64,000 nucleotides of DNA from Macrostomum lignano (GCA_002269645.1 NIVC01001511.1:248001-312000), one strand, 5' to 3'. Shown: positions 1 through 64,000, counted from the stretch's first letter. The notes: generated by a model from the letters alone, not told the origin. A program made the numbers and translations.

Positions 1-1
1 C

Positions 2-832
2 AACATTGTTTCACACTCTAAGGAGAGCATTCCAATCACTATAGCGGGTCGCATTACTGAGTCAAACGGAATCTTCATTCAAAAATTGGAGCAACCACTT
101 CGTTTGGATCCCGAGGCGAATTACCACGTCTATCTCAACGATTTCACTGGGTGGTCAAATGTTCCCAATGTGACAGCGGAAAATAACAAGTTTTATTAAA
201 AATGGAAGCGTACTACAACAGAGGTTGTGATATTTCCTGTCAGCACACAGAGCGTGGATACTTATAATTACTTCTTGGAGAACGTCTTCACTAAACGAAA
301 GCATTTTGAGATACCGGATGAAAGCAAACCAGAAAATAAACTGTTCCCTGTTAGATTAACTTATGATCTAACTGTCATGAGAGTTGTCTTGCAAGTTCAT
401 AAGGACGCAGAGGTAGAGTTTAAAGATGGCACTTGGTATCGCGAGTTGGGATTTGAAAAGAGAGTTTATGGTGGCGCCACAGACCAAAGCCCGCCGCAGG
501 CGCCTGGCACTGTTGCTGTGTCCCGGCTAATATCCGGTATGTACTTGGCGCCAAATATCGCTGACATTGTCAAAGGTTTGAATATATTAATTCGCAGCAA
601 TCTGAGCCATGATTGGATATTCAAGGGCAAACGAACCAACATACTTTTTAACATTTCAAACTCTGTTGCTGGTGGCAAAATGCTTGTGCAAAAGCCAAAC
701 CCCGTGAAAAGAGTGATTCTGAGTAATAGAGAGATACATGAAATCGTTCTGCAGTTTGAAACAGAGGATGGAGTTGGTGTCGATTTTAACGGGGAAGAGT
801 TTGTGCTAACAATTATTTTTGAGAGAATGTGA
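2..832 (+). pseudogene. Polinton/Maverick-type minor capsid (penton) gene with one in-frame stop, 5' end outside the window
   Basis: Frame 2 is open from base 2 (NIVSHSKESIPITIAGRITESNGIFIQKLEQPLRLDPEANYHVYLNDFTGWSNVPNVTAENNKFY), has TAA at 197-199, then continues in the same frame into ORF 227-832. Motifs PLRL..Y.V.L..F..WSNVPNV...NNKFY, ADI, I.SNL, NILF and I..I.L.F..E.G..VDFNGE....I match my recollection of Polinton penton proteins. No introns. Confidence 0.7.
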
Positions 833-963
833 GTCGTCTTCAGACTTGTAAAATTACGATATAAGCCGCCAGGTACATCCTTGTAGTTGGCTACTACAAC
901 TGCCTTATAACTTCAGCAAAGTTATAGTAGCTGTCGTAATCTTTTACGTAGGTTACTCCATAC

Positions 964-1137
964 TTAAGAAGCCGGTGTCTTTGCATGGAGAGCTAGATTA
1001 ATATTAGGGACATTGATATCAACGCCGGGCCAATATTTTCTCATGTATTCGCTGCATTTCTTCTTGCATCGGTACTTACTCTTGTAATTAGGCTCGTGCG
1101 CTTTGTAATAAGAACCTGGAGAGACAACTGGAAACAT
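964..1137 (-). CDS. Small hypothetical ORF (57 aa), convergent with the penton gene, possibly Polinton accessory gene
   Basis: ATG at 1137, stop at 964; intronless; no recognisable motif. Confidence 0.2.
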   Translation of the reverse strand: MFPVVSPGSYYKAHEPNYKSKYRCKKKCSEYMRKYWPGVDINVPNINLALHAKTPAS

Positions 1138-1312
1138 TTTTATTGAGAATTTAATTTTTTTCAAAGGGTAAGGACCCTGCGCTGATGATTTAAAGTCTTT
1201 GGGATCTGGTTTCGCGAATTGAATGTGGGGGAGAAGAATGCAGATTATTTTCTGATTGTTTCGAAGATGCTATGGGTGGATCTCAGTGGATTATGTAGGA
1301 CACCTGTTATGC

Positions 1313-1405
1313 TCTGATTCTGTCGGGGATAATATGGATGGATTTAGGAGCAAGTGCGACCCCCCCTTTTTTCTGATTCTGTCGGGGATAATATGGATGG
1401 ATTTA
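1313..1405 (+). repeat. 34-bp perfect direct repeat (2 copies) in a probable Polinton terminal-repeat region
   Basis: TCTGATTCTGTCGGGGATAATATGGATGGATTTA at 1313-1346 and 1372-1405; region ends at TCTACT (1458-1463), similar to the ACTACT Polinton terminus. Confidence 0.8.
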
Positions 1406-1969
1406 ATGGGATTATGGAGGACGTGAAAAATTTTGTCCCAAAAGCCCCCTCATGCATTCTACTTAGTTCAGATTCAGCGCCAAATCAGGCCCAGTCCCAC
1501 TCTTATATTGCCGACTGGGATCTATAGCGGGCGAGCCTATCTAACCATAATAAATAATCGATAACATAACAAATAAGTCTGAGTGCTACCGCTACAAAAA
1601 CCGCCTCCGTTATTCGTCTTCGTCATTTGACCGTGTCGTCTTTAATCGTCACACAATGATCTGACCAGAGTCAGAATATTCTGAACCATGCCGAGCAAGT
1701 GTATTTGTAACTGATTTGAACTTTATCGATATTCTGACTCGAAATCTGATAGATATCAGTGAAAAGTGCAGGTTAAGCCAGTTTATGGGGAAATAAAATA
1801 TCAGCACAATGTATAATGTATAAAAACTCAGTACAACATTTCAGTACAACATTTCGAGCATCTTTCTGCATAGAATTTATCAGCGTTCTAGTTAGAAAAT
1901 ATGCAATAAATTCACTCCGTGTTCGTTCCCTATCCGAATTTTTTTCGTTCCAACGTATTTCCCCGTCTC

Positions 1970-4900
1970 TCAGTTGGCTCTCTCCAAGCCCAGCTTCGTC
2001 CTGTTAGCCAGGTTTCTCTGCCGCTGGCTTTCCAAGCGCAGAGATGACGGCACTTTTTCAGGCCGTGGGTGATGCGGGTAAGTGCTGAGCAGGGTCAGCT
2101 TCTCCAGCAAAGAACCGATTCGAGTCAGCGCCTCTGACAGGTAGAGATCCAGGGGTGATAGCTGAGGCTGAGGTGGGGCGGCTTCCATGGACTGGTGTAT
2201 CTGCAAGTTTTCAAAATGAATCAGACGAGTATATAGAGCGATCCAAATCTTTTTTTGCTTTCCATATGGTAATATATGTAAATATTCGAATCTTGTCGAG
2301 ATTTTCTGCATAAGAGCTTAAGAGCTGTGCAAAGAATGAAATTTCAACCCGGCACTCAGAGTTTAATAATATTTAAAAAATGAATAGAGAAGCAAAAATC
2401 AACATTAAATTAATTTAACGACGCGTTTCGCCCGATACTGTGCATCTTCAGGATATTTTGAGCGAAAGAAACGAGTGAGATCGGAAGTAAATAAATACGA
2501 AGTTTTGGGGTGTAAATTTAATCAATATTTGACGTACATGTTTGTTGGTCCATAAGTCGAGAGGCAAAGTCCAGGGACGGATTGATAGCGATGTAGTTAA
2601 AATTGCAAAATGTACAACCAGTGCCCCCTCCCTCAGAACACACGGGGAACATGGCCCGCGCCACTGTGTTGGATTTGAGTGTTGAGGTTGGGGGAATGCG
2701 CTTTAATGTACAGCGCTTCAAGTATCTGCAGTTTGGAGTCAAATGAGCATTGATCAATGACTTTGAAGCGCTTCTCGGGTTTGCAGTTAGAGCAACTATT
2801 ACACTCCAAGAGACGGTTCCGGACAGCCGAAAGTTTCAGCCAGTGTTCCCTGATTCTAGTGTGCAGGTGCCTTTTTGTCTTCCCCACGTAGGAGACGCTC
2901 TGGTCATCAGAGCAGTTGAACTGATAAACGACACCAGCACCACAGCTGAAACCGTCGGCTATCCAAAACCATCTCCCAGAGTGCAATAGTTGCTCTAACT
3001 TGACCCTAACCCTAACCCTAACCCTATTCATCTTACTTGCCAAGCGAGCAACTTTACCTAAGTATTCAAGAAATCTTAAAGCAGCGAAAAAGCGTACTGC
3101 CGAATTACCTTTGTCCCATTTGCAATTATTTATACTGGTTTTGAGTTATATGCAGTTAATGTACGAGTATAAGAGACAACATAGCTCGTATGCACAAAAT
3201 AATACGACTCAGAAATGACTCAAATGCAACTAATGAACCGCACCTTAATTCGAGCCCCAACGTTAATCTTGCAGCTGCGGCTGGCTGTGACGAATGATAA
3301 ATAAATACTATCCCTAGCAGCCAGTCGCAGGCCCACTGTCTTGTTCAGGGCCAGCGAGATCGGCTGGAAAGGCGGAGCGTGGATGTGTGGAGCTTGTGCT
3401 GCAGGCTGGCCCGTTGAATGCCAGTGCCAGTGCCGCTTCTTGCTCCCCTGCTGGTCCAAGTCAAGCCCGTTGAACCGATCATAGTTTATACTAAAACGTG
3501 GGATTTTGTTAATTAACCTTATGAGCAGCTGCTTCTCAGCTTCTTTTCGTGCAATGTAAATGTCCTTTAAATGTAAGATTTTCTGACGAGGATTGTGGCC
3601 AGAAACTTTGTACGACGGATTTAATCTGCATAAAAATGCAGGTCTTAGAATAATGTGGTTATGACCCAACTATTGGGATATTCAAGGGGTCTTGCTGTTC
3701 GCGCCCTGCTCTAACTGTGACTTTACATGCGGGGTCGCGTATTTTGTTGTTGTTGTCGTTGTTGCTGTTAGTGTGTTGTTTGTATATGTGTGTGCGTGTG
3801 TGTGTGTTCTGAAAGTTTTGTTGTTGTGGATCCTTGAATTAAATCACAATGCTGTTGTAGTCCGCACCGAATTCCTCCGTCCCTGAAGTAGGCGGTGCCT
3901 CGGCCAATGTTGTCAAACACGCCCAGCAGACGGGCTCGACCTGGCGGCTTGTCGTCCAGCACGATGTGCAGCAGGTTGTTCGGGCGGTCCGCGGGACGAG
4001 AAATTAGGATAGCGAGTCGGCCAGATGGGTAGAATACATTCCCTGTACGATCTGCAAACATGGTCACAAACTTCTTCCCGTTGGGGTAGAACTTCTCCAG
4101 GAGATCTGTCGGTGTGCCCTGCGTTGGCGAGTTGGAGTGTATAAAGTGAAGATATGGTTTTTGATAGTGCTGGACGTGCAGACATGGAACTACGTACATG
4201 TAATATTGTTGAAGCCGTAAGAGCTTCTGCTTGGCCCAGTTAAGTTTTGCAAGCTTGGTCTAAGTATATCATGGCTAAAGGAATAGAAAGAATCGCTCAT
4301 CTGAAAGCGAGTCTTTGGCCAAGACTTCGTAAAAATTGGGGTACGAGCGTATTCCCCCCATGAATTTCATTGGCTGCTGGAATTTAATAATAGTCCCCCT
4401 AAGAAGCTTGTACGCAAAGGAAATTCCAAAGTCACGATTAACGTAATATATATTTAACTGTTTTCTTTCTCTGGACCACCACGGCTTAAGGGACAGAAAT
4501 TAGCATTCCAACGCGCAAGATTGGAGTAGGCTTGCAACGTCGAGTTGCCTCTGTGTACTGTTTCATTTACATGTTTGTTGCATGTCATATTTGCATGAAC
4601 GTACCATTCTCATAAAATATACAAAAATACACTATACTAATTAGGATTAAAACTCGAAGCTTGGTTTCATTGACAGCAATCAAACCCATGCTGTTGAATA
4701 TGTTTGGAATACTGCAGCCAGCACATGACTCACTCTAGGAGTGATTCCCAGTCCAGCCGCCAGGTCTGTGATCTCGTCCATGTCAAAGTCGTAGATCTGC
4801 CATTCGCTGACGCCATCTCCTAGTGGGCTGGGGGCCCGTAGCGTCCAGCCTTCTTCCAGACATCGCATTGAGGACAGTGAATAGTTTATAGTGCGCATCT

Positions 4901-7900
4901 GGCGGCCCACTAAAATTAAAATTTTGTTTTTCATACTTTTCATACTTACATTTTTTGAGAGCTTCATTCGACTAGTGTACGTAGTGCATTCATTCAGATT
5001 TTCATGTGCTGTCAGGGAGAAAAATCTTTATAAGTTTGTCCTGGCAATGGTCAGTTAATGATACATGCAAAAAAAATGTGTTGCATGTATATTAAATCAG
5101 GTGTCATTTGAGGATGGAGAATTCATTGATTGAGTCAACAATACATGTTCTATCTAGATAGAAATTTTTGCCTCTCATTAGACGGTTTAAAAATGGCTTT
5201 CCGAACAAGGCCTTCTCGAAAATCAGTTCAAATTAGTTCTTGCAAACTTACAGAGTTGAAAAGTTTCTATCAATATTTAGGCTCAAGCAGCGTTAGGGTG
5301 TTTGTTAAGAAACATAACTACAAAGGAGAGAAAATCGGGGGCTGCGAAGATACCAGGGTACCAGCATATACGGACAGGGGACAAATTTAATTTACATTTT
5401 TCGCACAGCGAACTCGCAGTCAGAACCAACTTGAAGTACATGCTGCATATATACTGGCGCATATAAGTCGCCACTCAATGCGCCAGTGAGCAATTTCCCC
5501 TGGACTATTCTGAAATAAAAGGTACAAGAAAACTGAGGAGTAGCTTTAATCCGTCCAACCCTCGCACACCGCTCTCCCCACTTCATTCCGCAACTCAAGC
5601 TGCCGTGGCGTTGCGTCACTCTAAAAAATTGAGAGACTTTACCTGCACTCTCAAAAGTTGCGACCACAGACGGAATTTTCTGTGATGGCGACTTTTCGAT
5701 GTTGTTGAGTGTAACTATTGATATGGCGGAAAAATCTGTGGCCTCTTAGCACTGGTGAAAACTTAAGTTTGTCCCTTAAATTCTTAGTCCGTACAAAAAT
5801 GACGCTAATAATTTCCGTACGCCAAATTAAAGTATGGCTTTTCAAAATTGTATGAGCATCACTTGAGACAGAAGCAAAGGAGTAAAATTGGTGCAAAATT
5901 ATAGGTCCCAGCGCAGAAATATGCGATAATATATAATAAAATCCGCGCCTTAGAGCAGACTAGCAGCAGGCAGATTCTCACTATTAAGAACTCACCCACT
6001 GCCTCTGTGTCAGCAAAAGCTTCAGGTTCTTCTACTTAGTTGGCCATGGTGGCGACAGAATGGAAATAATAAACAGTGGGTAAAGCGGAGCGACGAACTG
6101 CAGTCAATCTGAAATAGAATGCCTGTACACTGCTCCAGTTTTAAATGCACCAGCAATCTCAAAGTTACACTGCAGAAGTTAGGTTATATACATGTATTTT
6201 CAAGAAGACGCGCTGGTTAAAATAAATTGAATCAAACACAATGATTTTGCACAAGCAATCGAGCCATTGATTGATCAAGCAGGGCAATCAAGCGATAGAA
6301 GCACCTTAAGCGGAGTTTTAATATACAAAAAAGTAGTGTTTGTTTACAGTGTATTAGCCTAAGTAGACCACTCTCTACTTCACTCTGCCATCCCGTTACC
6401 CCTACGAGGGGCACTACGTACGAGACTTTGTTAGCGCGATCATTCTTGTTTAGAGCACAAAAATTCAACACAACTATTACGAGCAGAACCAGAGAAGAGA
6501 GAATCAGTAAAGGAAATTGCAACAAAGGAAGATTTCTTACTATCGGCTTCCACAGAGACTTGCTCTCGCTTCCTGGCTGTTAGTTAAAGGTTACGAGTAA
6601 AAATTTGCATAAACTGTTGTCAGGGTTAATAAGCTATTAAGCTAAAGTTGGGGAATAAATTATGCTACATATATCTTAATGTAATATTTACACTACATGT
6701 GAAAATATCATTTAAATATACAAGCTACAAGCAAGACAAAAGCAATGAAGACACCACATGATTCTTAGAATTTAATACTCCACGCTTTAATCAACGACTA
6801 CTAGAAGTAACTGTGCTATACAACAGTAAAAAAGTACAACAGTAACTTCTATTTATCCTTGAAACCTTGACTTCAATGCTCCAGGATAAATCCAGCTCGA
6901 TAGGGAGTAAATACACTAAATTTACGAAGTTAACGAGCTGCAGCTTTTGCAACTTATACAGCAGACTTAGATACCAAGCTACCGTTACTTGCTGGTTATT
7001 AAATGTGTTTACAGTGCGCTAAAATTGTAGATTCATGCATGTAAATAGAAGCGCACAACATCAAAGCAAGCAAGCATACGAGCTAAAAGTACCAGGAGTC
7101 CGATTTAAATGAGGTGAGAATAAAGTCTAGGCAACTTCTTTTGGTTCAATTAGATACTCACGATTGCTGATGACGGCAGCGGAAAGAGCGTCGAGGTTCT
7201 GGCGCATCTTTGCTGATGAGAACTCGCCTTTCCAAAGCGAAGAGAAAAAATAAATTCAGACTGTGCGAACAGCGAATTTGCACCTGAGATTTTCTTTTCA
7301 CCTTACCGAAATGTTTAATATATAACGCTTGTCTTGTGCATCAGCTGATACTGGTGAAGCATTCATAAACGGATTTAAATCCCGAGTGCGAGTGGACTTC
7401 TGTATTCAGATTTTTGCAAGTCATTTCAACAGAATATTTTATTTCATAATACCCAAAAATGAACAGCACTACTGATAAATTAAGCCTACAGCTAGATTTC
7501 GCCTCAAAAGATCCGAAACAAATGAAAACGAGCTATCTCGGCTACTAAAATAAATTGAGTAACTAAAAGTATTTAATTATTTAATTTAATTTAATTCTCT
7601 GCAAACATGTCCGAAATTCTCACCTTGAGCCGTTGCCTGGGCGGCCTCCGCAGCTCTGCGCTGCCTCTCCTGCTGCAACAGTTTGCGCCTGAAATAAGAT
7701 TACTGCTGCCTTGCATTTACGCTCGTATGTGCCTTCTGCAGAACTGAATGCAGAACTGAACTGTCGACGATTCTAACCAATTTCAGAAGTGATACGCTCG
7801 TAAATATTTCTGTTTTGCAAGTCCGTTTTATAAAGGGAACCGTTTCCGTAAGTATGCTGCATACAATACAAGCTAAGCAATCGAAGAAGCACACTTAAGT

Positions 7901-10900
7901 AAAAGCACGGTCTTTCGTTATCGTGTTGCAACCCATTCAAGACGCTTGGTTTAATTCTTCTTTGCATTTTGCTAATTTCAATTTCAGTGGCTCAAAATCA
8001 GAGTTTCATATGAAAGTTTCTACCAGAAACGCCTTGCGTTACATATCTAGAGCCAATTGAGGGGTTAAAATAAGTTTAAAAGGCTCTGTCGATTGTTCAA
8101 ACCTTTTCTCCGCTTCCTCCCTCATACGCTCCCTCTCCTGCGCAGATTTTTTTCCTCGAGACCCGAAATGTGGGTGCGGCGCCACATCGATGAGCCCTGA
8201 CTCTGTCTGCTGCTGCTGATGCAGAAGCCGAGTCTGCGGGCAGGAAGAGCGATGTGCTCATTGGAAACCAACTGCCATTTACTGACTTAAATTTACTCTT
8301 AACTTTACAGATATCAGGCAGACAGACAGCAGACAGGTTAGACAGACACGATAGTTACAAAGCAGCACCTGGTACTGCAGAGCGAACTCCAGCAGCTTGC
8401 GAAACTCGGCACAACAATAGAGCTGCTCAGGGCTGCGGCTGGCCTGGTCCTCGCGGCTGGGCAGCGCCTGGATGGGCCGGCCGCAGAAGTCGCAGCTGTC
8501 GCCTTCCCTCATGCTTACGGCACCCAGATCCAAACTGAGGCCGGGAAACGCCTCTTCCACCGGGATCTGTGACTCACGCAGATACTGTATTTGGTTCGTA
8601 TATGGTAATAAATTAGCCTTTTGAAGTACAAGTTCAGCAATTACACGGTTTCTTTATTCGCAACAATACCTTTCCGGAGGGTGTTCACGCGCCCTCCTCG
8701 AGCGCTTACGTAGCTAGCTAGAGCGCAAAAAATGGTGTCAGAAGAGCCAAACTGAGTGTCAGGGAAGCCAAAATGAGTGTCAATAGAGGCAAAGTGAGTG
8801 CTTGTAGAGAGCCAGGTGGGTGTCTGTCATGGAAGACAAAGTAGCCCGCGAGAGCATATAGATATAGATATAGATATAGATATAGATATAGATATAGACA
8901 TAGAGAAAAAGACGGCCACAAAATATTTTACCAACCTGAGAATTTCTAGATTAACCGACTAGTAAAGCCTAATTTTCCGAGCCAATTTAAAATGACCCCT
9001 ATCTACATTTTAGTGATGAAACCTGGAAATTAACTCAAAAAGGCCACGGTAAAACCAAAGCTACAATTACAGTAATAAAACCATTTGGTGTATAATTATA
9101 ATTCGGGTGCGCTTAACAATACGAACGAACAGTACGGCTGTAAGTAACAAGTAACAGAAAATTAGAAAGAAGTGCATTTAAATGTGACAGTGCGTCGCAA
9201 AATAATAGAAAGGCAGACAGAGATAAGCAGGAGTCATGACCTGTGCCAACACGTCCTGTGTGCTTGCAGACGAAACAGCTGAGTGACTCAGAAGACGTCT
9301 TTATGTGTATATAAAATTAATAGTCTGCAGAAATAAAGAAACTTTACGAATTCGCTACCTCAGCGCAGCTGTAGGCATCGCAAAGTAGTTCTCTGTTGTT
9401 TAGAATGTTTACGAGGAAGTGAAAGAAAACGAAAATGCTTAAGATTAACTAGCCTATTTCATTTCAGTAGTAAATATTAGGCAAACTGAAAAAAAAGAAA
9501 TCAAAAAATTCTGAAACTCCAAGACAGGGTTTTGAAGGCAGTTGTGCATGTAGGACTTACACCCTGGAATAGTATTGAAGAAATTCTTGCTTTTCAGCTT
9601 ATGTAATTTAGGATATTATAAAAGATTTTTAATCAGAAGCAAAAGGGAGCGTGTGCACCCATAACGCACTTTAAGTGACATCGCCACACAACCTGTGAGA
9701 GACTACTGCCCATTCCGCCGACTCCCGTGAGCAGGCGCGGATATGTACACAGTCATGCGCCCAGTTGCACACACCAAGGGCCAATGTATTCAATGTTATA
9801 ATAACAGGACGTAAAACTCAAAGATCGTGTAAATTTTAGGAGGTCGATTTCCTGGAAAAATACACCTGGATAAATTATTTTTTCAACACAAAATCAAAGA
9901 TTGAATTTGGTCTGGGGGCATTGAAGAGTACCATTCCTTTAATTTAGCATAGAAAAACCGTTACTCTGATGTGTTTTACATAGGTTAGAAGTTTCATTTA
10001 ATACTTTTTTAATTTCATAAGGCCAAGCCAAAGTTTTAAACTCAGAAGTTAAACTGTTGTTTCGTTGTTCCTTGAATCAAGTACATTTGTAATAAAATGG
10101 TCCATGCAGGTTCTCTTAGCCTTAAGCAAGGCCTTGGCAATTTCTTAAGACTAGGTCAACAACAATATGAAAAAAATTATTTTCTTAAACTTTAAATTAC
10201 ATGTTATTATTTAAACAGGTCTAGGAATAGCTACTAGTATGCATTATTGGGAACTATAGCCACGATAATGGCTTAGAAACATGTATGCAACAATTTTATC
10301 ACAAATATACGACTCTATTCAATACGAATATACTTTATTCAAGAAGCACCAAAACAAACATTTCGCCGAGAGTGCCGCCCGAAACCACTAGGCTACCCCC
10401 CCCCTATTATAAAAGATAAAAAAACTACTGAAGGTAAATCAGGAATGACTGCGTTCTTTAATTTACCTATTACACTCAGTAGTCCAATGCAAGTACGCAG
10501 TTATTAAATTCGAGAAAAAACAATGATTATATAAAATATTCACACAACTGTTGGGATTCGATCCTTGAACGCTTACCTGAAGAATCTGAGGTGGCCCCAC
10601 AGAAGGAAGCAACCCATTATCAGCTGCCGGCCTTCATCTGCCACTCCGACGGCCTCCGCTGTATCCACAGTTTCAAGGCCGGCATTTTTTGAGCTTCCAG
10701 AGTTTACTAAAGAGTCGCCTTTCACATTGGTGTCGGATAGCTGCAGAGGTGGTTGGGAGTGACTGTTGCCTTTCACATTGGTGTCGGATAGTTGCAGAGA
10801 TGGGTGGGACTGACAGTTGCCTTTCGCATTGGTTACTGCCCGCTAAAATTACGGAGCCTACTAAAAATTTTAATTGGTGAAAGTTGCTGAAAGATGCTGC

Positions 10901-13900
10901 ACCGCGCTTTCTCTGTCTCATTGTGGTCAAACAAATATAGTTTTTAGCGTGTTTGTGGGTGCGATCGACTTTGCTTAGCAAGTACTGTTGTCCGACTTAC
11001 ATCGGAGTCGTCGTCCTGCACCAGCAGAACGCCGAACTCATCATCAACACGCGGCTCCGGGTAGGCAGGGATGGTGAGGCCACCAGCCCTACTGCGTCCC
11101 AGACGGCCCGACTGCGAGCTTCCACCGCTGCGACCAGACCGCATAGAGCTACGCGAGCTGCGGGGCCCGCCACGCTTTCTCTGGCTGCTGCCACCTGCGC
11201 CACTCTGGACCTCTATGACGTCTGCCTCTGTGGGAACAGAGTTGAGCTCTATTTTGACAGATTTCCAATAGGCGGTCTTCCCTGGTTCTGTTTTAAATTT
11301 GACTGCTTTATTAGTCCATGCAAAGAAATCCTTTCTTGATGATTAATCTTACTCTCGCTCTAATTTTTACACCGATGTGCGTAAAATCAAGGGAAAATTG
11401 AAGGTCACAAATTTTTGGGATAAGAAAAATTAGCAAGCACAAACGAAAAACTAAACAGCGATAGCTTTTGAGAAATTCTGTGCACTTTTAAGGTCAGAAA
11501 AGACAGAGGCAGAGCAATATACGCTCGTATGTTTTTTCTTTTCTATAAATCATTTCATACAAATAGACAGCTTCGAACTGTGGAGCAAAAAGGGACACTG
11601 ATATGAAAACAGCAGAGGAATGCAAAGAGGGAGAAGCAGAGAACCGTTTTGTCTGTACATAGGTGGAATTTTTATATGTAGATTTTGTCTATCTACCGGC
11701 AGTAGGATGAGGTCGAAACCGATAAAGTTACTAAGGACGTTCTTTTACGAGCTATAATTCATTCTTTTTTCGTTTTATATGCCATACTCGTAGTTCGCCA
11801 TGTTTGCAAAGCAGAGAAAAAGACAAAAACAAAAAGACTCAGGCAGTCTATGCAGGGAGTGCGAACAAAAATATGTAAACGAAATCCACGCTTTTTTGTC
11901 AGATACATGTACCTGAGTTTGAGATTGCAGCAGCCTCGGTCTGACTATCAGCCGAGCTGGCTCGCACTGAGTCCTCTGGTGCCGTGTTTTCCATTTCATA
12001 TTTTGGAGCAGCTATCAATGCAACCAAAACAGTGGTTATTCATAAATTCGAACTATGGAAGTTAAACTAAATTGAGTAGCCAAAAATGTTGAAACAGATA
12101 TTTTGATCATAACTTGATGCTTCGTGAAAAAGAGGCTATCATAATTGTATGAATTACATGTCATATACATGTATATATTTTTGGAGAACATAAAAAAATA
12201 AACCAGTGTACATGTAAGCATGTGCGCCCGGGATGTTAGCATCAATTAAGCAACCGAATGGAGCCCGAAGTCAGGCCTGGACCAAACCGATTATGTTGAA
12301 TTAGCTGACGCGTTGGGGGTTGTCGCTGACTATTGACTGGTTAACTAACTTAACTATTAAACTTTGACGACTCACTTTATGCCCTGCTGACCGTGCCAAG
12401 CGTGCACCCACTCATGCATGCATCAATGCGTACATAATGTACTTTCTACTTCAACTTTATCGATAAATCAAATATCGTTTCATACCACTTCGCATTTAAA
12501 TTATTTCATCTAGTTTTTCTTCGTTGTGATTTTCCTAATCAGCAAATATATCAATTCGCTGCATTATCGTTCTGACTAAAACAAGTCTTGTCTGCGTCAC
12601 TTCATTAACCATTAACTCGACTGATCAATCGACTAAAAATGAGTGACCCCCCATCGCAATTCCTATTTTTGAGATCTCAGGGTTTAATAGAATATGGATT
12701 TCATGTCCGCTTAAGGATCCGGCTACATTTATTGTATAATGGAAGCCGTTTTCAAATATCAGAAATCTATTTTCTGGATTTCTAAACGGTCATTTGGAGA
12801 CCCAAGAGAGGAATCATGGTGGGATGTCTCCGCGTCTTAGTCGGCTGGTCGGACGTTACATGCTCAAATAAATTCTACTTCAGTTGTCCATGATTAGTTA
12901 ATGTCGCTGGCTTGGTCAGACGCCCGACTGCACTATACGAGGAGGGGCGTACTGAAAGTTTCGAGATATGGTTGACTCATAAGTCACAACTGCACAAATT
13001 TTTATGTACATACTCTACCACCCTTAAGATGATTGGGTATAAATTTTCAGCCTTCGTGCTTTTGTCAATTTTTCACAATCACTCTTCAAAATCAATACCC
13101 CCTACCAAACTGTACTTGCTCCAATGGAGTTGACAAACCGCGACTTTCGTGCCATGATAGTTTACGACCAGCGAAAAGGTCTCACGCAGGAGCAGTGCAT
13201 TGAAAGTTTACGTGCTGCCTTTGGAGACCAAGCCCCTTCACGTGCCACAGTTTTTCGTTGGTACAGCGAGTGTAAGTGGGGCCGAAGCAGCCTTGATGAC
13301 GAGCCTCGGACGGGACGTCCAGCTTCCGCAGTCACGAATGAAAACATCGCTGCTGTCCGGAGAATGATTGACGAGGACCGGCGAGTGACCTGTGCCGAGA
13401 TCAGAGACGCCCTCGGCATTGGATCGGCAGCGGTTACGACCATCCTGCACGACAAGCTGGGAGCCTCCAAGCGGTGTGCCCGATGGGTGCCCCACAACCT
13501 GACGGAGGACCAGAAAGCGGAGAGGGTGCGTTGGTGCGAGTTTATGCTCGAAAGATTCGATTCTGGGGCCTCGAAGCGATGCTGGGAGATCATCACAGGC
13601 GATGAGACCTGGGTCTACCAGTACGACCCGGAAACCAAGCAGCAGTCGGCAGTTTGGCTCCTTCCGGACGATGCCACCCCAACGAAGGTCAAGCGGGCCC
13701 GCAGCGTCGGGAAGCAGATGGTGGCGACTTTCTTCAGCCAGGCTGGCCACCTGGCGACTGTAGCGCTCCAAGACAGGCGGACAGTCAATGCCGACTGGTA
13801 TATCAACCAGTGCCTGCCGCTCGTGCTCGATGCGTGGCGCAGACGCCGGCCGCGCACCGGACTTCGTGGTCTGCTGCTGCACCACGACAATGCCAGTGCG

Positions 13901-14615
13901 CACACAGCTGCTGCAACATTGGCATTTCTGGCTGAAAATGGAGTCCAGTTGGTGACGCATCCCGCATATTCCCCTGACCTGGCACCCTGCGACTTCTTTC
14001 TCTTCCCTTTGGTGAAGAACCAACTGCGTGGGACTCGGTTTGAGAGCCCTGAAGCAGCAAGATTCGAGTTCGAGCGGGTAGTGTCAGCAGTGCCAGAAGA
14101 ACAGTGGGCTGGAGCCTGGACGCAGTGGTTTCACCGGATGAAGAAATGCGTACAAGCGGGTGGCAACTACTTTGAAAAGTTGTGACAAAAATTTTGCTTC
14201 AGACATTTGTGGTTTCGGTGTATCTCAAAACTTTCAGTACGCCCCTCGTATTCCTGTGCATAAATTGATATGATATATCTCCATTTAGGGTAGATATATG
14301 GCTTTCTTGTTCGCATTGAAAATGCATGGAAGCGGGCGAATAAATTGACATTGTACGAGCGTATAAGCTCGAATTTGCAAATATTTCGTTCAAAATAAGC
14401 AAACATTTTCACTCACCTTTTCTCCCTGACTCAGCGTTTCCTGGTTCACTTTTGACTGACTGCTGATCAGACTGCTGTCGCAGCCGCATATCCTCTATCC
14501 AGCTCCACTCTGTCTGTGTCGCCAGGGACATGATACTCAGCTCCCTACCATCAAAGCCTTTCATCACGGCAGACACAGGGTCCGAAATGCCTTGGACGAG
14601 ACACTCCTGATCCAT
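1970..14615 (-). CDS. ERICH6: Multi-exon host gene, ERICH6/FAM194-like protein
   Basis: Exons with GT-AG borders and matching phases, read by hand: 14615-14417, 12011-11913, 11227-11001, 10842-10577, (link unresolved; candidate micro-exon 9392-9359), 8584-8369, 8233-8103, 7688-7624, 7227-7162, 4909-4734, 4169-3868, 3490-3244, 2200-1970 (TGA). The product has CDFCG...LYCCAEF, IDVAPH, TINYSLSS..C..EGW and a FAM194-like domain (FYPNGKKFVTMFADRTGNVFYPSGRLAI...LLGVFD..GRG..YF..GGIR; W.W...PISLALNKTVGLR....I.LSF...KINVG). Family name is from motif recall. Confidence 0.75.
2400..2995 (-). mobile_element. 5'-truncated Penelope-like retroelement (GIY-YIG endonuclease end plus 3' pLTR) in the last intron of the host gene
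   Basis: ORF ending at 2633: VVYQFNC..D..SYVGKTKRHLHTRIREH...CNSC...F.VID....L.ILEALYIK...PNLNTQ, the GIY-YIG domain with the Cys/His insert typical of Penelope; followed by a hammerhead motif. Confidence 0.9.
2411..2460 (-). ncRNA. Minimal type I hammerhead ribozyme of the Penelope pLTR
   Basis: Minus strand reads AAUAUC CUGAAGA UGCACAGUAUCGGGC GAAA CGC GUC GUUAAA: core boxes CUGANGA and GAAA, palindromic ACGCGU stem III, GUC cleavage triplet. Stem I pairs poorly. Confidence 0.8.
3001..3026 (+). repeat. Short interstitial telomeric tract (CCCTAA)x~4
   Basis: TGACCCTAACCCTAACCCTAACCCTA, directly at the 5' truncation point of the Penelope fragment. Confidence 0.9.
8856..8897 (+). repeat. (ATATAG)7 microsatellite, intronic
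   Basis: Seven perfect ATATAG units. Confidence 0.95.
10717..10832 (-). repeat. 51-bp (17-codon) tandem repeat, about 2.3 copies, inside a probable host exon
   Basis: GCCTTTC(A/G)CATTGG recurs at 10717, 10768 and 10819; minus frame gives LQLSDTNVKG twice, 17 aa apart. Confidence 0.8.
12938..14248 (+). mobile_element. Full-length mariner (Tc1/mariner DD34D) transposon, probably irritans subfamily
   Basis: 28-bp TIR CGAGGGGCGTACTGAAAGTTT(C/T)GAGATA (right copy 14221-14248), TA at 12936-12937 and 14249-14250; left TIR has 3 extra bases (TA-CGAG-GAG-GGGCGT). Sits antisense in host intron 12012-14416. Subfamily inferred from the TACGAGGG TIR start. Confidence 0.95.
13124..14185 (+). CDS. Mariner transposase, 353 aa, uninterrupted
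   Basis: WVPHNL, TGDETW, YDPETK, HHDNA, HPAYSPDLAPCDFFLFP; D,D34D triad present; no stops or frameshifts. Confidence 0.97.
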   Translation: MELTNRDFRAMIVYDQRKGLTQEQCIESLRAAFGDQAPSRATVFRWYSECKWGRSSLDDEPRTGRPASAVTNENIAAVRRMIDEDRRVTCAEIRDALGIGSAAVTTILHDKLGASKRCARWVPHNLTEDQKAERVRWCEFMLERFDSGASKRCWEIITGDETWVYQYDPETKQQSAVWLLPDDATPTKVKRARSVGKQMVATFFSQAGHLATVALQDRRTVNADWYINQCLPLVLDAWRRRRPRTGLRGLLLHHDNASAHTAAATLAFLAENGVQLVTHPAYSPDLAPCDFFLFPLVKNQLRGTRFESPEAARFEFERVVSAVPEEQWAGAWTQWFHRMKKCVQAGGNYFEKL

Positions 14616-15925
14616 TTGTTGATTTCTCTGTGATTTTAGATTGTACAGTTTTTTATTTTACTTACATGGCACAATTGTTAATAATGGAAGGCAATATTTC
14701 TTCAACTATTTGAGACAACATGATCGAATTAAATATTTTTATATCCACTGAGAAAATATATTATTTTATATTATTCTGCAGTATAAAGTCATAGATAAGC
14801 ATAATTTAACTTAAATAATTTTTAATGATGCAGTTTAATTTGGTTTCTCTCTACTAAATAACAACAGAAATAGATGTACCATACAGTAAAATACAGAGTC
14901 CATATTCTACAACACAATCCTTTGTCAATTAATTTGCTTTTATGCTTTCTTTGTTGTTATTGTATACTCATCAGTTTAATTTATGGTTTAGTTATTGTAA
15001 AAAATGAACTAGCATAATTTATAACGTAATGTTTAATATGAAAAAGTGAAAAAGTGAAGTAAAAATAAAGTACGAAATCAAACATCTAAACCTTTTTCAA
15101 ACAATAGAAAAGCCACTGTCAAGATAAAATGAAAGCCAAATAACAAATTATGAATTTGCGTATTTGCGGCTCGAAAACTGCACGTACCTGTCATCAACGT
15201 ATACTCAGCGACGCAAAATTAAACGTGTTCAAAACTACGTTGTAAACTATTTATTGGCTTGAAAAAGGTGAAAACCGGGGACGCAACAAACTTAAATATT
15301 TTCGTTGCTGTAAGCCTCAAAGCAATGTAGTTACAGAATTTAATTTAAATTGTAGAACCAAACAGAAAATAAAAACACACATACAACAAATAATTCATAG
15401 ACTAACTGTATTCCAAATGTTAATAAAATTGTCAGCTATTGTTTTAATGAAAAAATTAACGACCTTTAAAGAAAGTGAATAATCTACAGTTTATATTTAC
15501 TTATAGCTTGGAACTAAAATAAAAATAAGAATTTAACGCACAGCCTTTTGTGTATAATGGTGATGTTTCATTGTGCTAGCTAGCTGCACGAGTTTTTTAT
15601 GCCCAGCGCAGTATGCAACCGTATACCGTGATATATCTCGAGCCGAATGTTACGGACGGACAAGAATCTACTCTCAACTATTTTTGGTGAAAAATTCTAA
15701 ATGTCGCGGCGTGGATAAAAGACGCGGTGGCCAAAAATATAGAACACATGCACTTCTGAAAGTTAACCTCAATGTACATGTACTCCGACGTATTTTAGTA
15801 CATGTATATTGTATATATACGAGGTATATGTTTTAGTTATACGTATACGTATCTATCCGTATACTATATCCGTGCTTAGCATTTGTTCACTAATTCATTC
15901 TTAGCATCAAGGACGACTTAAGTAG

Positions 15926-16299
15926 GAGCCTCTTCATATCGCCGGTTCGAAAAATGGAACCGGTTCCGAAACCGCGGTTCGACGCTCTTACATATCGATG
16001 GTTCGAAAAACAGAATCAGTAACGGAACATGGTTCTGGTTCTAGAATATGGTTCGAGAAATTTTCTCGAACCGTTGTCATGTTTACACTTTAACATTAAA
16101 ATACATTTGAAATCGTCAATTTTTTATTATTTGTTAATAATTATTCCGTTTTTGTATCCGAAGTCAAAGAACGACAAAGTTAAATTGTAAAGACTATCAA
16201 AAATAAAAATGGGTTCGAAGCTCCTTATTTCACACTGGTTCTGTGGTTCTAGAACTCGAATTTATTCTGGTTCTAGAACCGATTGCCGTGAAGAGGCTC
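15926..16299. mobile_element. MITE, PIF/Harbinger-like, with 3-bp TSD
   Basis: Ends GAGCCTCTTCA...TGAAGAGGCTC flanked by TAG (15923-15925 and 16300-16302); many internal GGTTC/GAACC motifs; a second left-end copy starts at 16303. Confidence 0.7.
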
Positions 16300-16775
16300 T
16301 AGGAGGCTCTTCATATTGCTTGTTCTGGTTCTAGAACCAGAACCAATTTGTAAAGTATAACTTTTTGTCGCCTAAACTAGAGGGATATTACTGCTTTAAA
16401 ATTGTGATTATTGAATGGCAATAGCCAAGAAGAAAGTGAAAAATTGTGCAAAGTGAGGCTGTTAAGGCAGTCAAACATTCAACAAAGTTAAATAGTTATA
16501 CTGCTTTTTTCTTGGAAATCCGAACCGATTCTGGTTCTGGAATCGAAGCCTCATTTAAATCAAGTTGTGTGTGCATTTCTTTGGCATTGTTGTTGTTGGG
16601 CAATTTACCATCTGAAATCTGTGTTTATATAAAAAACCTTACTGTTGCTTCAGTGCAGGTCTCCAATCTTGCATAGCGTGATGTTGAAACGTCAGAAACT
16701 GTACGATTTCGTAGCTACAATGGTTTGTAACTTTGAATTTGTAAAATAACCAGCTTGTACTCGTAGGTAGTTATA

Positions 16776-18150
16776 GAAGAACAGCAACAAAAAATACGCA
16801 GTCGCCCCAGTAGTCAGTGGAGGGAGCGTCAGATGACATGTCGAAGCGCCAGCAGGCGAAGAATCAATTGTCCGGCCCATTAGTTGACAGTGTCGGGCGC
16901 CCCAACGTTGCTCAGGATGCAGTCCACGTATCTCCGTGTCCTCGGTCGCTTGAGCCCGCCTGAACTGTTCCAGCAAAGTGAGCGGCAGGACGTCCTGGAC
17001 AGGCTAGGGCAATAGCCCGGATCACGTAGCGCCTGTCAGTTGGAGTCGCCGTCTCGCTGCAGGATGGTACACCCTTGGACAGGACGCTTTTGTCAGCCTG
17101 AACGCATGGAGCAGCCCCGCGGGCCGAGTGATCCAATTGTTTAGCTGTTGCTCCAGCGTGGCCGTAACATCGGGACGCTAGAATTCGCGCGACTGGATTT
17201 CGCGCGATCTGGCATTCGAGCGACTGCATTTGCGCGACTGGATATCGCACGACCTGGAATTGAAGCGCGCGACTTCTTTCTAGCGACTGGATTTCACACG
17301 ACTGGATTTAAATCCAGTCAATCGAAATCCGGTTGCGCGAAATTCAGTCGCGCGAAATCCAGTCGCACGAAATTCTACGTCGCGCGAAATCTAGTCGCTT
17401 GAAGTAAGTCGCGAGAAATGATGCAGTCGAATTCAATTTCAAGTCGCCTAAAATCATCCGATTCGCGCAAAATCCTCGTGCGCAGAAGACAATTAGCGCA
17501 AAATCCAGTAGCGCGAATTCTAGCGTCCCTTGAACATCCACGTCTCTGCAGCGTTGTCGAGCAACACAGTCTCAACAGCCGAGCCCTCTGACGATCGGGC
17601 AGCGCTTTGGACTGAAGGATGACGCGAATCGACCGGTAGGCCGTCCAGGCAAGTCCTCTCGATCTAGATCTGCGTCGCCGAATTTCGTCCTCAACGTTGG
17701 GCATCAGACCGTCGAGGTGAACCGCTGACAGCGCGCGAGGTTGGTCGTCTGCCCGTCCGCGCCGCGGCATTACGCTGTGGTGACGGCAGACGGCTTGTCT
17801 GACCTGTCTGAAACTTCGTTTAGGAGTGCTACACAGAGCGACACATTCTAGCGCCGTTCCTCTTCGTGCTGCTCCTGGCATGGATTGTGCAGCTTAGGAA
17901 CGGACCCCCTTCAGCAGGCGACGGCTTCCTGCTGCGCATGCAGACACATCGGTCGCCGCCACAACGAGAAGCGCCTGAGCGGTTCTGGTGGGCTACGCCG
18001 ACGACCTCACACTCCTGTCCTCAACTGTAGATTAAGGTTGGTCGAGGTGGCATCAAAGCGTCGGCCTATTTGTCGACACGCTGAAAGACCGAGGCGCTGG
18101 CATGACCATCTCAGCGAGCCGATATCCCAGCGGAGCTGACATATCACCAT
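16776..18150 (-). mobile_element. Decayed RTE-like non-LTR retrotransposon with inverted 5' part
   Basis: Minus strand about 17815-16776: CQRFT..GL.PNVEDEIRRR..LAWTAYRSIRVILQ...ETW..TATLE, GHVIRA-like segment, short GTT/CTT tail. Plus strand about 17820-18150: GVLQGDTLAPFLFV-like, GYADDLTLLSSTV, LVEVASSVGL, KTEAL, with many frameshifts. Confidence 0.8.
17172..17529. mobile_element. MITE with internal CGCG/ACTGGAT repeats inserted into the RTE fragment
   Basis: TIR GGGACGCTAGAATTCGCGC(G/T)ACTGGATTT at 17172-17200 and reverse complement at 17501-17529; AACATC duplicated on both sides; RTE reading frame (ETW..TATLE) resumes across it. Confidence 0.85.
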
Positions 18151-19480
18151 ACAGCGATATGATGGCGTCAACTAGCTGCTGGGGACTCGACAGGTTTGTA
18201 GGACAAAAGGAAGTGTTACTCTAAGCACTGAATCAAATGCCATAATAATTAAAACCCCTAAAAAATGCTGAGTAAAGGCCGAGACCTTTCACAGAGTTGT
18301 AACTCCTTTAATTTCCTATTTTTCCGAGGTTCATTCTGGCGCGTACAGACTCAATTCATATGCAATTATTTCCAGCTTGTACATTGTTTCATTTTACGAA
18401 ATTGTACCTTTAAATGCATAATCACATGCAAGGGCCCGCGTCACCATGCGGGACAGGGGCTGACATCGGGACAACTGTGCATACGTCCCCCCTGGCCTGA
18501 GTGAAAGCTATGAAAAAGCGAACAAAATGAGTGTCTGTGTGGCAATAAAATTGAGTGTTAAAAACACCGATACAAAAAATAATGTAGGAATTTCGTCACT
18601 AAGAATTCTTGACTTTGTCCCCCGCCATAAAATCCATAGCGACACGCTCACGCCCCTGATCACATGCATGTTAAGAATTACATCTAATTGTGCAACATAT
18701 TTACATGTTTAATATTTGATCAATTAGATTTGTAACGTCTGTAGAGAAATTACAATTAATCAATTCAAGGTGCACTATTGGATTAATTTACATATTGACT
18801 GTATTGAGTTATTGATAAAATTTTTACGACAATTACATGTATTATTCTGGAGAAGTAACATCATAATCTTATAAATTACATGTATCCTTTCTTATATTTT
18901 TATCTCAATATTTTTATTTCACATGTAATACTCAAAACCCATGTTTTATAAGGACCTTTAACTTTTAAGAATTTTTTGGCGTCAATTGAAACCATTATTT
19001 GAATTGCTATTAGTTAATTTATATTAATTTACCACAATATTTTTGAGTTCAAAGTAATTGTAGTTAACTTAATTGTAGTTAACTACTGTCTTTATCAAGT
19101 GTAAAAAGAACGGAATTTTTTTATAAATGTCTACTAGTTTCTTTGTTTATTCATTCTACATATTAGTTTTTATCATATTACGAAGAGCTCTTACTTCATA
19201 TTGTTATCGTCACATTATCACATACAACGATAATGATAGATCGAGCTGCTCCTAGATCGAACCGTGGTTTTTTGAATATTCGCCTCTAAAATATTACTTA
19301 TTTCTACCAAAAAATTTAAATAAAATGAGAAAACGTTTAAATAACATTGTATTTTATTATTTTTTGAAACATTATTGTCAACTTTATTCTTAAAGCAGTA
19401 AACATTTGTTTTAATATGCGTTGTAACATATTCCGTTACGGCGGGATTTTAAAGTACGATTTGGGAACTGGAACTGAAAA

Positions 19481-22310
19481 ACCGGTCAACTAACTACTGA
19501 ATTCACCGGCACTTGGGTTCACCGGATTTTTAACTTTATTTTTAAGGCTTAAAAATATACATAATCGATAGCGCAAGTAAAACTAGAGATGCGCCTAGAT
19601 TTTTGGCTCTGCGCGTTGCCCCTGGACATCAGGAGGGCGATTTTTGTTATTTTTTGGGGGGTGAAACCGGCGGTGAACCCAATAAATCCTTCCAGAGAGC
19701 TGAAAACCTGTCATGCAATATTTCAAAGCAAAATATAGGCAGATTTCGACGTGCGCATAAAATTTCAGCGTTGCGCGTTGCTCCTGAACTGCAGGAGAAC
19801 GTTTTTTTGTTAAATTCCGGTGTTGAATGACTGCCGCTAAACTCCGCGGTGAACGAAATTAAGTGCGTTTCCCGAGTCGAAAAATAGTAAATTTTCCTAT
19901 TAAAAAAGTTATCAAATTAAAGTTTTATCACTTTCATCAGCATTTTTGCACTCAATTTTGTGTTGACTGTTAAGCTATTTATTTTAATGCAAAGCGAAAA
20001 CATTAAAAAATATTTCGAACTGCGAGTCTTTATTGCGCAACGTGGCAGCAGGCAGTTACAGCGCACTTGCGCATAAAAAATACATTATATTTATACGCCG
20101 TGTGGTATTTTTGTGGCCATACTTAATAATGAAGCCTTTTATGCTGTTTTACTTCCTATATTTTTAGATTTATTTTTCAATTACGTCTTGAAACATGCAG
20201 TCAAAGTGTTAATATCAGTATAGGCAATAAAATAAAATTGGCATTTCTTGGCTTGATGCTTTTTACAACTTGTTAAAACCTCTATTTTAATATTTCTTCT
20301 CTTCTAATAAGTCAAATTATAAACATAATATCTATTTAAGATTCCATAGTGCTTTTCCATTAAGTATAAATTCAATTATATCAGGCAGGCACTTAGTATA
20401 CTTTTATAAAATAATAACTATAACATGCAATAAAAATATTGACTATACTAGCCTATTTAATTACTTGTAATTTTATGTAATATTACTAGCCAATAAATAT
20501 TTTTATATTTGATTTCATTGTAATTATAAAAAATTTAAAAAATTCTGTATATTTATAACATTGTTGACTCATAAAATTCTTTCTCGTTTTTTCTCCTAAC
20601 CATAATTAATATTTCAAAAAATATACATCAAGAATTATTAATTTTTCTTGATTTGTAAATAAAAATATTACCCTGCAATTTTCAATATTTTTCATGTATT
20701 TTATGTAAAATGCGCAATTTCATGTGTTTTTTGTGTTTCCATCAGTTTAGCTTGGGCTAACTAGAAACTGCAGACTGACAGAATGCATTTCTTTCTCCGG
20801 GATATTGCTTCTTTCTAAGTTAAAGAGACCAATATGCTCATTAGGAGTAGCTTTATGCCCAGAAGCACAGTACGCACAATAAATTGTGTTTTTTGTGTTT
20901 CCATCAGTTTAGCCTGTTATTGGGCTATCTAGAAACTGAAGACTGACAGAATGAGCATATTGGTCTCTTTAACTTAGAAAGAAGCAATATCCCGGAGTAA
21001 GAAATGCATTCTGTCAGTCTGCAGTTTCTAGTTAGCCCAAGCTAAACTGATGGAAACACAAAAAACACATGAAATTGCGCATTTTACATAAAATACATGA
21101 AAAATATTGAAAATTGCAGGGTAATATTTTTATTTACAAATCAAGAAAAATTAATAATTCTTGATGTATATTTTTTGAAATATTAATTATGGTTAGGAGA
21201 AAAAACAAGAAAGAATTTTATGAGTCAACAATGTTATAAATATACAGAATTTTTTAAATTTTTTATAATTACAATGAAATCAAATATAAAAATATTTATT
21301 GGCTAGTAATATTACATAAAATTACAAGTAATTAAATAGGCTAGTATAGTCAATATTTTTATTGCATGTTATAGTTATTATTTTATAAAAGTATACTAAG
21401 TGCCTGCCTGATATAATTGAATTTATACTTAATGGAAAAGCACTATGGAATCTTAAATAGATATTATGTTTATAATTTGACTTATTAGAAGAGAAGAAAT
21501 ATTAAAATAGAGGTTTTAACAAGTTGTAAAAAGCATCAAGCCAAGAAATGCCAATTTTATTTTATTGCCTATACTGATATTAACACTTTGACTGCATGTT
21601 TCAAGACGTAATTGAAAAATAAATCTAAAAATATAGGAAGTAAAACAGCATAAAAGGCTTCATTATTAAGTATGGCCACAAAAATACCACACGGCGTATA
21701 AATATAATGTATTTTTTATGCGCAAGTGCGCTGTAACTGCCTGCTGCCACGTTGCGCAATAAAGACTCGCAGTTCGAAATATTTTTTAATGTTTTCGCTT
21801 TGCATTAAAATAAATAGCTTAACAGTCAACACAAAATTGAGTGCAAAAATGCTGATGAAAGTGATAAAACTTTAATTTGATAACTTTTTTAATAGGAAAA
21901 TTTACTATTTTTCGACTCGGGAAACGCACTTAATTTCGTTCACCGCGGAGTTTAGCGGCAGTCATTCAACACCGGAATTTAACAAAAAAACGTTCTCCTG
22001 CAGTTCAGGAGCAACGCGCAACGCTGAAATTTTATGCGCACGTCGAAATCTGCCTATATTTTGCTTTGAAATATTGCATGACAGGTTTTCAGCTCTCTGG
22101 AAGGATTTATTGGGTTCACCGCCGGTTTCACCCCCCAAAAAATAACAAAAATCGCCCTCCTGATGTCCAGGGGCAACGCGCAGAGCCAAAAATCTAGGCG
22201 CATCTCTAGTTTTACTTGCGCTATCGATTATGTATATTTTTAAGCCTTAAAAATAAAGTTAAAAATCCGGTGAACCCAAGTGCCGGTGAATTCAGTAGTT
22301 AGTAACCGGT
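19481..22310. repeat. 2.83-kb foldback palindrome: 1.36-kb inverted arms, 107-bp spacer
   Basis: 19481-20842 is the reverse complement of 20950-22310 with only a few differences seen (e.g. 20585, 20794, terminal CA/T). ORF track shows the same 75-aa ORF at 19603(+) and 22189(-). AT-rich, no coding potential. Confidence 0.97.
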
Positions 22311-22328
22311 CATCCGTGTTACAACGAT

Positions 22329-22413
22329 AAAGCGGTAAACTACGTGCGCATCGTGGCTTACAAAGCTACAGCCTACGCGTATAGTCGTAGCTTTACGGGT
22401 AGTTTGCCGCTTT
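22329..22413. other. Terminal 85-nt stem-loop of the left giant arm
   Basis: AAAGCGGTAAACTAC (22329-22343) pairs with GTAGTTTGCCGCTTT (22399-22413); inner stem AAAGCTAC (22362-22369)/GTAGCTTT (22387-22394). Confidence 0.85.
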
Positions 22414-23898
22414 CAATGCGGAACATATACCTTTACTTTGTACTTTTACATAGGACGGGGAATAAGCGCTAATTTAAATGCGCATGATGACCCAGGATGG
22501 TAGTCAGCAGCGGTGCTGCGCTCAGGGTGCAATCATCTGATATACTAGGCCAGCAATTGTTGCCTTAGAGTTATAGTAGAAAGAAAGCCTTTTATCTGAC
22601 CTTCATAGGTAATATTGTACTGTAGTATTGATCGTCCTTTTTAGATTGTTGAATATTAATTGATTTAACAAGCATTGGTTATAGTTATAGCATTGCTCAA
22701 TAAAATGTAAATCTACTACAGCTACTTTCTAGGTCAATTAATTGGCTGGCTGACTAAGGATTCAAGAAGATTTTGCCTTTGGATTGTTGAGCATTATATA
22801 TATAGGCCTAGACACCTAGTTAATCTTTTGCAGTCAATTTGCTTAATAGAAGAGAAACCTTTATTTCTATAAGGGAGGGAATAATATGTGGCTCTAATTA
22901 AGATATAATTTATTAATGAATTAGATATGGACAATGTCATAATTGCATATAGACCTAACATAGGCCTAGCACCTAGGCTATTGTTATTCTATATTGTCAT
23001 CATAATGAATATAGTAGGCCTAGGCCTAACACTAGGCATAGCAATTAATTTAGAAAAAATATTTTTGCTAGGGGCCTAGGCCTATATCAATATTCAGGCC
23101 TAATTGTAGTGCTTTCTAATATTAATTATTTTTACAAATAAACAATATACCATTTTTATTTACCACTTATAAATAAAGAATTAGAATAGATAAGCCATCT
23201 AGGAGTAGCATGGGAGAGTAGTCATTTTAGGCCCTAAACTTCATTTTGCTTATATTAGATCTATATATAATTAATAAAGCTTTGAATATAAACCATTTTC
23301 TTTTTATATCCTTATTCTTTTCTATTATTATTAGCATTTTTTATCCTAGCTTCCTTTCCTTTTTTTTCCTTTTATGCTATTCTAATAATATTCTTTTCCT
23401 TTATTCCTTTTTGTTATCCCTTCTCCCACCTTATTTATCATATGAATCCTTTTTCTATCCCTTTTGCCATGCTTCCCCTTATCTTCTATATCATCCCCTT
23501 TTTCCTATTCTACCTAACTATTACCTATAATAACTTTTTATGATGTATACTATTCATTCCTTTTTATTCTTTTTCTTTGCCATATTGCCCTTTTTTATTA
23601 TCATTTTTCTCTCTTACCTCTTTAACATTTTTACTTACCCCTAGACCTTGCCATTCCATTCTCCCATTCTTTTTGCTTACCCCTACCCTTGACATTCTTC
23701 TCCTTGCCTATGTTTGTTATTCTTCTACTTTCTTTTCATTCTTATATTTTTTCTTCTATATTCCTTGCTAAACTTCCCTTCTTCCCCTATCCTTGCCATT
23801 CCTGTCTTCTTTGCCATTCCTTTCCTCTTCTATCCTTGCTGCAATTCCCCTCCTCCCCCATCCTCTTTGCCATTCCTCTTTGCTTTGCTCTTTTTTCT

Positions 23899-24480
23899 CC
23901 CCTTTAAACCCCACCTTCTCCTCCCTTTCAGACCCCACCCTCTCCTTCCCTTTAGATCCAACTCTCTCTTCCCCTTCAGACCCCACCCTCTCCTCCCCTT
24001 CAAATTCCACCCTCTTGTCCCCTTCAGACCCAACTCTCTTCCCCTTCAGACCCCACCCTCTCCTCCTCTTCAGATTCCACCCTCTCCTCCCCTTCAGACC
24101 CAACCTTCTCTTCCCCTTCAGACCCCACCCTCTCCTCCCCTTCAGATCCTACCCTCTCCTCCCCTTCAGACCCCACCCTCTCCTCCCCTTCAGACCCCAC
24201 CCTCTCCTTCCCTTCAAACCCTCTCCTCCCCTTCAGATCACACCCTCTCCTCCCCTTCAGACCCCACCCTCTCCTCCCCTTCAGACCCCACCCTCTCCTT
24301 CCCTTCAAACCCTCTTCTCCCCTTCAGATCACACCCTCTCCTCCCCTTCAGACCCCACCCTCTCCTCCCCTTCAGACCCCACCCTCTCCTTCCCTTCAAA
24401 CCCTCTCCTCCCCTTCAGACCCCACCCTCTCCTCCCCTTCAGACCCCAGCCTCTTCTCCCCTTCAGACCCTACCCTTTTC
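23899..24480 (+). repeat. 24-bp polypyrimidine minisatellite (CCCCTTCAGACCCCACCCTCTCCT), about 24 units, left arm
   Basis: Direct reading; grades out of a degenerate CT-rich tract at about 23300-23900. Confidence 0.95.
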
Positions 24481-24579
24481 TCCTTTCCAGCCTCACCTCG
24501 TAGTTCTGCTAATTAAACTTTAACTATACTTTTTAGAAGAAGTGAAGAAGAATTTCTCTTCTTCTTCTCTTTAGAATGT

Positions 24580-25340
24580 CCTCGCACCGGTCTTGTGGTC
24601 ATTCTACGTGCCGTAGCGACTGGTCGCAGCAACCATAGCTCTCTACCAGGAGACCCTTGCCGCCGTAGTGGCACCTGACGTACTGTCCGACCTGTTCAAC
24701 ACGACCTCAGGGTGCTGCAAGGCGAGGCGACACGCGGCCTACCTTTTCGTGTTGGTGCTCGATGGGGTGCTACGGAGGGCCCTGCCAACAGATGAGGACA
24801 GCTTCCTACTGTGCCTGCAAACAAACAGCCGCCATCTGGAGAAGCGGCTGTCGCTCCTGGGTTACGCCGACGGCCTGGCGCTGCTTGCCTCTACGGCTGA
24901 GGGAGCCCAGCGTATGCTAGACAGCCTTGTGGCAGCTGCGGCATCGGTCGGGCTAGCGGCGAACATCGAGAAGACGGAGGTGATGACTGTACCTGCTGAG
25001 CTGCCTATCAAAATCACCTGCTGGGACGCCCGACGATCGTGCAGCGGCTCTACCTCGTTGCACGCGCTTCACGTACCTCGGCAGTCTTGTGCCCAGTGTC
25101 CAGGAGGACTTGGCGCGACGCAGGGCCTGGCCTGGGTTGCCTTCCGCTCCATCCGAGTTGTCCTGCAGAACGCCGCGCTGCCAGACTGCTGCGACGACCT
25201 AGCGAGACCCTCCGCAGGCAGACTTCAACTGGCGGACCACACCATTCGGCGGAGGCTTACTGTTCTCAACCAGTGCAGGACGTCCTGCTACTCACGATGC
25301 AGGGCCCCTGGTCCCGAGGCTACGGCCGGGCGAGCCGGTG
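24580..25340 (+). pseudogene. Internally deleted RTE-like reverse transcriptase fragment inside the left arm
   Basis: DLFNTTSG..., YLFVLVLDGVLRRAL, LGYADGLALL (YADD to YADG), GL..N.EKTEVM, GLAWVAFRSIRVVLQ; same family as 16776-18150. Confidence 0.85.
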
Positions 25341-25382
25341 TCAATGCTATTATTGCGTGTAATATTGTTCGCAAAATATTAC

Positions 25383-25427
25383 GCGGCAGTAGCTAAATAT
25401 TGGTTGTCAATATTTAGCTACTGCCGC
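25383..25427. other. Perfect 20-bp-stem hairpin (mirror at 45502-45546)
   Basis: GCGGCAGTAGCTAAATATTG-GTTGT-CAATATTTAGCTACTGCCGC. Confidence 0.95.
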
Positions 25428-26210
25428 TGTTTTGCATTACAGCTATATAGTACTTCCGCATGTACTGACGTAACATTGCGCCAATAATTTTACATTGCGT
25501 GGCGCCGAAACCAATCTGCTGCTGAATGCTACTAGCGTAATAGCCGTTTGAATCTCTTGAAATACATTGAAATGCCATGCTGTAGTATTGCTTTTGACAA
25601 TCTAAACGAGACTAGCCAGACTCCTCACTGATCCATATGCTTCTCAAGCAAGGTATATATGGAAAGCAGATTGAGCAGCAAACTTAGTATTTGATCTTTG
25701 GATCACTCATACGAGCTAGAACCAAGGAATGTAGGTCTAAAATTTCAATAAAAGTTCTTGATATAATGGAATGCAATAAATGCCAACCGGGGTCATTTTT
25801 TCAACTTCCACTTTCCCCGAGTTTGACCACTTTCTCTGCTACAGGCTTAAGCTAAACCAACGCAAAATACTAGCCTGAATAAAAAACAACTCACTTCACA
25901 ACATTCACCTTAATCTTTCTTTCTGCCACTGCTTTTGCAATACTCATAAAAATCCTGTGACTTCGCTTCAGAAACATGCTTGAGAAACATATGGCGTCCC
26001 ATTTGAATTGGCGCAAGTCTCTTACATCGTCAAAAGCAATACGTCTGGTGCCAATTATTTGTGCCGATCAAGCTTCCTAGAGAATGCTTTGTTGATAACT
26101 GCATGTCCCTGTCTTGAAGCTTGCACGCTGTGTTTAACCATTATTTTGTCGGTGTACAACGTGCACCCGATCAGACGAATTGGTGGTAAATTCCCTAAAA
26201 TCCTGATAGA

Positions 26211-29067
26211 GGCGGAGCTGTTGGGGAAAAGGCTGCAAGCAGCGGAACTGTTGGGGGGAGAGGCGGTAGACAGCGGAGCTGTTGGGGGAGCCGCGGTGGG
26301 CAGCGGAGCTGTTGGGGGAGTGGCGTCATGCAGCGGAGCTGTTGGAGGAGTGGCGTCAAGCAGCGGAGCTGTTGGGGGAGTGGCGTCAAGCATTGGAGCT
26401 GTTGGGGGAGTGGCGTCATGCAGCGGAGCTGTTGGGGGAGTGGCGTCATGCAGCGGAGGTGTTGGGGGAGTGGCGTCAAGCATTGGAGCTGTTGGGGGAG
26501 TGGCGTCAAGCAGCGGAGCTGTTGGGGGAGCCGCGGTGGGCAGCGGAGCTGTTGGGGGAGTGGCGTCATGCAGCGGAGCTGTTGGGGGAGTGGCGTCAAG
26601 CAGCGGAGCTGTTGGGGGAGTGGCGTCAAGCAGCGGAACTGTTGGGGGAGCTGCGGTGGGCAGCGGAGCTGTTGGAGGAGTGGCGTCAAGCAGCGGAGCT
26701 GTTGGGGGAGTGGCGTCATGCAGCGGAACTGTTGGGGGAGTGGCGTCAAGCAGCGGAACTGTTGGGGGAGTGGCGTCAAGCAGCGGAGGTGTTGGGGGAG
26801 TGGCGTCAAGCATTGGAGCTGTTGGGGGAGTGGCGTCAAGCAGCGGAGCTGTTGGGGGAGCCGCGGTGGGCAGGGAGCTGTTGGGGGAGTGGCGTCATGC
26901 AGCGGAGCTGTTGGGGGAGTGGCGTCAAGCAGCGGAGCTGTTGGGGGAGCCGCGGTGGGCAGCGGAGCTGTTGAGGGAGTGGCGTCAAGCAGCGGAGCTG
27001 TTGGGGGAGTGGCGTCAAGCAGCGGAGCTGTTGGGGGAGCCGCGGTGGGCAGCGGAGCTGTTGGGGGAGTGGCGTCAAGCAGCGGAGCTGTTGGGGGAGT
27101 GGCGTCATGCAGCGGAGGTGTTGGGGGAGTGGCGTCAAGCAGCGGAGCTGTTGGGGGAGCCGCGGTGGGCAGCGGAGCTGTTGGGGGAGTGGCGTCAAGC
27201 AGCGGAGCTGTTGGGGGAGCCGCGGTGGGCAGCGAAGCTGTTGGGGAAACCGCGGTGGGCAGCGGAGCTGTTTGGGGGAGCCGCGGTGGGCAGCGGAGCT
27301 GTTGGGGGAGCCGCGGTGGGCAGCGGAGCTGTTGGGGGAGCCGCGGTGGGCAGCGGAGCTGTTTGGGGGAGTGGCGTCAAGCATCGGAGCTGTTGGGGGA
27401 GTGGCGTCAAGCAGCGGAGCTGTTGGGGGAGCCGCGGTGGGCAGCGGAGCTGTTTGAGGAGTGGCGTCAAGCAGCGGAACTGTTGGGGGAGTGGCGTCAA
27501 GCGGTGGAGCTGTTGGGGGAGTGGCGTCAAGCAGCGGAGCTGTTGGGGGAGCCGCGGTGGGCAGCGGAGCTGTTGGGGGAGCCGCGGTGGGCAGCGGTGC
27601 GGTTGGGGGAGCCGCGGTGGGCAGCGGAGCTGTTTGGGGGAGTGGCGTCAAGCATCGGAGCTGTTGGGGGAGTGGCGTCAAGCAGCGGAACTGTTGGGGG
27701 AGCCGCGGTGGGCAGCGGAGCTGTTGGAGGAGTGGCGTCAAGCAGCGAAACTGTTGGGGGAGTGGCGTCAAGCGGCGGAGCTGTTGGGGGAGTGGCGTCA
27801 AGCAGCGGAGCTGTTGGGGGAGTGGCGTCAAGCAGCGGAGCTGTTGGGGGAGTGGCGTCAAGCAGCGGAACTGTTGGGGGAGTGGCGTCAAGCAGCGGAG
27901 CTGTTGGGGGAGCCGCGGTGGGCAGCGGAGCTGTTGGGGGAGTGGCGTCATGCAGCGGAGCTGTTGGGGGAGTGGCGTCAAGCAGCGGAGCTGTTGGGGG
28001 AGTGGCGTCTTGCAGCGGAGCTGTTGGGGGAGTGGCGTCAAGCAGCGGAACTGTTGGGGGAGCCGCGGTGGGCAGCGGAGCTGTTGGGGGAGCCGCGGTG
28101 GGCAGCGGAGCTGTTTGGGGGAGCCGCGGTGGGCAGCGGAGCTGTTGGGGGAGCCGCGGTGGGCAGCGGAGCTGTTGGGGGAGCCGCGGTGGGCAGCGGA
28201 GCTGTTGGGGAAGAGGCTGCAAGCAGCGGAACTGTTGGGGGGGGAGTGGCGTCATGCAGCGGAGCTGTTGGGGAGTGGCGTCAAGCAGCGGAGCTGTTGG
28301 GGGAGTGGCGTCATGCAGCGGAACTGTTGGGGGAGTGGCGTCATGCAGCGGAACTGTTGGGGGAGCCGCGGTGGGCAGCGGAGCTGTTGGGGGAGCCGCG
28401 GTGGGCAGCGGAGCTGTTTGGGGAGCCGCGGTGGGCAGCGGAGCTGTGGGGGAGCCGCGGTGGGCAGCGGAGCTGTTGGGGGAGTGGCGTCATGCAGCGG
28501 TGTTGGGGAGTGGCGTCATGCAGCGGTGTTGGGGAGTGGCGTCATGCAGCGGAGCTTTTGGGGGAGTGGCGTCAAGCAGCGGAGCTGTTGGGGAGCCGCG
28601 GTGGGCAGCGGAGCTGTTGGGGAGCCGCGGTGGGCAGCGGAGCTGTTTGGGGGAGCCGCGGTGGGCAGCGGAGCTGTTGGGGGAGCCGCGGTGGGCAGCG
28701 GAGCTGTTGGGGAGTGGCGTCAAGCAGCGGAACTGTTGGGGGAGCCGCGGTGGGCAGCGGAGCTGTTGGGGGAGTGGCGTCAAGCAGCGGAGCTGTTGGG
28801 GGAGTGGCGTCAAGCAGCGGAACTGTTGGGGGAGCCGCGGTGGGCAGCGGAGCTGTTGGGGGAGTGGCGTCATGCAGCGGAGCTGTTGGGGGAGTGGCGT
28901 CATGCAGCGGAGCTGTTGGGGGAGCCGCGGTGGGCAGCGGAGCTGTTGGGGGGAGTGATGTCAAGCAGCGGAACTGTTGGGGGAGCCGCGGTGGGCAGCG
29001 GAGCTGTTGGGGGAGCCGCGGAGGGCAGCGGAGCTGTTGGGGGAGCCGCGGTGGGCAGCGGAGCTGT
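26211..29067 (+). repeat. 30-bp GC-rich satellite array, G-rich strand on +, about 95 units
   Basis: Constant 20-mer CAGCGGAGCTGTTGGGGGAG plus a 10-mer that is TGGCGTCAAG (A), TGGCGTCATG (A') or CCGCGGTGGG (B). Confidence 0.98.
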
Positions 29068-29340
29068 AATATCTGGGTTTAAGTATGTTATTCTAATGTA
29101 CCTGGTAATTCGCTGCCTGTCAGCCGCGATGGATCTACAGGGAGCGGAGATTATTTATCCACCGGAGATAAACTCGCGCTAAATACGAGTATATACTCGT
29201 ATATTGCATTGCACTGATACCAAATAAAGGAGGCTGTTGTCTATGGTAGCGGATCGGAGATAAGCTACTGATAACCGCCGCAGGACATCTATAATTAGCC
29301 ATTGCAATTATTATTTCTGCCGCCAGTATTATATTACACA

Positions 29341-29587
29341 CTCAACAACATGTTAAAGTTTCCACCCTGAAACCACTGGTCAACAAATTGCAGCTTTAGT
29401 CCAACTCCTAGGCCATAAATCTCCACTCCCTCCTCACCAGCCTAAGCTGGGGCCTTTGTGACGCAAATTGCATCATCCACTGTTAAGAAGAGAACCGCGG
29501 GCGTGGTGTGAGTTGCGTCACCTTGAGCCGAGATCTGAGAACAGTTGACCACTGGCTTCGGGGTGGAAACTTTAACATGTTGCTGAG
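29341..29587. mobile_element. Small MITE-like element (44-bp imperfect TIR) in the central spacer
   Basis: CTCAACAACATGTTAAAGTTTCCACCCTGAAACCACTGGTCAAC (29341-29384) versus its near reverse complement at 29544-29587. Confidence 0.65.
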
Positions 29588-30409
29588 TGTAGCTATTGCT
29601 AGTTATATACGAGTAGAACTCCTTGGTATAGACAGGCGAATAGGCAGAATGAATGAATGAATTTAACGATTCATGCCTTACTTCCTTGGCTATTTCTTTA
29701 ACAGTGGAATGGCCAAAACTCACTAAAATGAGGCCTGATAATTCAAAACGAGACCTGGGGACCCAGAGTAGAGCCACTCGTCAATTTTTTACTTGAAGCT
29801 GAAAATGAAAGACATCGCCCTTGGGCAGTCCAGCCCTTCAGATTTTTCAGATTTCCATCTGATTTTCAGATTTTCCAGCAGTCAAAGGTTGAAATTCATG
29901 TCAAGGTTTTGATATCCACTTCTTCCATGTTGAAAATTGAATACTGAAGCACTCGACTCGCTCAGCAAATTCACCCTACCCCTTCATTTTGCTCCTATAA
30001 AATACACTAGCTACTGTAGTATTGTGTTGCCGGTTTTTATTCAGTTTATGACAGAAAGGGCTCTCTCTCTCTCTCTGCCTACCCTTCAACTCGTAATATC
30101 TGTGGAGTAAGTATATTTCTCATTTATTGTGTTTGAAGAAACTTACGGCACGCGCGAAGCGTCGAGCTGTCGCGAGAGAGGGGGGCTCTGCAGTCCCAGT
30201 CCCGACCCCCGATCAAACGCCTTAGCGTAGGTTTTCAACAATTGATTGCTGCAATTTGACTGCAGTCAATTTGTCTGGCGACTAAATGAACTCTTAAAAT
30301 TAACACCTCAAGACTCGAAACGCGGCACTCGATCGTTTCGAATCATTTTCTAATTTTCTGCTTAAACCTATTTCTGCCGCCATGACAACTCTCAAAGCTC
30401 CGGCCCATC

Positions 30410-33400
30410 CCGCCTCCCACAACAGTTCCGCTGCCTGCCGCCTCTCCCCCAACACTTCGAAGCAGCTCCGCTGCTTGACGCCACTCCCCCAACAGCTCCG
30501 CTGCTTGACGCCACTCCCCCAACAGTTCCGCTGCTTGACGCCACTCCCCCAACAGCTCCGCTGCTTGACGCCATTCCCCCAACAGCTCCGCTGCTTGACG
30601 CCACTCCCCCAACAGTTCCGCTGCTTGACGCCACTCCCCCAACAGCTCCGCTGCTTGACGCCACTCCCCCAACAGCTCCGCTGCCCACCGCGGCTCCCCC
30701 AACAGCTCCGCTGCCCTCCGCGGCTCCCCCAACAGCTCCGCTGCTTGACGCCACTCGCCCAACAGCTCCGCTGCCCTCCGCGGCTCCCCCAACAGCTCCG
30801 CTGCTTGACGCCACTCGCCCAACAGCTCCGCTGCCCTCCGCGGCTCCCCCAACAGTTCCGCTGCTTGACGCCACTCCCCCAACAGCTCCGCTGCATGACG
30901 CAACTCCCCCAACAGCTCCGCTGCATGACACCACTCCCCCAACAGCTCCGCTGCTTGACGCCACTCCCCCAACAGCTCCGCTGCCCACCGCGGCTCCCCC
31001 AACAGCTCCGCTGCCCACCGCGGCTCCCCCAACAGTTCCGCTGCGTGACGCCACTCCCCCAACAGCTCCGATGCTTGACGCCACTCCCCCAAACAGCTCC
31101 GCTGCCCACCGCGGTTTCCCCAACAGCTCCGCTGCCCACCGCGGCTCCCCCAACAGTTCCGCTGCTTGACGCCACTCCCCCAACAGCTCCGCTGCCCACC
31201 GCGGCTCCCCCAACAGCTCCGCTGCCCACCGCGGCTCCCTTAACAGTTCCGCTGCGTGACGCCACTCCCCCAACAGCTCCGATGCTTGACGCCACTCCCC
31301 CAAACAGCTCCGCTGCCCACCGCGGTTTCCCCAACAGCTCCGCTGCCCACCGCGGCTCCCCCAACAGTTCCGCTGCTTGACGCCACTCCCCCAACAGCTC
31401 CGCTGCTTGACGCCACTCCCCTAACAGCTCCGCTGCCTACCGCGGCGCCCCCAACAGCTCCGCTGCTTGACGCCACTCCCCCAACAGCTCCGCTGCATGA
31501 CGCAACTCCCCCAACAGCTCCGCTGCATGACACCACTCCCCCAACAGCTCCGCTGCTTGACGCCACTCCCCCAACAGCTCCGCTGCCCACCGCGGCTCCC
31601 CCAACAGCTCCGCTGCCCACCGCGGCTCCCCCAACAGTTCCGCTGCGTGACGCCACTCCCCCAACAGCTCCGATGCTTGACGCCACTCCCCCAAACAGCT
31701 CCGCTGCCCACCGCGGTTTCCCCAACAGCTCCGCTGCCCACCGCGGCTCCCCCAACAGTTCCGCTGCTTGACGCCACTCCCCCAACAGCTCCGCTGCTTG
31801 ACGCCACTCCCCTAACAGCTCCGCTGCCTACCGCGGCGCCCCCAACAGCTCCGCTGCTTGACGCCACTCCCCCAACAGCTCCGCTGCTTGACGCCACTCC
31901 CCCAACAGCTCCGCTGCTTGACGCCACTCCCCCAACAGCTCCGCTGCCCACCGCGGCTCCCCCAACAGCTCCGCTGCTTGACGCCACTCCCCAACAGCTC
32001 CGCTGCTTGACGCCACTCCCCAACAGCTCCGCTGCCCACCGCGGCTCCCCCAACAGCTCCACTGCCCACCGCGGCTCCCCCAACAGCTCCGCTGCCCACC
32101 GCGGCTCCCCCAACAGCTCCGCTGCTTGACGCCACTCCCCCAACAGTTCCGCTGCTTGACGCCACTCCTCAAACAGCTCCGCTGCCCACCGCGGCTCCCC
32201 CAACAGCTCCGCTGCTTGACGCCACTCCCCCAACAGCTCCGATGCTTGACGCCACTCCCCCAAACAGCTCCGCTGCCCACCGCGGCTCCCCCAACAGCTC
32301 CGCTGCCCACCGCGGCTCCCCCAACAGCTCCGCTGCCCACCGCGGCTCCCCCAAACAGCTCCGCTGCCCACCGCGGCTCCCCCAACAGCTTCGCTGCCCA
32401 CCGCGGCTCCCCCAACAGCTCCGCTGCTTGACGCCACTCCCCCAACAGCTCCGCTGCCCACCGCGGCTCCCCCAACAGCTCCGCTGCTTGACGCCACTCC
32501 CCCAACACCTCCGCTGATTAACGCCACTCCCCCAACAGCTCCGCTGCATGACGCCACTCCCCCAACAGCTCCGCTGCTTGACGCCACTCCCCCAACAGCT
32601 CCGCTGCCCACCGCGGCTCCCCCAACAGCTCCGCTGCCCACCGCGGCTCCCCCAACAGTTCCGCTGCTTGACGCTACTCCCCCAACAGCTCCGATGCTTG
32701 ACGCCACTCCCCCAAACAGCTCCGCTGCTTGACGCCACTCCCCCAACAGCTCCGCTGCCCACCGCGGCTCCCCCAACAGCTCCGCTGCTTGACGCCACTC
32801 CCCCAACACCTCCGCTGCATGACGCCACTCCCCAACAGCTCCGCTGCATGACGCAACTCCCCCAAAAGCTCCGCTGCATGACACCACTCCCCCAACAGCT
32901 CCGCTGCTTGACGCCACTCCCCCAACAGCTCCGCTGCCCACCGCGGCTCCCCCAACAGCTCCGCTGCCCACCGCGGCTCCCCCAACAGTTCCGCTGCGTG
33001 ACGCCACTCCCAACAGCTCCGATGCTTGACGCCACTCCCCCAAACAGCTCCGCTGCCCACCGCGGCTCCCCCAACAGCTCCGCTGCCCACCGCGGCTCCC
33101 CCAACAGTTCCGCTGCTTGACGCCACTCCCCCAACAGCTCCGCTGCTTGACGCCACTCCCCTAACAGCTCCGCTGCCTACCGCGGCGCCCCCAACAGCTC
33201 CGCTGCTTGACGCCACTCCCCCAACAGCTCCGCTGCTTGACGCCACTCCCCCAACAGCTCCGCTGCTTGACGCCACTCCCCCAACAGCTCCGCTGCCCAC
33301 CGCGGCTCCCCCAACAGCTCCGCTGCTTGACGCCACTCCCCCAACACCTCCGCTGATTAACGCCACTCCCCCAACAGCTCCGCTGCATGACGCCACTCCC

Positions 33401-36400
33401 CCAACAGCTCCGCTGCTTGACGCCACTCCCCCAACAGCTCCGCTGCCCACCGCGGCTCCCCCAACAGCTCCGCTGCCCACCGCGGCTCCCCCAACAGTTC
33501 CGCTGCTTGACGCTACTCCCCCAACAGCTCCGATGCTTGACGCCACTCCCCCAAACAGCTCCGCTGCTTGACGCCACTCCCCCAACAGCTCCGCTGCCCA
33601 CCGCGGCTCCCCCAACAGCTCCGCTGCTTGACGCCACTCCCCCAACACCTCCGCTGCATGACGCCACTCCCCCAACAGCTCCGCTGCATGACGCAACTCC
33701 CCCAAAAGCTCCGCTGCATGACACCACTCCCCCAACAGCTCCGCTGCTTGACGCCACTCCCCCAACAGCTCCGCTGCCCACCGCGGCTCCCCCAACAGCT
33801 CCGCTGCCCACCGCGGCTCCCCCAACAGTTCCGCTGCGTGACGCCACTCCCCCAACAGCTCCGATGCTTGACGCCACTCCCCCAAACAGCTCCGCTGCCC
33901 ACCGCGGCTCCCCCAACAGCTCCGCTGCCCACCGCGGCTCCCCCAACAGTTCCGCTGCTTGACGCCACTCCCCCAACAGCTCCGCTGCTTGACGCCACTC
34001 CCCTAACAGCTCCGCTGCCCACCGCGGCGCCCCCAACAGCTCCGCTGCTTGACGCCACTCCCCCAACAGCTCCGCTGCTTGACGCCACTCCCCCAACAGC
34101 TCCGCTGCTTGACGCCACTCCCCCAACAGCTCCGCTGCCCACCGCGGCTCCCCCAACAGCTCCGCTGCTTGACGCCACTCCCCCAACAGCTCCGCTGCTT
34201 GACGCCACTCCCCCAACAGCTCCGCTGCTTGACGCCACTCCCCCAACAGCTCCGCTGCCCACCGCGGCTCCCCCAACAGCTCCACTGCCCACCGCGGCTC
34301 CCCCAACAGCTCCGCTGCCCACCGCGGCTCCCCAACAGCTCCGCTGCTTGACGCCACTCCCCAACAGCTCCAATGCTTGACGCCACTCCCCCAACACCTC
34401 CGCTGCATGACGCCACTCCCCCAACAGCTCCGCTGCATGACGCCACTCCCCCAACAGCTCCAATGCTTGACGCCACTCCCCCAACAGCTCCGCTGCTTGA
34501 CGCCACTCCTCCAACAGCTCCGCTGCATGACGCCACTCCCCCAACAGCTCCGCTGCCCACCGCGGCTCCCCCAACAGCTCCGCTGTCTACCGCCTCTCCC
34601 CCCCAACAGTTCCGCTGCTTGCAGCCTTTTCCCCAACAGCTCCACCGCTTGACGCCACTCCCCCAACAGTTCCGCTGCTTGACGCCACTCCTCAAACAGC
34701 TCCGCTGCCCACCGCGGCTCCCCCAACAGCTCCGCTGCTTGACGCCACTCCCCCAACAGCTCCGATGCTTGACGCCACTCCCCCAAACAGCTCCGCTGCC
34801 CACCGCGGCTCCCCCAACAGCTCCGCTGCCCACCGCGGCTCCCCCAAACAGCTCCGCTGCCCACCGCGGTTTCCCCAACAGCTTCGCTGCCCACCGCGGC
34901 TCCCCCAACAGCTCCGCTGCTTGACGCCACTCCCCCAACAGCTCCGCTGCCCACCGCGGCTCCCCCAACAGCTCCGCTGCTTGACGCACTCCCCCAACAC
35001 CTCCGCTGCATAACGCCACTCCCCAACAGCTCCGCTGCATGACGCCACTCCCCAACAGCTCCGCTGCTTGACGCCACTCCCCCAACAGCTCCGCTGCCCA
35101 CCGCGGCTCCCCCAACAGCTCCGCTGCCCACCGCGGCTCCCCCAACAGTTCCGCTGCTTGACGCTACTCCCCCAACAGCTCCGATGCTTGACGCCACTCC
35201 CCCAAACAGCTCCGCTGCTTGACGCCACTCCCCGGACAGCTCCGCTGCCCACCGCGGCTCCCCCAACAGCTCCGCTGCTTGACGCCACTCCCCCAACACC
35301 TCCGCTGCATGACGCCACTCCCCCAACAGCTCCGCTGCTTGACGCCACTCCCCCAACAGCTCCGCTGCTTGACGCCACTCCCCCAACAGCTCCGCTGCCC
35401 ACCGCGGCTCCCCCAACAGCTCCGCTGCCCACCGCGGCTCCCCAACAGTTCCGCTGCTTGACGCTACTCCCCCAACAGCTCCGATGCTTGACGCCACTCC
35501 CCAAACAGCTCCGCTGCTTGACGCCACTCCCCCAACAGCTCCGCTGCCCACGCGGCTCCCCCAACAGCTCCGCTGCTTGACGCCACTCCCCCAACACCTC
35601 CGCTGCATGACGCCACTCCCCCAACAGCTCCGCTACATGACGCAACTCCCCCAACAGCTCCGCTGCATGACACCACTCCCCCAACAGCTCCGCTGCTTGA
35701 CGCCACTCCCCCAACAGCTCCGCTGCCCACCGCGGCTCCCCCAACAGCTCCGCTGCCCACCGCGGCTCCCCCAACAGTTCCGCTGCGTGACGCCACTCCC
35801 CCAACAGCTCCGATGCTTGACGCCACTCCCCCAAACAGCTCCGCTGCCCACCGCGGTTTCCCCAACAGCTCCGCTGCCCACCGCGGCTCCCCCAACAGTT
35901 CCGCTGCTTGACGCCACTCCCCCAACAGCTCCGCTGCCTACCGCGGCGCCCCCAACAGCTCCGCTGCTTGACGCCACTCCCCCAACAGCTCCGCTGCTTG
36001 ACGCCACTCCCCCAACAGCTCCGCTGCTTGACGCCACTCCCCCAACAGCTCCGCTGCCCACCGCGGCTCCCCAACAGCTCCGCTGCTTGACGCCACTCCC
36101 CCAACAGCTCCGCTGCTTGACGCCACTCCCCAACAGCTCCGCTGCTTGACGCCACTCCCCCAACAGCTCGCTGCCCACCGCGGCTCCCCAACAGCTCCAC
36201 TGCCCACCGCGGCTCCCCAACAGCTCCGCTGCCCACCGCGGCTCCCCCAACAGCTCCGCTGCTTGACGCCACTCCCCCAACAGCTCCACCGCTTGACGCC
36301 ACTCCCCCAACAGTTCCGCTGCTTGACGCCACTCTCAAACAGCTCCGCTGCCCACCGCGGCTCCCCCAACAGCTCCGCTGCTTGACGCCACTCCCCAACA

Positions 36401-39400
36401 GCTCCGATGCTTGACGCCACTCCCCCAAACAGCTCCGCTGCCCACCGCGGCTCCCCCAACAGCTCCGCTGCCCACCGCGGCTCCCCCAAACAGCTCCGCT
36501 GCCCACCGCGGTTTCCCCAACAGCTTCGCTGCCCACCGCGGCTCCCCCAACAGCTCCGCTGCTTGACGCCACTCCCCCAACAGCTCCGCTGCCCACCGCG
36601 GCTCCCCCAACAGCTCCGCTGCTTGACGCCACTCCCCCAACACCTCCGCTGCATAACGCCACTCCCCCAACAGCTCCGCTGCATGACGCCACTCCCCCAA
36701 CAGCTCCGCTGCTTGACGCCACTCCCCCAACAGCTCCGCTGCCCACCGCGGCTCCCCCAACAGCTCCGCTGCCCACCGCGGCTCCCCCAACAGTTCCGCT
36801 GCTTGACGCTACTCCCCCAACAGCTCGATGCTTGACGCCACTCCCCAAACAGCTCGCTGCTTGACGCCACTCCCGGACAGCTCCGCTGCCCACCGCGGCT
36901 CCCCCAACAGCTCCGCTGCTTGACGCCACTCCCCAACACCTCCGCTGCATGACGCCACTCCCCAACAGCTCCGCTGCTTGACGCCACTCCCCCAACAGCT
37001 CCGCTGCTTGACGCCACTCCCCCAACAGCTCCGCTACTTGACGCCACTCCCCCAACAGCTCCGCTGCCCACCGCAGCTCCCCCAACAGCTCCGCTGCTTG
37101 ACGCCACTCCTCCAACAGCTCCGCTGCTTGACGCCACTCCCCCAACAGCTCCGCTGCCCACCGCGGCTCCCCCAACAGCTCCGCTGCCCACCGCGGCTCC
37201 CCCAACAGCTCCGCTGCTTGACGCCACTCCCCCAACAGCTCCGCCGCTTGACGCCACTCCCCCAACAGTTTCGCTGCTTGACGCCACTCCTCCAACAGCT
37301 CCGCTGCCCACCGCGGCTCCCCCAACAGTTCGCTGCTTGACGCCACTCCCCCAACAGCTCCGATGCTGACGCCACTCCCCCAAACAGCTCCGCTGCCCAC
37401 CGCGGCTCCCCCAACCGCTCCGCTGCCCACCGCGGCTCCCCAACAGCTCCGCTGCCCACCGCGGCTCCCCCAACAGCTCCGCTGCTTGACGCCACTCCCC
37501 CAACAGCTCCACCGCTTGACGCCACTCCCCCAACAGTTCCGCTGCTTGACGCCACTCCTCAAACAGCTCCGCTGCCCACCGCGGCTCCCCCAACAGCTCC
37601 GCTGCTTGACGCCACTCCCCCAACAGCTCCGATGCTTGACGCCACTCCCCCAAACAGCTCCGCTGCCCACCGCGGCTCCCCAACAGCTCCGCTGCCCACC
37701 GCGGCTCCCCCAACCGCTCCGCTGCCCACCGCGGCTCCCCCAAACAGCTCCGCTTCCCACCGCGGTTTCCCCAACAGCTTCGCTGCCCACCGCGGCTCCC
37801 CAACAGCTCCGCTGCTTGACGCCACTCCCCCAACAGCTCCGCTGCCCACCGCGGCTCCCCCAACAGCTCCGCTGCTTGACGCCACTCCCCCAACACCTCG
37901 CTGCATGACGCCACTCCCCCAACAGCTCCGCTGCTTGACGCCACTCCCCAACAGCTCCGCTGCCCACCGCGGCTCCCCAACAGCTCCGCTGCTTGACGCC
38001 ACTCCCCCAACAGCTCCGCTGCTTGACGCCACTCCCTCAACAGCTCCGCTGCCCACCGCGGCTCCCCCAACAGCTCCACTGCCCACCGCGGCTCCCCCAA
38101 CAGCTCCGCTGCTTGACGCCACTCCCCCAACAGCTCCACCGCTTGACGCCACTCCCCCAACAGTTCCGCTGCTTGACGCCACTCCTCAAACAGCTCCGCT
38201 GCCCACCGCGGCTCCCCCAACAGTTCCGCTGCTTGACGCCACTCCCCCAACAGCTCCGATGCTTGACGCCACTCCCCCAAACAGCTCCGCTGCCCACGCG
38301 GCTCCCCCAACAGCTCCGCTGCCCACCGCGGCTCCCCCAACAGCTCCGCTGCCCACCGCGGCTCCCCCAAACAGCTCCGCTGCCCACCGCGGCTCCCCAA
38401 CAGCTCCGCTGCTTGACGCCACTCCCCCAACACCGCGGCTCCCCCAACAGCTCCGCTGCTTGACGCCACTCCCCCAACAGCTCCGCTGCCCACTCCCCAA
38501 CAGCTCCGCTGCATGACGCCACTCCCACAACAGCTCCGCTGCATTTGACGCCACTCCCCAACAGCTCCGCTGCCCACCGCGGCTCCCCCAACAGCTCCGC
38601 TGCTTGACGCCACTCCCCAACAGCTCCGCTGCTTGACGCCACTCCCCCAACAGCTCCGCTGCCACCGCGGCTCCCCCAACAGCTCCGCTGCCCACCGCGG
38701 CTCCCCAACAGCTCCGCTGCTTGACGCCACTCCCCCAACAGCTCCGCTGCCCACCGCGGCTCCCCCAACAGCTCCGCTGCTTGACGCCACTCCCCCAACA
38801 GCTCCGCTGCCCACCGCGGCTCCCCCAACAGCTCCACTGCCCACCGCGGCTCCCCCAACAGCTCCGCTGCTTGACGCCACTCCCCCAACAGCTCCGCTGC
38901 CCACCGCGGCTCCCCCAACAGCTCCGCTGCTTGACGCCACTCCCCCAACAGCTCCGCTGCTTGACGCCACTCCTCCAACAGCTCCGCTGCCCACCGCGGC
39001 TCCCCCAACAGCTCCGCTGCTTGACGCCACTCCCCCAACAGCTCCGATGCTTGACGCCACTCCCCAACAGCTCCGCTGCCCACCGCGGCTCCCCTAACAG
39101 CTCCGCTGCCCACCGCGGCTCCCCCAACAGCTCCGCTGCCCACCGCGGCTCCCCCAACAGCTCCGCTGCTTGACGCCACTCCCCCAACAGCTCCACCGCT
39201 TGACGCCACTCCCCCAACAGTTCCGCTGCTTGACGCCACTCCTCAAACAGCTCCGCTGCCCACCGCGGCTCCCCCAACAGCTCCGCTGCTTGACGCCACT
39301 CCCCAACAGCTCCGATGCTTGACGCCACTCCCCCAAACAGCTCCGCTGCCCACCGCGGCTCCCCCAACAGCTCCGCTGCCCACCGCGGCTCCCCAACCGC

Positions 39401-42400
39401 TCCGCTGCCCACCGCGGCTCCCCCAAACAGCTCCGCTTCCCACCGCGGTTTCCCAACAGCTTCGCTGCCCACCGCGGCTCCCCAACAGCTCCGCTGCTTG
39501 ACGCCACTCCCCAACACCTCCGCTGCCCACCGCGGCTCCCCCAACAGCTCCGCTGCTTGACGCCACTCCCCCAACACCTCCGCTGCATGACGCCACTCCC
39601 CCAACAGCTCCGCTGCTTGACGCCACTCCCCCAACAGCTCCGCTGCCCACCGCGGCTCCCCCAACAGCTCCGCTGCTTGACGCCACTCCCCCAACAGCTC
39701 CGCTGCTTGACGCCACTCCCCCAACAGCTCCGCTGCCCACCGCGGCTCCCCCAACAGCTCCACTGCCCACCGCGGCTCCCCCAACAGCTCCGCTGCCCAC
39801 CGCGGCTCCCCCAACAGCTCCGCTGCTTGACGCCACTCCCCCAACAGCTCCACCGCTTGACGCCACTCCCCCAACAGTTCCGCTGCTTGACGCCACTCCT
39901 CAAACAGCTCCGCTGCCCACCGCGGCTCCCCCAACAGCTCCGCTGCTTGACGCCACTCCCCCAACAGCTCCGATGCTTGACGCCACTCCCCCAAACAGCT
40001 CCGCTGCCCACCGCGGCTCCCCCAACAGCTCCACTGCCCACCGCGGCTCCCCCAACCGCTCCGCTGCCCACCGCGGCTCCCCCAAACAGCTCCGCTTCCC
40101 ACCGCGGTTTCCCCAACAGCTTCGCTGCCCACCGCGGCTCCCCAACAGCTCCGCTGCTTGACGCCACTCCCCCAACAGCTCCGCTGCCCACCGCGGCTCC
40201 CCCAACAGCTCCGCTGCTTGACGCCACTCCCCCAACACCTCCGCTGCATGACGCCACTCCCCCAACAGCTCCGCTGCTTGACGCCACTCCCCCAACAGCT
40301 CCGCTGCCCACCGCGGCTCCCCCAACAGCTCCGCTGCTTGACGCCACTCCCCCAACAGCTCCGCTGCTTGACGCCACTCCCCCAACAGCTCCGCTGCCCA
40401 CCGCGGCTCCCCCAACAGCTCCACTGCCCACCGCGGCTCCCCCAACAGCTCCGCTGCCCACCGCGGCTCCCCCAACAGCTCCGCTGCTTGACGCCACTCC
40501 CCCAACAGCTCCACCGCTTGACGCCACTCCCCCAACAGCTCCACCGCTTGACGCCACTCCCCCAACAGTTCCGCTGCTTGACGCCACTCCTCAAACAGCT
40601 CCGCTGCCCACCGCGGCTCCCCCAACAGTTCCGCTGCTTGACGCCACTCCCCCAACAGCTCCGATGCTTGACGCCACTCCCCCAAACAGCTCCGCTGCCC
40701 ACCGCGGCTCCCCCAACAGCTCCGCTGCCCACCGCGGCTCCCCCAACAGCTCCGCTGCCCACCGCGGCTCCCCCAAACAGCTCCGCTGCCCACCGCGGCT
40801 CCCCCAACAGCTCCGCTGCTTGACGCCACTCCCCCAACAGCTCCGCTGCCCACCGCGGCTCCCCCAACAGCTCCGCTGCTTGACGCCACTCCCCCAACAC
40901 CTCCGCTGCATGACGCCACTCCCCCAACAGCTCCGCTGCATGACGCCACTCCCACAACAGCTCCGCTGCTTGACGCCACTCCCCCAACAGCTCCGCTGCC
41001 CACCGCGGCTCCCCCAACAGCTCCGCTGCTTGACGCCACTCCCCCAACAGCTCCGCTGCTTGACGCCACTCCCCCAACAGCTCCGCTGCCCACCGCGGCT
41101 CCCCCAACAGCTCCACTGCCCACCGCGGCTCCCCCAACAGCTCCGCTGCTTGACGCCACTCCCCCAACAGCTCCGCTGCCCACCGCGGCTCCCCCAACAG
41201 CTCCGCTGCTTGACGCCACTCCCCCAACAGCTCCGCTGCCCACCGCGGCTCCCCCAACAGCTCCACTGCCCACCGCGGCTCCCCCAACAGCTCCGCTGCT
41301 TGACGCCACTCCCCCAACAGCTCCGCTGCCCACCGCGGCTCCCCCAACAGCTCCGCTGCTTGACGCCACTCCCCCAACAGCTCCGCTGCTTGACGCCACT
41401 CCTCCAACAGCTCCGCTGCCCACCGCGGCTCCCCCAACAGTTCCGCTGCTTGACGCCACTCCCCCAACAGCTCCGATGCTTGACGCCACTCCCCCAAACA
41501 GCTCCGCTGCCCACCGCGGCTCCCCCAACCGCTCCGCTGCCCACCGCGGCTCCCCCAACAGCTCCGCTGCCCACCGCGGCTCCCCCAACAGCTCCGCTGC
41601 TTGACGCCACTCCCCCAACAGCTCCACCGCTTGACGCCACTCCCCCAACAGTTCCGCTGCTTGACGCCACTCCTCAAACAGCTCCGCTGCCCACCGCGGC
41701 TCCCCCAACAGCTCCGCTGCTTGACGCCACTCCCCCAACAGCTCCGATGCTTGACGCCACTCCCCAAACAGCTCCGCTGCCCACCGCGGCTCCCCCAACA
41801 GCTCCGCTGCCCACCGCGGCTCCCCCAACCGCTCCGCTGCCCACCGCGGCTCCCCCAAACAGCTCCGCTTCCCACCGCGGTTTCCCCAACAGCTTCGCTG
41901 CCCACCGCGGCTCCCCCAACAGCTCCGCTGCTTGACGCCACTCCCCCAACACCTCCGCTGCCCACCGCGGCTCCCCCAACAGCTCCGCTGCTTGACGCCA
42001 CTCCCCCAACACCTCCGCTGCATGACGCCACTCCCCCAACAGCTCCGCTGCTTGACGCCACTCCCCCAACAGCTCCGCTGCCCACCGCGGCTCCCCCAAC
42101 AGCTCCGCTGCTTGACGCCACTCCCCCAACAGCTCCGCTGCTTGACGCCACTCCCCAACAGCTCCGCTGCCCACCGCGGCTCCCCAAACAGCTCCACTGC
42201 CCACCGCGGCTCCCCCAACAGCTCCGCTGCCCACCGCGGCTCCCCCAACAGCTCCGCTGCTTGACGCCACTCCCCCAACAGCTCCACCGCTTGACGCCAC
42301 TCCCCCAACAGTTCCGCTGCTTGACGCCACTCCTCAAACAGCTCCGCTGCCCACCGCGGCTCCCCCAACAGCTCCGCTGCTTGACGCCACTCCCCCAACA

Positions 42401-44718
42401 GCTCCGATGCTTGACGCCACTCCCCCAAACAGCTCCGCTGCCCACCGCGGCTCCCCCAACAGCTCCGCTGCCCACCGCGGCTCCCCCAACCGCTCCGCTG
42501 CCCACCGCGGCTCCCCCAAACAGCTCCGCTTCCCACCGCGGTTTCCCCAACAGCTTCGCTGCCCACCGCGGCTCCCCCAACAGCTCCGCTGCTTGACGCC
42601 ACTCCCCCAACACCTCCGCTGCCCACCGCGGCTCCCCCAACAGCTCCGCTGCTTGACGCCACTCCCCCAACACCTCCGCTGCATGACGCCACTCCCCCAA
42701 CAGCTCCGCTGCTTGACGCCACTCCCCCAACAGCTCCGCTGCCCACCGCGGCTCCCCCAACAGCTCCGCTGCTTGACGCCACTCCCCCAACAGCTCCGCT
42801 GCTTGACGCCACTCCCCCAACAGCTCCGCTGCCCACCGCGGCTCCCCCAACAGCTCCACTGCCCACCGCGGCTCCCCCAACAGCTCCGCTGCCCACCGCG
42901 GCTCCCCCAACAGCTCCGCTGCTTGACGCCACTCCCCCAACAGCTCCACCGCTTGACGCCACTCCCCCAACAGTTCCGCTGCTTGATGCCACTCCCCCAA
43001 CAGCTCCGCTGCTTGACGCCACTCCCCCAACAGCTCCGCTGCTTGACGCCACTCCCCCAACAGCTCCGCCGCTTGACGCCACTCCCCCAACAGTTTCGCT
43101 GCTTGACGCCACTCCTCCAACAGCTCCGCTGCCCACCGCGGCTCCCCCAACAGTTCCGCTGCTTGACGCCACTCCCCCAACAGCTCCGATGCTTGACGCC
43201 ACTCCCCCAAACAGCTCCGCTGCCCACCGCGGCTCCCCCAACCGCTCCGCTGCCCACCGCGGCTCCCCCAACAGCTCCGCTGCCCACCGCGGCTCCCCCA
43301 ACAGCTCCGCTGCTTGACGCCACTCCCCCAACAGCTCCACCGCTTGACGCCACTCCCCAACAGTCCGCTGCTTGACGCCACTCCTCAAACAGCTCCGCTG
43401 CCCACCGCGGCTCCCCCAACAGCTCCGCTGCTTGACGCCACTCCCCAACAGCTCCGATGCTTGACGCCACTCCCCCAAACAGCTCCGCTGCCCACCGCGG
43501 CTCCCCCAACAGCTCCGCTGCCCACCGCAGCTCCCCCAACAGCTCCGCTGCCCACCGCGGCTCCCCCAACAGCTCCGCTGCCCACCGCGGTTTCCCCAAC
43601 AGCTTCGCTGCCCACCGCGGCTCCCCCAACAGCTCCGCTGCTTGACGCCACTCCCCCAACAGCTCCGCTGCCCACCGCGGCTCCCCCAACAGCTCCGCTG
43701 CTTGACGCCACTCCCCAACACTCCGCTGCATGACGCCACTCCCCCAACAGCTCCGCTGCTTGACGCCACTCCCCCAACAGCTCCGCTGCCCACCGCGGCT
43801 CCCCCAACAGCTCCGCTGCTTGACGCCACTCCCCCAACAGCTCCGCTGCTTGACGCCACTCCCTCAACAGCTCCGCTGCCCACCGCGGCTCCCCCAACAG
43901 CTCCACTGCCCACCGCGGCTCCCCCAACAGCTTTGCTGCCCACCGCGGCTCCCCCAACAGCTCCGCTGCTTGACGCCACTCCCCCAACAGCTCCGCTGCA
44001 TGACGCCACTCCCCCAACAGCTCCGCTGCCCACCGCGGCTCCCCCAACAGCTCCGCTGCTTGACGCCACTCCCCCAACAGCTCCAATGCTTGACGCCACT
44101 CCCCCAACACCTCCGCTGCTTGACGCCACTCCCCCAACAGTTCCGCTGCTTGACGCCACTCCCCCAACAGTTCCGCTGCATGACGCCACTCCCCCAACAG
44201 CTCCGCTGCTTGACGCCACTCCTCCAACAGCTCCGCTGCCCACCGCAGCTCCCCCAACAGTTCCGCTGCTTGACGCCACTCCCCCAACAGCTCCGCTGCT
44301 TGACGCCACTCCCCCAACAGCTCCGCTGCATGACGCCACTCCCCCAACAGCTCCGCTGCATGACGCCACTCCCCCAACAGCTCCGCTGCCCACCGCGGCT
44401 CCCCCAACAGCTCCGCTGCTTGACGCCACTCCCCCAACAGCTCCAATGCTTGACGCCACTCCCCCAACACCTCCGCTGCATGACGCCACTCCCCCAACAG
44501 CTCCGCTGCATGACGCCACTCCCCAACAGCTCCAATGCTTGACGCCACTCCCCCAACAGCTCCGCTGCTTGACGCCACTCCTCCAACAGCTCCGCTGCAT
44601 GACGCCACTCCCCCAACAGCTCCGCTGCCCACCGCGGCTCCCCCAACAGCTCCGCTGTCTACCGCCTCTCCCCCCCAACAGTTCCGCTGCTTGCAGCCTT
44701 TTCCCCAACAGCTCCGCC
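30410..44718 (-). repeat. Inverted 30-bp satellite array, about 14.3 kb (roughly 475 units)
   Basis: Same units in reverse orientation, with recurrent 31-bp variants and higher-order blocks; homopolymer indels are denser around 34.9-39.5 kb. Confidence 0.98.
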
Positions 44719-45589
44719 TCTATCAGGATTTTAGGGAATTTACCACCAATTCGTCTGATCGGGTGCACGTTGTACACCGACAAAATAATGGTTAAACACA
44801 GCGTGCAAGCTTCAAGACAGGGACATGCAGTTATCAACAAAGCATTCTCTAGGAAGCTTGATCGGCACAAATAATTGGCACCAGACGTATTGCTTTTGAC
44901 GATGTAAGAGACTTGCGCCAATTCAAATGGGACGCCATATGTTTCTCAAGCATGTTTCTGAAGCGAAGTCACAGGATTTTTATGAGTATTGCAAAAGCAG
45001 TGGCAGAAAGAAAGATTAAGGTGAATGTTGTGAAGTGAGTTGTTTTTTATTCAGGCTAGTATTTTGCGTTGGTTTAGCTTAAGCCTGTAGCAGAGAAAGT
45101 GGTCAAACTCGGGGAAAGTGGAAGTTGAAAAAATGACCCCGGTTGGCATTTATTGCATTCCATTATATCAAGAACTTTTATTGAAATTTTAGACCTACAT
45201 TCCTTGGTTCTAGCTCGTATGAGTGATCCAAAGATCAAATACTAAGTTTGCTGCTCAATCTGCTTTCCATATATACCTTGCTTGAGAAGCATATGGATCA
45301 GTGAGGAGTCTGGCTAGTCTCGTTTAGATTGTCAAAAGCAATACTACAGCATGGCATTTCAATGTATTTCAAGAGATTCAAACGGCTATTACGCTAGTAG
45401 CATTCAGCAGCAGATTGGTTTCGGCGCCACGCAATGTAAAATTATTGGCGCAATGTTACGTCAGTACATGCGGAAGTACTATATAGCTGTAATGCAAAAC
45501 AGCGGCAGTAGCTAAATATTGACAACCAATATTTAGCTACTGCCGCGTAATATTTTGCGAACAATATTACACGCAATAATAGCATTGAC

Positions 45590-46350
45590 ACCGGCTCGCC
45601 CGGCCGTAGCCTCGGGACCAGGGGCCCTGCATCGTGAGTAGCAGGACGTCCTGCACTGGTTGAGAACAGTAAGCCTCCGCCGAATGGTGTGGTCCGCCAG
45701 TTGAAGTCTGCCTGCGGAGGGTCTCGCTAGGTCGTCGCAGCAGTCTGGCAGCGCGGCGTTCTGCAGGACAACTCGGATGGAGCGGAAGGCAACCCAGGCC
45801 AGGCCTGCGTCGCGCCAAGTCCTCCTGGACACTGGGCACAAGACTGCCGAGGTACGTGAAGCGCGTGCAACGAGGTAGAGCCGCTGCACGATCGTCGGGC
45901 GTCCCAGCAGGTGATTTTGATAGGCAGCTCAGCAGGTACAGTCATCACCTCCGTCTTCTCGATGTTCGCCGCTAGCCCGACCGATGCCGCAGCTGCCACA
46001 AGGCTGTCTAGCATACGCTGGGCTCCCTCAGCCGTAGAGGCAAGCAGCGCCAGGCCGTCGGCGTAACCCAGGAGCGACAGCCGCTTCTCCAGATGGCGGC
46101 TGTTTGTTTGCAGGCACAGTAGGAAGCTGTCCTCATCTGTTGGCAGGGCCCTCCGTAGCACCCCATCGAGCACCAACACGAAAAGGTAGGCCGCGTGTCG
46201 CCTCGCCTTGCAGCACCCTGAGGTCGTGTTGAACAGGTCGGACAGTACGTCAGGTGCCACTACTGCGGCAAGGGTCTCCTGGTAGAGAGCTATGGTTGCT
46301 GCGACCAGTCGCTACGGCACGTAGAATGACCACAAGACCGGTGCGAGGAC
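45590..46350 (-). pseudogene. Mirror copy of the RTE-like RT fragment, right arm
   Basis: Reverse complement of 24580-25340 with a 1-bp indel near 45805. Confidence 0.85.
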
Positions 46351-46449
46351 ATTCTAAAGAGAAGAAGAAGAGAAATTCTTCTTCACTTCTTCTAAAAAGT
46401 ATAGTTAAAGTTTAATTAGCAGAACTACGAGGTGAGGCTGGAAAGGAGA

Positions 46450-47030
46450 AAAGGGTAGGGTCTGAAGGGGAGAAGAGGCTGGGGTCTGAAGGGGAGGAGA
46501 GGGTGGGGTCTGAAGGGGAGGAGAGGGTTTGAAGGGAAGGAGAGGGTGGGGTCTGAAGGGGAGGAGAGGGTGGGGTCTGAAGGGGAGGAGAGGGTGTGAT
46601 CTGAAGGGGAGAAGAGGGTTTGAAGGGAAGGAGAGGGTGGGGTCTGAAGGGGAGGAGAGGGTGGGGTCTGAAGGGGAGGAGAGGGTGTGATCTGAAGGGG
46701 AGGAGAGGGTTTGAAGGGAAGGAGAGGGTGGGGTCTGAAGGGGAGGAGAGGGTGGGGTCTGAAGGGGAGGAGAGGGTAGGATCTGAAGGGGAGGAGAGGG
46801 TGGGGTCTGAAGGGGAAGAGAAGGTTGGGTCTGAAGGGGAGGAGAGGGTGGAATCTGAAGAGGAGGAGAGGGTGGGGTCTGAAGGGGAAGAGAGTTGGAT
46901 CTGAAGGGGACAAGAGGGTGGAATTTGAAGGGGAGGAGAGGGTGGGGTCTGAAGGGGAAGAGAGAGTTGGGTCTAAAGGGAAGGAGAGGGTGGGGTCTGA
47001 AAGGGAGGAGAAGGTGGGGTTTAAAGGGGA
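46450..47030 (-). repeat. Mirror copy of the 24-bp minisatellite, right arm
   Basis: AGGAGAGGGTGGGGTCTGAAGGGG units. Confidence 0.95.
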
Positions 47031-48491
47031 GAAAAAAGAGCAAAGCAAAGAGGAATGGCAAAGAGGATGGGGAGGAGGGGAATTGCAGCAAGGATAGAAG
47101 AGGAAAGGAATGGCAAAGAAGACAGGAATGGCAAGGATAGGGGAAGAAGGGAAGTTTAGCAAGGAATATAGAAGAAAAAATATAAGAATGAAAAGAAAGT
47201 AGAAGAATAACAAACATAGGCAAGGAGAAGAATGTCAAGGGTAGGGGGTAAGCAAAAAGAATAGGAGAATGGAATGGCAAGGTCTAGGGGTAAGTAAAAA
47301 TGTTAAAGAGGTAAGAGAGAAAAATGATAATAAAAAAGGGCAATATGGCAAAGAAAAAGAATAAAAGGAATGAATAGTATAGATCATAAAAAGTTATTAT
47401 AGGTAATAGTTAGGTAGAATAGGAAAAAGGGGATGATATAGAAGATAAGGGGAAGCATGGCAAAAGGGATAGAAAAAGGATTCATATGATAAATAAGGTG
47501 GGAGAAGGGATAACAAAAAGGAATAAAGGAAAAGAATATTATTAGAATAGCATAAAAGGAAAAAAAAGGAAAGGAAGCTAGGATAAAAAATGCTAATAAT
47601 AATAGAAAAGAATAAGGATATAAAAAGAAAATGGTTTATATTCAAAGCTTTATTAATTATATATAGATCTAATATAAGCAAAATGAAGTTTAGGGCCTAA
47701 AATGACTACTCTCCCATGCTACTCCTAGATGGCTTATCTATTCTAATTCTTTATTTATAAGTGGTAAATAAAAATGGTATATTGTTTATTTGTAAAAATA
47801 ATTAATATTAGAAAGCACTACAATTAGGCCTGAATATTGATATAGGCCTAGCAAAAATATTTTTTCTAAATTAATTGCTATGCCTAGTGTTAGGCCTAGG
47901 CCTACTATATTCATTATGATGACAATATAGAATAACAATAGCCTAGGTGCTAGGCCTATGTTAGGTCTATATGCAATTATGACATTGTCCATATCTAATT
48001 CATTAATAAATTATATCTTAATTAGAGCCACATATTATTCCCTCCCTTATAGAAATAAAGGTTTCTCTTCTAATTAAGCAAATTGACTGCAAAAGATTAA
48101 CTAGGTGTCTAGGCCTATATATATAATGCTCAACAATCCAAAGGCAAAATCTTCTTGAATCCTTAGTCAGCCAGCCAATTAATTGACCTAGAAAGTAGCT
48201 GTAGTAGATTTACATTTTATTGAGCAATGCTATAACTATAACCAATGCTTGTTAAATCAATTAATATTCAACAATCTAAAAAGGACGATCAATACTACAG
48301 TACAATATTACCTATGAAGGTCAGATAAAAGGCTTTCTTTCTACTATAACTCTAAGGCAACAATTGCTGGCCTAGTATATCAGATGATTGCACCCTGAGC
48401 GCAGCACCGCTGCTGACTACCATCCTGGGTCATCATGCGCATTTAAATTAGCGCTTATTCCCCGTCCTATGTAAAAGTATGTTCCGCATTG

Positions 48492-48576
48492 AAAGCGGCA
48501 AACTACCCGTAAAGCTACGACTATACGCGTAGGCTGTAGCTTTGTAAGCCACGATGCGCACGTAGTTTACCGCTTT
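48492..48576. other. Terminal 85-nt stem-loop of the right giant arm (mirror copy)
   Basis: Reverse complement of 22329-22413. Confidence 0.85.
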
Positions 48577-48629
48577 ATCGTTGTGACACGGGTGTTCGAA
48601 TGCGGGTCATTACTATTAATAATTTCCAT

Positions 48630-49330
48630 TCAGACATTCATTAATCATCTTTAAACTTTAACTTAAAGATTAACAAAAAACTTTAACAAAACCGCAGTAA
48701 CTTTTTTACTTGAACAAAACGCTTTAAGATTGTACAAAAACTTTGACGCAACCTTATCGATAAACACTACTTTCCGAGTCGATTAAGCCAAGCAGCGCAA
48801 ATTGTGCTTGATGCATGTTTTTGTTTTAAAAGTTTTTGTTCTGTTTATTGCTTTCTCGCTTTAGGTAGTTGCTCAACATATGCATTTTCAGCCGCCCTGC
48901 TTTTCCAGTTTTTCCTTTTAATCTAATATTTTTTAACTAATAAGTGTCTGTTAGCTAATGTAAAGCTGGACCGCGAAAATACACTACATTCTAAACACAG
49001 TTTGCAGGTGAATAACTCGTACAGGCTTTAAGCTAGAGTGCTGATTTTTTACTTGCCAACGCATTTTGCGTGCGTCAAGAGAAAAATAAAGTTTCATAGC
49101 TCTGCATGTATTTTAAGACGTTCTGCTGAGCTGCATAATAATACACTACGGAGATATAAGGAACATACTTTATATGTGAATTATTCGTACAGGCTTTTTT
49201 AAATGCCGAGATATTTTACGTAGTTTTTTATCTTGGTTGCGTCAAAGTTTTTGTACAATTTTAAAGCGTTTTGTTCAAGTAAAAAAGTTACAAGCGGCTT
49301 TGTTAAAATTTGATTGTGAATCTGAATGTC
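48630..49330. mobile_element. MITE-like element with about 70-100-bp imperfect TIRs
   Basis: GTAACTTTTTTACTTGAACAAAACGCTTTAA(G/A)ATTGTACAAAAACTTTGACGCAACC at about 48697-48753 and reverse complement at about 49235-49290; weaker match extends outward (CATTCAGA). Confidence 0.7.
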
Positions 49331-49778
49331 AATCGGGAAATGAATACGTTTTGTCGACTGTACTCGTTACTAATATGTATACGTTTGAAATTCTACTTCA
49401 AAAAAAGTTAGAGTAACAAATAATTACGCATTTTACGACAAATTTAACAAGTAGATGTGCTCCGCGGGCATCAGGGACCCAAATGTCTGCCGTGATTGTG
49501 TGCCGAGGCATTAGGGACCCCTTGTGTGCGCCGGAATTTTCCGTGGCAAAGCAACCTTCCTGACTATTCGAGCGCGATATCATTTCTAAAGACTTGAATA
49601 TATTGATGAGTCTAGAAAGATCTCTAATCCACATAAAATGTAGATATTATATAAAGTAGAAACATCAGATTAGAAAGAATAGAAACCCAAAGTTAGGATT
49701 CCTGTGGTCATAAGCAGCGTTAAAGATTTCTCCATTAAAAGCAGCCCGATCACTGTAATCTCGGATCACAGAGTCTCA

Positions 49779-49847
49779 CTGTCCGCTGGATTGTCTGTCC
49801 GCTGGATTGTCTGTCCGCTGGATTGTCTGTCCGCTGGATTGTCTGTC
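49779..49847 (+). repeat. 16-bp tandem repeat (CTGTCCGCTGGATTGT)x4
   Basis: Four perfect units plus a partial. Confidence 0.95.
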
Positions 49848-49899
49848 GCCGCTTTGACTGTCGTCGGATCGTCCTGCCGCCGGTTTGACCGGTTCATAA

Positions 49900-50330
49900 T
49901 AGTACATTTCCTGAAAGGACGTCAAAGAGCACAACATCAAACGGAATGGGGTCCAGAACAAGACACTACTTTCAACAGCATCAAAGCATGCAGCGAATCA
50001 GCTCAACGGGAAAGCTCGCGTACTTTGGCACAGGGCAAGAAACACAGCTGCGAGTAGACGCCAGTCTTGTCGGTCTCGGTGCGATCTTGGTTCAATAGCA
50101 GAAAGATGGAAATCTACAGCCAGTTTGCTATGCCAGTAGAACTTGATACAGCAAAATCGAGCGAGAAGCATTGGCAATAAAATGAGGATGCGAGAAATTT
50201 TCTCACTTTCTTTAAGGATCAGCCGAATTCAGGATAATAATGGATCATAAACCTCTACTCGGATGTTTTGAATCAAACTCAAAACCAGCTATCAAGAATT
50301 GATCGTTGGGCAATGTGGAGTTGTCGTGTG
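49900..50330 (+). pseudogene. Degenerate Gypsy connection/RNase H fragment
   Basis: EWGPEQDTTFNSIK, LAYF..TQLRVDASLVGLGAILVQ, QPVCYASRT, YSKIEREALAI, DHKPLL across stops and frameshifts. Confidence 0.8.
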
Positions 50331-50439
50331 GCGGCTGACCTCCCAACTTTTGCTTTGTCAGCGGTGTCGCTCTCACCTGCTCAATTTTTGCGCGATGCCC
50401 GCTGCTGAGCTAGTTGACAATAATCCAGCTGTCTGCATT

Positions 50440-50810
50440 TTCATCAAGAGTGCGGCGGATTCGAGGGCGGGCGGCTCGTTTGATTGAGTTGTCTCTGGCG
50501 GAGTCGACACGGCTGACCTACGAATCTGTCTGGCGAGCCTGGTGTTGTTTCTGTCAAATGCTCAACGAACAACCTGAGCAGCCCACGGTGGAGCTTCTCG
50601 TAGAGTCTCGTACGAGTACTCTACCTCTCCTAGCTATATCTCTCTTTGTCTGCTTTAGCTTAAAACTGTACAACTAAGCAGCCGCTACGACTGGGGGATT
50701 TGATGCACATTCGCCATCAGCTGCCGTTGTCAGATCCAGCAGATGCCTCTCTGTGGGCTCTCCTGCTCCTAGGCTGGTTCGGCATGCTTCGCTTTAATAA
50801 TCTGTGTTCA
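50440..50810 (+). pseudogene. Tyrosine recombinase fragment of a DIRS/Ngaro-type retrotransposon
   Basis: SLAESTRLTYESVWRAWCCFC (SAM-like N-terminus) and ASLWALLLLGWFGMLRFNNL (F.G.LR catalytic Arg box); rest deleted. Confidence 0.7.
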
Positions 50811-52516
50811 ATCTGTTGTGGACAAGCTCTGCTATTTGTTTATGCTTTGTACAAGTGCAAGTGCACATGTGCTTATGTAGCTACGCTTGTATATGCAGCT
50901 GGGAAGCTGTCTATGGTGCTGACGGCCCTTTCTTGGGTACAGGCCCTTGGAAGCGACGTGAGGCAAAAAGCCCATGGGAAATAAAATAATAAGAAAAGAA
51001 AATAACCAGAGCTGACGCTACGAGCAGACCAAAGTCGGCTGCATTTTTTTTCCACTAAACCTCCGCCTTTTATTTGTTGGCTAAATACACAACACAATCA
51101 ATAATGTTCGCTTCAATAATCGGGGTGAAAAAGAACCATATATTTACGTTTTACGAAAACATTCGTTTTTATCGAACCTATGTTTTCATTCTGTAGCATC
51201 CGGTTTCCGTAATGAATTCCAGGAATGCTCTTTAGTTCAGAGTTTTGCGCGAGCGTATATATTTCTTCCTTTTTCCTTTTTCTTCAAGGCAGCTCGCAGC
51301 TCAGTACTTAAAAGAAAGTGTCAGAGCAGAATCATAACAAAATAAGTCTATGGCCGAAAAGAGAGACACACGTAGGATCATATACCACATATGTCACCCC
51401 TTTGAAAAAAATCGTTAACTCCCTGTACGTTTTTTTAGATCGCATTTTCCGCGATAAAATAGTATTCAGATCACGGTTCCTCGAGGCCTCAATCGCGTTT
51501 CAGTTAGTGGCACGTCCTCATGCTGATAGCGACGTCGACGTGCTAACGGCTTGATGATCTTGGTAGCTTGATCCGGTTGTGGAACAGGTTGACATTTGTC
51601 CAACTGTGTTGCCTTTTCTCCGGGTTGAGGCTTGCCGATTAAATGTTCCAGTACCTCGTCCTTGATCGTCTGCGGTTGCTCTGCAGCACTAGCAGGCAGT
51701 ACGAGTATGTGATCCACATGTCGCTTCCAGACCATGGGGCCCACCTTCACTAGATATGACAGCGGGGCTCGGCGTCGAAGGATTTTTCCCGCAGCCCATT
51801 TGTCCTCCGCTTGTCTTCTAAAGTCCAACATTAGCACATTGTCGCCTCGCTTGAACTCTGATCTTCGGACTGGCCTTGCGTCATGTTGCATTTTCTGTTG
51901 ATGCTGCTTCTCGGCGACTCGCTGGTCCGTGTCTGGATGCAGTATGCTGAGTTTGATTCGTATTGAGTATTTGAGCATCATTTCAGCAGCTAGGAGACTT
52001 CCCAGTAGTAGAATGGGGCGTCATGCGGTATCGTGCCAAGAAGGCATTAATGTTTTCTATAGCATCATGGCTTCTCTTCATCTCAGCCCTTAAAGCTCGC
52101 TTTGCTGTTTGCACCATCCGTTCGGCTTGCCCATTTGAGCTTGGATGCCAAATTGATGTTAGAACTTGTACAATTCCGCGACTTCTTAAGTAGTCCTTGA
52201 ACTCCTTTGCAGTAAATTGGGATCCGTTGTCTGTAAGGATCTGCTTCGGATATCCGTAACGAGCGAACGTCTCTTGGAGTCTGTTGATGGTGTTATAAGT
52301 GGTCGCCGATCTCATTGGGAAGATTTCCACCCATTTTGCTGTGGCGTCCACGAGCAACAGCCAAGTATATCCGTAGCATGGGCCAAAAAAGTCTAAGTGC
52401 AGTCGATTGCATGGCTTCTCTGGCCAATTGAGAGGCTGTAGCGGTGCTTGTGCAGGCAGGTTGCGTTGCGATTAACATCCTGTAGATATAGCCAGGCAAT
52501 TTTCTATATCATTATC

Positions 52517-55500
52517 TGTTGCACATTATAGCCCTAAAGTATAAAGGGCACTTTTATTTACAAAGTAATTGTATACTTGATTTATTTCAAGTGCCATAGA
52601 CGACTCACGGCTGCCTACGCTGCCCAACTACGGGCCGGGGAGCCGTCGATTAATAAGGCACAAATAAAATAGAAGAAAAGTCCAACAGAAAGGACACCGA
52701 TAAAATGGACTCAGTTCAGCCCTTACAAAACAAACGGACCTCGACTTCATCTCCGTCAACCTGCATAAAGACATTATGCTTGCGTCGCAAGCATAAGAAT
52801 GAGCAAGGACACCGGCACTACAAGTTCGCAAGTAAAATCGCCTGCTGCAAAGTCACCTGCTATGGGAGCTGCTAAAACAGCGTCTAAGGATCCATCTAAA
52901 GGGAAAACACCATCCAAGTCACCGGTTCGAGACACCATCAACGTACATCAGCAGTTGGCTGGCTACCAGTTTAATGACGACTCTTTAATCGCGCTACGAC
53001 TCAAATGGCAGACATTGAAAAGCTGGAAGATGGCAGAATGTTTCAGCAGCGTTGGCTAGACCGCTTCTTAATCGCTTCTCGATTGTACAGATGGACTAGA
53101 GACGACATGGCGCAGGTTCTGCTAATGAGACTTTCTCCAGCATTGTATGACAGTCTCGCCGACCACCTGTCCTCGGATGGGCCTAGCTCGAAGAACTTTG
53201 AACAACTGGAAAAAGCTCTAAAGGAGATTTTGCAACCACAAACCTACGCACTGGCTGAGCGTTTCACCTTTCAAAGCCTGAAACGTGAACCGATGGAATC
53301 TGTTAGATTATTTGCTGAGCGCTTGCTGAAAGCATCAGACAGGTGCCTGTTTTCCAATAGAGAGGAGCGCTTTCGAGATCAGTTAATTTTTGGCTTAAAT
53401 GACAAGGCGATAATAGCCAAGCTGCTAGTGAAGGATCATGAAGATCTCACCTTCAAAATGGCAGTCTCAGAAGCCGCAGCGATTCTAGCTCTATAAGACA
53501 CTAAAATACTGCAATCTGCCGCAGCACCTCGATCTGAGCAGATCATGAAAGTGGGGAAGCAAGCATCGCTGAAATCGAGGAGGCCGGCTGACAGGAAGTC
53601 CACTGCATCTAACTTCGCAAGCAGTTTCCGTTGCACGAGGTGTGGCGGCGGTCACAAGAACAAGTCCAAGTGCCCAGCCATCGGCAAGATTTGTCGTAAA
53701 TGCGGGAAGACAAACCACTTCGAAAAGCAGTGCAAATCGAAAGTCGAGAGTCAACACCATTTAGCTCAAATAGAAGACGCTCTAGCGGCTGACGTTTTGG
53801 CAGTTGTGAACTGCTTGGCATCCAGTGGAAGGTCGTGTCCGACCATCCAGCTGTTGTGCTTCATAAATGGTCAGAGCAGACAGATTCAGTGCCAAATTGA
53901 TACAGGAGCTACTGTGTCTGTCATGTCGAGCAATCTCTGGAGAAGCCTGGGTAGGCCGCAGCTACAACCTAGCAAGGCTGTGCTGGTCGGCTACACTGAT
54001 GACCACAAGTTCAAACTTCTAGGTCAACTTGAGCTACAGGCTGTCTGGAGCGGTGGTCCGATTAGCGTCACGTTCCACGTCGTGGCATCCAATCGAAGCT
54101 TCGCCTTACTGGGGCGAGATGTGGTGCACGTTGACCTGGAGGCAATATCAATTGGGCACTCACATGTGCTGGATTCCGGACAGGAGTTGCCCCCGATTGA
54201 TGCCCAAATAAGGTTCATGGCACACTTACAGCTCAAGGATGACGCCACACCAAGGTACATTAAAGCACGCCCGGTCCCGTTTGCTTTAAAGGACAAGCTT
54301 CGATCTGAATTGGACGAGCTCCTAAAGGACGGAATCATCGAACCAGTGAAGTTCTCAAACTGGGCGTCACCAATTGTGCTCATCCAAAAGCTGGAAGGCG
54401 GTGTTAGACTGTGTGTGGATTACAAGCAAACGGTAAATCCCCAGCTTGTCAACGACAGCTACCCGTCACCGACTCCAGAGGAGGCTTTTTCAGCTGTCAC
54501 GGGTTGTAAAGTCTACTCTATCTTGGATTTAAAAAAGGCCTATTATCAAAGAGTTAGATGAAGCATCAAAGGAGCTAACAGTTATGGCCACTCCGTTCGG
54601 AAATTTCCGCTACAATCGTTTAGTTTTCGGAATCAAAACAGCGCCAAGTGTTTTTCAGTGGTTTATCTCTGAGGTGATTCAAAAAATTCCAGGAGCCGTG
54701 GCATATGTCGATGAAATATTGATTGGTGGCCTGACAAAGCAAGAACTGCAAAAACGAGAGTCAGCGGTCAGGACCCAGTTGGCACGTTATGAGCTCAAGA
54801 TCAACGAGTCGAAATACCAAATAGCTAAAGACCGTGTGCGATTTCTTGGATTTGTCTTAGAAGCTGGCACAATTAAGCCAAGTGAGGAGAAAGTACGAGC
54901 CATTCGGGAGATGGCAGCTCCTAAAAACATCGCTGAATTAGAATCGTTCATTGGAATGGTGAAATTCTCAGGCCGTTTTATTAGAAATCTGGCTGACCTG
55001 ATCGAGCCGCTGTCAAAGCTGCGACGCAATGGTAGCGAGTTCATGTGGACTGGCGCACAAGAGACAGCGTTCAAGAAAATCAAAGCTGCTCTGTCTAAAG
55101 AAACCATGCTGGCGACCTATAACCCCAAGAAGCATCTAGAGCTTGAGTGCGATGCGTCTCCGGTTGCGATTGGAGCAGCGCTCAGTCAAGATGGGTTGCC
55201 AATCACATTCATCAGCAAGGTTCTGTCACCGGCAGAAAGAAAGTATTCCCAGATAGAGCGAGAAGCTCTAGCTATAGTGTGGGCGGTGAGGCGTTGCCAC
55301 AGATTCCTTTTCGGACGCGAGTTTTCGCTTGTTACGGATCATCGGCCGCTCACGTTCATCTTCGGCCACGATAGCCAGCTGCCAGAGCGCGTGTCCGCAA
55401 GGCTCCAGAGGTGGGCCATCACGCTATCTGGGTATGGCTACACCATCAGCTACAGAAAATCAGCTGAGATGAGGTCCGACGCGCTATCAAGACTGGTTAT

Positions 55501-57167
55501 GTGTACCAACACAGCTACAACACATCACGTTGGACATGTGCCTGTTTGCGAAGGATCTCTGTTACATTGGCAGGAGCTAAATTCACACACAGAGAAGTGC
55601 CAAGAGCTAAAAAAACTGATTGACGCTATACGGACAGGATGCTTCCGTGCTAAGGAGGTCAAAGCATATAAGCCAATCGCGGATGAACTTTCTGTCGAAA
55701 ACGGTTTAGTGATTCGAGGAAACAAGCTGGTTGTTCCACTGTCGATAAGAAGTAAAGCTATTTCAGCTGCGCACTGTGTGCACCTCGGCATAGCGCGGAC
55801 TAAGTCTTTACTTCGGGAAAATTATTGGTGGCCTGGCATCGATAAGATGGTAGAGCTAGTACGAGCTAGTTGGAAGTTGCAGCGTGTGCAGAATGGCAAA
55901 ACCGAGAAACAAGAATTTTAGAGCACCTTGGCCAGAGCCGGAAGGACCATGGACTAGAGTGCATATGGATTTCGCAGGGTCAATTGATGGAAGTTATCTT
56001 CTAATCCTGATTGATGCATTCTCGGGCTATCCTGAGGTACACCTGACGAAAGACATGCGATCATCTACGGTTGTCAGTAGGCTGCGACGAACGTTCTCTC
56101 AACTAGGAGTACCGAACCAACTGGTAACAGATAACGGCCCGAGTTTTGTCAGCGAAGAGACACGCCAATGGCTGGCCAGGGTAGGTGGCAACTTGATCAC
56201 GACGCCCGCGTACCACCCGCAAAGCAACGGGCTGGCGGAACGTTTCGTTCGGACGATAAAAGAGGCCATTCGAGCAAACGGACTTAGCCAAACCGTCATA
56301 GATCGCTACTTGCTGTTCTACCGAGCATCGGGTGACAAGTCTAGAGCATCACCCGCAGAGCTGATGTTTGGCAGAAAGATTCGAGCACCTTTGCTCACCG
56401 GCAATACCACCTGGGCACCTGGAGAACACCTCATCTACAGGGCAGGGCAACGAGTTCAAGAAGCTTCGCTTGTCTGTCCTACGGGAGCAAATACGGCTAC
56501 AATCAAAGTGGGGCCTGATCAGTACAAAAAAAGCTCACTTGGACCAGCTACAGAGGCACAGTCCCAAGCAGATCCACCGAGAAATTGAAGAGCTCGAGAC
56601 CGACGCCACGGCAGACCGAGCCACCGAGAAAGGGGCATCGGATAGCAGTCAAGGCGCCGGCAGAATCTCGAGCGCAGCTTCTCAAGCCGATATTTCAAAG
56701 CAACTACCACCCATTGACGACTTCGGAGAAACCACCCCTGATGAACATCGGGAGTTATCAGCGCCCAGTCCGCTAGCGACGTCTAACGAGCCAGGTCTGA
56801 GGAGAAGTCAGCGTTTGTGCAATAAGCCATGCATTAACTACAAGGAATGAACTTTGTGCACTCGTTTGAACCGTTGACACGATAAGTTCATTTTGTAAAA
56901 GAAGGGAGGTGTTGCATATTATAGCCCTAAAGTATAAAGGGCACTTTTATTTACCAAGTAATTGTATACTTGATTTATTTCAAGTACCATAGACGACTCA
57001 CGGCTGCCTACGCACTACGGGCCGGGGAGCCGTCGATTAATAAGGCACAAATAAAATAAAGGAAAAAAGTCCATCAGAAAGGACACCGAGAAAAGGGACT
57101 CAGTTCACTCCTTGCTAAACAAACAGACCTCGACTTCATTTCCGTCAACCTGCATAAAGACATAACA
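52517..57167 (+). mobile_element. Nested full-length Gypsy element 1 (Mag-like), decayed
   Basis: LTRs 52517-52773 and 56910-57167 (TG...CA), 5-bp TSD TTATC (52512-52516 and 57168-57172), PPT 56897-56909. Gag-pol split by frameshifts and stops (about 53040, 53494, 54560, 55880); RT motif reads YVDE. Confidence 0.95.
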
Positions 57168-57600
57168 TTATCAATGCCTGGGTACCATAAGTGCATCTTG
57201 CCCGCGACTTCACGCCCACAATTCCGGAGTGTCCTTCATGCAGCAGCTGCAGAATCTGACTTCTTGACACTGATGGAATTATTAGCCGAATTCCCCCAGA
57301 ATAGAACTCCGGCTATGAAATGGCTTTAACTCTGCCTCCACTGATTCTGGCCAACCAGCTCTGCAGTAGCGAAGAACTCGCGACAGTAAGGGGTCATTCG
57401 AAGTGGCTCTTGTTATGACTTCTTCTCTAGCGGAAGACAGTGAGTCAAGATCAACAAGGTCAACTTAAAAGTTGCACTCTTAGCAGAGCGTCTTATTTCA
57501 TGTTCGTAACTTTTTTTTTATTTTCCAAGCTTGAAGCATCGCTTCTTTAGCTTATGGCTGGGTGTGTGTGCGACGGAGTCGTCTATGGCCACACCCAACA

Positions 57601-57611
57601 TCTCCCCTCTT
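57601..57611 (-). promoter_or_regulatory. Polypurine tract of element 2
   Basis: AAGAGGGGAGA immediately before the 3' LTR. Confidence 0.9.
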
Positions 57612-57657
57612 ACAATGGCAAAGAAATTTTTTTTAAGTTAATGCGGGGGAACAAATT

Positions 57658-60600
57658 TTAGCACTTATAGTTAACTTTGGGTTTCTCCGAAAGTCGCATG
57701 CTTCTCCTGGGTTCAATAGTATCCTCGGGAACCTCAGGGATCGGAGGTGTACGCAGCCCCTCTTTTTGTGGAGGCTCCTCTTCTTGTTTTCTCCCTGCCG
57801 CGTGCTCGCCAGCTCCGGGTGGCATTCTGTCGGTTTCTGTGGGCTCCTCGCCGGTTAGACTGTACGGATGTAGCTGATCCAAGTGAACCTTCCGATACTT
57901 TGAGTTCGGTTCATCTGTCTTGATCATGGCCATGCTCCTTCCGATAGGCAAAAGCAGTTTTGCAGTGATTGGCTTGTCTCTCTCATTTTTGTAGATAACT
58001 GGATCCTCCAGTCCAACTTGCCTCTTGGTAAACGGAACCCTGAGCTTGTGCCCCAGCAGCTGTTCCGCTGGTGACGATCCCGCTTTGTTGTCTGATGCGC
58101 GATAAAACAGCAAGAAGCGGTCAACAGACTCTTGACTGAAGCCATTTGCTTTGATGCTTTCTTTTAGCGTGCGTACGAAACGCTCTGCAACCCCATTACT
58201 TTGTGGGTGATAAGCTGCAATAGTTAGGTGCTCACAGTCAATTCCTGCCAACCACTCCGTAAACTCCTTGCTGATAAAGCATGGTCCGTTATCTGACACA
58301 AGTGTCCTTGGAATTCCAAGCTGAGAAAACGTCCTCCTGAGACACTGAATGACCGTTCGAGAAGTCATATCTTTGGTGACGTGGACTTCAGGATACCCGC
58401 TGTACGAATCTACCAGAACGAGCATGTAGTGGTTGTCGATCGGTCCTGCAAAGTCGATATGAACACGATCCCAAGGACCCGCAGCTTCAGGCCAACTGGA
58501 GCGAAAATTCCTATTTTGCGGTTTTGCGGTCCTACAGATCTGGCACAAACCGACTGTCCGTTCGATATCGCTGTCCATGGCTGGCCACCAAAACTCCGCA
58601 CGAGCCAAGGACTTGGTGCGGGACATTCCCAAATGAACTTCGTGCACTGCTGCAATCGCTTTCATGCGTAAGGATTTTGGAATAACGATCCTGTGGCCTC
58701 GAAGAATAACATCGTCCTGAACGCAAAGTTCTTCTCGCACATTTTTGAAAGGTCGCAGCCTAGGGTGTTTGAAGCTTCCTGTCTTTATAGCGCTCTTCAG
58801 CAAGCGCATTTCGTTACACCGCTTAGTTGCTAGCCTGATTTCTTCCAGAGACACTGTAGTTGAAACCGTGTGAATGTTACCAATCTCTAGCGTTTCACCG
58901 CTTCTTCCTTGCGGAACCAATCTTGAGAGCGCGTCAGATGCCATAGCTTTAGATTTACGATACTCGATCTCGTAATCGTACGCCGTGAGAAATATCGCCC
59001 ATCTCTGCAGCCTTGCGGACACTCTCGATGGTAGCTCTTTGTCACAGGCTAAGATGTAAACGAGAGGTCGATGGTCGGTTATTAGCTTAAATTTTCTACC
59101 ACAGAGAAAACGATGACATCTTCTAACACCCCATATTATCGCAAGCGCTTCTCGCTCTATTTGCGAATAATTTCGCTCCGATGATGACAAAAGTTTGCTG
59201 ATGTACAAGGCAGGACGTCCTTGCTGACTCAGGACACCACCAAGGGCAATCTGCGAAGCGTCTACTTCGAGCTCAACCGGTAGCTTTGGGTCGTACGCAT
59301 GCAAAGCAGCGTCTTCTGAAAGTGATTTCTGGATGTTTCTGAACGCATCTTGTTCTTTTGTGCCCCAACGAAACTCCACACCTTTGCGCTTCAGGTGCAC
59401 CAACGGAGCCGATTTTCCAGAAAGGTTTGGAATGAATCGCGAGCAGAACGTAATCAGTCCGAGGAAGGATTCTAACTCGGAAAGATTCTTCGGAGTTTCC
59501 ATTTCTTTGATCGCCCGCACTTTCTCTCCATCAGGATAAATGCGACCGCTGTCCAGAATATGACCCAAAAACCGGACTCGAGATAAGTTCCGTTGGCATT
59601 TCTGATCATTTACCTTTAGCCCTTCCGATGCTAGACGGTAAAGTACTTGTTCTTCGCGTCCTTTCAACTCTGACTCATCGCTTCCACCAATTAATATATC
59701 GTCCATGTACGCTATTGTTCCGGGAATACCTTGGATCACTTGCGATATATACCGTTGGAAAATACTCGGAGCCGTTTTTATTCCAAACACAAGTTTATTG
59801 TACTTAAAATTTCCAAATGGTGTCGACATCACGGTTAGCGGTTTAGATGCATCGTCCAGCTCTACTTGGTTGTACGCTTTCTCTAGATCGATGATACTGT
59901 ACCGAAAACATCCCGCCACTGTTGAGAACGCTTCCTCTGGGGTCGGTGTCGGGTAGCTATCCGGGACCAGCTGTGGATTAAGCGTACTCTTATAGTCCAC
60001 ACATAGCCTGATACTGCCGTTGGGCTTGCCGACTACCACGACTGGAGACGCCCATTCCGAGAATTTCACAGCTTCGATTATACCCTCATCAAGTAAGCGA
60101 TCCAATTCCTTTTTTACTGCTTCACGTTGAGCAAATGGTAACGGTCTTGCTTTTACATACTTGGGTACTGCTCCGTCTTTAAGTTCCAAATGAGCTTTCA
60201 TTGTAGTTGCACTTGCTGCCAGAGATGCCATATCCATGGAGACTTCCCCATTATGTCCTGTGTCCAGCTGTACACAGAGAACATCTCGCCCCAGCAAGGC
60301 ATAGCTCTTGCTGCCTTTCACTACCTCAAAGTCGATGCGCTGATATTTTCCATTCAGTTCTACCACAGCTTCGTATCGACCTAATACCGTGAACTTGTGA
60401 TCACTTACATAGCCACCCAGTTGTGTATTTGAGTTCTTAAGAGCTGGTCGACCCAACTGTTTCCAGAGGGATTCTGACATTATGGACACACCCGCTCCAG
60501 TATCCAGCTCGCATGTCAGCGCGTATCTCTTTTGCCCTTCTAGTACGGACACTGTGATGGAGATAGGCTTTCGGTGATCCCGATCTGGGCAGCAACTTTG

Positions 60601-61575
60601 CACTTCAGCGACAAATACCTCGGAATTTTCTTGAACATGTTTTACTGTTGATTTACTCGTGCCACCGGTCTTTCTATGTGAAAACTCAGAGCCTCTGCAG
60701 GCTTTGGCAAAATGATTAGCCTTGCCACACCGGTTGCAGGTCTTACCATACGCTGGGCATTTAAACTTTTCATGATTGCCGCCACACTTCTTGCACAGCC
60801 GATCCGCCACTGCCGGAGTTTTGAAATCCTTCGACTTGGACCCTGGTTTCCGCGTTGAGACTTTCAGAACTGTTCCAGAATCTGATTTCGGAGCTGTCTT
60901 CATTATCTGCGTTTCCAGCAAACTTGAATGGGCTTCTGCTTCTGCTACCGCCTCTTTAAATGTGAGTGTTTTATGATCCTTGATGATCAGCTTTCCAACT
61001 ATGGCTTGACTGCCAAGACCGCATATGAATTGGTCACGCATTCTCACATCTCTGTTTTCAAACTCACATTTCTCAGATGCTTTTATTAGTCTTTCTGCAA
61101 AAGCTCTTACCGGCTCATTGGGTTCACGGCCAATTTTTTGAAATGTAAATCTTTCGGCCAACACATATGTCGTGGGTATTAACAGTTCTTGTAGTGCTCC
61201 TGTTAGTTCCTCAAACGACATCTTGCCAGGCTTCTTTGGAGACACATAGTCCGCTAGCTTATTGTAGAGAGCAGGTGACATTCGCATCAGCAGGACATGA
61301 GCTCGTGCAGATGCGTCCCAGTTAAATAAGGTGGCTCCGATCTCAAAACGGTCGAGCCAACGATCCAGAATGGTTGACTCCTCCAACCTTTCAATCTCAG
61401 ACATACCTGAGGTTTGCCGACTGCTCTGAGTGGCGTTCTGGGCTTGAGCATCCCTTTCAGTTGCTTGGGACTGTGACCGGTTTTGAGAACCTCCTCCATT
61501 ACGGCTTGGAGAGATCCCAGCAGACTTGGCCGCTGACTTCGTCGGATCTGCAGACTTCGTCGGATCCTTGCTCAT
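57658..61575 (-). CDS. Intact single-ORF Gag-Pol polyprotein, 1305 aa
   Basis: Double zinc knuckle, protease LDTGA, RT YMDD, RNase H VDAS/EREALA/TDHRPL/SDALSR, integrase HHCC and D,D35E, in Gypsy order. Confidence 0.98.
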   Translation of the reverse strand: MSKDPTKSADPTKSAAKSAGISPSRNGGGSQNRSQSQATERDAQAQNATQSSRQTSGMSEIERLEESTILDRWLDRFEIGATLFNWDASARAHVLLMRMSPALYNKLADYVSPKKPGKMSFEELTGALQELLIPTTYVLAERFTFQKIGREPNEPVRAFAERLIKASEKCEFENRDVRMRDQFICGLGSQAIVGKLIIKDHKTLTFKEAVAEAEAHSSLLETQIMKTAPKSDSGTVLKVSTRKPGSKSKDFKTPAVADRLCKKCGGNHEKFKCPAYGKTCNRCGKANHFAKACRGSEFSHRKTGGTSKSTVKHVQENSEVFVAEVQSCCPDRDHRKPISITVSVLEGQKRYALTCELDTGAGVSIMSESLWKQLGRPALKNSNTQLGGYVSDHKFTVLGRYEAVVELNGKYQRIDFEVVKGSKSYALLGRDVLCVQLDTGHNGEVSMDMASLAASATTMKAHLELKDGAVPKYVKARPLPFAQREAVKKELDRLLDEGIIEAVKFSEWASPVVVVGKPNGSIRLCVDYKSTLNPQLVPDSYPTPTPEEAFSTVAGCFRYSIIDLEKAYNQVELDDASKPLTVMSTPFGNFKYNKLVFGIKTAPSIFQRYISQVIQGIPGTIAYMDDILIGGSDESELKGREEQVLYRLASEGLKVNDQKCQRNLSRVRFLGHILDSGRIYPDGEKVRAIKEMETPKNLSELESFLGLITFCSRFIPNLSGKSAPLVHLKRKGVEFRWGTKEQDAFRNIQKSLSEDAALHAYDPKLPVELEVDASQIALGGVLSQQGRPALYISKLLSSSERNYSQIEREALAIIWGVRRCHRFLCGRKFKLITDHRPLVYILACDKELPSRVSARLQRWAIFLTAYDYEIEYRKSKAMASDALSRLVPQGRSGETLEIGNIHTVSTTVSLEEIRLATKRCNEMRLLKSAIKTGSFKHPRLRPFKNVREELCVQDDVILRGHRIVIPKSLRMKAIAAVHEVHLGMSRTKSLARAEFWWPAMDSDIERTVGLCQICRTAKPQNRNFRSSWPEAAGPWDRVHIDFAGPIDNHYMLVLVDSYSGYPEVHVTKDMTSRTVIQCLRRTFSQLGIPRTLVSDNGPCFISKEFTEWLAGIDCEHLTIAAYHPQSNGVAERFVRTLKESIKANGFSQESVDRFLLFYRASDNKAGSSPAEQLLGHKLRVPFTKRQVGLEDPVIYKNERDKPITAKLLLPIGRSMAMIKTDEPNSKYRKVHLDQLHPYSLTGEEPTETDRMPPGAGEHAAGRKQEEEPPQKEGLRTPPIPEVPEDTIEPRRSMRLSEKPKVNYKC

Positions 61576-61610
61576 TATGAGCTTGAACGTCTGACCGTCA
61601 GGTTACGATT

Positions 61611-61623
61611 GCTTGCGACGCCA
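61611..61623 (-). promoter_or_regulatory. Primer binding site of element 2 (probably tRNA-Ser)
   Basis: TGGCGTCGCAAGC one base after the 5' LTR end CATAACA; tRNA identity inferred from the TGGCGTC start. Confidence 0.8.
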
Positions 61624-64000
61624 CTGTTATGACTTCTTCTCTAGCGGAAGACAGTGAGTCAAGATCAACAAGGTCAACTTAAAAGTTGCACTCTTAGCAG
61701 AGCGTCTTATTTCATGTTCGTAACTTTTTTTTATTTTCCAAGCTTGAAGCATCGCTTCTTTAGCTTATGGCTGGGTGTGTGTGCGACGGAGTCGTCTATG
61801 GCCACACCCAACAGCTCTTTTCAAGTCATTGGAATCGATCGGTTGCGCGTTATCCTATTCTGGAACGCGGCATCATCTGCTCCTTGAAATTCGGAAGTGG
61901 GCAGTCTGGATAAGGCATCCGCATTCTCGTGGTCTTCCGTTCGTCAGTACCGAATTTCAAAGCTGTAGGCTGAAAGAATTACTGCCCATCTTTGTAAACG
62001 GCTGGCGGCAATCCTGGGTATGTTGTTCTTAGGCCCAAAAATCGTGACCAGAGGCTTATGGTCAGTTACCAGGATAAACTGGCGCCCATAGAGATATTGA
62101 TGAAATTTCTTTACCGCGAACACGATGGCTAAACCTTTCTTTTCAATCTGAGAGTAGTTCCGCTCCGCTTTAGACAAACTTCGAGATGCATAGCATATAG
62201 GCTTCTCTTCCGAGTCTTTAAGTATGTGTGACAGAACAGCATCTACTCCATAGCATGATGCGTCGGTCTGTAGTACGAGTGGCTTGCTGGGGTCATAATG
62301 CGTTAGGACCTCATCAGAGCTCAGCATAGCTTTGCATGCTTTAAATGCCTCCTGGCATTCATCAGTCCATTGAAAGTCGACACCTTTCTGAAGCATTTCA
62401 GATTTCGAATTAATTTCCGATAGTAGTTTACTAGACAACCAGCGAACGCACTTCGGCAGTGTTGCTTGGTAAGGAGCATCAACGATGTCTTTAGTTATTT
62501 TGGGAGACTGACGAACTCCTGTGGCATCAATGATGTGACCTAGAAATTCGATACTCGGCATCATAAACTGGCACTTCGATCGATTGAGTCGAATGCCAGA
62601 ATCTTGCAGTCTCTTTAGCACGTCCCTGAGCAATTTATTGTGATCTTCGACTGTCGATGCCTTTAAGACGATGTCGTCAATAAAACAGACGGCGTCCAGA
62701 CCCTGAAGTATCTTGCCATTGCCTCTTGAAATTGAGCAGATGAACTCGCTAGTCCCATGACCAGCCTGTTGTACTCGAATAAGCCCAGGTGTGTATTGAT
62801 AGTTGTATATTTCCGGCACTCTTCTTGCAGTTCGAGTTGTAGGAACGCTTGAGATATATCGAGCTTGCTGAATAGCTTTCCTCCGCTTAGTTTTACAAAC
62901 AGCTCCTCCGGCCTGCTCACTGGGTAAATGTCCACTTCCAAGGCGGGATTGATTGTTCTTTTGAAATCAGCGCAGATGCGAATCGATTTCCCATCCTTCT
63001 TCAGAACTGGCACTATTGGACTCGCATATTCGGAAGCTTTTACCCGTCTAATTATTCCTTGGCTCTCCAAGCTTTTTAGCTCCTGCTAAAATGCAGGCTG
63101 CAGAGCGAAGGGCACCGGTCGTGACTTGCAGAATTTTGGCAGTGAACCTTCCTTTAGATGAAGCTTGGCCGTTAATTGCTATATTTACCTAGACCATCGG
63201 TGAATAATTCACTGTGCTCTTGCAGAATTTTACTCAACTCTTGAGACACATCCACCAGGAGAGTTTCCGACTGTGTACTGCAGCCGGCGCTTCCTGCGTA
63301 TTTCCCAGCGAGATTCCCGAGTTGCGTTATCCAATCGCAGCCCAACAAATTCTGTCTTCTGCCGTCGACAATCACCACATCAAGCTCAATGGCAGTGCCA
63401 TTTTCCAGTGCTTGCACGGTGGCTTCTCCAAGCAGGGGAATCTTTTCACCGGAGTACGAAGTGAGAATCAGGGTCGTGCCCTTCGGTTCACTCCGAGTTG
63501 CTCAGCTGTTTGTTTGTTAATAATTGTACGTTCGGCGCCAGTGTCTACCTCAAATGTCACCTTCTTGTTGTTTATTTGCAGAGTTTCCAAGAAAGTATTG
63601 AATCCTTTCTTTTTAGCGCTAGCTATTTTCGCTGAGCTGGCATCCTGCTGATTATCCTGCTGATGGCAACGTTATTAATGTTTGAGAAGTCGGGCGACTC
63701 CGCACTGCTGCCTTGGCCTCGATTTGCGCTCACGTATTTCACCCTTCTTGTGCCTTGGCCCAATCTTGCTTTGTAATTTCTCCTCTGACCATTCTGTCTG
63801 GCTCTGTGAGCTTCTGTCGACTGCTGAGTTCTGCATGCCTTCTCCAGGTGTCCCGGTTTGTTGCACTTCTTGCAGACGTAAGATCGATGTAGGCAGCTTC
63901 TTGCCCAGTGACCCATCGCTAAGCATCGGTAGCATCTGTCATGAGCAGAGTCTTTTGAGCTTTTTGGCCTGACTTCCTTGACTGAGTTGGCTTGAGCTCC

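What the first reader, a model, noticed from the sequence alone, without database searches (positions are those of the whole stretch)
22311..48594. 26-kb satellite-armed giant foldback: modular inverted arms with hairpin ends and unequal arrays
Seen: two 3.9-kb arms about 99 percent identical, each ordered outside-in as terminal stem-loop, AT-rich GGCCTA tract, CT tract, 24-bp minisatellite, RTE fragment, 20-bp hairpin, then 30-bp satellite. The satellite is 2.9 kb on the left and 14.3 kb on the right, around a 1.3-kb spacer with no transposase. Established: foldback elements (Drosophila FB, Galileo, sea-urchin TU) have long TIRs with internal tandem arrays of unequal length, but they are usually a few kb. 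Inference: this is either a much larger non-autonomous foldback or macro-transposon that moves satellite around the genome, or a local inverted duplication. The multi-base indels between arms (15 bp, 8 bp) argue against a simple hairpin-read artefact but do not exclude a haplotype or amplification chimera.
Basis: partly seen in the sequence, partly recalled or inferred. Interest (0 to 1): 0.8.

Follow-up and report, generated by a model that had tools for sequence, protein, structure and literature searches.

The report
Inverted duplication around a flatworm satellite
In the flatworm Macrostomum lignano, a 3.9-kb stretch plus the start of a 30-bp satellite array occurs twice in mirror orientation over 26 kb; it is most likely a recent one-off inverted duplication beside a small foldback transposon, not a proven giant mobile element.

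Summary
Arms 22311-26211 and 44718-48594 are 99.1% identical in inverted orientation (6 substitutions, a 15-bp indel, an 8-bp indel, 6 single-base indels). They enclose 30-bp satellite arrays of 2.86 kb and 14.26 kb around a 1,395-bp non-coding spacer.

New findings:
- The mirror homology runs about 1.6 kb into the satellite.
- The left array ends abruptly mid-monomer, while the right array decays gradually at both edges.
- The arms have no target-site duplication.
- A second palindrome (P1, 19489-22303; 1,354-bp arms, 107-bp centre) abuts the left arm. It looks like a real foldback/MULE-type insertion with a perfect 9-bp duplication, AACCGGTCA.
- The window is Macrostomum lignano Mlig_3_7 contig NIVC01001511.1 (PacBio CLR, Canu).

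Arm divergence (0.15% substitutions) is about ten-fold below subgenome divergence (1.4-2.4%), so a paralogue chimera is unlikely.

The best reading is a recent local inverted duplication of the array edge and its flank, possibly seeded by a break beside P1, followed by array turnover. Mobility of the 26-kb unit is unsupported, and copy number could not be tested. Interest is modest.

The parts
22311..26211 (+). Left arm of the 26-kb palindrome (P2). Order from outside in: terminal stem-loop, GGCCTA-rich AT tract, CT tract, 24-bp minisatellite, RT fragment, 45-nt hairpin, unique 0.8 kb.
   Evidence: 99.1% inverted match to 44718-48594. Strict identity starts at 22314. Modules.
26212..29067 (+). 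Left 30-bp satellite array (about 95 monomers, G-rich strand on +). The first 55 or so monomers mirror the arm-proximal part of the right array. It ends abruptly inside a monomer (GGAGCTGT|AATATC).
   Evidence: TRF. (monomer strings); 26200-27850 matches the right array at 98-99.7%, 27850-29067 at only 90-96%. (junction sequence).
29068..30462 (.). Unique non-coding spacer of 1,395 bp. It contains a 253-bp MITE-like inverted-repeat unit (29338-29590).
   Evidence: sequence; no ORF above 111 aa. IR 29338-29384 / 29544-29590 at 91%; no SMRTbell adapter.
30463..44717 (-). Right 30-bp satellite array (about 475 monomers, C-rich on +). It has higher-order repeats and degenerate monomers at both edges. 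The array-start monomers recur internally at 34359-34649.
44718..48594 (-). Right arm of P2, the mirror image of the left arm.
22329..22413 (+). Subterminal stem-loop in the arm, with a 15-bp stem (mirror copy at about 48492-48576).
   Evidence: I1, 93% complementary. DNA fold -21.2 kcal/mol, z = -2.24.
23897..24483 (+). 24-bp C-rich minisatellite, about 25 copies (mirror copy 46445-47031).
24668..25396 (+). ORF carrying a non-LTR-type reverse-transcriptase fragment (mirror copy about 45533-46260). It is a truncated retroelement present in both arms.
   Evidence: RVT_1, E = 9.4e-6, 25.9 bits, below the 29.6 cut-off; one hit, 58% identity, PF00078.
25383..25427 (.). 45-nt near-perfect hairpin (mirror copy 45502-45546).
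   Evidence: sequence.
19489..22303 (.). P1, a 2.8-kb foldback-type non-autonomous transposon. TIRs are 19489-20842 and 20950-22303 (two substitutions); the centre is 107 bp. The outer 420 bp carry subterminal CGGTGAAC/TTCACCGG motifs and a repeat of about 162 bp.
19480..19488 (+). Left copy of the 9-bp direct repeat AACCGGTCA flanking P1 (candidate target-site duplication).
   Evidence: Sequence read.
22304..22312 (+). Right copy of AACCGGTCA. It overlaps or abuts the first bases of the P2 left arm.
   Evidence: Sequence read; empty-site join.

Best explanation
P2 is a real, recent, one-off local inverted duplication (a palindrome with a spacer). It is not shown to be a mobile element.

Inferred ancestral locus: left flank, spacer, one 30-bp satellite array, a 3.9-kb flank, right flank.

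Inferred event: a DNA break or stalled fork at the left edge of the spacer was repaired by copying in inverted orientation. The template was the nearby outer flank and the first 95 or so monomers of the array, about 6.75 kb in total. This would be a template switch or microhomology-mediated break-induced replication, or capture of a fragment. The new copy was then rejoined to the spacer.

Inferred aftermath: the two arrays diverged by unequal exchange, with higher-order-repeat amplification on the right and loss of old monomers. The arms picked up a few substitutions and slippage indels.

The break site lies within 2 bp of the end of P1, a 2.8-kb near-perfect foldback transposon with a 9-bp target-site duplication. 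Long palindromes are known fragile sites. P1 therefore probably came first and provoked the break. This last step is the least certain.

Shown directly: the anatomy, the edge asymmetry, the lack of a TSD, the P1 duplication and the divergence figures.
For: 1. The arms are 99.1% identical with only 6 substitutions in 3.9 kb. The mirror collinearity continues for about 55 monomers into the arrays before breaking down. The duplicated unit was therefore flank plus array edge.
2. The left array stops mid-monomer against unique sequence, which marks a breakpoint. The right array has degenerate monomers at both ends, which marks natural, older edges. The right side is therefore the donor.
3. There is no TSD and no further inverted homology at the arm ends once P1 is removed (shuffles reach the score in 25-48% of trials).
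4. The arms are heterogeneous sequence that includes a truncated RT-bearing retroelement mirrored in both arms. This is what a segmental copy would give.
5. The 15-bp and 8-bp indels lie between short direct repeats (TACTTT.., CTAGG..), a replication-slippage signature of independently evolving copies.
6. The window is internal to the 362-kb contig NIVC01001511.1 of M. lignano Mlig_3_7 (assembly described in PMC5730564).
7. Substitution divergence between arms is 0.15%, against 1.4-2.4% between subgenomes and about 0 within a subgenome of the inbred DV1 line (PMC10733133). The arms are therefore neither paralogues nor identical copies.
8. P1 has a perfect 9/9 direct repeat at its TIR tips and subterminal repeats. 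A random insertion would land within 10 bp of the arm boundary with a probability of about 3e-4 in a 64-kb window.
9. The region is rich in sequence prone to non-B DNA structure: a 1.2-kb polypyrimidine tract, G5 runs every 30 bp, and hairpins.
Against: - No ancestral single-copy state could be examined, because neither paralogous scaffolds nor reads were reachable.
- Microhomology at the two proposed junctions is only 0-3 nt, so the repair pathway is not identified.
- The distal 1.2 kb of the left array has no match better than 96% in the right array. That requires substantial later array turnover, or a different history.
- The 9-bp P1 duplication contains the palindrome ACCGGT, so only three positions separate a TSD from an extension of the inverted repeat.
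- The order of the P1 and P2 events is not established.
- Mlig_3_7 is a CLR draft known to contain errors. Array lengths and some single-base differences may be inaccurate.
Confidence: 0.55

Rival explanations
1. P2 is a very large non-autonomous foldback transposon, or the newly born progenitor of one. Its long TIRs contain an internal satellite, and a Mutator/FB-type transposase supplied in trans mobilises it, carrying satellite DNA to new loci.
For: - The architecture matches foldback elements: long inverted arms, tandem repeats on the inner side of each arm in unequal numbers, and a non-coding middle. Tetris and Galileo are described this way (PMC4079207).
- The same window holds clear foldback-type elements: P1 with a 9-bp duplication and a 358-bp mini-foldback built of tandem units. 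Such a transposition system therefore plausibly exists in this genome.
- There is a subterminal stem-loop at each tip.
Against: - No TSD of any length at the arm ends.
- The termini share no motif with P1, and subterminal repeats are only weak.
- The arms contain a truncated retroelement and generic low-complexity tracts.
- One array edge is a raw mid-monomer breakpoint.
- No second copy of either terminus or of the satellite was found in the window, in 46 kb of other M. lignano loci, or in the collections searched.
- At 26 kb it is far larger than described foldback elements.
Confidence: 0.15
2. The inverted juxtaposition is an assembly artefact of the Canu PacBio-CLR draft. In that case a single arm and array exist in the genome, and a chimeric read or a mis-join inside the satellite produced the second, inverted copy.
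For: - Mlig_3_7 was built from RSII CLR reads with Canu 1.4 and polished with Pilon.
- It is reported to contain errors, with 36% of its length in scaffolds chimeric between subgenomes and 93% of read pairs multi-mapping.
- A 14-kb satellite is hard to span with CLR reads.
- Six of the arm differences are homopolymer-length differences, which is typical of residual CLR error.
- The array-start monomers recurring inside the right array could mark a mis-join.
Against: - The structure is not symmetric about a point. The arrays differ five-fold in length and in monomer order, and a 1.4-kb unique spacer lies between them.
- No adapter sequence sits at either centre.
- The locus is more than 65 kb from either contig end.
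- The arms differ by 6 substitutions and two slippage-type multi-base indels. That is too many for one locus read twice in an inbred line and about ten-fold too few for two subgenome copies.
- Recurrent monomer variants sit in consistent higher-order positions, so the array consensus is not noise.
- A transposon with an intact 9-bp duplication sits exactly on the left junction.
Confidence: 0.15
3. The palindrome is old, possibly older than the genome duplication. Arm-to-arm gene conversion keeps the arms near-identical, as in the ampliconic palindromes of sex chromosomes. The low divergence then says nothing about its age.
For: - The differences are unevenly spread. There are 12 in the outer 2.35 kb and only 1 in the 1.6 kb next to the array, a pattern that conversion tracts could produce.
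- The arrays have diverged far more than the arms.
Against: - The outer part is low-complexity sequence (CT tract, minisatellite) that is intrinsically more mutable, which may explain the unevenness.
- P1's own arms show the same 0.15% divergence.
- No paralogous copy could be inspected.
Confidence: 0.1

Closest known systems
Foldback transposons with internal tandem repeats: Drosophila FB, Tetris of D. virilis (PMC4079207), Galileo
   Same: - Long inverted arms.
- Tandem repeats inside the arms in unequal numbers.
- A non-coding middle segment.
- A link between arm repeats and kb-size satellite arrays.
   Different: - Those elements have 7-10-bp TSDs, are multi-copy, have arms up to about 1.7 kb in Tetris, and have family-specific termini.
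- P2 has no TSD and no detected second copy.
- P2 has 3.9-kb arms of mixed sequence with a retroelement fragment.
- P2 carries 17 kb of satellite and has one raw breakpoint edge.
Tm1 Mutator/Foldback family of root-knot nematodes (PMC3169594). This is the closest match for P1, not P2.
   Same: - Variable-length long TIRs.
- 9-bp TSDs.
- Non-autonomous MITE-like members.
- Subterminal repeated motifs.
   Different: - P1's TIRs are 1,354 bp and mostly unique AT-rich sequence rather than 14-bp tandem repeats.
- No transposase or family relatives could be found here, so the superfamily rests on TSD length only.
Inverted duplications with a spacer made by fold-back or template-switch repair (MMBIR/FoSTeS-type DUP-INV events, and rearrangements induced by palindromes). 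This comparison rests on my own knowledge of the literature.
   Same: - Two near-identical inverted copies separated by unique sequence.
- Abrupt junctions without a TSD.
- Little or no microhomology.
- A location beside a long palindrome and sequence prone to non-B DNA structure.
   Different: - Those events are usually documented in human disease, cancer or yeast assays.
- Here one breakpoint lies inside a satellite, and the arrays have since been remodelled.
Large ampliconic palindromes, such as those on the primate Y and X chromosomes (from my own knowledge)
   Same: Arms above 99% identical, a unique spacer of a few kb, and possible arm-to-arm gene conversion.
   Different: Those palindromes are tens of kb to Mb long, carry genes and are conserved between species. 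This one is non-coding repeat DNA of unknown age.

Membership tests
Foldback / long-TIR DNA transposon (applied to the 26-kb P2) | Long terminal inverted repeats | tested here: met
   The 3.9-kb arms are 99.1% identical.
Foldback / long-TIR DNA transposon (applied to the 26-kb P2) | Tandem repeats within the arms, variable in number between arms | tested here: met
   The 30-bp satellite has 95 and 475 copies; there is also a 24-bp minisatellite in each arm.
Foldback / long-TIR DNA transposon (applied to the 26-kb P2) | Target-site duplication (8-10 bp for FB/MULE-type) directly flanking the termini | tested here: not met
   After removing P1 and one copy of its duplication, the flanks show no direct repeat. 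The best local match, GGTCAT, is 11 nt off register and is equalled by 25% of shuffles.
Foldback / long-TIR DNA transposon (applied to the 26-kb P2) | Multiple copies at unrelated loci, or empty-site alleles | not testable with these tools
   The M. lignano assembly cannot be searched by DNA here. There is no second copy in the window, in 46 kb of other M. lignano loci, or in the metagenome and prokaryote collections. Protein-level searches were negative.
Foldback / long-TIR DNA transposon (applied to the 26-kb P2) | Family-specific terminal motif or subterminal transposase-binding repeats | tested here: inconclusive
   Only one 15-bp stem-loop and weak 12-22-nt repeats occur in the outer 490 bp. 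No motif is shared with P1.
Foldback / MULE-like non-autonomous transposon (applied to the 2.8-kb P1) | Long TIRs with a short centre | tested here: met
   TIRs 19489-20842 and 20950-22303 have 2 substitutions; the centre is 107 nt.
Foldback / MULE-like non-autonomous transposon (applied to the 2.8-kb P1) | 8-10-bp target-site duplication | tested here: met
   AACCGGTCA occurs at 19480-19488 and 22304-22312, a 9/9 match directly abutting both TIR tips. The core ACCGGT is palindromic, so three positions carry the discrimination. A 9-bp TSD is typical of FB/MULE elements (PMC3169594; PMC4079207).
Foldback / MULE-like non-autonomous transposon (applied to the 2.8-kb P1) | Subterminal repeated motifs | tested here: met
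   TTCACCGG occurs twice per tip. The whole window has 6 such sites against 1.65 expected, with 1 of 100 shuffles reaching 6. CGGTGAAC repeats and a 162-bp subrepeat are also present.
Foldback / MULE-like non-autonomous transposon (applied to the 2.8-kb P1) | Other family copies, or a cognate transposase | not testable with these tools
   There is no ORF above 75 aa in P1. No other copy occurs in the window, the fetched loci or the collections.
Break-repair inverted segmental duplication (palindrome with spacer) | Two inverted copies of ordinary genomic sequence with abrupt junctions lacking a TSD | tested here: met
   Mid-monomer junction at 29067/29068. Arm ends without a TSD. Mixed arm content including an RT fragment.
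Break-repair inverted segmental duplication (palindrome with spacer) | A single-copy ancestral arrangement in paralogues, other lines or sister species | not testable with these tools
   This needs a DNA search of the Mlig_3_7 paralogous scaffolds or of other Macrostomum genomes.
Long-read hairpin or missed-adapter assembly artefact | Exact symmetry about a point, an adapter or nothing at the centre, usually at a contig end | tested here: not met
   The arrays are unequal and differently ordered, and the spacer is 1.4 kb. The best adapter match is 12 of 45. The locus is internal to a 362-kb contig.

The most novel reading that the evidence does not exclude
The 26-kb unit is a foldback macro-transposon caught at or just after its birth. 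A break beside an existing foldback element (P1) created new 3.9-kb inverted termini around a satellite. The unit is, or can become, mobile and so can spread a 30-bp satellite to new chromosomal sites in a genome where tandem repeats make up 15% of the DNA.
Probability: 0.12. Interest if true: 0.65.

Novelty: new member of a known kind. Interest (0 to 1): 0.3.

Why it matters
If it is real, the locus is a clean natural example of how a satellite array acquires an orientation switch and mirror-image flanks. It also places a long-palindrome transposon exactly on a rearrangement junction. That bears on how foldback elements and palindromes destabilise repeat-rich genomes such as M. lignano, which is about 75% repeats and neopolyploid. 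It would also give a concrete, PCR-testable marker for the quality of the Mlig_3_7 assembly. It does not currently show a new kind of mobile element.

Tried and rejected
- Recurrence elsewhere. Exact-pattern scans of the metagenome and prokaryote-genome collections with the commonest satellite monomer, the P2 terminus and the P1 terminus gave no hits. Those collections are not expected to hold flatworm DNA.
- Protein-level routes. The arm RT ORF found one 58% hit. An ORF spanning arm and satellite found nothing. Exact look-ups of the mariner ORF, a 42-aa terminal ORF and the RT ORF were not on record.
- Sampling other M. lignano loci through Gypsy relatives (L002, L003, and L001 beyond the window) showed no arm, satellite, spacer or P1 sequence.
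- A 10-mer (CGTTGTAACA) shared between the flank left of P1 and the P2 terminus was tested as a possible remnant terminus. Local alignment was no better than shuffles, so it was rejected.
- An arm extension or a TSD beyond 22311/48594 was rejected.
- tRNA/SINE or known-RNA origin of the terminal stem-loop was checked. There were no ARAGORN or Rfam hits.
- SMRTbell adapter at the centres was rejected.
It was replaced by an ORF listing. A full Pfam scan of stop-masked frames was not done.
- Literature searches found no description of this satellite or of foldback elements in Macrostomum.

Full report
**What is in the sequence.** The window is eukaryotic and dense with transposons. It holds two Gypsy elements, a mariner-like transposase and a reverse-transcriptase fragment, and it has no Rfam or tRNA hits. 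Self-comparison confirms the reported structure. Positions 22311/22314-26211 and 48594/48591-44718 are inverted copies at 99.1% identity. A base-by-base alignment shows 6 substitutions, a 15-bp indel at 22426, an 8-bp indel at 23068 and 6 single-base indels, nearly all in homopolymer runs. TRF finds the 30-bp satellite at 26212-29067 (95 copies) and, reverse-complemented, at 30463-44717 (475 copies). It also finds a 24-bp minisatellite in each arm. GC skew flips sign accordingly. The 1,395-bp spacer has no ORF above 111 aa. The RTE clade of the RT fragment was not verified.

1. Homology does not stop at the array boundary. I cut both arrays into monomers and coded each variant as a letter. The first 55 or so monomers are then collinear between the left array and the reverse complement of the right array, with a handful of monomer-level changes. 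At nucleotide level 26200-27850 finds 98-99.7% matches in the right array, whereas 27850-29067 finds only 90-96%.

2. The array edges are asymmetric. The right array decays into degenerate monomers at both ends. The left array shares the arm-side edge but stops mid-monomer against the spacer (GGAGCTGT|AATATCTGG). This makes the right side look ancestral and the left side look like a truncated inverted copy.

3. Immediately left of the arm lies a second palindrome, P1. Its arms are 19489-20842 and 20950-22303, with two substitutions and a 107-nt centre. Its TIR tips (ACTAACTACTGAATTCACCGG) are directly flanked by a perfect 9-bp direct repeat, AACCGGTCA, at 19480-19488 and 22304-22312. Its outer 420 bp carry repeated CGGTGAAC/TTCACCGG motifs and a 162-bp subrepeat. 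Its centre contains an 88% direct copy of an arm segment joined to the right arm through AATG microhomology. That is the expected scar of a one-ended element that became a foldback. A 9-bp TSD with long TIRs is the hallmark of Foldback/Mutator-type elements (PMC3169594; PMC4079207). The caveat is that ACCGGT is palindromic, so only three positions separate a TSD from an extended inverted repeat. The inverted-repeat reading needs an indel plus a mismatch in otherwise 99.85%-identical arms, so I favour the TSD.

**Is the 26-kb unit a transposon?** I joined the flanks to rebuild the site as it was before P1 inserted, then compared 40 nt on each side of P2, both directly (for a TSD) and inverted (for an arm extension). 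Neither comparison beats shuffled controls. A 10-mer shared with the flank left of P1 is also chance. The P2 termini occur only twice in the window and share nothing with P1. The arms are a patchwork of low-complexity tracts and a truncated retroelement. That is natural for a copied piece of genome and unusual for transposon termini. The one defining transposon feature I could test is therefore not met. Copy number could not be tested.

**Source and artefact question.** An exact look-up of the window's intact Gypsy pol places the window in NCBI GCA_002269645.1, contig NIVC01001511.1 (362,150 bp), at about 248001-312000. The accession NIVC01000000 is the Macrostomum lignano Mlig_3_7 assembly. 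That assembly was made from PacBio CLR reads with Canu 1.4 and polished with Pilon from DNA of the inbred DV1 line. Tandem repeats make up 15% of the genome (PMC5730564). A later study reports three subgenomes diverged by 1.4-2.4% in SNPs, negligible heterozygosity within each, and many chimeric scaffolds (PMC10733133).

The arms differ by 0.15% in substitutions. That is about ten-fold too little for two subgenome copies. It is also more than expected for one locus read twice, especially given two multi-base indels that lie between short direct repeats. The structure is not symmetric about a point, has no SMRTbell adapter at either centre, and is more than 65 kb from either contig end. Monomer variants recur at consistent higher-order positions. 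I therefore rate a pure artefact as unlikely (about 0.15). Array lengths and homopolymer differences in a CLR draft should still not be trusted in detail.

**Most likely mechanism.**

- Shown: flank plus array edge is present twice in inverted orientation, one junction is a raw breakpoint, there is no TSD, and a foldback transposon with an intact duplication sits on the other junction.
- Inferred: the ancestral order was left flank, (P1), spacer, array, 3.9-kb flank. A break at the left end of the spacer was repaired by priming on the outer end of the 3.9-kb flank 8-20 kb away. About 6.75 kb was copied inward in inverted orientation and then rejoined to the spacer, by template switching, MMBIR or fragment capture.
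- Afterwards the right array expanded by higher-order-repeat amplification and lost old monomers. A 290-bp copy of the array start even reappears at 34359-34649.
- A random insertion would fall within 10 bp of the junction only about 3 times in 10,000. I therefore think P1 came first and that its 1.35-kb perfect arms, a classic fragile structure, provoked the break. This is inference only. The reverse order, or a target preference of P1, is not excluded.
- The polypyrimidine tract and the G5 runs every 30 bp add further potential to stall replication forks.

**Comparison with known systems.** The unit works like, or at least looks like, a foldback element of the Tetris, Galileo or FB kind. It fails the membership test on TSD and has no evidence of copies. 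It fits the class of break-repair inverted duplications, or palindromes with a spacer. P1 by itself is a reasonable new member of the FB/MULE-like non-autonomous elements. A 358-bp mini-foldback built of tandem units at 17172-17529 shows that such elements are common here.

**Verdict.** This is a new example of a known kind of rearrangement in a repeat-rich draft genome, and interest is about 0.3. The decisive tests are a DNA search of the paralogous M. lignano scaffolds and spanning native long reads; neither was possible with these tools.

Noticed in passing
window 19480-22312: A second, 2.8-kb near-perfect palindrome (P1) abuts the reported structure. It has 1,354-bp arms, a 107-nt centre, a 9-bp flanking direct repeat (AACCGGTCA) and subterminal CGGTGAAC motifs. 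It is probably a foldback/MULE-type non-autonomous transposon.
   Followed up: yes
window 17172-17529: A 358-bp mini-foldback. Its two arms are made of CGCGACTGGATTT-type tandem units (about 15/30 bp) in opposite orientation around GGATTTAAATCC. The tips are GGGACGCTAGAATTC / GAATTCTAGCGTCCC, and AACATC directly abuts both tips. It lies in a 57% GC island.
   Followed up: partly
window 48620-49345: An inverted-repeat (MITE-like) element. The cores 48667-48753 and 49235-49323 are 91% identical. It begins only 26-73 bp to the right of the right arm's end.
   Followed up: partly
window 29338-29590: A 253-bp unit with 47-bp terminal inverted repeats (91%) inside the spacer between the two arrays.
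   Followed up: no
window 34359-34649: The degenerate first monomers of the satellite array (about 290 bp) recur in phase, at 99% identity, deep inside the right array. The copy resembles the left-array version. It could be an unequal-exchange or conversion product, or a mis-join in the CLR assembly.
   Followed up: partly
window 29065-29095 and 30093-30122: A direct repeat of about 29 nt that starts GTAATATCTG. One copy sits exactly at the junction of the left array and the spacer, and the other sits 1 kb further into the spacer. Its meaning is unknown.
   Followed up: no
window 52517-57163, 57411-61817, 61944-62819: Two Gypsy LTR retrotransposons lie side by side. The older one has 91.5% LTRs and broken ORFs. 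The younger one has 99% LTRs and an intact 1,305-aa pol; its closest relatives returned by the protein search are 52-66% identical (other M. lignano copies and unnamed assembly contigs). A further RT/RNase H fragment follows.
   Followed up: partly
window 13124-14185: An intact 353-aa mariner/Tc1-like transposase ORF (HTH_48, Transposase_1 and DDE_3 hits) in a 56% GC island. It is not in the GenBank gene set of the assembly.
   Followed up: no
window 23291-24483 (mirror copy 46445-47640): A 1.2-kb tract that is 80% or more pyrimidine on one strand (CT tract plus C-rich 24-bp minisatellite), next to a satellite with G5 runs every 30 bp. Both have strong potential to form triplex or G-quadruplex structures and may contribute to local fragility.
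   Followed up: no
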